Shown here piece after piece: positions 1-64,000 of a stretch of DNA of 64,000 nucleotides. The notes beneath the pieces are model-generated. The model worked only from the letters and a program-made list of their open reading frames with translations, made no database searches and was not told where the DNA came from. Every line of letters starts with the position of its first letter. Position 1 is the first letter of the stretch. The stretch comes from Protoeuglena noctilucae. Its lineage: Eukaryota. The stretch lies in the NCBI GenBank assembly GCA_958009085.1, contig OY253689.1, forward strand, positions 372,001 to 436,000. Reading direction: 5' to 3'. Position numbers and translations under genes: made by a program.

Positions 1-1996
1 AGGGAGATATACACAGAGATAAGCGGAACGAGATACATGGAGCAAAGACGGAGCCCCACACCACGGCGTCCTGCGAAGGGTCAGCACGGAGAGAGGTGGA
101 GAGATGCAACGAGTGGTCAGGGTGTGTGGCGGGGGTGCCACGGATGCACGAATGGGTGCGTGTCAGCAGAGGAACTCGCTTGTAAGAAGAGCGAAGTGCA
201 GGGTGCCCGGTGCATGGTGTATGCGTTCGCTATGCTAACACTATGCTACCCCTCGCCCCAACACCACCCACCAAACCACCCCCCCCAACACACCCCCCTC
301 ACCTCCACCCACGCTCGCCGGTCGCCCGCCCCTGTCGCCCCCCCCCGCACTCTCCCCGCCCCCGTTAGTCTTGCCAGAAACCCACCGTTGAAGGCGTTGC
401 CGCATCCCGTCACGTCCCTCACCACCGTGCGAGGGTAGGCGGGGACATGGATGGGGCGTGGCAGGCCGTGCCATGACGCTGTGGATGTAGAGAGGGGTGA
501 GAACTGAGTGAAGAAGAGTGAGAGAGCAGGCGGGTTGGGGTGGGGTGAGAGAGTGGTGAGAATGCAGGCGTAGGACGTGGATGGGGCGTGGCAGGCCGTG
601 CCATGACGCTGTGGATGTAGAGAGGGGTGAGTGTGGGAAGAGTGAGACAGCAGGCGGGCAGGAAGGGGTGAGAGGGCAAGTGATACTGAGATGGGAGGGA
701 GTACTGAGAAGGACGGCAATCACAATGAGCTGACCCACCCCCACATGCAGCCCCCACGCAATGCAATGCCCGTCACCTGCTGCCCCGTCCGCCCCCCTCC
801 TGAGCACCACGACGGGCCCCCCCCTGCCCCCCAGCTCCACCAGCTGCCCCACCACGTCACGCCACGACACGTCGGTGCCTCCCTCCAGCACTGTCCTTGC
901 TTCGTACTCGTTGGGCGAGAAGACATCGCAGGTGCTTAAGAGGGCGCGGAGGGCGTCGGGGGATGCCTGGGGGGGTCAGGGGGTGAGTGGAGATGGGGCG
1001 GGGGATGCGTATGTTACGCATGGTATCTGTGTGTGTGTTAAGCATGTCAGCTTGATAATTGTTTGACTGGGAACCACCCTCACCAGCCATGCCAGCCTTG
1101 CCAGCTCTCATATGCCCCGTCACTGTCACTACTCTCTCACCGGCTTCTCCGCGCTGGTGTAGGTTTCAATCGACAACGTCGCCCCCGACGCCCGCGTCAT
1201 CTCCCGCAACTCCCGCAGGGCCTCGAGCGGAGGGCTGGTCGGGTGCACGCCCACGTGCACGCACTTGGCCCCGCGCAGCGACGCCGGCAGCGACGCGGGC
1301 GCCGGCAGCAGCATCCGCAGCAGGTCGGGAGTCGGGTCCGTGCGCCACACCTGCGTGCGCTTGCCGTCGCTCTCGAACACCTGCGGCGGCGAGAAGGTAG
1401 ATAATAATCATTGGCGTCGCAGGGAGGCGCAGCGACGCGCCGGGAGGTGCCGGGCGCGGGTGCAGTGCGTGGCAAGATGGAGCGAGATGGCGCATCGATC
1501 GCAGCGGACCTGCCAGGCGCGGGGTGTGCGCGCGGAAGGATTCTTCTGCAGACCGATGAGGGAGCAGCCCAGGGAACGCAGCGCGGCCTCGCAGTCGCGC
1601 GGGAGGTCGTCCCCAACGCCCGCGACTAGCTCCGCCGTGGCGTCACCGCCCGCGGCCACTTGAAACCCGTACTGCGGGGGACGGACTAGTGCACGTCGAC
1701 GCGTCGCGTCGTCGGACCGGCCAGCGGAAGCGAGCGGTCCCGGCGCAGGGAGGGCGACTCACGATGACTTGCGGCCCGCCCCCGCCGAGCATCCCCATCG
1801 CCGTGACGCCGTCCGGCAGCACGATGTCGTCGATAATGAGTGTGAACGTCAGGAGATCGGGTCCGGTGGATGCTGCCGCACGTGATGTGAAGAGCTGGCC
1901 TTTCCGGCCTGTGGGATGCAGGCCCGATGGCCACCCGAACTCGGCACCCCGGGGCGCGAGGGAGCGCAGATGGCGCGCCAAAGAGATGACGCGCAT
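1..1996 (-). CDS. PfkB/ribokinase-family carbohydrate kinase, multi-exon, 3' end runs off the window
   Basis: Spliced exons give LIIDDIVLPDG..MLGGGGPQ, VAGVGDD, TPRAWQ|VFESDGKRTQVW, FSPNEYEA, VVVLRRGADG and the PfkB C-terminal signature DVTGCGNAFNGGF. ATG at 1996 is presumed. Confidence 0.85.
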
Positions 1997-2076
1997 GTCA
2001 CAACGATAGGTCGCCTGATGCAAGCTGCACCCGCGTTCCCCGGGGCACCGCAAAGGCATCCCTGCCCTACGTGAAG

Positions 2077-2081
2077 TTACA
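2077..2081 (-). promoter_or_regulatory. Putative TGTAA polyadenylation signal of the PP2C gene
   Basis: TTACA on + reads TGTAA on -, about 380 nt after the PP2C stop. TGTAA is the typical chlorophyte poly(A) signal. Confidence 0.4.
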
Positions 2082-2460
2082 CCGTCTACGTAATCATGTA
2101 CAGCTCAGCGGCCCTTCCATGATCAAATATTTGCCACATGCAACTGCGTCATTGCCTCGCATGCGGCCAGAGCTCAACGATCGAGCTGGCCAAAGCTGCC
2201 CAGTTCTGACACACACTTCAGCACGCTGCCCCGAGAAAAGTAGGTCTCCTGGTCCGTCTGTAGCGGAAGTAGATCCGACGCAGAAATGCAGGACTAGATA
2301 CAAGCCAGGCCAGGCGGCCCTATCGAGCGCAGGCAAAGCGCTGCGCATTTGTGGCCCGGCATCGACCGAGAGTCGAACGCGCGCGGCGCAAGGAGCCTTC
2401 GGAAGCGAAAACCATCGCAACACACAAGTTCCGGCGCCCCGCCCGCGCCCCGGCCCCGCC

Positions 2461-4975
2461 TCAGTTGATCTTCTTGAGCTGCACGACCATCGCAGTCATG
2501 TTGTCGCATCTGTGTGCGGGGAAGATGTAGTAGCGAAGGTGAGGAATGGGGACGATACTGAAGTAGGCAAGGAATGAATTGACAGCAGGTGAGCGGGAAG
2601 AGGCGATACCGAAGCAGGCGAGGGTTGCGATGACAGCTGAGCAGGTGAGAGATGATGCCACGCATTTAACATCCCTCTCTGTCTCTCTCTCTCACCCCTT
2701 GCCGGTCCCCTTGGTGTCGGGCGCCAGGCAGTGGTCGCAGAGTTCCTCGCAAATGACCCGTGGCGCCTTGCCCACCCGCAGCCGCTCTCGCACAAAGTCA
2801 ACGGCCTGCTGGTTCTCCAAGACGTCCCAGATGCCGTCGCAGGCGAGGATGATGAACTCGTCGCCCGGCTGCAGGGGCTGCCGCATGATCTGCGGGGGAG
2901 GGGATGGAGGCAGGCGGGGTCGTTAGCTGTGACTGGATGCGGACGCTGTCACACGCACCCCTGCTGACAAGTCGAGAAGAACGTCGGGATCGAAACGCAA
3001 CGCTGAGAGGTTGGTAACCCCACAACACCACCACCCTGCCAACACCCGCACCACCCCACCACACCCCCACTCATGCCCGCGTGCCCCGCCTCTCACCTCC
3101 GGGAACGCCGTGACCATCTGCTCCTCGGGCGGTAACTCCCCCGACTGCTTGTACTCGAGGTCCCCCAGGGCGCGCGAGAGGTTGAGGGACCCGTTCACGC
3201 GCCCGTCCACCACCATGCCACCCGCCTTGGTGATGCGCGCCAGCTCCACCTCGTCATTCGGCTTGTGGTCGTGGCTCATCGCCACCGCCACGCCGTTGCG
3301 GCACAGCACGGCGCGGCTGTCCCCCGCGTTCGCCACGTACAGCACGCCCTTGTGCACCAGCGCGCACACCGCCGTGCACCCCGCGGACGTCGCATCGCCC
3401 GAGGCGTCGTCCTGGGTGGGAGAGGGGTGATGTGCGGTGAAGTTAAAGCTCATGGGAGCGGTGAATGTGGTGGGGACAGTGAGCGGGGCTGACACCAGGT
3501 GCGTGACGGGTGCGAAGTGGTGGTCGGTAGGACAGAGCAGCACAGCCACTGCCATCCCTGCCCAGACCCTCTATTCTCTTTCGTTCCTAACACCCAACAC
3601 CCCACCCCGAAACACAGCACCACCCCACCCTTCCCCGCCCCTCACCTCCATGGCGGCGTCGGCGTCGTCGTCCCCCGCGCGCCCCAGCGCCGCCGGGTCC
3701 ATGCTGAGCGTGATATCGCGCTCTCCGTCCTCCTCCCCCATCTGCGCCGCCAGCTGCTCCCGCACCATGCGGATGATCTGCTGGTTCATCGACACCCCTC
3801 CCGAGTCCTCGTCGTCGCTTGCCTTCAGGTCCGCCAACTCCCTGCGGTGCTCCTCCTGACGCATCAGGTCGTCCAGCCGCACGTAGCACCTCTGCGCACG
3901 CGTGAGTGACACAAAGAGGCACCGTTCAGCATCAGTGCAGCAGTCCATGTGACTACATGCAGCCGCGCGTCACACCGTCACCGACCGATGCGCAATGTCG
4001 CGATCACCAAGCGGCATAGAGAGCACCATGGCACTGCGCAGATCATCGATGGTAGGTCCTAACACGCAATGCGTCGGCGCTCGCCTCCAGTGCCCGCTCC
4101 ATCTGGCCCTGCTTGTACTCCTCCAGCTGCGTCAGCGTCTCTTTGATGTGCTTGGCGACGAACTGCGCGACCTCGCGGCCGCCGTGGCCGTCGAAAACGC
4201 CAAAGAGACCGCTGCCGGGGCCGTCCAGCGACACCTGCGGGGCCGCGGGGCGCAAGGAGGTGGCAAGAAGCCACAGGCAGGCGCGGGGCGTCCGCGGCGG
4301 GGCGCGCGGGGCCGGCTCGCCTCAGAGAGGTGCGCGTCCTCCATGGTGTTCCTCCAGCCTGCGAGCGCGGGGGTGCAATGGCTGGGCGCGCCGGCGTGGC
4401 GATTCAAGCGGGCACGGTTGTCATCGAGCGCCCTTGCCGGCCACGGAGCGCGTGAAACACGGCGAGTTCATCGCCAGGTACCGCTGGCAAAGCATGGGGG
4501 CAGCGGGCAGCAAGAGGCCCTCCTGGGAAGCGCGGGCCGAAAGGACCGATGCCTCGCGACCTGGCACGCCTGCCCCCGCTGGGTTGGCGGGAAGGGCGGT
4601 CGGAGAGGCCGATGAAGCGCCAGATCCCGGTATCTAGAAGCGTCTGAGACGCAATGATCGCCTCAGAGGACGCGGGCCGAGAGGGGGGCGGCCCAGGTCC
4701 CTCGCGGCACTTGGCGACCCCCCGGGCGCTAACGCCCCGCGAGGGGGAGCACCACAGCGATCGAGACGCAAGTCGAGCTCGCAAATGAAGTTGATCACGT
4801 CGATAGCAGCGCTCCCGGCTCCACGGCGAATTCGAAAATTCGGAAAAGTTTTCGAGCCCCGCGTGACGAGGCCTTGCCGCTCACCCTGCATCGCGCTGTA
4901 CCCGCAGACGAAGTAAGGCGACTCATGCTGCCCTGACTCCTTCTCCGTCTTGGGGGAGCTCAGGTACGCGCCCAT
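2461..4975 (-). CDS. Protein phosphatase 2C (PPM1G-like, MGAYLS N-terminus), 7 exons
   Basis: [94 protein letters not shown]. Two GC donors (4320, 4084). Confidence 0.95.
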
Positions 4976-5266
4976 GGCGCCCTGCGATCTCAGATCAGCG
5001 TCCCAACCGCGGCGTGGATCTGCCCAGCGACGCAGTCTGGGCGTGCGATTCCAGGAAAGGCGGAGCAGCGGCACGCCATGAGATTTATCAGCTCACTGGC
5101 GGGCGCTTGACACGGCCATGTGATTGTGTTTCGGCGGGCGACGCCGACACCGACAGAGGTACTGGTTCGTTGGTCGTGACCGAGTGGCTCCGTCTCGGAC
5201 GCGGCCACGGGCGCAGAGACGCCGCCGGGCGAGGCGGCAAGGCGAGGGGCCGAGGACGGGACGAAA

Positions 5267-7905
5267 TGGCGCTCCCGTTCAGCTTGACGGACGCCGTGGA
5301 CAACATCATCGATGGCGTTACCAACTTCTGGTCCTGGAACCTCAAGCGAGTTGGCGCGCGCGCCGCAAGGGCGGCGAATCCAGGGTCCACCCTCGCGTCT
5401 GCGCCCACCTCCGAGCCAGCCCGACCCGCAGGTCCTGCGCTTCCGCTCTTGGAGAGGATGAACGCACGCTCCGTGCCTACCTCGTCGCCGAGAAGGCCCT
5501 GCGTTGGAGGTTAGACTCCCTGCTCGCTGCGCACCTTGCGCCGCCTTGCCCGGCCTCCCCCGGTCAAATCTGACTCGCCTAGATCGCTACCACGTCCGCA
5601 GAGGTGTCGCGGTGCCCCAGGCCATCCTCGCGCACATCCACGGAGACCACCGCGGCCAAAAGCACGACACAAAGGAACGGTCCGACGGCAACGAGGCTCC
5701 CGAGCCCCGCGACGAGGATTTCGTCGGCCTCGGACCCAGGTAATGATGATATGGAGTTACATGTGTCGTTGGCCTAGCTGCGCCGCCCTATCGCGGCTCC
5801 GGCGCGCCGTCCTCGCTCAAGTCTCCGAACTTCACACGCAAGCTCTCGCTTCCACGCGCGCCTCTGTACGCGTTCCTACGCGCGCGACCCGCTCCTTCGC
5901 CGCAGGGAGGTGGCGCTGTACGCGTGCCTGACCGCGGCGGCCATCGCACCGCAGTTCACCTCCTTCAGCCGCAACCCCTTTGCGCGTCCGGGGGCCGCCC
6001 GCACCAAGCCGCGCCCCGGCTCGGGCTCCGGCCCCTCCTCCCGCAGCAGCGGTGGGTACGCCCCGCACCTTGCGTCGGACGGGAGCGCGCACGGAGACCT
6101 TCTGGAGCCGTCCCGCAGCGCCGTGACGGACTACCTCCGCCCGACGTTTTCTGGCATCGTGTCTGGCGTTTCTGGCACCCCCGGCGCCGGTCAGGACGCG
6201 TGGAACGCCCTGGCGGTCGCGGATGTGCTGCGGCGCGCCGCGGTGCTGACAAACCCCGACGCCGTGACAGCGGCTGAGGTGGGGGTGTGGATGGGGTGTG
6301 AGTGTTGGGGGCATGGGTGGGGGCTTGCATTTTGACACTCTGTCCATAAATCTTTGACTCTCTGCGTCTAATGATTTTCACTCTGCATCCCTCCCTCTCT
6401 CCCCCCCAGTTGGATGAGGAGGGCGCGGGTCACGTGCTGTGGCTGGTGGCAGGGAGGGACCCCGCCCTGCTGCCCGATGCCATTCTGGCATGGTGGGGGG
6501 CACTGCATGCCGCCAAGGTGAGGATGGTGGGGTGCAGTGGTGCAGATGCCTCACCACCGCCTCACTCACTCTCCCTCGCTCCGCACACCCACCCACGCCA
6601 CGCTCATCCTTCCCGTCACAATCCCCCCTCCTTCTCCTTCCAGGGCTGTCCCGGCTACCACCTCTCCCTCGCAGCCATCCTCGCCGCCTGCTGCCGACAC
6701 ACGGGGTGGGGCGCCGAGGACCTGGCCAGACGCACACTGCCCACGCTGCTGTCACGGTGGGAGGGCGATAACAGCGATGAGGAGAGGGGTGATAGAACGA
6801 CGAGTGGTGATAGAAGGAGAAGTGGTGATACAAGGAATGGCCACGGCGGTGGGAAGAAGGGCGGTGGTGGAGGTGGCAATGGGGGTGGTGGGGGTGGCAG
6901 TGGCGGTGGTGGTAACAGTGGTAACAGTGGCAGTAACAATAACAGTGGCGGCCGCAACACGGACGCCGCGCTCGTGGCGTCGCTGTGGGACGCCTGCGGG
7001 TGGACGGAGTCGGAATCGGAAGTCGCGGCCCGGCGCTGCATATCGCATCTCACCAGCCGCGCCAAGCGGGACTTGTCTCGCACCTCCGCCTCCGCCTCCA
7101 CCCTCCCACCCCCGCTGTCACTCCACCCCACCACCTCCCTGCCCGCCACCGGCTGCCCCTCGCCCTCGCCGCCTTTCCTCGACTCCCCCAAGCCCCGCGG
7201 CAGCGCGGGGGGCGCTACCAGCCGCCACAGCTCCTGGAGCGTTAGCGAGGGTGCCATTCCTTTGGGACGCAACAGCTCCCACCTCGCGATCTCTGAATGC
7301 CCAGAGGCCCTCGTTGTTGTGGCGGCGTTTGCGGAGGTGTGGCGGCGCAGGGTGCCTGGGTCGTGGCAAGTAATGACGTGGGACGTGTGCGGGGAAGATC
7401 TATTGGCGGTGCCGGTGAGGGCGTGTGTGGGGTGCTTGCGTGACATGTGGGGTCGTGTGCGGGTGAGCATGTGCCGTGAGGCGACTGTGGCTGTGGCTTG
7501 GGAGCGTGTTGCAAGTTTCCAATGTCACTCTTACTCTCACCCTCACTGCCACCCTCACTGCCACCCAAACCCCTCACCTCCCCACCCCCACAGGACCTCC
7601 CCCTGCCCAAGAGCACCCACGCATCTTTGATCAAGGCCATCACTGAGAACTTAGACCCCACAGCCACGGCAGATGCGCTGCTGGGTGCTGCCACCGTGCG
7701 GGCGCGGAAGGGGGGGGGCGAGGCAACGAGTCCGGGGGCGGGTGAGGCGTGCATGATTGTGCATGAACTATGCATAATTCGTTTTCAAACGAAACTTGCT
7801 TATTTGTTTACTTTCGCACTCACTCACTCACTCACACGCTCACTCAGTCCCTCCCTCTCTCTGCCTCACCTTTCGCACCCACATACCCTCCCCCTCCCAC
7901 ACAGC

Positions 7906-7952
<47 letters not shown>

Positions 7953-9309
7953 ACCCCCTTATCCCCCACCCCAGGCGACGATTTGGGTCAATCTGCCTCA
8001 CTCACTCACCCCTTTCTCACTCACCCCTTTCTCACTCAACCACTCTCACTCTCACTCTCACTCCCACCCCAGGCGACGACATGGGCCGATGCGCCTCGGC
8101 GCTGGCAAGTGCCTTCCGCTCCCTCTACCGCATCCCAGGCATTGATGGCGACTGGTGGGCGCGGCTGCTGCTGAGCATGGGGAGGGGGGACTGCCAGGTG
8201 AGGGGCAGTGGAGGGGCAGGGTGGGGTGGCATGGAGTGGAGTGTGTGTTCGTTACCTCTCACACCCCCACTCTCCCCACCCACACTCCCCACCTTTCACC
8301 AACCCCACTCACCCCATCTCCCCCCCATCCCCCCCCAACTCACCCCACCCCTCCCCAACTCACCCCACCTCCCCCCCCCCACTCACCCCACTCCCCATCC
8401 CACCCACCCCCAGGCATCCAAGCGCCTCTTAATGGCCTGGTCCGAGAGCATCGCCCCCCTCACCACCCCAGACGCCCTCGCACGCGCAATACAGTCCTTT
8501 CAAACCCTCACTGACAACGCCCTAGGCCCTTCTTTGCCCGCCAACGTGCTTATCCGATTGGAGCTATGTGGGGCGGGAGATGAGGCGCTGTCTGGCGAAG
8601 TGCTGGTGGCGATGGTGGCGGGGGCGGCGGAGGGGGGCGGGGTGGCGGGGGTGGCAGAGAGGGTGGTGGGGGCGGTAGAGGGGTGCGGGTCCGTGGAAAT
8701 GCAAAGCGCCACTTCACCCAGCGTCACTCCGCACGGCCAGGGCCGATCTGAGATGCGAGGGGACAGTGGGGCGATGCGGAGTGACGCTGTGGGTGCGTTG
8801 TGGTCGTATCTGCGGATCAAGGCGGGGCTGGTGGAGGATGCGGTGGACCTGGCGGCGGCAATCATGGCGGACGTGGTGATCACGTGAGTAGTTGGATGAG
8901 GGGTGATACGGGTGGGTGAGGGTGTAGTGAACGGTGAGTGGCGGACGTGGTGATCACGTGAGTAGTTGGATGAGGGTGAAGGTGTGAATGAGTGGATAAG
9001 AGTGTAATCAAGTACGAATGGCAGATGTGGTGGTGCAGAAGTGCAGCATGGGGTCCACATTGCACATCACACGCCGCACATCGCACATTGCATCACCCTC
9101 CCCTCCATCTCGATCCAATTGAATCCACCCCCTCTCCCCCACCACCCCCCCCACCCCCCCTCGTAGCCTCGACCCCTCCCCCGATGACATGGAGGAGTTT
9201 CTGGCGATGGGCATCTCCTGCGGTCTGACGGAGGAGTTTGTCGCTGCAGCGGTGAGAAGGGCGGGCTTGGACGGGGGGGATGGGGAGGGAGACTGAAGAG
9301 GTGGCGTGA
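5267..9309 (+). CDS. Multi-exon protein of unknown function
   Basis: Exons join in frame: MALPFSLTDAVDNIIDGVTNFWSWNLK|SCASALG..ALRWR|GVAVPQ..LGPR|EVALYACL..|..IMADVVIT|LDPSPDDMEEFLAMG..EEVA*. No domain recognised. Confidence 0.6.
7905..7952. repeat. (CACCCT)n microsatellite in an intron
   Basis: About 7-8 tandem CACCCT units. Confidence 0.85.
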
Positions 9310-10505
9310 AGCACGTTTGCGGTGCGGGTGAAGCACGTTTGCATTCACACGGCTAAAAGACTCTCTCGCACCATGCTCATACCACCAAAGCCTCGTGACA
9401 TTCGTCTGTCGTGATCCTTTGCAAACCCACGTGTGTTAAGGTTCCCCAACCGTTTCGGGAATCCTCGGCCCTTTCAGCTCTGCCAAACACACCTTGCCAT
9501 CGGCATTGCCTCGTCGTACCATCGTCATCCCCACCACCACACCCGCCCTTCACAAGTGGCACTCGCAAGCAACACAGAGGGGGCATGCCCTGTCTTTCTT
9601 CCCCATCACATCATCCCTCGTGTCTATATCCCTTTTGTCTATATTGCCGCGTTTCCCGACGCATAATCCCCATAGGCCCATCCCTGCCACATCGGCTGGG
9701 AGCTATAGGGCCACAACACGGCGGTGGCAACTACGGCCCCCCTTGCCATGCACCCCCACCCACGCACCCCATGCCTATGCGTGGCTTTGTTTTGACGTCC
9801 TATCAGCCTCAGCCCGGCGTCTCTTGCATCGCCTCCGGACCCCTTTTCGTTCCTCACCGCAATGTGCGTGCCCCTGTTTCTAATTACCCGGACACACATT
9901 CCGCATCCTGTCTGACCCATCCCACGTGGGATGCTGGGAGTTGAACGAACGCGAAACAACTCCACGAGAAAGGCACGCAGAAGACCAGTTGTCAGACGTG
10001 CGTCGCGTGACCCTCACAACCCATCGCTCTCTGTCACCCTCACTCTCACACCCATCTATCTGTCGCACGAGACTGCGCTCGCCGTTCAACGGAGCTACCC
10101 CCCGCCACCCGCGCAGCCATGCAACTCGCGGGTGCAGAGTCGCAGAGTCCCCGCTCGGCAAGGCAACGCACGCAGACCACTCTGCCTGTCGTCATCAAAG
10201 AGTCTCGCCTAGTCGTCAGTCTCCCATCCCCTTCACACCCACACCGGTACCAACCCAACCAACCACCGCCCACCCTCCACACCGCCTAAGCGGCGCTATT
10301 TCCACCCCCGCCCTGGCTCCCAGTCCTCTTTCCACCACCCGCCACCCCACCCCTGCACCCCCCACCACCCCCGCACCCCCTATGCACCCCACACCCATCC
10401 ACCCCCACCGCCCCTCGTCGCGCCGCCCCCCGCACCGCCCCACTGCCCCTAAGCACCGGAACCGGCAATGGGCACCGCTCGCGACGTTGCCAAATCGCTG
10501 CTTGC

Positions 10506-11903
10506 TTAGGACAGCGCCTTCTTGATCTCGTCGTACATGACGAGCACGAGCGCGCCACCGGCGCCGCGGATGACGTTGGACCAGGCGCCCTTGAAGAAGG
10601 CGCGGGGGCCCTCGTTGGCGGCGATCTTGACCCAGGCGTCGACGGTGCCCGTGTACATGCGCTCGCCCTTGGAGCCGGCCTGCATCATGAGCCGCCGGCG
10701 CACCGTGTCGAACGGGTACGACACCACGCCGGCCGCGGCCGTGACGGCCTGCGCGATCATCCACTTGTACACGATGCTCGCGTTCTTCTCGTCCTTGAGC
10801 AGCACGCCCTTGGCCGTGTCGTACATGCCGAAGTACGCCCCGCGGTACACGATGATGCCCTGCACCGACACCCCGAAGCCCTGGTAGAGGGCGCCCACGC
10901 CGCCGTTGCGTGCCACCTTGGTGATGCAGTCCAGCAGGCCGTTGAACTCGCGGCTGCGGGGAGGGAGGGGTGGCAGGGGAGGTGAGGGCGGGGGCAGGGG
11001 GGGTGGCAGGGGTGACAGCGAGGGTGAGAAAGCAGGCAGGGGTAGCAGGAAGGCGAAAGGTATAGGAAAGGGTCGGAAGCAGCGCAATAAGGGTCAGAAG
11101 CGAGCTGGGGGCAGCGTGGCGTGGCGCAGAGAGCTACATGAGCCCTCATCACGCCAACAGCAGGGCGCATGCTAACCCCTCCCCAACCACCACCCCCCGT
11201 GCTTCGCCAGCCATCTCACTTGGAGCCCTTGCCGACGTCCGTGGCGAGGCGGGTCCGCGCGAAGTCGAGGGGGTACACGATGAGGAGGGAGGCGGCACCG
11301 GCGAGGCCGCCCGAGGCGAGGTTGGTGGCGAAGAAGGACCAGAACTCGGTCTGCGGGTTGTAGCGGGGGAAGATGGCCTTGAAGGTGTCCTTGAAGGCAA
11401 AGTTGAAGGCCTGGGTCGGGAAGTAGCGGACCACATTGGCCAGGTTGCCACGCCTGGGGGCGGGGGGAGCGGGGTGTGGGGATGAGTCGGGAGAGCGCGC
11501 GGGGAGGGTGCGCGGGGACGCGCCGGAGGACGCGGAGCGCATCGGGGATCGCGGCGGCGGCGGAGGATCGCAGGGCGCGCGGCGGGGCTCACCAGAAGGA
11601 GGCGACGCCCTGCTCGGCGGCGACACGCGTGAAGCAGTTCACGATGCCCGTGTAGCGGGGGATCTCGCCGGACTTGATGCGGGGATTGGAGTCCTGGGTC
11701 TGGAGGAGCAGCTTGACGCGCTCGATGGGGGCCACGACCGTCTTGGAGATACCACCCGACACGCCACCCGCGGCCAGGTCGACCACGAAGGGCGGGAGGG
11801 CGCCCGCGGCCGGCGCGTCCTTCTTCGGCTTCGTCCCCTCCGCGCCGGACGCCGCCAGGAAGGCGGACCGCGCCTTGAACTCGCTCGCGATGCCGGACAG
11901 CAT
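10506..11903 (-). CDS. Mitochondrial ADP/ATP carrier (SLC25/AAC), 3 coding exons
   Basis: [84 protein letters not shown], ending in TAA. Confidence 0.95.
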
Positions 11904-13064
11904 CCTGCGCAGCACAAGCGCGGGCCGTCGGCGAAGCGGGGGCGGCGACGCGCGAGGAAAGATTGCTAGGGAGGATGTGGGAGCGGGTGCCGCGGCGCGA
12001 CGGCGCGGGCGCGCGGGGGGAGGCCTCGCGGGACTCGGGGCCCGCAGGCGGGGCCTCGGTGGCCGATGGCGGGCCGCCCGAGGCCCCATCGCTCGTTGAA
12101 AGGAACGACGCGCCCGGGACGGGTGCGGAGATCGCGGCGCGACGCGCGCGGGCGGCCCGGCCCCTCGCCTCCAACTCGGCCCCTCCACAGCCGGCGGGAG
12201 CGCGAACGGGGCGCGAGGAAGCCCGTTGAAAGGCCGTGGGACGCGAAAAGCGAGTGCCGAAGCTGGACTCGGGAGCCGCGGGCCGCAGGGGAGCGCACCG
12301 GCGGCCCCTTGCCGAGGGTCGGCAACTCGAGTTGATCCCGGGCGCCGAGGGGGCGGGGGCGGGCGGCCAGATGCGAGACCGCACGCTCCGAACCAAAACA
12401 GCGCGCAGCGCGGGGGCTCGGGGCCCCCTGCGCGCGCCGGCCGCGGGACACGGCGCGCCAAGGGCGGGGCACCGCGAACAATGGAACCGCGCCCCGGGAG
12501 GTCCCGGAAAGACCTCCCAGGCTGCGGGATGTTCCGTTTGAAAACAGGACAGCGCTCCGGGCCGCTGCATCCCGATCCCCGCTCCCGGGAGGGCGGGGCG
12601 AGCGTTGGGCCAGGCATCGCGCGGGCGTCCCCGAGCAGCCGCACCCGCAGCCGTGCGCGCGTCTGGGCAACAAGCAAGGCAGCGGGACTCCCGTGGCGGG
12701 GATCCGGCACCGGGAGACGCGCGGAGGGGAACCGAAACCGTGGGAGTCGCGTGCGAGGCAGCTGCGCGCGTGTCGACGCACCTGTACCCCTCACGTCGTC
12801 GACGCCTCGAAGCAGGAGGGTCTAGGGGCGGGCACGTGCCGCAAGTACGCGGCGGCGTCCCGAAACGCTGTTCTGATTCCTGACTCGCCCGGGATCCAGC
12901 CCCGTGAGGGCCGCAGCGCGCTGCTCCGAGTGCCAGAGGGAGAAAAAAACACGGCCGACCCCCCGGCGCCCAGGGCCTAGCGTGGGTGCTCGAGCTCGCT
13001 GGTGTCGAGCGGACGCATCGCACTTTCGCCCTTGTTGGCCAATTCGGATAAGCGATCGCCAGGG

Positions 13065-13872
13065 ATGGCTGGCGGTGAGGCGTCGACTCTCGCATACTCG
13101 ATGCAGACGATCGTGGCCACCGCGTTGACTTCGCCTGGGCGTGACAAGGCACCGCGCTCGGCAACATGCGCAGAGAGGCATCGATATGGCGCGCCCGAGT
13201 GGGTCAGGAACGTCCAGGGCACCGTGGGACGCATCCAGGGCACCGTCGGGCGCATCCATGGCGACATGGTCGAGGCGGGGACGGAGGAGCTGGCGGGCGT
13301 GCGCACAAACTTCAAGCGCACGTGGAAGCGCCACACACAGAAGTGGATGCGGAGCGTGGCCAAGGTGCACAGCCGCTGAAGCGTCACTGCGGCAGCGGCC
13401 TGGCCCGCGCCCTTGCCCGCATGGATGCCGCAACTGCTGCCCCGTCTCGTCCTCCGTGCAGGTCTGTGTCCCCGGCCTTGCAGCCGGGTGTCTGGCCGTG
13501 CACGTGGTCAAGCAGTGCATCCAGGGGGCTCTGAAGGCGCTCCTGCCGCGGCAGCGCCACCTGCACCTCGCGGTGGACTTCGTGATGCGCGTGTGCCTGC
13601 CCACGGCGGTGGTGGGGCCGGTCGTGTTCGTCTACCTCGTCCCGGAGGTGAGGCAGATGGGTGGTTGACACAGGGCGGACCCGCTCTGTGTAAGGCGGTA
13701 ACCCACCTAACAACGACGCCGTCGCTCGCCTGTGCAGAGCATCTTGGCGGTGGGCGCGGCTTACATCGAGGGCATCAGCGACACGATCAACGTGCAGCCC
13801 CGCCTGCCGACCCTCTCGTCCCTCCCGTTCCTCAACGGCGGCGAAGACAAGTTACGGGCGGAGCTGGACTGA
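13065..13872 (+). CDS. Small putative membrane protein of unknown function; start uncertain
   Basis: Exons join in frame: ..VQGTVGRIQGTVGRIHG..WMRSVAK|VCVPGLAAGCLAVHVV..VVGPVVFVYLVPE|SILAVGAAYIEG..RAELD*. Hydrophobic segments and a 21-bp coding tandem repeat near 13211-13260. Confidence 0.55.
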
Positions 13873-14009
13873 CGGTGCCAGAGGCCGCGCGCCAGGAGTG
13901 GTGCTGGTGCAGCCGGTGTGACGATTTCTGCCGCGTTTCCGCCGCACAGCGCCGTTATGCGTGCCGGATAACATAACGCAGACGACTCCGCTCAGCCTCG
14001 CGGCCGGAC

Positions 14010-17000
14010 ATGGCGAACAAGGACCGGGGCCGCGGCGAGGCGGCCCCGGCTCGCGTGGACGAGGCCGACGGGAGCGCGGATCCGGATTCCCACATCAAAA
14101 GCCTGCCGACGGTCGTCTACGATGCGGCCGAGCGCGAGAGGTGCGTGCGCGGGGGTGCTTGTCCCGATCTCGATCGTCTCCCTCCCCCCGCGCCCGACCG
14201 CGACCGCCTACCCTTCGCGATTCAGGGCCCGTCGATCGGCGGCAGAGTCCGAGGACCTCCAGCGCCCGGTGCTGCAGCGGTACCTCGCCCGATCCCTGCG
14301 TGCGGTCAAGCAGGTGGGCCATGGCCGTGCTTTGCCGCCTCCCGCTACCCGCTTGCCGCCGCGAACCTGCTCGTTTGCCCTTCGCAGAGGTTCCTGGCTC
14401 CGCGCTGGCGCGTCACCGAGGAGCACCACCTCAGCGCCCCCGTGCTCGTCGCCTGGGCTTACGCCTTTTGCTTCCTCTTTCACGACTGGGCGTCCCGCAG
14501 CTGGCTTACTTTCTGGTACCGCTGGACGCTGGGCGCCGTGCGCGACGCCCTCCCGCCCCTGGATGGCGTCCGCGTGCAGCTGCGGGAGAGCACGGGCGAG
14601 ACGGTCGCGCTGCTCGCCCTGGGGGCCCTGGTGGGGCTGGGGCTGGCCAGGTGAGACGAGTAATGGCGGGAGGGGAAATGCGGGGGAGGGTGTGAGGTGG
14701 GAAGAGCGGTGGTTAGGGGGGTTGTTAGGTAAGACGAGCGCGAGCGATTGGATGGTCGTTAGGCGACACGCATGCGATACTGCCCCCCCCCCCCCCCCGC
14801 CCCCCCCCCCCCCCACCCTCCCCTCTACACCTCCCCCCAGGCTCCGTTTCCGCCGGGAGGAGCGCCGCTCCGTCCTCGCCGCTGCCCTGGAGACCCAGCC
14901 GGGGTTCCGATACCTCCGCTCGGTCCTGACGCAGCTGCCAGATTACGTGACATTGGGAGAGGGGGGCGAGACGTGCGAGTGGCTCACCAAGCTCGTCGCG
15001 CAGGTCTTCCCCGCCGTGCAGGTGTGACGGGTGGTGTGCATACTAAGTATGGCTGTCGGTGCTTTGTGTAGCATCATCTCCCAGTTCCTCTCTCATACCC
15101 TTCCCGCCACTCACCCCTCTCCCCCACCCCCAGGCCTCCCTCTCCAGCATCATTTCCCAGTTCCTGGAGCCCGTCCTGGACCATAGCAAGCCCCCCGGCA
15201 TCCGATCGCTGAAGATCATCAAAGTCGACATCGGCACCAAGCCGCTGCAGTTCCTGGACGTACGCACGGTGCCGTTTGGGAACGAGGACGAGAGGCAGTT
15301 CGCCATGGACTTCGGTGAGTTCCTAAGATACATGGTGTTGTATCTTATGTGTGCAATTTGATGTGCAATTTGATGGTTGGGATGGGGCACAGTGTGTGCG
15401 TCGCTGACGTGATGTACCAGTGCTGGTGCAAAAATGTCCTGGGTCATCATAGCGCCTCTAGTGATGACTAATGGTGGGAGCAAAAACGGAAGATTATTTC
15501 AGTATGATCCCTTCTCACCTCATCCCCAGACATGGTGTTCGATTCCGAGCTGGATGCCCAGATGGCTATTCAGCTGGCCCAGATCACCAGCATTGCGCAA
15601 GTCAAGGACTTGAAACTGCAGGCCACGCTGAGGGTCCTCTTCGCGCCGCTGGGGCCCAAGGCGAGGATATTATCGGGGAGGGGTAGTAGAGGGGTGTTGG
15701 GGAGAGGTGTTGGGGTGTTAGAGGGGAGCGTGGGTGGGGGTGGTGGAGTGGATGTGGCTGTGGATGGGCAAGAGTGGTAGCCACTCCTTTCCCCACCCAC
15801 TCCCATACCCCACAGTCACCCACTCACATCCCCACCGACACACTCTCCACCCATGTCAGTTCACACATCAATCCGCACCAGCATCCTCATTGCCATTCCC
15901 CCCTTTCACACAGATCCCCGTCATCCGCGCCCTCTCCATCTCCTTCGCCCGCACCCCCACGGCCAAATTCCAGGTCCGCACCAAGGGCACTCCCCTGCCT
16001 GCCTTTGTGCTCACCTGGATTTCGAATATCATCACGGAAATGGTGCTGGAGTGGTTCGTGTGGCCGGAGCGCGTGGTGGTACCCATCGACACGAGCGGTG
16101 AGGCGATGATTGAGGGAGTTTGTAATTGTGATGGTGGTGGTGCACCCCCAGTCCCCGCCTTCACGCTCGAGCCCCAACCCACTCCACTCACCCCACCCCA
16201 CTCACCTTCCCCCACTCCCCCACATTGCACCCCCCTCACCCCATTTACACCCCACTCCCCCCACAAACACCCCACTCACCTCCCCCCACCCCTCTCAGTC
16301 CCCGCCTTCACGCTCGAGCCGCACCCCCTGGGCGTCATCCTTGTCAAGGTCAAGTCTCTGGAGCTGATGGAGGGGGTGCACGCGAATGCGATATTCTCCA
16401 AGCGACGCCGCGTGAGGCTCAAGATGTGGACGAGGGCGGGGGGGTCGCGGGCGTCGACGATCTCGGCCGTGCCGCACCGCATCAGCGCGATTGGTGAGAT
16501 AAGGGGTGGTGGTGAAGTGGATGGGACGGGTAGCAGTAGAGGTGGGGTGATTGGTGGATATCACTTCTGTCACTCACCCTTCGCTTCCCCTTTTCTCTCC
16601 CCAGGCCAGGCGGGGCAGCATTTCGAATTCGTGGTCAAGGAGCCCGCCAGCGAGCCACTGGTGAGATATGCAGGATTTGAATATACCAGAATGTACTAAC
16701 AAATGACCAGTTATTGACAATCTTGGCCATCAACTTTCCCATCAGTTGTCATAGACGCCCACATTTGTCACGAATGACAAGTTTTATCATAATAATTATT
16801 ACCTTTTATACCCTTTATATACCCTTCTTTCATCCCCCCACCATTACCAGTTCTTCGTCCTCGAGTCCGTGGGACTCCGCGCCTCCCTCCGCGTCATTTC
16901 CGCCATCCCCGTCGCCCGCGCCACGGTGTTGATCCAGGACGTGATTGACGACTGCGGGGGGGCGGCGGATACGGAGGTCAACTACGGGTGAGATATATAT

Positions 17001-18691
17001 GGTAATAACAGTAATGGTGATTAATTGTAGTGGCCTGGAGATGAGGGGGTGGCAGACGTTCAAATCAAATGATGTTCCTACTTTCATCTGTCTATACTTT
17101 TACATATTATTAGTATACTTATTTAATTTTTATTTGCATCATCGTTCTCGTGTTATGCAGGGTTCGTCTGGCTCAGGAGGACTTTCACGTGGCGGGGGGG
17201 AGGGAAGTGGCCATGGCAGAGGTGAGTGGTGGTGTCAATGTACAATTAGTGGGGCTTGTAAAGGGGTGTTATATGTAGTTATGCGTGTGATGATATGCTG
17301 TGTATCTCGGGTCGGTCTGAGGTACAATCGATCCCGACACAAATCGTGCCATCGCCTGTCATGCATAATAGCTCACTTATCGTCATCATTATCCTCCATC
17401 ACCACCCCGGGTGGGCCTTCGTTACAATCGGGTGGAGGATGGCTTGGATTCGGAGGTGGGGGCGGTGTGGGTGCGTGTGGTGACGCTCAGGGGGATACCC
17501 AGGATGGATGTGATGAGCTGGGCGGACCCCTACCTCACCGTCAAGCTGCCGGACGTGGGAGGCAAGTATAAGCGGTGAGGATTCGGGGGATGGGGGGGGA
17601 TGAGTGGGGGGGGGGGGGGGGGGGTGGAGGTGGTTGGTTATCGGTGCGAGAAGGTTGTGTGGTGGGGGCGGCAAGTACAAGCGGTGAGGAATTGGGGGGG
17701 TATGTGGGGGGGTGGTGGGGGTGGTGGGATGGTGGGGCGGTGGTGGGTGATAGGGGTGGTATGGGTGATGGGCAGGGGTCTGCTTGCCGCGCTTGCATCC
17801 TCCCCACAGCACATTCCTCACCCATTCCCGTCCCCCTCCCTTCCCCCCCCCCCCCCGCAGCACGTTCTCCACCCGGTCCAAATCATGCCGCGACGACCGC
17901 ACCCCCGTGTTTGTGTCGGAGCAGACGACCTTCATGGACGTGCAGCTGAGGGAGGAGAGGGACGGGGAGTTCCTGAAAGGCAAGTCACGATTGTGATAAT
18001 TCTAGTTATTATTGGCAATAACGATGTTGATTATGACCCCATTGTTGGACTTCTTCGTTCACCATGTGTTCATTGTGTTATATTTACGCCATGTGTTATA
18101 TTTTACGCCTGTTGTTTATCAGTGCCTCAATAGATATCAATCAATATCCATATCCAAGCCTCCAGGCATATATCTAATAACGTCTCCATCTCTTTACCAG
18201 AACTCCACCGAACCCCCGCAGACGCCACCGGCGACCAGCGCCGCGTCATTATCGAATTGTGGGAGTCTGATTATCTGAAAGACGACTACGTGGGTCGATG
18301 GGAGGTGGCTTTGGAGGAGGTGGTGGGGAGGGGGGGTCACTATGTGGGGACGGTGGTGATTGAGGGCATGTGCCCCAGCAGCCTCATTGTGCCGGACTGC
18401 AGGAAGCCTAAGGTGACTAGGAGTGGGTGGAGATATGAGAGGGGTTGGGATAAGATATGAGGGGGTTTGTGGTGAGAGGGCGGGGTCACTTGTGACCTCA
18501 CACGCAACGTCACTGCCACCCTTAACACCACCCCCACTGCCACCCCCACCACCACCCTCACCTTCTCTCCCCCACAGTGGGAGGCGTGGATGGGCGTGCC
18601 CTACGAGCCCCAGTATTCCCCCGCATCCAATGGCATGAGCAAGTGCCGCGTGGAGATGGATGTGATGGTGTCGTGGCTGGGGTATAACTGA
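14010..18691 (+). CDS. Synaptotagmin/extended-synaptotagmin-like protein (TM + SMP + C2 domains)
   Basis: TM segment, GETCEWLTKLVAQVFP, IIKVDIGTKPLQF, ATLRVLFAPLGPK|IPVIRALSISF, WFVWPERVVVPI, ADPYLTVKL, IELWESDYLKDDYVGR, stop TGA at 18689-18691. Confidence 0.85.
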
Positions 18692-19514
18692 GGGGGGTAA
18701 AATGGGAGAGAGATGGGGAGAGAGATATGGGGAGAGAGATGGGAAGAGAGGTGGGAAGAGAGAGGGGAGAGACGAGGAGATAAAGGGAAGAGAGGGGCAG
18801 GGCTGAAAGAGCCTGAACCTTTTCTTTGTCTAGTGTTGGATTGCCTTGTTGCTTTGCCAAGCTCAGAGTTCGCTCATAGTGCATTGCATTGCCATTTTCC
18901 GTTCCCTTTTCATGTCGCATTATTAACACTTCATTCACAGGGCGTGCCGCGCTGTTTAAACAGAGAGCTCATTCGAAAGCCAGCACGATGCGCCTGGGAA
19001 CGTGCTGCAGTGCAGGGGAACGTGCTGTTGCAGCTGTCGGCCCCAAACGTGCTGCGCTGCATTGTAGGGTAACACCCTACCCTGCCGGCCAGCATAGAAA
19101 GGCTACGATCGCTGATTACGGGGCAAGGGAGGTGATTTCTGGGAAAAGGTGGCAAACGTGGCAAACGTGGGGATAGGTAACGAGGGAGCGACAGGGAGGA
19201 GGGGTGGTGCTCTGGGGCAAAGCACCATTAACCCATTTACAGAGATGCTAGCATAGGTGCAAACGCCATAAGGCGAGCCTTAGGCGATATGCGTGGCGGG
19301 GAGGAGGGTGCACGCGGACGGGTCAGCAGGGTGGCAGGGGCAGCGTTTTGTTGCGAAAGACACACGCATGCCCACCCTCTCTGCACACACATGCATGCCG
19401 AACCCCCCGAACCCCCCGCCCCACTCCCCCACCCGTCACACGCCGCTCTTTGCCCTCCCCGCTCCCCATTATTCGCGACACTTGTCGTTTGGGTTCGAAT
19501 CCCACCCGCGTCTC

Positions 19515-22500
19515 TTATTCGAATTCCCCAAACAGGTAGGTGGCTGCGATGAGGACGTAGGTGCCCAGCAAAAGCAGGCCGATGAGCCACTGCGGATAGG
19601 GAAAGGAATGAGGGGATGCGGGGGTGATGATAACGATATATTATCAATATACTATCGATCTGATGAAATGATATGCAGTTTGTGGTTGCCACGCCATGCA
19701 AGCATCCATAATGCGTCAAGACAGTATCACCCGACACCACCCCTACCCTCACCTACCCCACTGCAACACTGCATTATCCCACACCCCCAACCCAACCCCC
19801 TAATCTACACCTCATCCCCACCACTCCCCTTCCACCCACCCTCATTCGCACCCACTCCAACTCCCCACCCCACCCCCCTCACCTGCGACCTGCCATCGGC
19901 CGTGACGGTGTTGGCGAGTATGACGGATAGGAAGAATATGAGCGTGGACAGCGGATCGAGATCCAATGCGAATGGCTTGCCCATGGCCCAGCCCGCCAGC
20001 ACCGCCAATGGGATGGCGAGGATGGCGATCTGGATGGAGGAGCCCAGGGCCACTGGGGGGGGAGGGAGGGAGAATGGGGATATGAGGTGTTGAATATTAA
20101 AATGGTAATATCAGTATCATTATTACAACCAGTAATATTGATGTGGAGGTTCGACCGTCCCACCGCGGACGGGTCCATCTTGTGAGGATAAGCATTTTAT
20201 AATAAATACTAATAATATCAACAATAGCATATCGTCATCTCACCCGACATGGACAGGTCCATCTTGTTCTTTAATGCCACCAGCACCGCAGTGAGATGCT
20301 CGCACGCGTTGCCAATCACAGGCAGCAGCACCACTCCAATGAAGTGGATGTTGAGCCCCGAATCGACGGAGACGTCTCGGATCGAATCGGTGAGGAACTC
20401 GGTGGATAGGGTGATGAGGGCCGTGATGACGGTGAGCACCGCGATGGAGCCGGGGATGCTCAGATGGGGGCGAGGGGGAGGTGGTAGAGAAAGTGAGAGG
20501 GGATAAAGCGAAGAATCAACTGTGATTGATATTTTGCTAGAGATATTTACATTATAAATAATACTCTAAAAATATAGCATTGATAATACTGTTTTAAGTA
20601 TTACTGTTATTATCATTAAAACCCCCCTTTCCTCACCGTGGGCTCCTCGTCGTCGTCCTCGTCGGTGAAGAGGTCGTGGTGGGTGTAGAGGGAGAACACC
20701 AGGTAGGCCGCGTACATTCCCAGCAACACCACGGCAGATACACGGGAAATGTCCAGCACCTCCTTCGTCACGTCCGCCTGCGTCTCGATCCACTTCAGGT
20801 GCGCCTTGTACACTGGGGTTGGTTGGTGGGAGATGGAATAATAATTTAATATAGTGTTAGATGATAGTAATACCAATTTACCGCATCACACCAGTCGCTG
20901 CCGTGACTATAAAGTTGACTATAAACATATACCAATTACCAGCAAACGCGACTTGCTAACAGTACTGCCAACGCTCACACGAGCATGGAGGAGTGACTGA
21001 TTATTAATAACTAACACCAGCCATTGACAAGTAATCAACTGATCACTAAGAGTCTCACCCGAGGGGATGCAGACGCCGATGGCGGCCAGCACGAGCATGG
21101 AGGAGTAGGCCTTGATGGCATTGGTGGAGAAGGTCTGTAAGTGGAACTTGAGACCCCCGATGAGGAAACAAGTCCCGGTCACCAGGAGCAGGTTGGACAG
21201 GATGCTGCCCACGAGCGTCATGGAGACGACCGTGAAGAGGTCCTTGCTGCGAGTGGGTGGAGATGGAAGAATATGTCATGTTACTAATAAGTGCTGTTGG
21301 TTAGTGTTATCGTTGAGTGTGTTATTGGTAAGCATCATGGCGACGACCGTGAAGAGGTCCTTGCTGCATGGACAAGACGGTAATAACAACCATGCATAAG
21401 TTACTGCTAACGACGCGCGTGACTGACGTTACTATTTCATATCGACACTCTCGCCCACATCACACCGATCATCTTTCACCGCAGCGCCGACATGGACAGG
21501 ATGATCTCCACGACATTCCCGAACGTGGCGTTGAGCAGCCCCCCCACGATGTTGCCGAACCTCGATGCCAAATCCTCCGTCACGTCCCCCAGGATCAGCG
21601 CGAGGGGAATAATGGCGAAGAAGTTCAAAGCGAAGTCCCAGGTGTGGCCCCAGCGGAGCATGCGAGACGCCACGGCTGGGGGGGATGGGGGGTGAGGGTG
21701 AGGGTGGGGGAGTGGTGAGGGTGGTAGTGGGGGTGGCAGTCGGGATGGTGTTGAGGGTGGGAGTGGGGGTGGTGTTGAGGGTGGCAGTGGGGATGGTGTT
21801 GAGGGTGGCAGCGAGGGTGGCACTGAGGGTGGCAGTGAGGGCTTGCGCACACAAAAGCATCCCATCGCCCGTGACAACAGCACCTTCCCCCCACCCCCGC
21901 ATTCCACCCTCTCCCAATGTCTCTCACCGAGCGGCAGGCAGAGGAGCAGGAGGGACCAGTAGGTCCCCGTCACCATGCCGTAGATTTTGGCCAGGTCCGT
22001 CGCAAGCGTGAACTTGACGGGAGCACCGGGGATCACGTCCATCGATGGTACGGCCAGCACTGCGATGTTTAGGGAGAAGCATTGATGAGGTCAGGGGGTG
22101 GTATTGGCGGGAAGAGGGAATGGAACGCGAATGTTAGCGCTGGAATTGATATAAGGGCTGTGGTTACTACTAGGCATAACAAGGAGCAAGGCGTGGAGGC
22201 GAGAGAGGGGCGGGGCGGACCAGCGTAGCAGCGTGGCAGGCCTGTCGCGGTCCCTCACCGGGCATGTCGCCGATTTGCGAGCTGGCGGGGGAGTTGCCGA
22301 GGAGTGGAGTTCCGGTCTGCGGAAACGGAAACGGGCGCGAGGGTCGCTGGACCGAGCGGAGCGCGGGAAGGGGCCCGAATGCGCGAGTCGACCTGGAGCG
22401 ACAGGTACGGGCCATCCCCGCCGCAATTGGGCGTTTCGTAGACAAATATTGCGCTTGGGACATGGAGACTGAAAATATAAACGCAAGTGCGCGGTGGGGA

Positions 22501-22938
22501 GGCCCGGGAAACGCGGCGCGTGGCGCGGCGGGAGCGACAACGGGCCATGGAACCATTGCGAGGCGTCCCCGGGACTTGCGGGGAGAAACCACGCAGTACG
22601 CCGCACGTCCACCTTCTGAATGGTGACGAGGACAGCTGAGTGGAACGCGCAGGGGCAACGGCCCGCGCCGGGCATGCAATTTTGTGGCGCAATGGTGGCA
22701 AACCCCTGAGAGGCCCGCCCGGCGCGCCCGGGGAAATGCGGAGCAATCTACGCTAGAAATAATACTGACATTAAAACGGCGAGCAGATATACGCGGCGAA
22801 AGCGGCGTCGGAGCGACGCGGCGAGCTGCCCTAGTGTGTGCGTCGTAAATCGGCCCCGCGCCTCACCTCGGCATCGGACCCGCCTCCCTCCCGCCGCTTG
22901 GAGATCTTTATGGCGCGGATAGACCTAGAGCGCTCCAT
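19515..22938 (-). CDS. CAX: Vacuolar Ca2+/H+ exchanger (CAX family); start tentative
   Basis: [92 protein letters not shown]. Confidence 0.93.
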
Positions 22939-23307
22939 CTCGGGCCACTCGCTGCTCAGGGAGGGCAGCCGGCGGCCTGGGATGCAAGACGTTCGGGTAA
23001 AGGACCGTTGGCGGGCGTCACGCGAGAAGGAGAGACGCGCCACGCGAGCGGCGATGAGATGCCCATCAAACGAAGAAAGCGGAGGGCGACAAAGGGCCGT
23101 GCCGGCGATGAGCTCCGGCCTTGCCAGGACCGCGGGGCAAACATCCTCGCTGTCAGGGACATCATCTAGTTGTCTCCGGCCGCACCACCCGTGACATTAC
23201 AACTACGACATCTGATTACGCAGCTGCGAGGAGCCACGGCCTGAGATTGTGTTTCTAAAGCGCAGCGGAGCCTCCACGGCCGGTGCGGATGCGAATCGCG
23301 CGCCGCG

Positions 23308-26300
23308 ATGCGCCGGGTCGGCGCTAGCGTCCTATCGCGGGCGCAGTGGCTGCGCAAACTCGGATCGCAATCGCGATGCCTCAGCGACGTCACGGAAGCC
23401 GACGTGCGGGCGTTTGGTGAGCGCGTTGGCGATTGCCGCGGTTGCGCGGCTCGCGCGCCCCGCTGCGCGCGGTTCGGCCCATCTCATTGTAAACCTCGTC
23501 GCAGAGAGTATACTCGGATCGGAGCATGTGGTCCGCTCGGGGCCGGAGCTCGACGCAGCGAATCGGGACTGGTGACACGCTGCGACCCATGCAACGCTGC
23601 GCTTTGGCCACAGCTCCCGGCCCCACTGCCTCCCACCTCAAGACGTCGACCTGGTCCCTTAACGCAGGCTGGGTCGCTGGCATGGGGCCGCTCCGCTTCT
23701 GCTCAGGCCTTCTTCCACGGCTGAGGTGTCGTCCCTTCTGCGCCACTGCAATGACAGACGCATCGGCGTCGTGACGCGATCGGTGAGGGGTATTGGGGTG
23801 GCAAACGATTAGATAATGCCATCTGTGATGATATTATGTTGGGTACAGTATTGATACCCATGACCCGACCCCAGCAAGCACTGCTCTTATTGACCCACTG
23901 CCGCACCAATTGCTCAACGCTACTCCGTGGCAGCAAGCGCCCCTCACCCTCACTTCTCTCTACCCCTCACCCCACCCCTCTCCCCTCACCATTACCCCTC
24001 ACCCCTCCCTTCCCCCTTCTCAGGGCAACACGGGCCTGGTGGGTGGGTCCGTCACCACTTCATCACAAGAGGTGGTCTTGAGCATGGCCCGCATGGACCG
24101 TGTGCTGTCTCTGGACACCCATGCAGCCGTGGTGCAGTGCCAGAGTGGGTGCACGCTGCAGGTGAGGGTTGGGGGGGTGGTGAGGGTTGCAGTGGTTGTG
24201 AAAGTGTGAGTGTCCGCTGCAGGTGAGGGGGGTGGTGAAAAGGGCAGGTATCTATATCTATATCTATATCTATATCTATATCTATATCTATATCTATATC
24301 TATATCTATATCTATATCTATATCTATATCTATATCTATATCTATATCCCCCCGCAGTCCTTGGATGACTTCCTGGAGCCCCACGGCCTGATGATGCCGA
24401 TTGACTTGGGAGTTAAGGCTTCGTGCATGATCGGTGGTAACATTGCCACCAATGCAGGGGGGCTGCACTATCTGCGGTACGGGTCCATGGTCGCCAACGT
24501 CATGGGCGTCGAGGTCGTGAGAGGTGAGTGGGGTGTGGGTGTGTGACTGGTGAATGATATGTGAAGCGTGTTGATATGGGGTGGAGGTCGTGAGAGGTGA
24601 GTGGGCGGTGTGGGTGTGACTGATGAAGCGTGTTAAGCGGGGGTGATATGCGGAGCGAGTTGATAAGTATAGGGGTTGTGAGAGGTGAGTGGGTGATGGG
24701 TGATGTATGGATATGCGAAGCGTGTTGATGTGAGTGGGAGTTGTGAGCAGTGCGTGGGTGGATTAGTTTGCTCGACCTCGTGTCACCCCGCACCATTACC
24801 CACCCCATCCCACCCCACCTCACCCCACCCCTCCATCTCCACAGCCAACGGCACCGTTCTCGACCTCATGTCCTCCTGCCGCAAGGACGCCACGGGATTC
24901 CCATTGCGGTCGCTGTTCGTGGGATCTGAGGGGACGCTCGGCGTCATCACTGGGGCGTCGGTCGCGTGTGTACCCAGGCCCGTGTCTCACTCGGTCATGT
25001 TTCTGGCAGCAGAGGGGTGGGGGCAGGTGCTGGGGACGTTGGCGGCGGCGAGGAGGGACTTGGGGGGGCTGCTGAGGTGAGGGGAAGAGGAGGGACGGTT
25101 GGGGATAGGTGGGTGGGAGTGGGAACGGGGAATGGGTGGGTGAAGACAGGTACTGCATTGTGGAGATGGGTTGTTGCCTTTGCGTGCATCGGCCGTGCGT
25201 GTGTCGATATCACCCCACCACCAACCACCACTCTGCTGTCACCCAGTGCCTTTGAGTTCATCGACCGCGCTTGCGTCGAGGTGGCCGAGCGTCACATCGA
25301 GGGGTACGCCGACCCACTGGCGCAGCAGGGCACGTTCCCCTTCTACGTGGTGGTCGAGGCGAGTGGTAGTGGTGGTAGCAGTACTGGTGGTGGTGTTTAT
25401 ATTACAGCTCGAGGCTTGTACCAATGATGGTATGCTAGTGGTTTTTATGATGCGATATAGCATTTGCACTCACGCATGTGACCCTCACATTCGCATTCCT
25501 GCATGTCACCCTCACATTCGCATTCCTGCATTCACGCAGATGACCCTCACGTCACGCACCCCCCAGCGCCAGATTAGGTTTGCCCCCCCCCCCCTGACGC
25601 AGGCGTCCGGGTCTGACGCCCAGCATGACGCGGCCCGCGTGGAGTCGTTTCTGGCGCTGGCGGTGGAGAGGGGGCTGGTGGCAGCCGGGATCGTGTCGCA
25701 GGTGCGGCTGAGTGTATATGGGGGGTTTGATGGGCAATGTTGGTTGTGGTGGGATGTGTATGAGGGGGCTGGTGGCAGCCGGGGTCATGTCGCAGGTGGG
25801 ATGCCTGTGCTATGGGCGATGCTGGTTGTGATGTGATGTGATGTGTCTGAGTGATGTTGCGTGGTAATGGCGGACATTTGGGTGAAATGCCCTGCACCCA
25901 CCCACCCTCACCTGACCCCCACTCCCCAATATCTCCCCCATCCCACTCTCACAGACCCTTCACCAGGCCCGTGAGCTGTGGCGGCTGCGATCCAAGGTCC
26001 CAGAGGCGTTGCCACGGGCGGGGCGCGTGTACAAGTACGATCTCAGTCTGCCGCTGAACGACATGTACGGGCTGGTGGAGGAAGGTGAGGGGCTAGTGGG
26101 GGTGGGGATGGGCAGACTGGTGGAGGAAGGTGAGGGGGTAGTGGGGGTGGGGAGGGGTGGATGGCGAGATGGAAACACTGGTGGGGGTTTGGTTTTGGAA
26201 GGGAGCCACAATCCTCAAGTATTAGCAGAGAACAGATCAGCTCACCATGAAATCGACTGCAGCTCACAGCACCACTCTTACATCGATCATGATGACTGGT

Positions 26301-27028
26301 ATCCACATTCGCATGCGCAGTGCGTCGGCGTATAGGCGGTGGCGGCTACGTGACGGGGTTTGGGCACCTGGGCGACCAGAACCTGCATTTGAACGCCGTG
26401 GTGCCCGAATATTCGGAGGAGGTGAGGTTCAAGGGGGTCTGCTATGGATGCGGGCAGAGGGGGTAACGGCGGTACGTCATGCACAGCACGTTCTGTTCGG
26501 GAGTAGCTGCGATGCGGCGCGCGTGTCTGTTTTATCTTGATCATGATCTCTCATGTATTGCCGCAGGTGTTGTCGATCTTGGAGCCGTTCGTGTACGAGT
26601 GGACGTTGGCGCGAAGGGGAAGCATCAGCGCCGAGCACGTGAGGGCATCGCAACATTAGATGGCGTCTCTGCGATGTGTACTTTACAACGGTTAAATCCT
26701 TTCTCTTTGGTTTTGTACAAGAATATGCGATGTTGACACTGCAAACATACGCGTTTGCAGGGCCTGGGGCAGCACAAGCGCGAGGACCTGCACTATTCCA
26801 AAACGCCCGAGGCGATCGAGCTGATGGCCAGCATCAAGGCGCTGCTCGACCCGAACGACATCCTCAACCCCCGCAAGACGCTGGTGAGCGGTCGCCAGCG
26901 ATGCTGCCGCGGAAACTCTGCGACCTAACCATTTGCAAGCACGTCCACGATGCTCCGTGGCTCTTCTCCGCTCGCAGCCCCAAGCCTACTTGGACAGAGC
27001 GTACGGGAGGACGCCAGCGCGTCATTAG
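23308..27028 (+). CDS. D2HGDH: FAD-linked D-2-hydroxyglutarate dehydrogenase, mitochondrial
   Basis: Transit-like N-terminus, [108 protein letters not shown]. Confidence 0.92.
24249..24348. repeat. (TATATC)n microsatellite, about 16 copies, intronic
   Basis: Perfect hexamer array directly before the CCCCCGCAG acceptor. Confidence 0.95.
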
Positions 27029-27189
27029 ATGGGGCATCAGCGAGAAAGAGCTGCGGCACCGTCAGCTCCGTGCCAGACCTTGAAAAGACTCAGTTATTCC
27101 ATTTTCAGCAGCTACTGTGTTAAACTCGCAGTCTAGTTTTCTCCATCGCAACCGTCGCGCACCCCTGTCGTCGGGTACTCGCGACAAAG

Positions 27190-30100
27190 ATGCGCACCGC
27201 GGACACCCTGCACTTGCCGGCCTCCCACGCGTGCTCCTGCGCAGCGCGGGCCGTCCACATCGCGCGCAGGAGTGTCGTGCATGTCGTCCGGTCGCGCAGA
27301 GCTGCTGGGGCCCCTGCGGGACCTCGGGATGGGATTCGGCAGCGAGCCGCCGCGACCCCGAACCCCGCCTCGGGCGATTGGACGGGTGACTGGCGCCTGT
27401 TCCCGCATCATCTCTTGCCTGCGACGCAATCATTGCCGTGGAGGCCGCGTGTCCCCGGCATCTCCGCTCCCCGCGCGGAGGACCCGTGCGCAGCTGCGCC
27501 CATTTCGACCGCCGCGCGCGCTCTATATTCTCCGCAGATGACTACAACCCGAGCAGCGAGGACCTAGAGGAGCTGGACAGGGTGGCGCGGGAGATGGCGG
27601 AGGACTTCGTGCGCGCGGGGAGGCGAACCGAGGCACGCGAGGGCGAGGCCGCCGACGACGAGAGCGACTGGGACGTGGAAGGCGAAGCCGACCTCGGGGA
27701 AAATGACGACACGGATGAGGTGACGGCGCTTGCTGAGACGCTAGGGGCTTCTGGGGAACGGCACGGCACTTGGAATGCGGCGGTCAACTTCGTCCCACGC
27801 CGCCTTCGCCAGGTCGTCGAGAGGGACGGCTTCCGGCTGACGGTGAACACGAACTGGAACGTGGAAGAGAGGGATGCGGTTGACGGGGCGGACGGACCTT
27901 CCACGGCGGGGGCGGACGGCGACGTTGCGCTGCTGCTCGAGAAGCGGGCCGCGGGGAAGGCGCTGAGCAAGCGGGAGGTGAGCTTTGCGACGCCTGAAAG
28001 TCTTTGTAAACATAGCTATGCGTTCGCGCCGTCGCTGTGCGCCCGGCGGCACCGGCGGCGCCCCGGGTGGCCCCACGCATGGCGAGGGATGGGTGCAGGT
28101 ACTCGCGGTCGTCCGAGAATGCGACGCTGCGCTCGCTCTTCCTCCGCAGCGCGCTCTGGTGCGTGACTGGGAGTACTCGCGGGTCTCGGAGGTGCCCGCG
28201 CGGCTCCTCCCCAAGGTGGCGATCGTCGGCCGCCCCAACGTGGGCAAGTCAGCGCTGTTCAACCGCGTGGCCGGGCAGCAGATCGCGATCGTCTACGACT
28301 ATCCCGGCGTGACGCGCGATCGCATGTACACGCGCGCGACGTGGAACGGCCGGGAGTTCCTGGTTGTCGACACGGGCGGCATCTCCAGCGACGCGGACGT
28401 GGTCGCTGCGGGCTCGCCGGCCCCCAGCGGAGGCGTCTCCGCGGACCGCATCCCGGAGGCCATCGAGCGGCAGGCGGCTGCCGCCATCGCGGAGGCGAAC
28501 GTGGTCGTGATGGTCGTGGACGGCCAGATGGGCCCCACGGCGGCCGACGAGGAGGTGGCCAAGTATCTTCGCAGGCGAGGGTCGCGAACGCGAAACTGCG
28601 CCGGCGCCGGACGCCGCGGGTCGCACACGCGCCAGGTCGCTGGAATAAAATTGTTTTGTTTGCGACACCATTTCCACGCCCTGCGCTGAATAATTGCCGC
28701 GAATGTCTTCTTCATCTCCCCCTCCAGGTACCACGGTTCCAAGCCGGTGGTCCTCTGCGTGAACAAGTGCGAGAACGTGTCGCAGCAGGACGTGATGGCG
28801 GCCCCTTTCTGGTCCCTGGGATTTGAGCCGCTGCCCGTCTCCGCCATTTCCGGTTCCGGTTCCGGAGATCTCCTCGATCGCGTCGTCGAGGCGCTCCCGC
28901 CGCCCCGCGACGCGGCGGAGGAGGAGGCGCAGCGGGCGGTGCGGGTGGCGATCGTGGGCCGCCCCAACGCGGGCAAGAGCAGTTTGCTGAACGCCGTCGT
29001 CGGCCGCGAGCGCAGCATCGTTTCGGAGATGGCGGGGACCACGCGCGACGCGATCGACACGGAGTTCACTGCGGAGGACGGCACCCCCTTTGTGCTGGTC
29101 GACACGGCCGGCATCCGAAGGCGCACGGCCGTGGCCGCCACCAAGGTGAGAGAGAGATTGAGGGGGCGGTTGGGGGTTGACTGAGATGCTTGGATTGGCG
29201 TCATGGACTGTCGTGGATGATGTGATGTTATCTGCCAGCCTCCAATCCGTGCTTTGCATACCCATGCTGCTGTCTCACGTACCCCCCGCTAGCGTCAAGA
29301 GTCAAAATCACCCTTACTTATTCCCAATCCATGAACTTACTATTCAAATCCCCTCATCCTATCCCCAGGACGGCGCCGAGCCCCTCTCGGTGCAGCGCGC
29401 GTTTGCGGCCATTCGCCGTGCGGACGTGGTGGTGTTGGTCATCGATGGGACGGAGGGAGTCACGGTGCAGGATTTCCGAGTGGCGGAGAGGGTGGCGGAG
29501 GAGGGGCGCGCGTGCGTCATCTGGTGAGGATGGGCAGCATCATGGGTCGGGTGGGGTGCGTGTGCATGTGTGCGTATTTGTGTGCCTGTTAGAGGAGTTG
29601 TGCAGCGTGTGACATCTGCCAAACAGTACTACTTCATGAGTACCTGAGCATCTCTATGTTACTTACCCCCAGCACTAACCCTTCCCCACCACCACCCACC
29701 ACACCACCCCTCCCGAGCCACCACACCACGATTCACCCACGACGCCCCCCCACTTCACCCCACGCAGCGTCAACAAGTGGGACCTTGTTCTCAAGGACTC
29801 CAACACTCTCCATCAATACGAGAAGCGAGTGCTCGAGGAATTGAGGCCCATCAACTACGCAGAGGCGAGGGGGGCAGCACAGGACATAGCACGTTGCATG
29901 TTACGTCGTGTGACCACAGCACGTTGTCTCTCAGCGCATGCGGTTGATTGATCGCATTCCCTGGACACGTCCACAACCTACAAACCTTTGCGCGGTATTT
30001 GCATTCCTACCCCCACTGCACCTCCCTTATCCACCCCACCCCGTCACCCCACCCCCACCCACATCACCCCATATCACCCCTCCAGGTCGTCTTCACGTCC

Positions 30101-30642
30101 GCCAAGACCAAGCAGCGTGTCACGAGCATCCTGGATGCATGCGCAAGGGCCGCCAAGGAGCACGCCAGACGCATCCCCACCGCCACCCTTAACATGGTGG
30201 TGCAAGAGGCAGTGACGTGGAAGGCGCCGCCCAACTCCAGGCGAGTGATCATGGAAGGACAGTGCGGTTTCAGAAGTGATGGTGCCAAGATGGCAACAGA
30301 GCGACGCGGCTCTCAACGTGAGCTCTGCTTACACCCCGCCAACCTCACACCCCACACCCCCCCCCACCCCCCAGGGGCTCTACCCGCAAGGCCCGCGTCT
30401 ACTACGCCACCCAAGCCGCCGTGCGCCCCCCCACCTTCGTCTTTTTCTGCAATGATGCGCGCATGCTGCCAGATGACTATCGCAGATACTTAGAAAGGCA
30501 AGTGAGGGAGGCGGTGGGGTTCAAGGGGACGCCCGTGCGGGTGTTCTGGAGGGGAAAGGGGCGCAGCGAGAGCAGGGGGGGGGGTGGTGGCGGAGGTGTA
30601 GGGGGGGGTGGGGGTGGGGGTGTGAGGGGCGGTGGGGTATGA
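27190..30642 (+). CDS. der: EngA/Der double-GTPase ribosome biogenesis factor, probably plastid-targeted
   Basis: Two G domains ([26 protein letters not shown] and [22 protein letters not shown]) plus a KH-like end ([29 protein letters not shown]). Confidence 0.95.
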
Positions 30643-31409
30643 GGGGCGGAGGCATGGAGAGGGGTGAAAGTGGGGTTGCATGGGGCGTGAGGAGGGGTGG
30701 GGGTGGGGGTGGGGTTGAGGGGTGGTGGGGTATGAGGAGTGGCGATTGTGGCAGAGGCATGGAGAGGGAGTGGGGAAGGCAGGGGAGGGGTGGCAAGGGG
30801 ATTGCACCGTTTCCCGCGAAGCGCGATGGGGCATCAGCAATGAGCGGGCGTGGTTTGTTACGACACTATATAGTACTAGTAGAGATGACGGGGCCGTTTG
30901 AACGAGACGATGCATTTGGATCAACATGGTTTGATCCCACGATTGATTTGTGTATACTATGGAAACGGAACTTGGAAACGGGACACGGCGCCTGCTCAGC
31001 ATCAACAGAGCGAAGAAAAGGATCGACGAAGCGAACCAAAGGACCGCAGCGCTGGGGATGCTAAGTCAAGCACAACACACCGATGTACAACAGTAGACGG
31101 GACACTGCGATAGGTATGGGACGCCTAACCTGGCCTAGCCAAAACGGTCACACTCGCGGTAATACCAGGACCGCATCGCTATCCTCCTCCTCTAGCGACG
31201 TATTGTGCAACTAGCGACTTTCTGCACAACTATCGCCACTTGATTACTGTCTTGGTTACTAATCAAGACCATAACCGACAGTCCTGAAGCGACGGCTGGC
31301 CCTATTGGTGCAACATGATGGCGCGACCTGCCCAAAGCCCTGTCCTCTGCTGCGCGTAACAACACCCCTGCCCCTCCCCACCTCACCACCCAACCCCCTT
31401 CCCCCCCCC

Positions 31410-34235
31410 TCACCGCCCCTCCCCGCCCTGCAGCCTGGTCACCCGGAATGGCACCCCCGATCGCATTTCCGCAAATGGGGTGAAATCCTTCAATGCCAGC
31501 GAGGGGTCAGTGACGTGCACTCTGTAGTCCCTGGCGAGCACCGCCAGAAACACCTGGGGGTGGAGGGGTGGGGTGAGAGAAGGGCCATAGCAAGGGGTCA
31601 TAGCAAGCGCACGCCAGCTCTGTCCATCGCGTATCACTCCCCCACACACCCATCCCTCGCTACCCCTTTCTATCATTTTTCTACCTATCCCCCTCACCTT
31701 GATCTTGGTCTTGGCCAGCCCAATCCCTCTCTCTCCCTTTCTCCTACTTTCTCATACTATCTAATACCTATCTAATACTTATTTAATATCCAATGCTCCC
31801 TCACCTTGATCTCTGTGGTTGCCAGCGTCGACCCCACGCATGACCGGCTGCCAACGCCAAAGGGCACGTATTCAAACGCGGATGGCTTTTTGAATCCCTT
31901 CTCCCCCAGCCACCGCTCCGGTTTGAATCCCTTAGTAGGGTCTATGTGCTCAAGTGTGCGCTGGGTGGGGTCGACCCAGCAGTCCCTGCAATGCAGTGCA
32001 TGGGTGAGGGTGCGGGTGATGTTAAATGACATGAGATTAGATGAAAAGGTAAACAGTACTACCATCCATAGTACCACCACCACCCCCAACTCGCCTGTCG
32101 TTGAGGTGTGACTGCACGTAGTTGACCTGGACACGCGCGCCAGCCGGGATCTGGAGAGGCAAAAAAGGAAACTTGATAATAACAATTACCATGAATAAGA
32201 TGGTAAAACCATCCAACCACATCATGTATGCCATCGCTGCTCACCTGGCACCCGTCGTACACGATCGTGCTGTGCATGAGTCGGTAGGCCGCACCGACCG
32301 GCACCAGCACCCGCATCGTCTCTTTCGCCACCGCGTCCGCCACCTCCATCCTGCCAAGCAACTCCATCGTGATGTCGGGGCCGTGCTGGGAGATCAGTTG
32401 CCTGCGATGTATAGGGAGCTACAGATTGAGGTAGAGATAGAGATAGAGATATGAAGTCGTGAGGGTGCCGCAGTTGCTAACGCAAGCTGCAGCTCGGCTC
32501 CATTCTCGCCAAGTCCACCACTCCCACTCTCACCTCTCTTCACCCATCCCCACCCCCACCCCCTCCCAGCCCACTCATCCCTCACCTCTGCTCCTCCCTC
32601 AGCCGTTTCTCCCACTCCGGGAAGTTCGCCAGCAGCGCCAGCAGGTTGCACATGGTGCTAGCGGTGGTCTCCTGCCCCGCCAGAAACAGCGCCAAAATGT
32701 TGTCCAGCAGACACTCGTCGCTCATGGCGTGGCCGTCGTCGTCCTCGGAAGCTACCATGCGGGATAGCACGGAGTTAGTCGAGAGAAACTTGGCACGATC
32801 ACCACCAAAGAGGTTGGTCGTGTTGGCGGTGGCGGTGGCGGTGGCGGCGGTGGGGTTGGGGATGGTGGTAGCAGTGGCAGTGGGGGTAGCAGTGGCGGTG
32901 GCAGTGTTGTCACTCGGCCCTTCGCTGCTCTGTGCCTTGGTCTTAGCCGCTGCCTTCCGTGCCTGCAGGAGAGGCGGGACCACAAGATGCGACGACCGTC
33001 ACGCACATCGCAAGCTGCAGTTGGTGTACTTGTAAGGTGTCGAGCCCACGCACGCCACATCGGCTTGACCACTTCACCATCGCCCACCCCATACACCACC
33101 CCGCCCAACCCCACCCCACCACCCCACACCCACCCTTACCTGATCCAAGTAAGGCCGGAAGCACTCCTTAATCTCCTGGCTCCTCTTCAGCGCTTTAAGG
33201 AATAACCCATGACCCGGCACGTACCATTGCGTGGGCGCAAACAGACCGTCCCCTATCTCGCGGAACGCGTGGGTGAGGGAAAGGACTTCGGATGGGGGCA
33301 CGTGCATTCCCACGGCGGCGCGGAGCAGAACGTCGAATGCCAGAGCCTTGGTTTCAAGCACCCCCTGCAAGGCGACTGTGGGTGGGTGGGGGTGGGGGTG
33401 CGGGTGGGTGTGGGGGGTGAGGTGAGGTGGGGGAGGGTGGCGGGGAGGTAGCAAGATGGCAAGTTGCAAAAGCTGGTTGCGCTGCAAGACTGTGCTGTGT
33501 GTGTTTTGTGCCATGAGGTGCGAAGCCGACCCACTCCCCTTCCCACTCACCCTTTCCTCCCTTATCATCGCTGCGTTCTACCCACGATTCGAATGCCTCC
33601 CTGACCGCAGCGACGATCTCCGGCATCGACGCAGCCAACACAGCCGGGGTCATGGCCGCAGTCATTGCACGCCGTACGCGCTTGTGCTGGTCTCCCGCCA
33701 GCGACAGCAGCGACTGCTCGCCCACGACTTGCACGAAGGAGTCGGGCCAGGAAGGGCTAGGCGAAGATGCGTCCACGGCGCGAAGGAGGTCGCCTCCCGC
33801 CACGTTGTGCCAGGCGCCCAGTCCCGCGACGTAGCCACGCATCATGGGGCTCCGCGGGCACGTGCGGTGCCAGAAGGGGACGCGTTTGCCGCTCAGGATG
33901 GACAATGCGTCGCCAAGGAGCGGCCAGGAGAGGCGCTCGCGGGCGAGAGGGGCGCGGACGGCCGGATCGCGGATGAGGTTGACGCCGCTGCCGGGCCACA
34001 AAACCGGGCGCGCGAGGCGGCGCAGGAAGAGCGCAGCGACCGCAGCGACGCTGGCGATGAACAGCAGAGCCGCGATATCGGTTGGGCGCTGCGGACGGAG
34101 GCGAGGGAGGGCCGGGAGTGCGATGCGAGCGCGTCGGGAGCGTGGAAGCACTCGCAATTGAGATCGGAATGAGAATCGCACGCTCACCGCCGTCCCCGAT
34201 GCGGCGCTCGTCGCCAGCGCCCACGGGCCGCTCAT
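31410..34235 (-). CDS. Cytochrome P450 (CYP85-clan-like), copy 1
   Basis: N-terminal TM anchor, WPLLGD, I-helix LFLAGQETT, K-helix ETMR, FKPERWL, haem motif PFGVGSRSCVG. Confidence 0.93.
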
Positions 34236-35019
34236 GGCCGCACGCGCGAACGCCGCGATCGCGTCTCCTGCGAGCGAAACCCACGTCGCGCGATCGACAA
34301 GAAGTGCATGCAGGCGTCACCTGCGGGCGACGCTGCACGCCCCAGGATCGACAGAGACTGTATGCAACGCATCTAATACCTAGCATCCGTCGAATGGGCT
34401 TGCGTGATGCAAGGAACCATCCCACGGTTACCTGCGGGCGCCATGGCGCTCAGGAGGGCAGGCGAGCGTCGAAGCTGAATATCTGCAGCTGCGTAGATGT
34501 ATTCCAGGCAACTGCAGGAGCAGCAAGCAGTCACGGCTCTTCTCAGGAGCTCACTCGTGGCCCGCGGTCAGTCGCGACTGGCAAGTGCCGCACAGCCGCG
34601 AGCTGCGCTTCCGCTCTCGCGACCCTGCCATGTTCGCGACAGTGTGCACATCATGGCAACTGCGGTGCGCTTGCGCCTGCGCTCTGCATGCGCGACTCTC
34701 CCGCCTGCCGCACACGTCATCGCAAGACGGGCCGCGGCACGAGGCCCCAGAAGGATCGCCGAGCGCCAGGATCCTCTCGTTAGCACGCCAGCAAGCGCAT
34801 CAAGGACTCGGCGTCGCGAGATATTCGACACGCTCGCCACGAAGGCGGAATCCACCACGAGCGGTGCGTGTGATGCGCGGGGCAGCCCAGGGCGCGGGGG
34901 TCCGTAACGATCCTCTTGTTCGCTGGAAACGACCTTTCGCTACCATGCAGATGCCATAGGCCGTGACAAATTGGTCGCGTTCGTCGAGAAAAGCGCCCTT
35001 CCCCTGGGTCGCAGAAACG

Positions 35020-37439
35020 ATGGGCCGCGACATCGATCTGGTCATATTCGGGGCGACGGGCTTCACGGGCACGCTTGTGTGCGAGCATATCGCCCGGGAC
35101 TACTCCGGGGCGTTCAAGTGGGCCATCGCGGGCCGCTCGCTGGACAAGCTCAGCAAACTCAAGCAGTCGCTGCAGAAGATTGACCCTGGCTGCGACCCGG
35201 AGGCCATCCTTTGCGATACAAAGAACCAGGTGAAGCGTCTGCGTGGTGCGGGCTTGCCCACGCGACGTCAGCCGGGCACGACCAGCACCCATCTTCGTGC
35301 ATGCGCATCTACACGTCTACACATCTATACATCTATGCATATATTATTTATAACGCCTGGTTTACTTCATCATTCGAGCTCCACCTCGCGCCTGTCGCAC
35401 GCAGGATGCCGTGGACGCCCTCGTCTCCCGCGCGCGCGTCGTGATTTGCACGGCGGGCCCCTTCAACCGCACCAGCCGCCCGGTCGCGTCCGCCTGCGCC
35501 CGACTGGGCACACACTACTTCGACATTACCGGAGAATCTCACTACGTGCGATGGTCGATCGACAACCTCGATGACAGCGCGAAGCAGTCGGGGGCGCGGC
35601 TGGTGCACATGTGCGGCTTCGACAGCGTCCCATCGGATATCGGCACCTTTCACGTCGTGCAGCACATCCGCAAAATGGGACTGGTTCCTGGTCGTATCGT
35701 CGCCATGGTCGGTCCCGGGAGTGGGGGCGTGTCAGGTGGCACGCTTGCCTCGGCTGTGTCGCTGTTTGAGGACCTCTCCATGGCGGGTGAGGGGATTTGT
35801 GTTATGGGCAAGTGTGTGACGTGATGTGTAGATGAGCAAGCGCGTGACTTGATTGGCAGCCGTGTCGCTGTTCGATGACCTGAGCATGGCGGGTGAGACG
35901 TGGGCAAGGGTGCGACTGGAGTGGCAGTCATGGGGTGGATCTGCCAAGCCAGGGTGTCGCTCTCATCACTCTGTAAAACACAAAACCTCGCTCTCTTCCT
36001 GCACCCCCCCAGAGCTCCGGTCTGTCTCTGACCCCTACTACCTCGTCCCTGACGCCTGCACACGCAACCTTGCTCAGCACGACCACCCCAACACATCCCC
36101 CGAGCGCGTGGGCGACGTGTGGGTGGCGCCCTGGGTCATGGGCGCTGTCAATGGGCAGGTGGTGCGACGGTCACGGGCGATCATGGTCGACAAATATGGG
36201 CCACGGTTCCGGTGAGGGTGTTTGGGGAAGTGGGTGGGAGAGAGTGGCAGGAGAGTGGTGGGGTTGTTGCGGCAGGGAAGGGGAGCTTAGGGAGCTTTCA
36301 ATGGGGTTGCCTTCATCCACACCCCCTGCACCCTCACCACTCTCGCTAGCGTGTCTCCTCACCATATCATCACCTCAATCACCACTCATCATCCTGTCAA
36401 TGTCTTCCATCCCCAGTTACGTGGAGGGCATCCCCACCCGCTGGCTGCTCCCCTCCCTCGCCCTGACCCTCTCGCTCGCACTGTCGGCACTGGCGGGCAT
36501 CACGGGGCTGCTGAAGCTGCTGGTGTGGGCGGTGGGGCCGAAGCAAGGGGAGGGGCCGACCAGGGAGGTCATGGAGAGGGGTGAGGAGGGGGGGAGTGGG
36601 GGATGCATAGGGTTGTTGTGATGGAGAGGGGTGAGGGGGGTGGTGGGGTGTGTGAGGGAGTGGGGATGCATGGGGGTGTGATGGTGAAGATAGAGGGTGG
36701 GGTTCTGTCATGGAGAGGGGTGAGGGGAAGTGGGAAGCATCAGGGTGCAAGGGCGACGGGGCGACGATGGATGCGTAACTCAACTGTTGCATCTGCACCA
36801 CTTCCCTCCTTCCGTATGACCCCACACCCTCACACCCTCCCCTCCCGTTCAGGTCACTGGCAGTACCGTTTTTATGCCGAGGCCACGTCCCCCGACAACG
36901 GCACCCCCCGCGTGTTCACATCTCGCGTGGCAGACCCAAAGAGGGACCCGGGGTACGGGTCGACCAGCCGGATGGTGCTGGAGGCGGCGCTGTGGTGAGA
37001 GATGGGGTAGGGTGATATGATATTAGATGAGATGAGATGAGATGAGATGAGGTGAGATGGATGGTGCTGGAGGCAGCGCTGTGGTGAGAGATGGGTGGGG
37101 TGTCGTGCATGCACGAGCAATCCACAGCACGAGAGGGCGCCAGGCTACAAACCCGCCTGCCCACACCCTCACCCCCCTCCGCTCCCATCCTCTCACCCCA
37201 TCTCATCCTCTCCCCTCCCTCTCAGCGTGGTCCTCAACGGCGACATTCTGGCATCCAGGGGTTATCCCCAGTCGGGGGTCCTCACCCCCGCGTCCGCACT
37301 GGGCGACGTCTACGTGGATCGCTTGGTGCAGGCAGGTCTCGAGTTCGAATCCGTGCGGGAAAAGGGAGGGGCCGAGGGATCGAGCGCGAAAGTGGAGGCG
37401 CCGGCGGGGGCGGAGAAGGTGGGGGCGAAGAGGGAGTGA
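35020..37439 (+). CDS. Saccharopine dehydrogenase-like oxidoreductase (SCCPDH / trans-acting enoyl reductase family)
   Basis: IFGATGFTG, WAIAGRS, VICTAGPF, HYFDITGE, CGFDSVPSDIG, SGGTLAS, GPKQGEGP, DPGYGSTSRM, GVLTPASALG. Confidence 0.92.
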
Positions 37440-37811
37440 AGGAGTGGAGGGAGGGGTGGGGTGTGAGATGGCAACCCTTGCGCACCATGCAGCGTGCGGT
37501 GGCGTGGGTTGCTGGACCGCACACCATTCATATTTGTATCGTTCAGTGTGACATGACTGCAGTCAGTGTAAAGCACAATAGCAGCACTGCTGTGCTTTCA
37601 AGGAGACGCGGCACCTGCTGCCACGCTTATCTAGCCACGCAATGTCAGGCCACGTCATCTCATACTAAGTAGGAAAGCTATTTCATTCTAGGTTAAGACT
37701 AATTCAGCAATCGCTTAGCGCGCACATCCACCCAGCCCACACCCCCTGCCCTCACCGCAACCCTCATTGCACCCCTCCCGTCACACTCCCCCCCATCACA
37801 ACCCGAGCCCC

Positions 37812-40500
37812 CTACCCCGCGCGCTCCTTGACCTCATTCGCGTCTTTTGAGATTCTCTCAACTGTGATGGGCACCCCCGACACCATCTCTGGGATCGGAG
37901 CCAGCGCCTTCCTCGCCAGCGAAACGTCCGTCACTTGCACGCGATACTGGCGGAAGGCGACTGCCAAAAACACCTTCATCTCGGTGTAGGCGAGGTTGAC
38001 GCCCACGCAGCTCCGCGCCCCGAACCCGAAAGGCACGAAACCCAGGCCGGGTTTTTTGAATCCCCTCTCCCCCAGCCACCGCTCCGGTTTGAATCCCTTG
38101 ACGGGGTCCATGTGATCGAGGGAGAAATGGGTGGGGTCCACCCAACAGTCCCTGGAGGTGGGGTGAGGGTGGTGGGTGGGTGGGGTGTGATGGGGTGTGG
38201 GGTGAGGGGAGGGGAGGGATGCATTGAAAGTTGCAGTGACAGAGATAAGATGACGAGCAGTTAAGTTATGCAGTTGTCCTCATTATCCTTATGCATGTAA
38301 CGAGTAAGTGTACATAACAACACCCCTTGCCTGTCGAAGATGTGTGTGGCGACATAGTCGACATTAGCGGACTGACCAGCAGGGATCTGCGAGTGGGGGA
38401 CAGACATTGCAACTAGCATAAATGTATATGTCCATCATTACAGGTCAGCACTATGAGAATAGACAGAAGCGTAAGTTATTGCTATCCACCATCCATGGAT
38501 TACACGTCAGCATTATCCCACATGTACACCAGCAGCACATCGACACCGAAAGTCTCCATAACCACCATTCATGCACTCCAACTCCACCCATCCCCCATCA
38601 CATTCACCTGGTATCCATCGAACACTAGCCATTAACAACATTATCAACATGCAACCTCCCACTCACCTGGTATCCGTCGAACACGGCCGTCTGCGTGGTC
38701 TTGCGAAAAGCTCCCCCGACGGCCGGGATGACTCTCAGCGTCTCCCTCACCACCGCATCCGCCACCTCCATCTTCCCAAGCAACTCCATCGTGATGTCGG
38801 GGCCGTGCTGGGAGATCAGGGTTCTGCGTACAGGTAGAGAGATGGAGAGATGGAGTTATAGTAATGGGTAGATGTATAGCATTGAGGGTGGGGCAACGGC
38901 TGTCGCAAGCTGCAGCTCAGTCCCACTCCCTTAATCACCCACCCCACTTATTCTCACTTCACCTCACCCATGGCCCCATCCCCAATCCCCCTCCCCACCC
39001 ACCCCGCTCATCCCTCACCTCTGCTCCTCCCTCAGCCTCTGTTCCCACTCCGGGTGCCGCGCCAGCAACACCAGCAGATTGCCCAGCGTAGATGCGGACG
39101 TCTCATGCCCCGCAAAAAAGAACACGAGCATGTTATCGAGAATCGCAGCGTCGCTCAGCGGCTGTTTGTCCTCGTCGGTGTGGGCCACCAATCGGTGCAG
39201 CACGGACGAGGGGCGGGGGGTGAGGCGAACGCGATCGGAGCGGAAGAGGGGGGACGCGCGGGTGGGGGTGGGGGTGGCGGTGACAGTGGGGGTGGCGGTG
39301 TTTGTGTTTGTGTTTGTGTTTGCAGCAGCGTTGGGGTTCTTGGGGTCTGACTGCGCGCCGTCTTGTTGCGACAGGGCAGTACGGGCCTGTGGGTGGGAGA
39401 GGGAGTAAGGCAGAGGTGAGGGTCAAAGCTTGATTAGATAGAGTGCTATTGCTGTATTAGTTTGCACAATCAGCCTCCTCTGCTGCACCTACCCATCCAC
39501 CCCGCACGCGCACGCTCCTACCCCTCACCCTTCACACCCGTCTCATTTCGCCCACCCCACCCCAACCAACGCCACCTACTCTTCCTAACCTGGTCCAAGT
39601 AAGGCCGGAAGCACTCCTTAATCTGCTCGCTCCTCATCAAAGCCTTGGCGAAGAGACCGTAACCAGGCAGGTACCATTTGGTGGGCATGAACATGCCCAT
39701 CGACACATCGCCCAGCGCCGATGCCAGCTGCGACACCTCTCCCTCCTCCGCGCGCATCCCCACCAGCGCACGCAGCAGCACATCCAGCGTCATCGCCTTG
39801 ATGCGAGGGGCTCCTTGGATGGGCGCGCCGCTCGCACTCAGCTCCGCCCAGCGGGACAGGGCGTCCTCCACGGCGGCGACGATGTCGGGGAGACACCCGG
39901 AGAGCTGCGCGGGGGTCATGGCGCTGACCAACACCTTGCGCAGTCGACGCCCCTCGGTGCCATTCAACACCGACAGCGCGCCGGGGCCCAGCACGCGCCG
40001 CACGCCGTCCGGCCAGCTGACGTCCGGGTGCGCCGCGTCCATCGCGCGGACATTCTCTGCGCCGGAGGTGGCGTGGAGGGGGCCAACGCCGGCCATGTAG
40101 CTGCGATAGGTGGGGCCCTTGCGCGCGAGAGAGAAGCTGCCGGCGACGCGGTCGGCGCTTAGGAACATCGGGAGAGAGCCCAAAAGAGGCCAGCCGAGGA
40201 CCTCAGGGGCCAGCGGGGCGGGGCAGGAGGGGTCACGGCGGGAGCCGGCGTGGACGCCCGGCCAGAGCACAGCCCGCACGACGCGGCGCAGGGGACGGGC
40301 AAGGACCACTGCCATGAGCACCAGGGCCGCGAATAAAAGGCCAAGCATCGCTGCGTCGCGGAGGCTCTGCGCAGGCGGGGCGGGCGGGCGTGAGAACGCG
40401 GAGTGGCTGAGGCGATCGGGCCGATATCAACGGATCCGCGCCCGCTCACCGCGCGTCCCGAGGCGATGTTAGCGGCTGTGGTAACTGGAGCTCGCAGCAT
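37812..40500 (-). CDS. Cytochrome P450 (CYP85-clan-like), copy 2, paralogue of copy 1
   Basis: GWPLLGS, FFFAGHETS, ETLR, FKPERWL, PFGFGARSCVG. Intron positions largely match copy 1; the short first exon (ATG 40500) is inferred by analogy. Confidence 0.93.
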
Positions 40501-41124
40501 CTCGAGGAGGACGTCCGCGTGGGCCCGGAGCGGTCCTATCCATGCTGCGTGGGCAGCACGGCCACAGCGTGTCCCGGCCGCACCCGGCGAGCAGCGCACC
40601 CGTCGAATGCACAGTGAGTTGATTATGGAAGTAAGGAGCGCAACGGGCATAGAATGTCTCGACGCCGCGGCCGCGGGCGCCGGAGCGAAGACGATGCATC
40701 GTGGCCGCGAGCCCCGATCGCTCGCCTGGCATCCCCGATGCGGCCGGCGTCATCTTGTTGCGGTAAAATTGGTGTTGTTATGACGTGGGCGGAACCTGGC
40801 GCGACTCTCGCGAGGCTCCAGCTTAGTGCGAATGGTGCGCAAAGCGTACACGTCACGAACAGTCGCGGACTGTGAAGCAAAGGACCTCACTTGTTGGCGA
40901 GGGTAGATATTCCACCATTTCACTCCCACATTCGCGTTCAAAGGCAAAAAGAAACTCTGGCAACCACAGCGCGGCTGGCGCCCGACATTATGGCCGACCG
41001 ACGGCGCTCTACTGTCAACAGCAGCAACGATCGCGGTCCACGGCATCACATTTCGCAGTCAAAAAGCTAGATCCAACGCACACCTCCCGACCTCCCCCTC
41101 TCACTAGGTTATGTGCTTCGTCGC

Positions 41125-44100
41125 TCACTCAGCATCGCCCTCCGCCCCCCTCTCCCGCATGCGTTGCACGTAAATGCCCACCAGCCGCAGATGCGAGTCG
41201 CTCAGGTGCGGGCGGAGGTGCGTCTCTAAGGCGTCTCCCGCGGCGGACCACAGATCCACGATCGCAAACACCGCGGCTTTGCGCACATCGGCCGACGGAT
41301 GCGACAGTGCGGGGGACAGCCGGGGCGCCAGCCTTGGCGCCCAGCGCAGTGCGTCCGGCTGCGGGAGTCGCGCGCAGACGCGGCCCAAGCACTTGAGCGT
41401 CGCTTGCAGCTGAGAAGGGGCCATGTCCCATTGCGGGGGTGGTGGCGCATCGGCCGTGATGGCGCGAGGGGCGGCGTCGTCTGGCAGGTGGGTCAATATC
41501 ACGTCGAGACAGCGGCCGGGGGGGGCTTGCTTGACTGCGAGGGAAGGGTGGGGGGTGAGCGTGGGTGCGTTGGGGTGCGTGTGAGCGTGAAAGAAAGAAT
41601 TTTCGCATCTCCATATATATGTATGAGGATATTCGAATCTGTGCATGCATCTCACCTATGGCATCCAGTGCCTCCTCGGCGAGCGCACAGACCTCCCGCG
41701 ACCCGTCCCTGGCCGCCCGGAGCATGTCCGGCACGGCCGTTTCAAGCACCGACTCCGCCAGAGGCGCCTGCCAGACACAGAGGTCGCGCATGGCCAATGC
41801 GGCGTGCTCGCGGATGCCGTCGTCGCGGTGGGTGAGGAGGGGGCGGATGAGGGAGAATACTTGGGGAAAGAAGGCCGACCAGGCGGGGGGAGGGGCCGCG
41901 CGGGCCAACTGGGGGGGAGGGGGGGGGGGGGTAGAAGGGGTGGGGGTGGCAGTGGGGGTGAGCGTGAGGGTTGGCAATAGCAATTGGTGGAGATGAGCAG
42001 ACTGGCGCTGGTGCGTGGCGACTCTCCAGACAACGCCGTGTCAGTCTGTGTGATCGCATCGATTGCATGTGTCGGTCATCATTATCAACCCCTCACGACC
42101 CCTCACCTCCGATGCCAAAAACAGCTGGTGCATGACCAGCAGCGTCCGCGACCCCTCCGCGTCCCCCAGCGCCGCCACCATGCGACGGAAGTGCCCCTCC
42201 ACCACATCCGCCGACCCCATGTCCTGTTTGCGCAGTGGCGTGTAGGGCACAGGGCTGTACGGCGTGCCGCCCGCCCCATCCGCGCCCATCGCAGCGCCCG
42301 TGGGGTGTGCACCGGGAGTGTGTAATGCAGATGCAATTGCTGGGCCTGCTCTTGCTGGCATGGCGGGGGATGGGGAGGGGGAGGGCGATCGCCTCGCTGC
42401 CCCCGCCGCCCCCGCATTGCCCATTCCCATCCTCGCTGCTGGGGAGGGCGACGGTGATTTGCCCGCCTTATTCGCAACCCCCGCACCTCCCACCACCCCC
42501 GCACCCCGCACTGTGCCCGTCGTATACTCAAGCGTGCTTTCGCTCGTCTGCCGTTGCGCCGCTCCCGCCCCCACCCCACCCTTGCCCCCCACCTCTCCCT
42601 CCCCCTCCCCATCCCCCACTCCTTTCATCTCCCTCTCTCTGTCAGACTCGTCCCCCTCCCCCTCCCCCACACGCACCGCATGTGATCGCAGCCCATCCCC
42701 CTGCATCTCCACGTCCCCATCGCTCGCCTCCGCATACCCCTGCCACGCGTACGGCCCCTCCCGCACCTCCCGCACCGCCCCCGCACCCGCACCCCCCTCG
42801 TCCAAAGCTGGCGAAGCGCCCCGCCCACCGCTCCACCCCTCACCCCACGCCACCCCCGCCCCAGCTCCCACCCCCGCAGCCGCCGTCTGTTGTTGGTATC
42901 CCGGCAGCGCGGGCGCGAGGTGGCGGTGGAGGTTGGCCCGCTCATCGGGCGTGGCGTGGTGTGTGGCGTAGGCGGCGAGGGCCGACGGGTCAACGGCCTC
43001 GTGAATGCGGCACAGCAGAGAGGCAGCTGACGATCTAAGGGGGCGGTCGCGATCGGCCAACAACGCAGCGGCGCGCTGCACCACGGCGCGGAGGAGCGCG
43101 GGCGTCAGGCGGGCGTCTGACGCCGACGCCGCCAGAAACTGCGCCAGCCAGTCGAGTGCCGCGATGCGCGCGGCGGATCCCCGGGACTTGTCGAGGGCCA
43201 GCGCCGCGCCGGCGATGAGGAGGTCGGGGGGGAACGCGGCGGCGGCTGCGGCGAGGCAGCGAGCGGCGGCGGGGGCGTGGGGCTCGCGGTTGGTGGCGAT
43301 GTGGCGGAGGAGATCTGGGAGCAGGCGCTCTACCTGAGTGGGAGAGAGAGAATGGAAGAATGGTAATGACTTGAATGTGTGGAAGTAGATGGGGCGAGAG
43401 GGGGGGCGCTTAATTTGAACAGGGAGAAGGGAGTGACGTGAATGACTGGGTGCAGGGTGCATGCGATGGTGAGTCGAGAAGCGGAAGCTGGCTCAATACA
43501 CGAACATATATATCCGAACCATCCTGCTTAACACCCCCCCGCCCCTCTCACGCCTGTTCGCTCACTTCCCCCCCCCCCCCATACTCACCTGCATGTCCAT
43601 GCCCACCCCCAGCCTCATCGCCCCCATCATCACCCCTATCACCCCTCAACGCCCCTAATACTAACTCACTCCCCCCCATCCCTTACCTGCGTGTCCATGC
43701 CCACCCCCAGCCTCATTGCCGCCGTGCATGCCTCAATCGCAGCCAGGCTGACCATGCGGTGCGGATCCTGCAATGCGTCGATCAACCACGTCCCCACCCG
43801 ATCCCCACTCATCGCCATCTCAGATGCAGCGCCGGGGTGCGACAGGCTGCGCGCCAGTCTCCCCAACAACTCCACACGCTCCTCCCAACGCTTGCCGGGG
43901 CCGGGAGCGCGCGACAGCTCCTCTACTACCCCGCGAGGGTGGGGGGGTGGGGCGGGTGATGATGACACAGGTGCGGGTGCGGGTGCGGATACGGGTGTGG
44001 CTGCCCATGCAGGCGGGGGTGCGTGGGCGGGTGCGGAGGCGGGAGTGCGTGCGGGAGAGGGGGCGTCTGCCCAGTTCGCACCCGCGCCCCTTGCGCTGGC

Positions 44101-47100
44101 TGCTCTCCTCGCCCTCCCCGCCCCCACCCCCGCTGTCGCATCCCCCGCCCCATCCCCCTCTCCGTCCCCCGCCCTCGCCCCCAGTGCCTTGACGCTGACG
44201 TTGCGGCGCTCTGCGAGGGGCCCGCGCTGCGCTGCGGGGTCCTGCATTGCGCCGAATTGGCCCAGGAAGGAGGCCTTGGCGGGGGTGTAGCCGTCGGGCT
44301 CTGCTTGGGACCGGAAGGGGGGGGGGAGATGGTGTGATAATGACGATGATCATATGTGGAATGATGATATGTGGGAGAGAGAGTGGAGCAGTTGAGAGAG
44401 AGTGGGGAAGCTGAGGAAGCGGGGCAGCAGAGAGTGGGGCAGCAGAGTAAAAGGGGCAGACACCGCAAACAGTGGGCTACGACCAATACCACTATTAACA
44501 CCCAGAGATCATCACACTTTCACATCCCCTCACCTGCGTGGTAGCTCCCCGGGTGATACGCGCGTCCCTTGCCACCCGCCCCCTCCTCCCTAACACTGCG
44601 GCTCGCACCCACCACACGCCTCGCGCCCCCCGCCAATCCCGACCCAGCCCCCTCCCGCCCCTCACCCCACGCCACCCTCACCGCACCCGCACCCGCAGCG
44701 TTAACCCCGTCCGCACTCGCACCCCCAGCAGTGGGGGTGGGCGTGGGGGTGGGCGTGGGGGTGGCGCTGGCACTAGGCACGCGAGTGGTGGATGCGGGGC
44801 TGGGGTTGCCCGAAGAAGCGGCGGCGCGCGCAGCAGTGAGGGACGCGAGGCTGCTGGGGCGCTTGAGGGAAGCGGGGGCGTGGCGGGTGGCGAGGGGTGG
44901 GTGGGGCGTGGCATGGGCGCGTGACACCCCGCCCTCGCTGAGGGTGGAGGCGACGGCGGCGGGGCGCGGGCGGTGCGTGGGGGATGCGCGGGACACGGGG
45001 GACTGCGCTGTGCCGCCTGGGGAGGGAGATGGGAGGGTGGGGGGGTGCATTGGTGGGTAGGGGAGTATGTGAAGCGACTGTGTGGGGTGGGGTGGGACAC
45101 ACGACATCGTTGCATGCGATGCAATCGACAATCAATGATGAGACGCACTAAGTGAACACGAGATGCAGCTAATCCTCTCATCAACCCTCTCAGCCGCGTT
45201 ACAACCGCAACCCCCCCACCACTCGTTGCAACTCATCCCCACCCTTCCCCTCCCATCCCACCCCTCTCACCCCCACCCATCCCCAGCACTCACCCGCGGG
45301 CCTATACGTCGCCTCCAACGCCGCCCACTCCCCGGAAGGCGCATACTCCGCACACTCCTGCCCCAACCGCCCCTGCAACGCCGGCGGAGCGCGCGACAGC
45401 GCCGCAGCTCCTTTATTCCCGGGCGCCCTCGCATGATACGCCGCGAAAGCTTTGCGGCATAGGGCGCGCGCGCGTGGGTCTGCGTCCTCGCATCCCTTAA
45501 GCAGAGTCGTTTCTATTTCTGGCAATGCGCGAGATAGGGCGGGGCGGGTGAGGTCCCATGCCTCGCACACCAGCAGGAGCCATGCGGCGGCGGCGGCGCG
45601 GAGTTCTCTGTGTTTGTCGCGGAGGGCTTGGGAGAGGAGGGGGAGCAGGCGGGGGCTGCGGGGGGGGAAGGGGAGGGGTGCGGGTGCGTAGGTGATGGGG
45701 ATGTGCGTGGAGGGAGGTATGGGGTGAGGGGAGGGGAGGGGTGCACGGGTTTGGGAGGTACTAAGTGTGGGGAACGCGTTACATGAGACAGACAGAGATG
45801 GGGAGCGACACTGAGTGTGGGAGACATTGTATGACATTGCCTCGCACATCATTGTCGCACATCGTCACACCCCACGCCCCCCTCACCTGTGGCAGCTCCA
45901 CAGCACCGCCGCCACGCACTCCCTCGCGCTTTCCGCCATAACCTGCACCGTCAGCACCGCGACGCGGAACAGCACCGGCAACAGGTGCGACGCCGCCGCC
46001 TCGAACCCCGCCCCCGCCGCCCCCGCCATCGCCCCCACCAGCTGCGTGGCCTGCCGGCACACGGCAGACCGGCGGTCCTGCAATTGCGACTCGAGCGCCC
46101 GCGCCATCTCCCGGCAAGCGTCGCCGAAACCATCTATGCTCCCCGCACCCCCCCGCACCACCTCCTCGAACCGCCCCATCGCCCCACACCGCGCCTCCCA
46201 GTCCTCCCCCGTCCCCGACAGCGCCGCGCACGCCGCTTCCACCTCCGCCCGCAGCTGCGCGAGGGTCTCCACCACCCGCACCGCTCCGCTCGTCGTCGCG
46301 TGAGTTGGGGCGGAGGTGGGAGACGGCCCCGTGGCGCGGCGGGACCCCGGGCGCCGCGCCGCGCTCGCAGAGCCCGACGCGGATCCCTGCGAATGCTCGC
46401 TGTGCTCGCGGCGGGGCACGCGGGCGGGCGAGGAGTGGCGGTGGCCGATGGGGGAGGCGTTGCCCCCACCCAAAGGGGACCCCTCGCCCGTTGCGGCAGC
46501 CACGCTCCCCGCCCCGCACGCGGCCTCGATGCGCGCGTGGACGTCCTGCATCTGCGCGGGTCGCAGCGCGTGTGGCTCGAGCGCCCGCAGCACCGCCGCC
46601 GCCCCGACCGCCCCCGCCAACGCGGCCAGCGCGTCGGCTGCCGCGGCCCTGGGCACCGGCGAGGGGTCGTCGAGGAGCCCCGCGAGACGCGGCACGAGCG
46701 CCCGCGCGGCGTAGGCATCGCCGATCGCCTCCGCGCCCAGAGACTCCGCCAGCCCCGCCACCACGGTCGCCACCCCGGCGCGCGCGTGGTGGCTGCAGTG
46801 GGTCCAGGCGCCCGCTGCGTCCATGCGCTCTAGGAGAGTCTGTCCCGGGTGCGGCCCCGGCGCCACGTCGCGCGCGGCGAGGTCGGTGAGGGCGTCGATC
46901 GCCGCATCGCGCACGGAGGGGGTGGCGGATGCCAGTGGGTCGATGAGGAGGGGGACGAGGGCGGGCAGGCGGGGGCGGAAGAGGTGAGGGTCGTTCTGCA
47001 CCGCCGCGCGCAGCGCTGTCAGGCCGTCCGTGGAGGTCTGCGGGAGGGGAGGGGGGGGGGGTCAGAGGTGAGCGAGGGGGCGGGGGCGGTGGTCCGGCCA

Positions 47101-47359
47101 TCGCAGTTGCTGGGATGTGTAGAGCCGTGCAGTGCGGCGTGCCGGGCGCCGGCAGCGCAGTGCGGCGGGACTGCGGTCCAGCGCGGCTCGCCTTCGCGTT
47201 GTTATCGGAGAGGCAAAGCCGCACGACATCGATGAGGTCCGACGCCTGCGCTGCGTCCAGGGGGCACGACTCCACGTGCGCGATGAGCTCCGATAGGGCC
47301 GCCAGACGATCCTTGATCGATCCCCGGCAGCTTTCGACGATCACGTCCCACGAAGCCAT
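41125..47359 (-). CDS. CLASP: CLIP-associated protein (CLASP), TOG/HEAT-repeat microtubule regulator
   Basis: TOG1 (KDRLAALSEL..LSDNNAK), CLASP_N (EDWEARCGAM..LQDRRSAVCRQA..VQVMAESA), a Ser/Pro/Arg-rich linker, DPHRMVS, and C-terminal HPSADVRKAAVFAIV..HLRLVGIYV. Confidence 0.9.
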
Positions 47360-48492
47360 GGCGGGCGGCTCGCTAGCGGGCTCTGCGCGGGGAGGGCAGC
47401 GATGTGAAGGGGAGGGGGCGCGTGGGACGGCGGAGCAGCTCGGGAATGTACAGCACTGAGGATATGAGGTAGAGCGGGACGCGGCCAGGCGGACAGCGGG
47501 CGCTTGCGAGTGCGGGCAACCCGCGTTCCGGACGCAGCGTTGATGATGCCCTGCGCCTCTCATCGCGCCAGCGATGGGCCGAGCTGCCAGCCAGTTGGCT
47601 CGAATATCGCCCGCGTCACCGTGCGCCACCGTGAGATTTATTCGCCGGCAAAGAGTCCTGCCCCGCAGCGCGCAACACACCTTGAGCCCCCTCCGCTCCT
47701 ATCACGCCGTATCCCTGGCGCTCTCACTCACGCACAGCCTGCCATGACATGACAGGATGTGAGAGCGCCTGTAAGCAACCCTGCCGGGCGACTGGACCAG
47801 CTCGGCCGTTCAAATGTCTCGAAAAGGCCGTCAGTGAGCGCAGCCACGAATGCCCGCGCGCCTCTGAAAACATGCCATTGAATGTGCGCAATCAAGCCCC
47901 TGCGCTTGATTTCTCCTTTCCGGCCTGCCAGTGCCAAGCAGTTTTAGTGGATCGTGTGGAGCTCTTCGCTCGAGAACCACCGCGAGAGCGTCTGCTTGGA
48001 CCCGGCCGTATCCAGCCCGCGATTCGCAGGCTCTCTGGGTCGGGACCAGTTCGCCGGAGCTCAACATCTCGGTCCTGAGCTTCTCCGAGGGAGCGCCGGC
48101 AGCGCCAGCCTATCCGCGATCGGGGGTTGGGCTCGACGCAAGCTAGGTGAGCGATCCCGCCCCCGGCACCGGCAGCCCACAGGTGACGCACATGCTTGTT
48201 CGAACGAAGGCCCGGGTGACCGCGTGGGTCCTCTGAGCAACTGAGTCAAGCGTCGACTGTGTCTCGGCTTTCATTTGCAAGCGCTGGGGATGCGCGCCGT
48301 GCCTCAGGCGACGCCGCTTGCGCGCAGAGGGCCCGGCACTTGTCCGACTTTTTGGCCCTGACCCTGCGTCGCCGGGCGTGAAGCGGTCGCATCCGGCGCC
48401 GGCCCGCGAAGCACAATATTTATGCCCTCCTGTTGCGCAGACGCTAGAGGGCGCGGTCCACCCGGGCGGCGCGAGAGAAGCGAGTTGGCGCG

Positions 48493-48545
48493 ATGGGGCT
48501 CCTGGGTTTGCTTCGCATGCTCAAGAAGAGCGACACCGAGGCCAG
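48493..48545 (+). CDS. First exon of an ARF-like GTPase (ARL3/ARL2-like); remainder lost in the assembly gap
   Basis: MGLLGLLRMLKKSDTEAR resembles the ARL3 N-terminal amphipathic helix (MGLLS-LRKLK...E-R) and is followed by a GCGAG donor and then Ns. Confidence 0.65.
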
Positions 48546-48565
48546 GCGAGGGGCCGCGAATCGCG

Positions 48566-48765
48566 NNNNNNNNNNNNNNNNNNNNNNNNNNNNNNNNNNN
48601 NNNNNNNNNNNNNNNNNNNNNNNNNNNNNNNNNNNNNNNNNNNNNNNNNNNNNNNNNNNNNNNNNNNNNNNNNNNNNNNNNNNNNNNNNNNNNNNNNNNN
48701 NNNNNNNNNNNNNNNNNNNNNNNNNNNNNNNNNNNNNNNNNNNNNNNNNNNNNNNNNNNNNNNNN
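48566..48765. other. Assembly gap (200 N)
   Basis: Run of N. Confidence 1.
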
Positions 48766-48963
48766 GTGTATGGGGGGGGGGGGGAGGGGGGGGGTGGGAG
48801 GGGCTGGGCTGGTGGGGAGCCGTGGAGAGAGCAAGCCCCGGTGGGAATGACCAGTGCCTAGTGCTATCCATCTGTACCACTCTTGCTGCCCGTCTCAGCT
48901 CAGCCACTGTCGCCACGACATAACCGGACATGACCGCCGCCCTCGTCACTCGCTCGCTCGCAG

Positions 48964-50863
48964 TGGGGGCGGGGAGGGCGCGACGGCTCGCGAGGTGCTG
49001 CGTCACCGGGGCGTGGAGCGTGTGATTATGGTGGACATCGACGAGGTGGTGTGCCGCTTCTGCGCACAGCACCTCCCCAAGAACACCGCGGCGTTCAAGG
49101 ACCCCAGGTGGGGTGTTGGTGGGAAGGGGGTGTCGTAATGTTGTAACGTTAAGTGAAGATTGCATGTGAGCGTGCGGGGGGGGGGGGGGTTGATGCTGAG
49201 TGGGGCTTGTCTCTCTGTGCTGTACACGACGTGCTTGTTTACCACCCAAGTAGTGATGCCACATCACTACTTGCGCCCCCACATCAACCTCCCCCTCCCA
49301 TACCGCCCCCCCCCCCCCCCCCCCCACCCAGGCTCACCCTCATCCACAACGACGCCCGTGCCGAGCTCGAGCGCGTCCCCGACGGCTCCCTTGACGTGGT
49401 CATCGGTGACCTGGCGGACCCCGTGTTCGGTGGCCCCTGCTACCAGCTCTACACGAAAGATTTCTATGAGAATGTCGTGAGGCGCAAGCTGGCGCCCGGG
49501 GGCATCTTCGTCACGCAGTCGGGGCCGTGCGGGGCCGAGTCGTGCACGGAGGTGTTCACGGCCATCCACAACACGCTCAGGTGAGCTCAGGTAACAGGGC
49601 ACAGGACTGTTACACCATCACAGGGTGATACCATCGTCAGCATGGGATCATAGAGCGCAGAGGGCGCATGGCATTGATGTGTTCCTCATAGAGAGCCGGC
49701 TGGGACTCTCTGGCAACCTAGTCCCGTGGCATTGAAGCTCCGTTCAACCCCTAGATTACATCACGGGGGCTTCGGCCGGTAAGCCCCAGTGATGTAATCT
49801 AGGGGTTGTCTATTGGAGCTTTACTGCCAACGGTGCTAGGTTGCCACAGTCCTAGCCGTCGCTCTACGAGGAAGGCGTCAATGCTTAGCGCCCACTGCGC
49901 TCTATGATCCCATGCTTGCTGACGCTGGGATTACCCTCGACCGCTGACGCAGGGCTAATTCTGCCCCCTTTCCCAACACCACGCCATGCCATGCCATGTT
50001 ATCTGCCTCTTCCTCACAACCCCCTCCCCCCCTGCACCCATCCCACACCACGTTCCTCACTCTCACAACCCCCTCCCACCCCACCCCACACACCCACACC
50101 CCCTGCACCCATGCCACACCATGTTCCTCCCTCTCACGCCCCCTCCCAACCCCATCCCCCCACACCCACCCCCCCCTGCACCCCCGTGCCATGCTTTGTT
50201 CTCGTGTGCTTTGTTCTCACAAGCCCCTCCCACCCCCACACCCTCCACCCAACCCCCCCACCCCCTCCCCTCACATCCCCCAGGCAAGTCTTCCCCCGCG
50301 TTCTCACCTACAAGGTCCCGATCCCATCCTTTGTCGACTGCTGGGGATTCAACGTGGCGCTGTCAGACCCAGAGGGCACGCCCGCGCTGGCGGCTGAGGA
50401 ACTGGACCGTCGGATTGAAAAGCGCATCGAGGGGGAGCTGGAGTATTTGGATGGGGCGTACATCCTGGGGATGCAGGTGAGAGTTGGGGTGGGGGTGGGG
50501 GTAGTGAGGATGGGGGTAGTGGGGAAGATGGTGCGAGGTGTACATCCTGGGGATGCAGGCGAGGGGGGTGGAGGGGGGTGGGGGCAGTGAGGGTGGAGTG
50601 ATGGGCATGCTCTAAACCCTCACCATCCGCGTCAGCCCCTCTCTCTCATGCACCCTTATCATCCACATCAGTCCCTTCCATCCACGCCTCACATCCACGC
50701 CTCCCATCCCCACCCCTCCCAGTGCACCCCTCCCATCCACACCCCTCCCACAATCACGCAGACGCTCCCCAAGTGCATCCGGCGCCGCATGGCAGAGGAG
50801 ACGCACGTCTTCACCGAGGACGCGCCCAGGTACCTCAAGTCGGGGGCAGGGCTCAAGGCCTGA
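48964..50863 (+). CDS. ACL5: Thermospermine synthase (ACL5-like aminopropyltransferase); 5' part missing in the gap
   Basis: GGGEGATAREVLRH, MVDIDEVVC, GDLADPVFGGPCYQLYT, GIFVTQSGP, VFTAIHNTLR|QVF, PSFVDCWG. These match ACL5-type rather than spermidine-synthase (GGGDG..DSSDP) motifs. Confidence 0.88.
49622..49937 (+). ncRNA. Long intronic fold-back, candidate miRNA precursor
   Basis: Arms 49622-49772 and 49781-49937 are imperfect inverted repeats with an 8-nt loop; 8 of 9 transition mismatches are G:U-compatible on the sense strand. Confidence 0.6.
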
Positions 50864-50874
50864 GGGGTGCGCGT

Positions 50875-50879
50875 TGTAA
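50875..50879 (+). promoter_or_regulatory. Putative TGTAA polyadenylation signal of the ACL5-like gene
   Basis: TGTAA about 12 nt after the TGA stop. Confidence 0.5.
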
Positions 50880-51345
50880 TGGAAACGCGCGCGTAGCTGC
50901 GGCGATAGATGTGGGACTGTGCGGGGACTGCCCACGGGCGGCCCATAGGCGACGTGCCAGTTGCAGGGGACGCGGCTGTTTGTCATAGGATGTAGGCAGA
51001 TTAGGACCGGGAGTAATGCTGTTGTCGCGCGAGGCCTTCGGTTTGGCCGCCCCGGCCCAAACGCGGTTGCTGACGCGCCGGACTGCTGCAGTCAGCTCTC
51101 TGGCAGCTCAGCGCCTGGCCGAGTGGTCCGGGTTGAAACCACACTTGACCGAGAGAGATCCGGAGCTGCCCGCGCTGAGCTACTTCCGCGAAGGGAGCGG
51201 TTGCAGGTGCCGAGTGCTTGCGCAGGCGCCTGCAGACACGCCGCGTAGTGCGGACCCGCGGACGCCATTGGGATGAGCCCTGTCGCTTTCGATGCAATCG
51301 CGGAAGTGCTAATCTCCCTCACTCGATCAATCAGCAGCGCAAACC

Positions 51346-53252
51346 ATGGACGTGGCTCAGCGCGTCTCAGCCGTCGCCGCCGGCTCCTCCGGTGAGCTGC
51401 GGGACCTTCGCGGCGCATGGAGATGTGCGAAATTTGCGGACGCGAGCTACTGCTTAAGACGCTGCGCGCCCGCGGAGTCGCCGGCGGTCGCGGCATGCGC
51501 CTACGCTGATCAACGCCCCCGCAGGCGTCTCGGGCGACTGGGACATCGTCTCTTCGCGATATGCGCGCTACGAGATGACGATACCGAGCGTCGCGTCGTC
51601 GCGGCCCGCAACGGGTGGGTCATCGGCCCGCGCTGCGCCCTGGCACGCGCTGCCACCTCCTGCCCTGCACCCGTGACGCCCGGCCCCGCCCGCAGGCCTC
51701 CGCCCGCCTTCGTACGCCGCCTCCTCCATCGCCCCGGCCGACCCCGGCTCCCGGCCCCGCTCGCCCGACGCCCCGGACATGTGGCACGCCCTGGGCCTGG
51801 GCCCGCGCCGCACGCCGTCCCGCCCCTCCCGCGCCGCGCCCCCGAGCGGCCTCTCCGGCCGCGACCTGGCGTCGACCGAGTACCCCGAGGACGCCCCGCC
51901 GCGCTCGAGCGTGCACGCGGGGGCGCGCACGGCCAGCGCCACGAGCGGCCCCCGCCCTTTGGAGCCCAACCCGGTGCTGGCGGAGCAGCCCCTGTCGGAT
52001 CCCCGCCGCATGCGCCTGCTGCAGGTGGACGGCTGCCTCGTGGACGACCTCTCCGCGGGCCGCCTGACCTCGCTGACCCTGGCTGCGACGCGCGTGTCGG
52101 TGCGGCAGCTGGAGATGCTGAGCGAGGGCATCGCGCGGTGCCCCTCCCTCGCGCTCCTCAACCTCTCCGCGACGAATGCCACGGACGCCCACATGGACGT
52201 CCTCAGCCGCGGACTCCGATTCAACCGCTCCATCGCCTCGCTTGACATCTCGGCCAACCTCATCGCCGACCGTGGGGCCGAGGTCCTCGCGCGCGCCTGC
52301 GCGCAGCACGGCACCCTCGAGCACCTCTACTTGCAGGTGACTGCCAGTCGCCGCGGTTGCCAGGCGCTGGATGGGGTCCTGGTGGTGCCGCCACATGACA
52401 CCGTTGCGGTTCTGTTCACGCGCGCTAGTTGCTGACGCACCCACCCCCCTCGCCCCGCAGATCAACAAGGTGGGCCCGCGCGGCATGTACGCGCTGTGCC
52501 TCCACGCCGCCCACATGACATCCCTGCGCTCCCTGGACGTGTCGAACAACCCCCTGGGCGATGACGGCGTGCGGTGTTTAACTAAAATGGCCGACGAGGC
52601 CGCGTTCGACGGGCGCCAGGTGCCCCTGGAGCGCCTGTACCTCAACACGTGCGCGTTCGGCGTCGCGGGGGCCGAGTCTCTGGCCGCGCTGCTCGAGGCC
52701 GGCAAGCTCCCGCGACTCGAGGCCGTGCACGCGTCCGACAACGGCATCCCGGACGGCATGGCCATGCGCCTGCGCAAGTGGGCCGCGAAAGCTGGCGCCG
52801 ACGTGCGCCTGGCGACTTCCATGGCCGACGTGGTGGACCTCTCCTGGTGGGTTGACCAGCAGTCGCCCCCGCCCCTCGACCCGATCGAGCGCGCCCTCCT
52901 GGACGGCGTCGTCGACCCCTCCCTCCCCACGCGCGGCCTCGCCAGCCGCCTGGAGGACTTCCCCATGCACGACAGCGTCGTCACGGGGCGAGCCTCGGGG
53001 GCGGGCGACACGGACGACCCGGGGCCGCTGGGGCTGGGGAGCGTGGCAGGGGAGGGCGAGGGGGTTGACGAGGGAATGGAGGTGTCGCCGGAGTGGAGGG
53101 AGGGGACGGCGCGGGGGAGGCGCAAGACGCACATGGGCGTGGTGCTGGGGGACGGGGGCGGGGCGGCGGGGGGGGGCAGGCGGAAGACGCACGTGGGGGC
53201 CCTGGCGGGGCTGGGGGGAGGGGCGGGGGTCTCGTTCGCCCGGGAAGTTTGA
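51346..53252 (+). CDS. RNI-like leucine-rich repeat protein, 4 exons
   Basis: LRR motifs LALLNLSAT, IASLDISANLIADRGAEVLA, LEHLYLQ|INKVG, LRSLDVSNNPLGDDG, LERLYLNTC. Upstream exons from ATG 51346 join in frame. Confidence 0.8.
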
Positions 53253-53985
53253 ATGACGATGAGCGGTTATAATAGACGAGAAGGGTGTGACTCTCAGAGT
53301 CACGCTCGGCGGCAGAGGTGCCGTCCCCCAGGGGCAGCTGACATGCTGGGGTTTCCATCGTCGCAGTGCATATGGCACGTGGCCCACCTCTCCGTGAAGC
53401 AAAGGGGTCGCCCACCACGGGCACTGGCACCCCCCTTCGCTGCGCCCAAAGGCAGGCCACGCTGGCCTGGACATCAGGGCGGTGTTGGCGGTCCGAACGC
53501 AGACGGCGTTCCTTGGGGGGCGCAGCGTTGCGATGATGATGAGCGATTCAACAGTCGAGGGGTGCTATGACTCTCAGAGCCACGCCTTGCGGCAGAAGTG
53601 CCGTCCCCCGGGGCAGCTGACACCCCGGGGTTTCCATCGTTGCAGTGCATATGGCACGTGGCCCGCCCCCGCTAGGTTGCCCCACCCGAAGGCAAAGGGA
53701 GCGTTGCCCCTGGGCGCCCCGCCTCGCCCACGCTGCGCCCCTGAGGGCCGGCTGGCAGGAGTCGGCTGTGGGAGCCCGGCTGCTTGCTGCGTGTGTGAGA
53801 TGATGATGTGCAGTTCAATAGCTGAGGGTGCTGAGGTCCATCAGGATCCTCGCCGCATGAGCTAGGCCCGCGCAACAAGGGCGCCTTCCCCCGGGGCTGC
53901 CGCACCCCGGGGGTTCCATTATCGCAGTGCATATGGCACTTGGCCCGCCCCCGCTAGGTCCCCCCACCCGAAGGCTATGGGGCCG
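53253..53985 (+). repeat. Degenerate tandem repeat, 3 units of about 265-280 bp
   Basis: Units start near 53253, 53533 and 53798; all three share CCCCC-GGGGC and CGCAGTGCATATGGCAC-TGGCCC-like blocks, and the first two also share TGACTCTCAGAG. Confidence 0.85.
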
Positions 53986-54599
53986 CCGCCCCGGGCTCCA
54001 GCGCCCCTAGCCCCTTCGCCGAACCGCCGCCCCTGCCCGGACGAGCAACCGCAGGATGCCACGCGAGCGGGCCCCCGGGCACAAAAACAACAGCGAAGCA
54101 ACGAAGCGGAGACAAGCCCCCATGCCGCGGCGCAGAGCACTTTCGCCCCATGCTAACAACGGACCCCACCCTGGTCCCACCGGCGCGGTCCCCGCGTCCC
54201 GCCGGTCGCTCTGCGTCCCCGTCACGAAAGCCTGCCGTCCCTCTGCACGCACACAGCGCGCAGCGCCCCGAAAGCCCCCCTAGACTCGGGGGCGCGGCTT
54301 GTCCCGACCAGCAGAACTCGAGCGCGTCGTGCTGCCGCCTGGCGCCTGCCAGGGGATATGCGACCGCATCAGCCGTCGCGAATGCACGCAAAACACCCAA
54401 CCGCACCCCCTCGCCAACTCGCCAGCCTCCGCCTTGGCCAAACCACCACCGAACCACCGCACTGCGCGCCACCGCGCCATTTTTTGTGAACCGGCTCTTC
54501 GTCACCGGCCATAAAGGCGCGGTGTCCAGAGGGCGCCACGAGGAGGCGGCCGGCGGATCGCGCCATCGCGCGTCCGAGTCCCCCCGTGTGTGAGAGGTT

Positions 54600-54668
54600 G
54601 GGACCTTAGTCTGGTGGCGTGATTCGTTCGGACCTGAAAGGTCCCGGGTTCGAACCCCGGAGGGCCCC
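54600..54668 (+). pseudogene. Degenerate tRNA-Pro(CGG)-like sequence
   Basis: Pro-like D arm (TAGTCTGGTGGCGTGAT), AGGTC variable loop and intact T arm CCGGG-TTCGAAC-CCCGG. The acceptor stem has one mismatch, the anticodon stem is shortened, and no oligo-T terminator follows. Confidence 0.65.
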
Positions 54669-54705
54669 TACTGCTTGCGCTCAGACGATGATGCCAAAAT
54701 AGACA

Positions 54706-54779
54706 CGACGCTGGTGGGGTTCGAACCCACGACCTTCTGCTTCGAAGGCAGACGCGCTATTCCACTACGCTACAGCGCC
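54706..54779 (-). tRNA. trnR-UCG: tRNA-Arg, anticodon UCG
   Basis: GGCGCTG-TA-GCGTAGTGGAATAGCGC-G-TCTGC-CT-TCG-AA-GCAGA-AGGTC-GTGGG-TTCGAAC-CCCAC-CAGCGTC-G forms a full cloverleaf, with TTTT a few nt downstream. Confidence 0.96.
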
Positions 54780-55569
54780 TTCACACATGAGGAACATGGC
54801 ATGGAAATCGCAAGCAATATAGACCCAGATTTTGTCATCGTGGACCAGCAACACCCTGTCGTGGTTTCCCTCGCTGCCGGGGCAGGGGACGCTGCCGGAG
54901 GGTGTGGGCGGCTGTCAGGCTGCGTGTGCCCGTCCCCGTGTCGAGCTCCAATCCCGCTTTTTTTTTTTTTTTCCGTCCCCCCGGGCTGAACCATTACGCC
55001 TCGAGTCTTGGGGGGGGGGGAGGGCGTCCCCGCGGCTGCGTCAGGGCGACCGTGCGGGCCCCTGCACGCACGTCGGCTGTGCCTTCCCCAGCCTGAGGGA
55101 CCCGCCATTACGCCTCGAGTCTTGGGGGGGGGTTGCGACGGGGGACGAACGTCGGGGCAGAGCTGGCAGAAATGGGTCGAAGGGCTCAGGAAGTGGCGAG
55201 AGACGTGGCGCCTGTGGGGTGGAACGCCGGGGATGCCGAGGCAACACCGGCAGTGGCGCAGACCGGACCAGGCGCCACAGGGTCAGAGAGCGGCGTGGCT
55301 GCGACGAGGCGGGGAGAGTGGGAGCGCAAGCGGGCCGGAGTGCCTGCCTTTGGGAGTCTGTCGAGGAGGCCCTGCAGGAGAGCAACGGCTGACGAGGGGT
55401 GCTGGTGCCGGACACGGCGGCGCTGGCAGGGCGACCCCTCGCACGACAAACAGCAGGGCAGCGGGCTTCTGGGGGCGGGCGCGATGGCGGCGCGGCAAGA
55501 GCGAACGGCAGCGGCGAGAGTAACACAAGGGGCAGCGAGTGGTGTGCGGGTGCATGGGCTGGGCGACAC

Positions 55570-55668
55570 AGGGGTGTCAGCTGCCCCGGGGGACGGCATC
55601 TCTGCCGCAAAGCGCGTCTTTGAGAGTCACAGCACCTCACCATAGCACCTCTCGTTTGAATCGCTCAC
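55570..55668 (-). repeat. Inverted partial copy of the 53253-53985 repeat unit
   Basis: The reverse complement reads GAGCGATTCAA..GTGACTCTCAAAGACGCGCTTTGCGGCAGAGATGCCGTCCCCCGGGGCAGCTGACACCCC. Confidence 0.85.
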
Positions 55669-55714
55669 TCGTTGACCTACACACATACCCCACATGACAG
55701 TCGCGCCCTACCCC

Positions 55715-57236
55715 TCATGCCCCCTTCCTCTCCGTGCGTCGGATCTCCACCCCCGGGTGCGCGGCTGCATACGCGTCCTCCATCCCCACGTATCGGTCCC
55801 GCTGCCTCGCAAACGTCTCCTGTGACAGCATACAGGGACAGCAGGCGCGTGACGAAACGGGGATGTTGATAACAAGGATAGGCATCTCTCTTTGCGCAGT
55901 GTCCCTTGCAAGAACACCCCAGTGCCTCCATTCCCCCTCGCCTGCGTCACCCTGTTCCCACTCCCACTCCCCCTCTCTCTCACCTGCGTCACCCTGTCCA
56001 CCAGCAGCACCCCCTGCAGGTGGTCGTACTCGTGCTGGAAGATGCGCGCCTCCCACCCCCGCACGTCGAGCACGAAGGGGCGGCCCGTGAGGTCCTGCGC
56101 CCGCACCTTGATGCTCGCGTGGCGGGACACGTCGCCCAGGATGAGGCCCTGGGGAGAGACGGAGTGGAGGGGAATTGAGGGGTGAATGGGGGAACACTGA
56201 TAGACGCAGCCAAGGCGAGGGGTTGAGTGGGGGAGCACTGAGTGGGGATGGGCAGCGAGTGGAGGGCTGTTGAGGGGTGAGTGGAGTAATACAGATAGGC
56301 GACTGAAAGCGGATCAGGCGTTGGTGGCACAGCCCACCGCACCGTCACCTATGCATCTCTAACTGACAGGCACCCCTCCTCGCCCATCTCCATCCGCACC
56401 GTCACCTGTGCGTCCTTGAACGACAGGCACCCCTCCTCGCCCATCTCCATCCGCTTGCTCCCCGACACGACCCTCGGGTTCACCAGCACCACCTCGCTGT
56501 TGCGCCGCTCCCTCAGACCCGTGGGGTTGAACACCATCAGTCGCACGTTCACGCCCACCTGGGGCGCGGCCAGGCCCACGCCGTCGTCCATATACATCAC
56601 CTCGAGCATCTCAGACGCCAGACGCGCCAGCTGCAGGGGGACATGGGTGTGCATGGGTGGGGGACTGCTGCAGTCCTGGTCCCTATGATAGTGCCATGGG
56701 CGTGGATTGGATGTGCTATCCGCATGTGTCACCTTGGCGTCAAACACCCCGATCTTGGCATTCTGCTGGCGCAGGCGCGGGTCGGGGTACCTCAGGATGC
56801 TGTCGAGCGTCAGCGGGCCCTCCCAATCTGTGTGGCACAACACTTGCGGGAAGCGTTGTACCAGGCCGGCAGGATTGTACGCAGAGAGACCGACCGCCGC
56901 TTGCTGTGCGCCTCTCGCCTGGTATCTCCGTCACGGTGGGTGCGTCGTCTTTCTCCTCCTCTTCCTCCCGCTTGACGGATGCGAGCTCTTTCATCAGGAA
57001 GCCCCTGCGCACGGAGCGGCCGCGGGGTCGACGCGGAAGCCAGTGCAACTGGAGCAACGGACGATATTTGTAGATCAGACTCACCTGCCAGCCTCGACCG
57101 GGCGGCCCCTGCGCTGGGCGCGGCACGCGCGGGCCGCGAACAGCCGCGCGCCCATCCGCAGCGGGCCGGCGACGTCGCGGCACCGATGGCCGGCGTGCAG
57201 CGCACACAGTATTGTCCCTTGCAACGCGTGCGACAT
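55715..57236 (-). CDS. PDF1B: Peptide deformylase (PDF1B-like, organellar)
   Basis: Transit-like N-terminus, ILRYPDPRLR, motif 1 GVGLAAPQVG, motif 2 EGCLS, motif 3 QHEYDHLQG. Confidence 0.93.
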
Positions 57237-57745
57237 GCTGCCAGGGAAGGCGCGGGGCGCGCGGACGGCGCGGGTAGGACACAGTGCGTGGCGCGGGCTG
57301 GGACGGTGAAAAACAGGCGCGGAAGGCGTCCGTTGCAACTCCGATGCGAGCCTGTGATCCGTTGCCAGTGAGGGACTGGCCTCCAGGCGCGCCGGACTCG
57401 GCACGTGAGCTATTTGCGCCAGAGAAGCACGCAAGACCGGCCGGTGGACCTCCTCAGCCGTGCCGGCGATCCGCTAGGGGCACTGGTTGTGCGCTTGACC
57501 TTCTCGTGTCCTCGTCACATGCATGATTGCTCCGGGGAACTTGCGATTGCTGCTGGGTAAGCCGTTCTTGAAGTGAGACGGCTGTTTCACGGTGCTTCTG
57601 CGGGCTGAGATCGCTCCTTTTGCTTCTTCATACTAATTAAGCTTACTTGTGTCCATCACACCTGTCTTGGGGCGGAGAGACTCGACGCACGGTTCGCCCG
57701 GGCGCAGCGTGCGCAGGCTGCACTGCTGGCTCTCGTCGGGGAGCC

Positions 57746-60700
57746 ATGGCGGCCACATCTGGGGCCGCGCGGCCGGTCCCAGAGATTCGCAAGCTGGATG
57801 AGTCGGTGGTCAATCGCATTGCGGCCGGAGAGGTGCGGAGGGCGTCGCGGGGATGGCGTTCCCTCGCGCAGCTGCAGCAGACCCCTCGGGGCGCTTGCGG
57901 GGCCTCATCCATCGCGTTCGCGTGCCCTGCACCTCTATTATATAACCATCCACTTTCTCGCGTACCTTTCGTCCCCGAATGGTCTCTCGATTCGCCTCGC
58001 ACATCGCCGCGACGCTGCGCAGGTCATCCAGCGCCCCGCGAACGCCATGAAGGAGATGCTGGAGAATTCCTTGGATGCCGGCGCGACGCAAGTGACGATT
58101 ACGGTGAAGGACGGGGGCCTGAAGCTCCTGCAGGTCCAGGACAATGGCCACGGCATCCGCACCGACGACCTCCCCCTCCTTTGCGAGAGATTCGCCACCT
58201 CCAAGCTGCGGGCCTTCGAGGACCTCGCGACGGTGGGGACGCTTGGGTTCAGGCGAGCAGCGCGGGCCTGCGTGTCGCAGAGGAGATGAGTGGGGAGGTG
58301 GATGACAGTCCCTGTGTCCGACCCTCACACTTGCCAGCCCTCACCTCACCAGCCCTTGCCTCTCAGCCCTCACCTCAACACACATGCATAGTTGGCACAA
58401 TTGTGCGTTCTCTCAGAGGCGAGGCCCTCGCATCCATCTCCTTCGTGGCCCACCTCACCGTCACCACCATGACGCACGGGGCGGCCCATGGCGTGCGCGC
58501 CACCTACACCGATGGGAGGCTCAACGGCAGCCCCGTGCCATGCGCGTCAGGTGACGATGGTGGTGATGGTGATGGTGCCAGCGAACGCCCTGTTTGCGCT
58601 TCCCCGCATCGCAACTTTGGACAACACGCTCTCCCTCTCTCTCATGTGCACCCTTTCCCTCCCTCTCTCTTTCTGCAGTGCCAGGCACCACCATGTTAGT
58701 CGAGGACCTCTTCTACAACATGCCCACGCGCCGCAAAGGCCTGCAGTCCCCGGGTCAGGAGATGGCACGGCTGCTGGACGTGGCGGGCAAGTACGCCGTG
58801 TACAAGGCAGGGGTCGCCATCACCTGCAAACGGCGAGGGGGGGGGGGGGGGGGGGGATGAGGGGCGTGTGCGATGATGACTATATGACTACATACGGAGT
58901 TGTGGCGTCGTCCATGCATAACGCGAGGCACGATTGTTCAAACACAATCACTGTCACTGTCACTGTCACTATCTCCTCATGCACCCGATGCAACCCACTG
59001 TCACCTACTCTCCCCCCGCCCCTTTCCCCTCCAGTCAAGGCGCCCCCAAGCCCGACCTGTCCACCCAGCCCGGTGCCTCGCGCCGCGCCACCCTCCGCGC
59101 CGTGTACGGTGCGGCAGTGGCGAGTGATCTGCTGGATTTGAACACCGAGTGCGGGGAGTGGGGGGAGGGGGAAGAGGGGCTGCCATCGGAGCTGTGCGTG
59201 AGGGCGGAGGGGCTGGTGTCGGGTGAGGGGTGGGGGGGGGGGGTGGGTGTGGATGTGGGGTGGGGAAGGCGGGTGAGGGGGGATGTGGAGAAGGGGTGTC
59301 AGTGAGAGTAGGGCCTAGACGCCGCATTTGTCTGCCACCCAACCCCCACTGCCACACTCACCTCCCACTGTTTAACCACCCCCCTATCAGGCCTCTCCTA
59401 CCACGGCAAGCGCTCCATGCTTGTCCTTTTCCTCAACGGCCGCCCCGTCGACTGCTCCCCCCTCAAGCGCGCCATCGAGGGGGTCTACGGTTCGATTCTC
59501 CCCAAGAACGCCAAGCCGTTCGCCTTTTTGGACGTGCGCGTGCCCCCTCGCGCCGTCGACGTCAACGTCCACCCCACCAAGCAAGAGGTGAGAGTGGTTG
59601 AGAGGGGATGGGGACATGGGGAGTGGAGTGGATGTGCACCCAAGCAAGCAAGGGGTGAGAGAGGGTGACATGGGGAGAGGGGGAGGGTGGTGCGTGAAGT
59701 GAGCCTAGTCAGTACTATCTACCCTTACGCATGCACCATCCCACTTCCTCACCCAAACACTCACCAGTACACCCCCCCACCTTCTCACCAATGACCTTCT
59801 CCCCCCCACAGGTCGCCTTTTTGTTCCAAGACGCCCTCGTCTCCCACATCGCCACCGCCATCGAACAACTCCTATCGAATGCCAATGCCACCCACCACAT
59901 CCCCACCGCCAGAGTCGCACCCACCGCCATCGCCTATGCTGGTCAGGATGGGAGGGGTGGCACGCAGGGGGGTGGCGGCGGGGGCAAGCGGGGGAGGGGC
60001 GGTGCGAGTGGGGATGAGGGAGATGAGAGGGAGGGGGAGGGGGGGAGGAGGGGGTCGGGGGCTGGGGTATCGGGTGAGATGGTTGGAAACACGGGGGGGG
60101 GGTTTGCGGTGCGGTGGGATTGGCGTGTGCGGTGTTAAGTGGCATGGACAAAGCAACGAATAAATGTAATGCTATTGCTCGTAGCTGTTTACTAGTATCT
60201 TAGCGCATGTCGACTGTCATCCGACGCTCGCCACTGCCACCCATCGCTACATGCAGCACACATCGCCATTACTCTCACCGCCACCGCTCCCACCGCTCCC
60301 CCTCCCTGGTGACATGCCACGTCATGTCACCCCCACATCCCAGTCAACTCAGTCCCCCCCTGTGTCTGTTGTCCCATAGGCAAAGCCCCCTATCGTCCCA
60401 ACAAGCTGGTGCGCGTGGATGCCCGTTCTCAGCCATTGGAGGCCTTCCTCCACCACGCGCCGGATGAGGGGGCCGTGAGGGCGGCGGGGGAGGGGGGGTG
60501 AGTGGGGGGGGGGGAGTGAGTGAGGGAGGGGGGTGAGTGAGGGTGGAGAGATGGGGTTGAGTGGGTGGGGATGGAGGGGGAGGCATGGGGGTGATTGCGG
60601 GGTGGGAAGAGGGGGTGAGCTGGGGGTGGGGATGGGTTAGGTATAGCGGTGAGCCTGTGTCAGTCCCTGCCACATTGTTACTTTGCCCCATTGTTACACA

Positions 60701-62862
60701 GCCATGCTGCCGCACTGCCCACTCACAATCCCCTTGCCTCTCCCCTTCCCCCCCAGCACTGTGCGTCGCCCCCGCCGTGGCATGACAGCTGGGGGCATGG
60801 GATTGGCCACGTTGTTAACAACAACAACAGATGTTATGGGGATAACAGAGGGGGCCACACAGGGGCGGGGTGATGGCATGGAGGGGGGGCAGATGCAGGG
60901 CGGTGGGGTGGGGGGTGGTGCGGATGGCGGTGGGGGCGATGAGAGGGCGGGCGGTGGTGGGGATGCAAGCGGTGCGGGTGCGGGTGCGGGTGCGGGTGCG
61001 GGTGGCAATGCGGGTGCGGGTGCGGCTGCATTGGGTGAGCTGGCAGCCATCCGTCGTTCGGTGCGTCAGCGGCGGGGGGCGGGGGGGGAATCGACGCAGC
61101 TGACGAGTGTCAGAGAGCTGCTGAGGGATGCGGGTGAGGGATGGGTGGGGATGAGGGATGCGGGTGAGGGGTGGACAGCAATCACCATTGCCACTGCCAT
61201 CACCGCTACCGTCGCCCCCACAGCCACTCCCTCACCCTCCCACCCTCCCCCCCTCTCACCCTCATCCTCACCCTCACCCACTCTCAACCCCCTCCCATCC
61301 CTTCAACCCCAGAGCACCCCCCCCACCCGGAGCTGTCCGCCGTCTTTGCGCAATGCACGCTGGTGGGCCTCATTGATCCCGTCGCGGCATTGGCACAGCA
61401 CGGCACGCGGCTGCTGGTGCTGGACCTGTCGAGCCTCACCCGGGACCTTTTCTTCCAGCTGGCGCTGCGGGGATTCGAACGCCACCCGCGCGTGAGGCTG
61501 GGGGAGGGGGTGGGCGTGGACGAGGCGGTCGAGATGGCGCTGGTGAGAGTTTGTGAATTGTGGATGAGGAGTAACGTGGAATGGGATGCAGTGTGGGTGT
61601 GAGGGATGGGTGGAGATGGGAGGGGTGATGGTGCTGGTGAGAGTGGGTGTGGACGGGGGTGGTCGAGATGGCGCTGGTGAGAGGAGTGGATGGGGTGTGA
61701 GGGGTGTTGGTGAGGTGTTGCGTGCAGTGTTGCGAACGTGTTGCTCATTGCACTTCACGCGCCAGCACTCACCCACTCTCACTCACTCACTCCCACTCAC
61801 CCACACCCACACCCACACCCAAACTCACTCACCCACACCCACCCAACCCGTCCCCCTTCCCCCCCAGTCCCTCCAGCACTCTCAGGGCTCCTGGTCCCCC
61901 CCCTCCCCCACCGCCACCCCCGCCGCCCTCGCCGCCCTCGCCCGGCAGCTGCTCACCCGTAAGCGCGACCTGCTGGGATCGTGCTTCGGCATAGACATCA
62001 CCGATTGCGGCAGGATCGTCTCCCTGCCGTTGCTGCTCGATCGATACCACCCGGATTTGGACAGGCTGCCGGGGCTGGTGTTGGATCTGGCGACGAGGGT
62101 GGAGTGGGGGGAGAAGGCGTGTTTTCGGTGAGGGTTATGTGGGGGGTGGGGGTGTTTCTGGGTGTTGTTGATGTGAGTGGGTAAGAGTGGTGGAGTGGTG
62201 GAGTGGTGGAGTGGGGGGAGGAGAAGGCGTGTTTCCGGTGAGGGGGGGGTGGGTGGGGTGTTGTGTGGGGTGCATTTAAATGATGGAGTAGTGTGTTGGG
62301 GATGTTAAGGAATGCTGTTGATATGATTGGTTGACGTGGTTGCGAGGGTGGAGTGGTAAGATGGTGGGCATCAATCAAGCACGCATCGCCCAGCATCGTG
62401 CTGTGCTGTCCGTGTCAGCAGCACGATCGCGGAGGCGCTGGCGGACTTCTACCGCCTGCAGCCGCCGATGGGGGAGGAGGGGGGTGGGGGAGAGGGGGGT
62501 GATGATAAGGGTCAACATGATAAGGGACATGATGAGGGACAGCAAGGCCAGGGAGTGAATGAGGGACACGAGAAGGGGCGTGAGGGCGTGGCGTTGCCTG
62601 GTTGGCGGAGGGACGGGCGGCGGGAGTGGGCGGTGCGGCACGTGGTGATGCCGGGTGAGTGGATGAGATGGGCAGTGAGGGAGTGGATGGTTCACATATG
62701 TAGCAGCAGTACATATGTGATATCATTCATCATTCCAACACCTCTCTGCCCCTTGCAGCCCTCCGCTCTCTGTTCAAGCCCCCCGCACATCGTGGCAGGG
62801 ACGGCACTGTGGTGGAGGTGACGAGGCTGGAGAAGCTGTACCAGATATTCGAGAGGTGCTGA
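57746..62862 (+). CDS. MLH1: DNA mismatch repair protein MLH1
   Basis: IRKLDESVVNRIAAGE|VIQRPANAMKEMLENSLDAG, QDNGHGI, ERFATSKL, TLGFR|GEALASIS, VEDLFYN, VDVNVHPTKQE|V, LTSVREL, and the C-terminal LYQIFERC*. Confidence 0.97.
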
Positions 62863-63058
62863 CAATTGAATAAGGGTGTTAACATGTTTGAGTGAGCACA
62901 TGTGCTTGTGGGTATCTTCAAACATCCCCATGCCAAATGCGAGGCCCTCGCTGACACTGCATCGCTCGGCACGGCCGCCCTTGAAACACCACGCGACGAG
63001 GGACGGCAGGAGTGTATTGCTAGAACTGTCATCCCCTTCTGGTCTGTGCCTCCCCCCC

Positions 63059-64000
63059 TCACATCCACTCCCTCATGTGCTGGAACACCCTCGCCAGGTT
63101 CTTGAGGTTGCCTAAGATGTGGCTGTGCTCTAACTCGGCATCTGGGGGAGAGGGAGGGGCACACAGCAGGTGACACGCCTTCATCGCACACTCTCCCCCC
63201 ACCTCACACACAACGTCGCGCCAAGCCCACTCTCTCTAACCACACGCGCACATCCAGTATCATACCAAACACACACACACACACACTCTCCCTCCCCATC
63301 TCTCACCGTATATGCACGTGATGTGCTTCCCATACTCCTCCATTTGCTTGCGGATGGCCTGGTGTGGCAGCAGCACGTCACGACCACCCACAAACACCAC
63401 CGCACCCTCGGGGATGTCCTGGGGGGGGGGGAGATTGGATATGAAAATTCAAATAATATATCTATGCATTTAAACATGGACTTGGTATGCGATGACACTG
63501 AAAAAGAACAGGCATCAGCACACACGCCCCGGCCCACACCCACACCCGCACCCGCACCCGCACCCACTCATCCACTCTTACCTCCGGCCACAGGTTGAGG
63601 GCGTGCCAGTAGAACTTGCGGCACATGGTGGCGGCCAGGCAGGGGTCTCTCCTGCCGATCAGCCTCACGCTGTCCTTTAACAGCGACATGAGTGACTCGG
63701 AGTGGGGGCGCTCGTAGATGAACGCGAACTGGGGGAGGTGGATAGCGATAGATATCAACAGTCGATTGATAAGTGATGCTGTCTATCCCAACCACATTCA
63801 CATTGCAATCACCCTCATGTCCCCCTCACCAGCAGCTGCGGTGCCGCCAGCATCAGGCACGCCGGGTCGAGCATCACGACGTTGTGCACCGCGGATGGGA
63901 ACCGCTTGACGATGCGGGCGAGCACGAACGTGCCGTAGGAGTGGGCCACGAAGACGGCACGGGAGAAACCCTTGCGCTTCAAGTCCCAGACTGGGGATGG
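63059..64000 (-). CDS. Alpha/beta-hydrolase fold protein, 3' part only
   Basis: Nucleophile elbow VFVAHSYGTFV, VMLDPAC, FYWHALNLWPE|DIP..GGRDVLLP, and a C-terminal HSHIL before TGA. Confidence 0.8.

Follow-up and report, generated by a model that had tools for sequence, protein, structure and literature searches.

About one intron in six in the 64-kb stretch of Protoeuglena noctilucae DNA that we analysed (GCA_958009085.1 OY253689.1:372001-436000, hereafter the window, from which alone all evidence comes) carries, close by, a second copy of its own exon end together with the splice site. The evidence supports these echoes as real duplications of exon end and splice site, located in the adjacent intron. 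They represent, in frequent and well-preserved form, a process for which single genes already provide examples, and not a new intron-making route. On balance we favour the reading that they are minisatellite-like local tandem duplications which occur along introns, and whose junction-spanning copies survive where splicing removes them.

A joint two-strand gene model of the window gave 18 predicted gene blocks and 111 introns. RNA contigs from three runs and independent marine metagenome DNA contigs were compared over positions 24349-44348 only. The model matched exactly 13 of the 15 RNA joints listed (35 joints in all), including three minus-strand joints that were not model seeds. The joint 26884-26977 was missed, and 35787-36012 was broken up around an echo. 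RNA supports 7 of the 24 echo-bearing junctions, and the remaining junctions are gene-model predictions. Predicted GC-AG introns make up 19 of the 111, a share far lower than the 56% given for Emiliania huxleyi in the accessible part of PMC4028052. The genome is that of a GC-rich marine eukaryote, and a microsatellite is present within 8000-27999. Exon queries matched only bacterial saccharopine-dehydrogenase relatives (identity at most 54%), and an ADP/ATP-carrier exon in the window reached 72-78% identity with named algae. A metagenome scan for relatives' DNA gave 17 loci, all distant, the best at 49% identity (60% over 20-residue fragments only).

Recurrence of exon ends in adjacent introns

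A preliminary description of this DNA had claimed more than 20 cases in which an exon end and its splice site recur in the neighbouring intron, usually within about 200 nt of the junction. We re-aligned the 25 pairs (20 donor pairs, with 24508 counted twice, and five acceptor pairs) along diagonals close to the stated offset, and took the chance level from 400 random places, where the 95th percentile of the score was 12 and the 99th was 19. All 25 pairs scored at least 14, and 18 scored at least 19. The echoes were also said to sit at true junctions, and in 23 pairs the exon-side copy contains the predicted junction. This is not the case for 20251/20166, nor for the third copy of 24508, for which the best diagonal is elsewhere than claimed. 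The assignments to donor or acceptor and to strand agree with the gene model, the offsets of 30-147 nt are within the distance described, and the duplicated length across pairs is 15-61 nt. Echoes are present in 11 of the 18 predicted gene blocks (Table 1).

The self-alignment of exon-terminal against exon-internal sequence that had been proposed as a check was run within the window. The last 20 exon bases were sought in their own intron with a threshold of at least 16/20 matches, and the controls were other introns (11880 comparisons), exon-internal sequence and the wrong side of the exon. Donor exon ends recurred in their own intron in 14 of 108 cases, but in other introns in only 25 of the 11880 comparisons (Fisher p=1e-19), and thus chance is excluded for the echoes. 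Exon-internal and wrong-side controls gave 0-1 recurrences, and acceptor exon ends recurred in 4 of 108.

Table 1. Echoes in the window, with the junction of each exon-side copy (RNA, junction seen in RNA contigs)
Feature	Span	Strand	Exon-side copy (junction)	Intron copy	Period (nt)	Match	Remarks
Donor echo	8865-8976	+	8865-8902 (intron start 8884)	8939-8976	74	38 nt, 100%	
Donor echo	17557-17698	+	17557-17589 (intron start 17575)	17666-17698	109	33 nt, 88%	Remainder of unit also similar, p=0.007
Weak donor-side echo	20167-20267	-	20251-20267	20167-20183	84	17 nt, 94%	Adjoins donor 20243 instead of spanning junction; echo without GT
Donor echo	24154-24229	+	24154-24168 (intron start 24162)	24215-24229	61	15 nt identical	Exonic match 16/20
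Three-copy array	24511-24715	+	24511-24554 (intron start 24524)	24584-24627; third copy near 24666-24715	73	89%	First unit spans junction; unit-tail similarity p=0.000; both copies in DNA contig X5 24349-26154
Donor echo	25668-25798	+	25668-25704 (intron start 25702, RNA)	25762-25798	94	37 nt, 95%	34 of 37 nt exonic
Near-complete tandem unit, 45 nt	26072-26157	+	26072-26112 (intron start 26085, RNA)	26117-26157		95%	Splicing at echo would insert 15 codons in frame
Donor echo	35756-35897	+	35756-35791 (intron start 35787, RNA)	35862-35897	106	36 nt, 86%	
Three copies, exon end plus donor	36568-36725	+	36568-36586 (intron start 36581, RNA)	Middle 36617-36638; echo 36707-36725		19 nt identical (36568 vs 36707)	
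Donor echo	36970-37095	+	36970-37006 (intron start 36995, RNA)	37059-37095	89	37 nt, 97%	
Donor echo	38604-38684	-	38663-38684 (donor 38666, RNA)	38604-38625	59	22 nt, 95%	
Donor echo	43587-43720	-	43685-43720 (donor 43686)	43587-43622	98	36 nt, 94%	34 nt exonic
Donor echo	50458-50563	+	50458-50481 (intron start 50477)	50540-50563	82	24 nt, 96%	Echo donor GC, not GT
Donor echo	55937-55997	-	55979-55997 (donor 55983)	55937-55955	42	19 nt, 95%	Echo donor GC
Complete 57-nt tandem unit	56337-56454	-	(donor 56405)	(echo donor 56348)		33+12 nt identical	49 exonic nt; in peptide-deformylase-like gene, over EGCLS codons; scrambled 16-nt patch immediately upstream of echo donor
Older donor echo	59570-59668	+	59570-59601 (intron start 59588)	59637-59668	67	32 nt, 84%	
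Short tandem unit, 30 nt	61122-61174	+	61122-61144 (intron start 61134)	61152-61174		96%	
Three-copy array	61516-61689	+	61527-61549 (intron start 61543)	Middle ~61610-61649; echo 61661-61683	134	23 nt identical (61527 vs 61661)	
Donor echo	62106-62244	+	62106-62134 (intron start 62128)	62216-62244	110	29 nt, 93%	
Acceptor echo	443-658	-	443-501, spans acceptor (exon end 478)	573-631	130	59 nt, 98%	Extra 22 nt (513-534 / 637-658) makes near-complete tandem unit
Older acceptor echo	7965-8079	+	8063-8079 (exon start 8073)	7965-7981	98	17 nt identical	
Acceptor echo	16149-16327	+	16296-16327 (exon start 16299)	16149-16180	147	32 nt, 94%	Echo retains AG
Acceptor echo	21214-21367	-	21214-21250 (exon end 21246)	21331-21367	117	37 nt, 95%	Echo retains AG
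Older acceptor echo	25175-25279	+	25247-25279 (exon start 25247, RNA)	25175-25207	72	33 nt, 82%	AG lost in echo

Use of the duplicated splice sites and intron length

The echoes had been expected to leave decoy splice sites in introns, and this is what we found at the donor side, where 17 of 17 tested echo donors keep GT or GC and nine have a 9-mer identical to that of the true donor. Echo donors score 7.1-14.0 bits and the median true donor 10.4 bits, a value reached by only 25 of 2379 intronic GT/GC sites. They all lie at least 122 nt from the acceptor, and for 14 of the 17, use of the echo donor would introduce a stop or shift the frame. The exon-side donor was used in all six echoes checked with RNA (25702, 26085, 35787, 36581, 36995 and 38666; 2-3 runs), which means that the most upstream donor was the site used in 6/6 donor echoes within 24349-44348, and the exon-side acceptor at 25247 was likewise joined in RNA contigs of 2-3 runs. 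No RNA joint at an echo site, as the suggested recursive or alternative splicing would require, was present among the 15 joints listed of 35, in assembled contigs, which drop rare forms.

It had also been suggested that the duplications build and extend introns. Extension is consistent with present measurements, which showed a median length of 257 nt for echo-bearing introns compared with 179 nt for the others (23 and 87 introns, p=2e-6), but no creation was seen. An intron made by tandem duplication of the Rogers type should end with a copy of the last bases of the exon before it and start with a copy of the first bases of the exon after it (accessible parts of PMC3265369, PMC3443670 and PMC2891723), and 0 of 111 introns reached 14/20 matches in either comparison, the maxima being 12 and 11.

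Distribution, unit structure and origin of the copies

The proposal of a junction-focused duplication process was not borne out in its original form, and an excess is present only at the donor junction. Nearby 20-mer copies were found at 14 of 108 donor junctions (13-16%), ∼3 times the level of the intron interior (p=0.001 uncorrected), and donor echoes outnumber acceptor echoes by 14 to 4 (p=0.024). However, copies are also common inside introns, at 103 of 2056 probe positions (5.0%, with an other-intron null of 0.1-0.9%), and the acceptor junction shows no excess, its 4 of 107 being no higher than the 5-8% of the intron interior. Deep in exons such copies are absent except at 2 of 1177 probe positions (0.17%). 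When slower decay of exon-anchored copies is allowed for by a factor of 1.6-2, which is reasoned and not measured, the donor excess ceases to be clear (p=0.05-0.19).

G makes up 48% of the bases in the first fifth of introns. We rejected the idea that G-rich intron starts are decayed donor echoes, with GGTGAG found 35 times against 23.5 +/- 4.6 expected and a surplus about equal to the number of echoes. A specific pairing of the G-rich 5′ with the C-rich 3′ intron arms that hides the decoys was rejected as well (z=-0.53, 34 introns folded); compared with shuffles that keep the composition gradient, arm pairing is a composition effect only.

In the events that look youngest or most clear-cut, a full tandem unit can be made out: 26072 (41/45 nt), 56337 (61 nt, with a period of 57 nt), 61122 (23/30), 24511 (three copies) and 443 (59+22 of 130). 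Of 14 donor events tested, five had significant similarity over the remainder of the unit, and the other nine did not reach significance despite 80-100% identity of the exon-derived part; ungapped similarity stops at most 9 nt past the GT in 8 of 14, and in several echoes the match continues for 11-31 nt of intron after the motif. The exonic part is 12-34 nt in 17 of 18 events, and its share of the unit is below 0.5 in 17 of 18 (mean 0.30, KS p=1.6e-5 versus uniform), which speaks against simple tandem duplication, because a random unit placed over the junction predicts a uniform exonic share. Moreover, similarity can be mosaic: the 8865 pair is identical at 38/38 positions and then does not match, with sharp edges, and 56337 has 0 differences in 45 nt and ∼8 in 16 nt. 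Hence a tandem model needs an added process such as conversion.

In the reading that we favour, small local duplications, mostly head-to-tail with units of ∼30-150 nt and sometimes in three-copy arrays, would arise along repeat-rich introns, likely by replication slippage or unequal exchange, and would be followed by patchy gene conversion between the copies. A duplication wholly within an exon would alter the protein and presumably be lost by selection, and one wholly within an intron would be harmless and decay fast, both copies being free to change. A duplication that straddles the junction would be harmless while the spliceosome keeps the exon-side site, for which the rule may be that the first donor wins, and the extra copy would leave with the intron. 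The exon half of such an echo would remain recognisable for longer, the exon copy being held by selection, and the outcome would be a longer intron with an intact, unused decoy splice site. We assume that the bias of donors over acceptors reflects selection against decoy acceptors.

A rather unlikely alternative is copying seeded by the donor itself, in which a broken or stalled 3′ end anneals by microhomology to G/GTGAG(G), copies 12-35 nt of exon end and rejoins downstream, as a templated insertion or template switch of the kind seen in polymerase-theta end joining or staggered-break fill-in. Such copying presupposes that the motif is present also in the G-rich 5′ part of introns, where the 48% G of the first fifth fits, and predicts short patches of exon end and donor, split from the original by an unrelated spacer. 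This is in agreement with the threefold density at the donor junction (14/108 versus 5.0%, p=0.001 uncorrected) and the donor bias, with the short exonic part, with similarity that ends within 9 nt of the GT (8/14) and tails that are not significant (9/14), and with the sharp edges of the 8865 pair. Nevertheless acceptor echoes and intron-internal repeats occur at similar density, and thus a donor seed is unnecessary, full tandem units account for at least five events, the match in several echoes runs on for 11-31 nt into the intron past the motif, and intronic GGTGAG is only modestly above shuffles, by a surplus close to the echo count. We consider it unlikely that introns in the lineage grow and turn over mainly through donor-biased copying on G/GTGAG, with conversion keeping the decoys matched; if it were, there would be thousands of natural duplicated-donor experiments genome-wide, and decoys would perhaps recruit U1 to short GC-rich introns.

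The strength of the echo donors (17/17 with GT or GC at 7.1-14.0 bits, compared with 25/2379 intronic sites reaching the true median), the stop or frameshift that their use would cause in 14/17 and the finding that half of the differences are synonymous could suggest that echoes are selected working parts, either extra U1 sites that define short GC-rich introns, back-up donors or regulated alternative donors with products cleared by NMD, but we find this quite improbable. Of the synonymous pairs listed earlier, TAT/TAC, GCG/GCA, GAC/GAT, TTT/TTC and GTC/GTG were recovered, whereas CAT/CAC was not found among donor echoes. The proposed comparison with a neutral model gave 15 synonymous differences of 30, against 25% expected; where the echo is neutral and the exon constrained, 40% is expected (p=0.18), with which the excess agrees, and selection on the echo is not needed. 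Echo donor 9-mers changed at 12 of 153 positions (7.8%) and the exon-derived part at 30 of 356 (8.4%), the same rate, as neutral sequence should show, and thus nothing points to added constraint. No echo start was used among the 15 RNA joints listed of 35, in contigs that drop rare forms, and in the protein of a relative (P0241) the same exon end reads into GT GAG without the in-frame repeat, and because of this the 26085 echo looks young. A mobile-element footprint, in which an introner-like insertion at the junction with target-site duplication left spacer and echo as its trace, is very improbable. The layout of copy, spacer and copy resembles a target-site duplication, and spacers resemble one another slightly more than control intron starts do (mean local score 11.5 versus 8.8 +/- 0.7), but in the window searched the top alignments between spacers consist of low-complexity G/T runs and reveal no common element, the duplicated part of 15-61 nt varies unlike any transposase-type duplication, and several events are plain tandem units without a spacer. 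It is scarcely credible that the pairs are an assembly or haplotype artefact, made of alleles that were collapsed or wrongly joined: X5 metagenome contigs span 24349-26154, 33443-37009 and 38070-38805 with 0 differences and 0 gaps and contain both copies of seven pairs, RNA contigs of three runs splice the echoes out cleanly, and the sole assembly gap in the window (48566-48765) is not near any echo. As for variable copy number between individuals, no indels emerged when the window was compared with a single metagenome DNA run, in contigs that drop rare variants.

Precedents and meaning

In a full-text literature search with limited coverage of subscription journals, we found no description of junction echoes across a whole genome. 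In 2007 Zhuo et al. reportedly described introns from tandem arrays. The impression that such echoes had not been described does not hold for single genes, for which precedents exist. In human F7 IVS7, according to the accessible text of Borensztajn et al. 2006 (PMC1557585), the exon-intron boundary is spanned by the first unit of a 37-bp minisatellite, the pseudo-donors downstream, identical to the authentic donor and potentially functional, are silent, and the most upstream donor is chosen. As far as that text goes, the window is alike in its head-to-tail units that span the boundary (26072, 56337, 61122, 24511 and, on the acceptor side, 443), in the identical donor 9-mers of 9/17 echoes and in use of the upstream donor in 6/6 RNA-checked cases. 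It differs from F7, a single locus in a long-intron genome, in that ∼1 intron in 6 is affected, mostly with two copies and not a long array, and in that acceptor-side echoes are also present.

Other systems share single features with the echoes. In the Rogers model, as given in the accessible parts of PMC3265369, PMC3443670 and Lehmann et al. 2010 (PMC2891723), tandem duplication of an exonic AGGT creates an intron; common to both are a small intragenic tandem duplication, removal of the surplus copy by splicing and an unchanged protein, but echoes enlarge existing introns and none was newly created (0/111). Gao and Lynch 2009, as cited in the parts of PMC4974935 and PMC3443670 available, reported a high genome-wide rate of partial-gene duplications, some with exon-intron boundaries, although most of the segments concerned are larger and comprise whole exons or introns. 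Repeats around unrelated filler at 8865/8939 and 61527/61661 recall new introns flanked by direct repeats, in which the repeats are short and enclose a whole intron, whereas echoes are 15-61 nt and both copies are at one end of an old intron. With introners, as described in the accessible part of PMC9860276, the echoes share marine algae as hosts, fast-changing introns and inserted sequence that is spliced out, but the spacers in the window contain no repeated element family and no new intron positions are shown.

For annotation, decoy donors that equal the true ones in strength will lead gene finders astray, and our own gene model already miscalled the 35756 echo as a 33-nt exon (35860-35892), which RNA contigs skip. 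If the window is typical, ∼1 intron in 6 would contain, 30-150 nt downstream of its own donor, an intact second copy of that donor with the exon-side site still chosen, and the genome would offer a large natural set of duplicated splice sites for the study of 5′ splice-site choice in short GC-rich introns, as well as direct evidence for small local duplications as a major source of intron length change.

Gene structures and the reality of the echoes

The window is eukaryotic and intron-dense, with a GC content of 0.53-0.72, and the public runs that contain its sequence are labelled marine metagenome or metatranscriptome, besides four runs listed under a coded organism. Genes were called with a two-strand hidden-Markov gene model made for this analysis and seeded with 12 RNA-confirmed introns; it gave 111 introns (median length 191 nt) in 18 gene blocks and matched exactly 13 of 15 listed RNA joints, including three minus-strand non-seed joints. 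GC-AG introns make up 19 of the 111 (for example 25359-25602), and one of them is confirmed by RNA contigs. The predicted exon translations resemble ordinary genes. Saccharopine-dehydrogenase and ADP/ATP carrier families are supported by matches to exon queries, and from reading the predicted translations we take others to be a PP2C phosphatase, a D-lactate-dehydrogenase-like protein, an EngA GTPase, two P450s, a peptide deformylase and MLH1. In the two P450-like paralogues, the predicted intron after a 157-nt exon measures 94 nt (32151-32244) and 280 nt (38387-38666), respectively, and the longer one bears an echo, that is, a second copy of an exon end with its splice site inside the adjoining intron; the gene model also predicts three introns in the first paralogue that are absent from the second.

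The 38-nt identical pair 8865/8939 is visible directly in the raw sequence. When the 25 echo pairs of the preliminary description were re-aligned, all scored between 14 and 56, compared with a 95th percentile of 12 and a 99th of 19 at 400 random places; 18 pairs scored at least 19, and the predicted junction falls within the exon-side copy in 23, the weak cases being 20251/20166 and the third copy of 24508. Most of these pairs also emerged from an unbiased diagonal scan of the window (60 hits) that made no use of the list. RNA contigs of three metatranscriptome runs, aligned over 24349-44348, splice at the exon-side copy at donors 25702, 26085, 35787, 36581, 36995 and 38666 and at acceptor 25247, so that assembled contigs support 7 of 24 echo junctions, the remaining ones being taken from the gene model. 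Moreover, independent metagenome DNA contigs span 24349-26154, 33443-37009 and 38070-38805 with 0 differences and 0 gaps, and in total seven echo pairs are present there with both copies. Thus the echoes are not assembly artefacts, a possibility that had been raised when they were described. The gene model itself miscalled the echo of exon end 35756-35786 as an in-frame 33-nt exon (35860-35892), which RNA contigs from three runs skip, and hence echoes can mislead gene finders.

Position and anatomy of the echoes

The comparison of exon-terminal with exon-internal sequence suggested earlier was made across the window with 20-base probes, requiring a match of at least 16/20 in the adjoining intron and using all other introns as the null. 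The last 20 exon bases recurred in their own intron at 14 of 108 donors, compared with 25 of 11880 other-intron comparisons (Fisher p=1e-19), and the first 20 exon bases at 4 of 108 acceptors, compared with 4 of 11880. Exon-internal control probes recurred in introns in 1/98 and 0/98 cases, and wrong-side exon-end probes in 0/108 in each of two tests. A sliding-probe profile across junctions, whose overlapping probes give non-independent counts, showed a nearby copy for 0-1% of probes deep in exons (2/1177), a climb on the donor side beginning at about -35, a maximum (13-16%) where probes end between 0 and +10, and a plateau of ∼5% inside introns (103/2056), with an other-intron null of 0.1-0.9%. 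At acceptors, the values were 3.7-4.8% for the junction, 5-8% for the intron interior and 0-2% for the exon interior. Nearby duplication is therefore general in these introns and absent from exon interiors, and only the donor junction exceeds the intron-interior copy level, by about threefold. The junction focus proposed in the preliminary description is thus partly borne out: an excess is seen at donors, but not at acceptors, and copies are also found in intron interiors.

Periods (the offset from true copy to echo) range from 30 to 147 nt, the exon-derived part of an echo from 8 to 49 nt (mostly 12-34) and the shared intron part from 2 to 31 nt. Some events are plain tandem units or three-copy arrays, as listed in the table. 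For 14 donor events the remainder of the unit was significantly similar in five, borderline (0.06-0.13) in four and not similar in five, and in all but one of 18 events the exonic share of the period stayed under 0.5 (KS p=1.6e-5). Similarity can also be mosaic: at 8865, 38/38 bases are identical and then nothing matches, and at 56337 a total of 45 nt (33 + 12 flanking) is identical, compared with ∼8 differences in 56349-56364, the 16 nt immediately 5' of the echo donor. These ∼8 differences create in-frame stops in the echo copy; they may have disarmed a long copy of the exon or may be a mosaic left by conversion. The low exonic share and the mosaic similarity do not fit a randomly placed, evenly decaying unit.

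Features of the window by start position or interval
Position	Feature	Strand	Details
443	plain tandem unit		59+22 of 130 nt
24249-24348	(TATCTA)n microsatellite		100 nt, intronic
24511	three-copy array		
26072	plain tandem unit		41/45 nt matched
31410-34235 and 37812-40348	cytochrome-P450-like paralogues (gene model)	minus	either side of saccharopine-dehydrogenase-like gene
36568	three-copy array		
48566-48765	assembly gap		200 N
53288-53995	head-to-tail repeat, three copies		∼280-nt unit, 71-92% alike; no predicted gene; unrelated to splice junctions
54991-55018 / 55105-55132	28-nt perfect direct repeat		114 nt apart, intergenic
56337	plain tandem unit		57-nt unit, 49 exonic nt; peptide-deformylase-like exon end
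61122	plain tandem unit		23/30 nt matched
61516	three-copy array		

GT or GC is intact in every one of the 17 echo donors that were scored, and their scores lie between 7.1 and 14.0 bits (true-donor median 10.4, reached by only 25 of 2379 intronic GT/GC sites). Nine have the same donor 9-mer as the true site; echo donors 50559 and 55941 carry GC where the original has GT. Use of the echo donor is predicted to bring in a stop in 11/17, a frameshift without stop in 3/17 and an open in-frame insert in 3/17 (26085, 55983 and 61134). True and echo copies differ at 12/153 positions of the donor 9-mers and at 30/356 of the exon-derived flank; because the 9-mers vary as often as the flank, echo donors give no indication of added constraint. 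Many differences are synonymous, as reported earlier, 15 of these 30 flank differences being silent in the exon frame versus 25% expected at random (p=0.003), but this excess fits a neutral echo, being compatible with the 40% expected for a free echo and a silent-only exon (p=0.18). Echo-bearing introns are indeed longer than the others, with a median of 257 versus 179 nt (p=2e-6), a gap of about one period, although longer introns also give more room for finding a copy.

Intron composition

The 111 predicted introns are polarised, with 48% G and 10% C in the first fifth and 50% C and 12% G in the last. When 34 of them were folded, pairs between the first 40% and the last 40% made up half of those predicted; the gain in stability over gradient-keeping shuffles was small (z=-0.53), and hence this arm pairing appears to follow from base composition. 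Introns contain 81 copies of CTCACC, where shuffles have 30.3 +/- 5.3, and 134 of CTCAC, where shuffles have 70.7. Both crowd into the last three fifths, often in arrays (e.g. 7900-7960, 8256-8410 and 16158-16290), and are probably branch-site-like motifs; incidentally, CTCACC is what the donor motif GGTGAG reads on the opposite strand.

Origin of the echoes

Tandem duplication along introns combined with selective removal is the most likely source of the echoes. Small tandem duplications would arise throughout introns, and their copies would then lose similarity through indels in G-rich tracts and regain some of it by conversion. Those that change the mRNA would be purged by selection, whereas junction-straddling ones would persist because the exon-side site stays in use, and the exon half of an echo would stay readable because its exon copy is constrained. 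If exon-anchored copies stay detectable 1.6-2-fold longer (a reasoned figure), the donor peak compares with the interior level at p=0.05-0.19 and the acceptor junction is lower than expected (p=0.02), which we read as selection against upstream decoy acceptors. At the 26085 locus, a relative's protein has the same exon end followed by GT GAG read-through, without an in-frame repeat, suggesting that this intron is old and its echo young.

A templated-copy process seeded at the donor would account for why exonic parts are short, why edges are sharp and why donors predominate. We consider it unlikely. Given the acceptor echoes, interior repeats and clear tandem units, no such process is needed, and GGTGAG in introns is scarcely enriched beyond the echoes themselves (35 versus 23.5 +/- 4.6 in shuffles). 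The preliminary description also saw the echoes as decoy splice sites that could lead to recursive or alternative splicing. The sites are intact, but a function as decoys is not favoured by the lack of extra constraint, and no RNA joint lies at an echo site among the 15 listed of 35 joints over 24349-44348, in contigs that drop rare forms. As to a mobile-element footprint, spacers were alike in low-complexity sequence only, and intron creation by duplicated AGGT was found in 0/111 predicted introns.

A full-text literature search of incomplete coverage returned no description of junction echoes across a genome. The closest known case is the minisatellite of human F7 intron 7, in which the first unit spans the exon-intron boundary and its donor is used, and identical downstream donors are silent (PMC1557585). 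Tandem duplication is an established origin of introns and duplicated splice sites (PMC3265369, PMC2891723, PMC3443670, PMC4974935). We therefore file the echoes as a frequent case, within one 64-kb window, of an already known process.

Follow-up and report, generated by a model that had tools for sequence, protein, structure and literature searches.

A long palindrome in a spliced intron of an algal thermospermine synthase gene, possibly a relic of a low-copy repeat family

The thermospermine synthase gene studied here carries, in an intron that is removed from its transcript, a 316-nt imperfect palindrome (49622-49937) whose + strand RNA folds as one continuous hairpin. The preferred reading, to which a probability of about one in two is given, is that this hairpin is a copy or relic from a small family of palindromic repeats, either foldback or MITE-like, lying in a lineage-specific intron. 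It builds on the palindrome, the splicing of the intron, a related locus elsewhere and the absence of the intron from relatives; the mobile or repeat origin and the lack of function are inferences that it adds to these. A palindromic repeat of such a family would have come into the intron, where it would be transcribed with the gene, folded in the pre-mRNA and discarded with the spliced intron. The RNA structure would then be a by-product of the DNA palindrome, and the excess of G:U pairs on the sense strand would reflect chance or mutational asymmetry, with no selection involved. The original prediction had instead taken the hairpin for a candidate miRNA precursor under selection for its RNA structure.

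The window, that is, the whole stretch of 64,000 nucleotides (64 kb) that was analysed, contains the features listed below. Public contigs are named by their sequencing run: X1 is a run labelled with the organism, X5 and X6 are marine metagenomes from another study, and X9 is a marine metatranscriptome. MFE stands for minimum free energy.

49333..49580, + strand: thermospermine synthase exon upstream of the host intron; protein family PF01564 (protein search, X9 contig)
49581..50283, + strand: host intron, 703 nt, GT..AG, removed in RNA (one X9 contig, with 196 nt on its shorter side)
49622..49937, + strand: imperfect palindrome, 134 pairs, 8 G:U
49622..49773, + strand: left arm, with the limits of the MFE fold; its outer 54 nt are 49622-49675
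49639..49660 with 49895-49916, + strand: outer perfect duplex, 22 bp (arm alignment)
49745..49764 with 49789-49808, + strand: apical perfect duplex, 20 bp (repeat search, MFE)
49774..49778, + strand: terminal loop of the MFE fold; counting the repeat arms alone leaves a gap of 8 nt (49773-49780)
49779..49937, + strand: right arm (alignment and fold)
49938..49959, + strand: segment outside the right arm, common with another locus (X5 loose ends at 49925 and 49959; depth bins)
49960..50283, + strand: C-rich low-complexity intron tail with direct repeats of 43-69 nt (X1 word depth 50-150 times single-copy)
50284..50476, + strand: downstream exon (X9 contig)
50477..50761, + strand: next intron (the loose end of the X9 contig behind 50476 maps to 50762)

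The hairpin and its host intron

The exons on both sides of the intron encode part of a protein with the spermidine/spermine-synthase fold, and the identification of the gene as a thermospermine synthase agrees with the name that its relatives bear in their sources. Splicing is documented by a 904-nt metatranscriptome contig (X9 record 25), which covers 49000-49108, 49354-49577 and 50281-50476 and skips 703 nt at a GT..AG joint equivalent to 49581-50283. Since 49580 is directly followed by 50284 in this contig, the intron is a true one that is spliced out, and its co-transcription with the gene, which the original prediction had assumed, is supported. The sense pre-mRNA must contain a hairpin of great stability, about 150 bp long, because the intron is transcribed with the gene. 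No X9 contig lies over 49616-50231, a gap that counts neither for nor against RNA from the hairpin, and the RNA runs X9-X12, of which X9 alone was aligned, contain 0.37 of the sampled words of 49300-49960, a fraction that fits the exon only.

The palindrome is not an artefact of the assembly, since the marine metagenomes X5 and X6 hold the same one, with no differing letter over 49354-50239 and 49363-50023, respectively. The contig of X1, a run that is read as DNA because it contains no spliced joint, spans the hairpin with one differing letter over 49354-50420. The contigs of these three runs offer no population variation usable for covariation.

When 49610-49950 is folded, the + strand forms a single hairpin with 49622:49937 as its outermost pair and an MFE of -240.4 kcal/mol, compared with -120.1 +/- 5.7 kcal/mol for shuffled sequences (z -21.0; 0 of 100 shuffles as good). 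The original prediction had made its case depend on an unequal folding of the two strands, and the - strand indeed reaches -227.5 kcal/mol (z -18.0), so that the sense fold lies 12.9 kcal/mol below the antisense one. Arms of about 150 nt were recovered as predicted, by RNA folding as well as by a repeat search, which gives three collinear blocks: 49639-49707/49848-49916 (69 nt, 84%), 49708-49727/49830-49849 (20 nt, 85%), and 49745-49772/49781-49808 (28 nt, 96%), the last with the expected 8 nt separating its arms. When the left arm is globally aligned to the reverse complement of the right one, 127 of the 153 columns match and 4 indel events occur; the arms diverge by 13-20% along the whole hairpin, and their outer 54 columns are 87% complementary. 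Both perfect duplexes described earlier were found again, the 20-bp one in the MFE fold and the 22-bp one in the alignment, the MFE fold breaking the latter up into 8 and 18 bp, with a bulge of 4 nt.

In composition, the hairpin differs from its surroundings. It has 56% G+C, in a window of 64%, and a GC skew of +0.03, whereas the remainder of the intron is C-rich with a skew of -0.67, in keeping with the predicted picture of a complex sequence amid low-complexity ones. It is also the sole long inverted repeat in the 64-kb window that is not built of G-runs or C-runs. The lower G+C content and this singularity favor the repeat reading.

The hairpin begins 41 nt past the 5' splice site and ends 346 nt before the 3' splice site. 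This geometry would fit a role as a splicing aid, in which folding takes 316 nt out of the 703-nt intron and brings the 5' site nearer to the branch point and the 3' site, and the gene's other two verified introns measure just 224 and 285 nt. The clean splicing of the intron also suits such a role. The shortening effect is nevertheless no evidence of function, because any inserted palindrome would do likewise, and the role is regarded as very improbable.

Several other sequences of the gene are structured or repetitive. A 200-N assembly gap (48566-48765), with a long G-run behind it, precedes the first RNA-confirmed exon by about 230 nt; the window does not allow the gene model to be completed in its 5' part. 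In the preceding intron (49109-49332), a run of G14 (49176-49189) is able to pair with one of C20 (49306-49325), and there is also a perfect 12-bp mini-palindrome with a 3-nt loop (49247-49258/49262-49273), seen by eye. Over 50064-50287, as well as over 50456-50623, the summed word depth in X1 rises to about 1,800-16,400, compared with about 109 for single-copy sequence: the C/CA-rich or G-rich tracts at these places are massively repeated in the genome. Within the window, blastn of the C- and G-rich intron tracts returned just weak matches to other such tracts. The C-rich stretches 50069-50091 and 50229-50270 are complementary (78-93%) to the G-rich 50477-50500, the first 24 nt of the next intron, so that the 193-nt exon 50284-50476 is bordered by potentially pairing pre-mRNA. 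The neighboring long open frames include a CLASP_N/HEAT (TOG-like) frame at 45886-47061 (-), LRR_6 at 52341-53249 (+), PP2C at 2926-3570 (-), and peptide deformylase at 56352-56930 (-), and 10 other long open frames in the window had no Pfam match at E 0.001.

Related copies and the age of the intron

Copies of the hairpin were sought in public contigs of the DNA runs X1, X5, and X6, aligned at 80% likeness. Each run contains one contig (X1 record 3, X5 record 11, X6 record 19; 1130-1410 nt) in which 45 of 54 letters, about 83%, are identical to 49622-49675, leaving 9 differences. The letters that precede this match are identical in the three runs and unrelated to the window, and the homology therefore starts exactly at 49622, the first paired base. 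X1 and X5 also agree in the 30 letters that follow 49675, which loosely resemble the window by eye, and the other locus gives the impression of a diverged copy of the arm, not of a short chance match. X5 contains a further piece on 49925-49959; the 30 nt before it, as read from the alignment table, are like the right arm at 49884-49913 with a deletion of about 10 nt, and they bear a triplet specific to the right arm. Since this piece extends over 49925-49959, the repeated unit may end near 49959, not at 49937.

Sequencing depth gives a matching picture. Depth above the single-copy level is seen at the outer ends alone (49616-49671 on the left, 49896-49951 on the right), and the bins from 49728 to 49895 are at single-copy depth in X1, X5, and X6. 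The left-end contig itself has a depth of about 1x single-copy in X5 and X6 and of about 3x in X1; because the right-end depth in X5 and X6 fits that of the left-end contig, both ends may belong to one and the same other locus. With a left-end locus and a right-end piece elsewhere, the hairpin can be placed in what appears from these alignments to be a low-copy family of at least two loci, with its ends kept better than its interior. Conserved ends and a divergent interior are characteristic of repeat families bearing terminal inverted repeats.

As for the hallmarks of a MITE or foldback element, terminal inverted repeats are present, the whole unit being an inverted repeat, and dispersal may be reflected in at least one other locus with different flanks in 3 of 3 DNA runs, along with the right-end piece in X5. 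A target-site duplication is lacking: none of at least 2 nt flanks 49622/49937, as had been noted before, and this counts against a mobile origin. A direct repeat, CAGGGC, does occur at 49595-49600 and 49950-49955, 22 and 13 nt outside the hairpin; it is probably not a target-site duplication, because inverted termini are absent inside it and its right copy falls within the sequence common with the other locus. The copy number, with one extra left-end contig per run, is low, which likewise counts against this reading. The search for copies, by which the original prediction would have told a MITE from a hairpin gene, was divided in its outcome: a related locus exists in the contigs of all three DNA runs, but none in the 64-kb window, where blastn gave self and arm-to-arm matches only. 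Likewise, instead of the many copies with terminal inverted repeats and target-site duplications that were to identify a MITE, there are related copies, few in number and without a duplication. Beyond the organism, a 24-letter pattern fitting both arms had 0 matches in metagenome_contigs and 0 in viral_contigs, which is a point against the repeat reading.

The same observations bear on a simpler origin, a one-off local inverted duplication produced by a replication template switch or fold-back repair and followed by neutral decay, in which case the other locus would be a later partial duplication. The lack of a target-site duplication, the finding of about one other related locus only, and the divergence of 13-20% throughout the arms would all suit such an event. 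It explains less well that the homology of the other locus opens exactly at the base of the hairpin, or that a separate piece resembles the right end down to letters specific to the right arm; the base-exact homology on the left and the right-end piece suggest that the palindrome was copied as a whole unit. In addition, blastn of the window revealed no source sequence nearby. A one-off duplication is accordingly considered improbable, and origin from a palindromic repeat family is preferred over it.

The repeat reading also draws on the age of the intron. The best match of the thermospermine synthase is unnamed and 82% identical, and the best named relatives, from Chlamydomonas incerta, Edaphochlamys, Coccomyxa, [Myrmecia] bisecta, and Chloropicon, are 70-74% identical. 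Two other exons of the window likewise brought no close named relative to light in protein searches: for the TOG/CLASP-like one, the identity to Haematococcus and Tetradesmus is 26%, and the best named partial matches of the PP2C exon are those of Helicosporidium (67%) and Mantoniella (61%). Judging by these protein identities, the alga, which is found in marine samples and metagenomes, would not be a close relative of Chlamydomonas or Volvox. The intron was compared with 80 related loci in metagenome contigs, with a best-segment identity of at most 74%, of which 64 hold both flanking exons and 16 the first exon only. In 62 of the 64, there is no room for an intron at the site (57 with 0 extra nucleotides and 5 with -3 or -6); of the remaining two, L060 has 149 extra nucleotides and L077 is a spurious pairing. 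The intron 49581-50283 is therefore taken as lineage-specific, a result that is soft insofar as some of these contigs may be transcript-derived or prokaryotic, yet contigs of 10-134 kb are among the intron-less ones. A blastn of the hairpin against the 80 loci gave one 14-nt chance match, and absence of the hairpin at identities of 74% or less says little for any hypothesis.

Strand bias and a possible small-RNA precursor

The main argument for selection on the RNA lies in the mismatches of the stem. Excluding 4 loop-proximal columns, there are 22 of them, comprising 8 that form G:U pairs on the + strand, 1 that forms A:C, and 13 transversions, and this independent global alignment reproduced the 8:1 count of the original prediction exactly. 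The sense hairpin folds better than the antisense one because of this G:U excess. If mutation were strand-symmetric, G:U and A:C outcomes would be equally likely, and 8 of 9 would be unusual (binomial one-sided p 0.0195). Flipping the strand of the 22 mismatches at random gives an E(+)-E(-) of +5.5 +/- 9.8 kcal/mol, compared with the observed -12.9 kcal/mol, and 8 of 400 permutations were as low. The two perfect runs (at least 22 bp and at least 20 bp) are mildly clustered as well: when the 26 breaks are placed at random, both runs arise in 4.6% of cases (p 0.046). The bias and the clustering count against the repeat reading.

These statistics are marginal, however, and concern a feature selected for looking biased. 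Moreover, the stem contains 13 transversion mismatches and 4 indels, so its pairing is not tightly kept, and this decay counts in favor of the repeat reading. The proposal that the strand bias suggests selection on the RNA therefore holds as regards the bias itself but is weakened as regards its cause. Transcription-associated mutational asymmetry is a possible cause of the G:U excess: in bacteria and mammals, the non-transcribed strand shows an excess of C-to-T or A-to-G changes. In the three verified introns of the gene, a small sample, the sense-strand GC skew is -0.01, -0.67, and +0.01, and the TA skew is 0.17, -0.03, and 0.02; they have no consistent sense-strand G+T excess, which is a point against this explanation.

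A different role for the hairpin, tentatively entertained here, is that of a functional small-RNA precursor (hpRNA or miRNA-like), a substrate of a Dicer-like enzyme in which selection keeps the sense stem paired. Just as tentative is the broader form of the idea, by which small RNAs, whatever the origin of the hairpin, would be cut from the pre-mRNA, or from the intron once it has been excised, in the manner of DCL3 in Chlamydomonas. The extreme stability of the sense fold, its advantage over the antisense one, and the 8:1 ratio are all in its favor, as are the location of the hairpin within an expressed, spliced intron and the two perfect duplexes of 20-22 bp, a sufficient length for a Dicer product.

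The criteria for plant-type miRNAs given by Axtell and Meyers in 2018 reportedly ask for a precise 20-24-nt miRNA/miRNA* duplex with 2-nt 3' overhangs, for one or two 5' ends that dominate the reads of the locus, and for a duplex region with few mismatches. The foldback is said to be limited to about 300 nt, a limit made for land plants; criteria for Chlamydomonas are set out in PMC5511227. The present hairpin is single and has few mismatches where a duplex could lie, namely in its perfect 20- and 22-bp blocks; its 316 nt from first to last pair exceed the land-plant limit.

In an Rfam scan of the hairpin, every family remained below its threshold: MIR856 (40 of 297 bits), mir-2813 (17 of 70), and snoU82P (11 of 42). 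The MIR856 precursor model (RF04153), a covariance model of a long hairpin from a family of the mustard family, aligns with 49689-49866 of the + strand at 40.2 bits (E 9.7e-08; gathering score 297), and the match is taken as a resemblance of shape only. No complementary target was found within the 64-kb window, target prediction being one of the checks that the original prediction had proposed. The left arm was also considered as a copy of a gene, by comparing its 46-aa frame with 1.84 billion proteins; the 2 matches were rejected as spurious, since they are unrelated tandem-repeat translations with 5-6 stretches each.

The enzymes involved are a further difficulty for a small-RNA precursor, since several green algae do without Dicer and Argonaute. 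According to the excerpted text of PMC4014436, Ostreococcus and Helicosporidium lack both, and the part of PMC3446292 that deals with the Coccomyxa genome reports Argonaute-like proteins and no Dicer homologue. Because the nearest named relatives are 70-74% identical and the organism occurs in marine metagenomes, a Chlamydomonas-type biogenesis cannot be assumed, and the Chlamydomonas and Volvox background on which the original prediction had relied is a weak premise for this marine alga. That the hairpin is both selected on the sense RNA and diced, in a marine green alga not close to Chlamydomonas, is doubtful.

If small RNAs were made from this locus, it would be a rare documented case of an intron-derived hairpin RNA outside the Chlamydomonas/Volvox group, and intron-embedded long-hairpin small-RNA genes would be no peculiarity of the Volvocales. 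Such a gene would ride on the transcript of a polyamine (thermospermine) synthase, perhaps born from a palindromic repeat family, and would provide a natural case for the turning of palindromic repeats into small-RNA genes in marine phytoplankton. If no small RNAs were made, the hairpin would be an ordinary intronic palindromic repeat relic, useful chiefly as a warning that selection is poorly supported by a G:U excess counted at nine sites.

Comparison with known systems

Introners, the intron-generating transposons described from marine protists in the available text of PMC9860276, resemble the present case in that a lineage-specific intron of a marine alga has a repeated sequence inside. 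An introner makes up nearly the whole intron, supplies or abuts its splice sites, and occurs as near-identical copies serving as introns in many genes. The hairpin takes up 316 of 703 nt and has only low-copy relatives at 80% likeness; it is no introner, as most of the intron lies outside it and both splice sites are at a distance from it.

The best-known algal counterpart is cre-miR1157 of Chlamydomonas reinhardtii, whose precursor derives from an intron of Cre12.g537671 (Valli et al. 2016, PMC4817775, in part). In that species, intronic stem-loops are cut by DCL3, and introns and UTRs account for 61.1% of miRNAs classed as high-confidence, by the same partial account (PMC4817775). As with cre-miR1157, a green alga here has a stem-loop inside an intron of one of its protein-coding genes, oriented in the sense direction and transcribed together with the host gene. 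Many Chlamydomonas precursors are long, young in evolutionary terms, and cut imprecisely, and their miRNAs are not common even to Volvox, as stated in the excerpt of PMC5511227; homology with them is therefore not to be expected. Unlike those precursors, the present hairpin, which has no sequence similarity to them and belongs to no close relative, is known from DNA and folding, and its stem of about 150 bp with several perfect blocks has more the look of an siRNA-type hairpin.

Among miRNA genes derived from MITEs, the examples given in the portions available of the respective sources are hsa-mir-548 from Made1 (PMC1784062) and several plant miRNAs (PMC3086885, 10.1101/2021.07.25.453727). The present hairpin differs from these in its very low copy number, in the lack of a target-site duplication, and in having no known transposase-bearing parent. 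Since MITE-derived miRNA genes have been described (PMC1784062, PMC3086885), the existence of a second family member is compatible with a small-RNA precursor, and the readings as a repeat relic and as a Dicer substrate may both be partly true. Like the MITE-derived genes, as far as these sources portray them, the intron of the thermospermine synthase gene contains a short palindromic non-coding repeat that forms a long hairpin when transcribed within a gene, with related copies that have common ends elsewhere in the genome.
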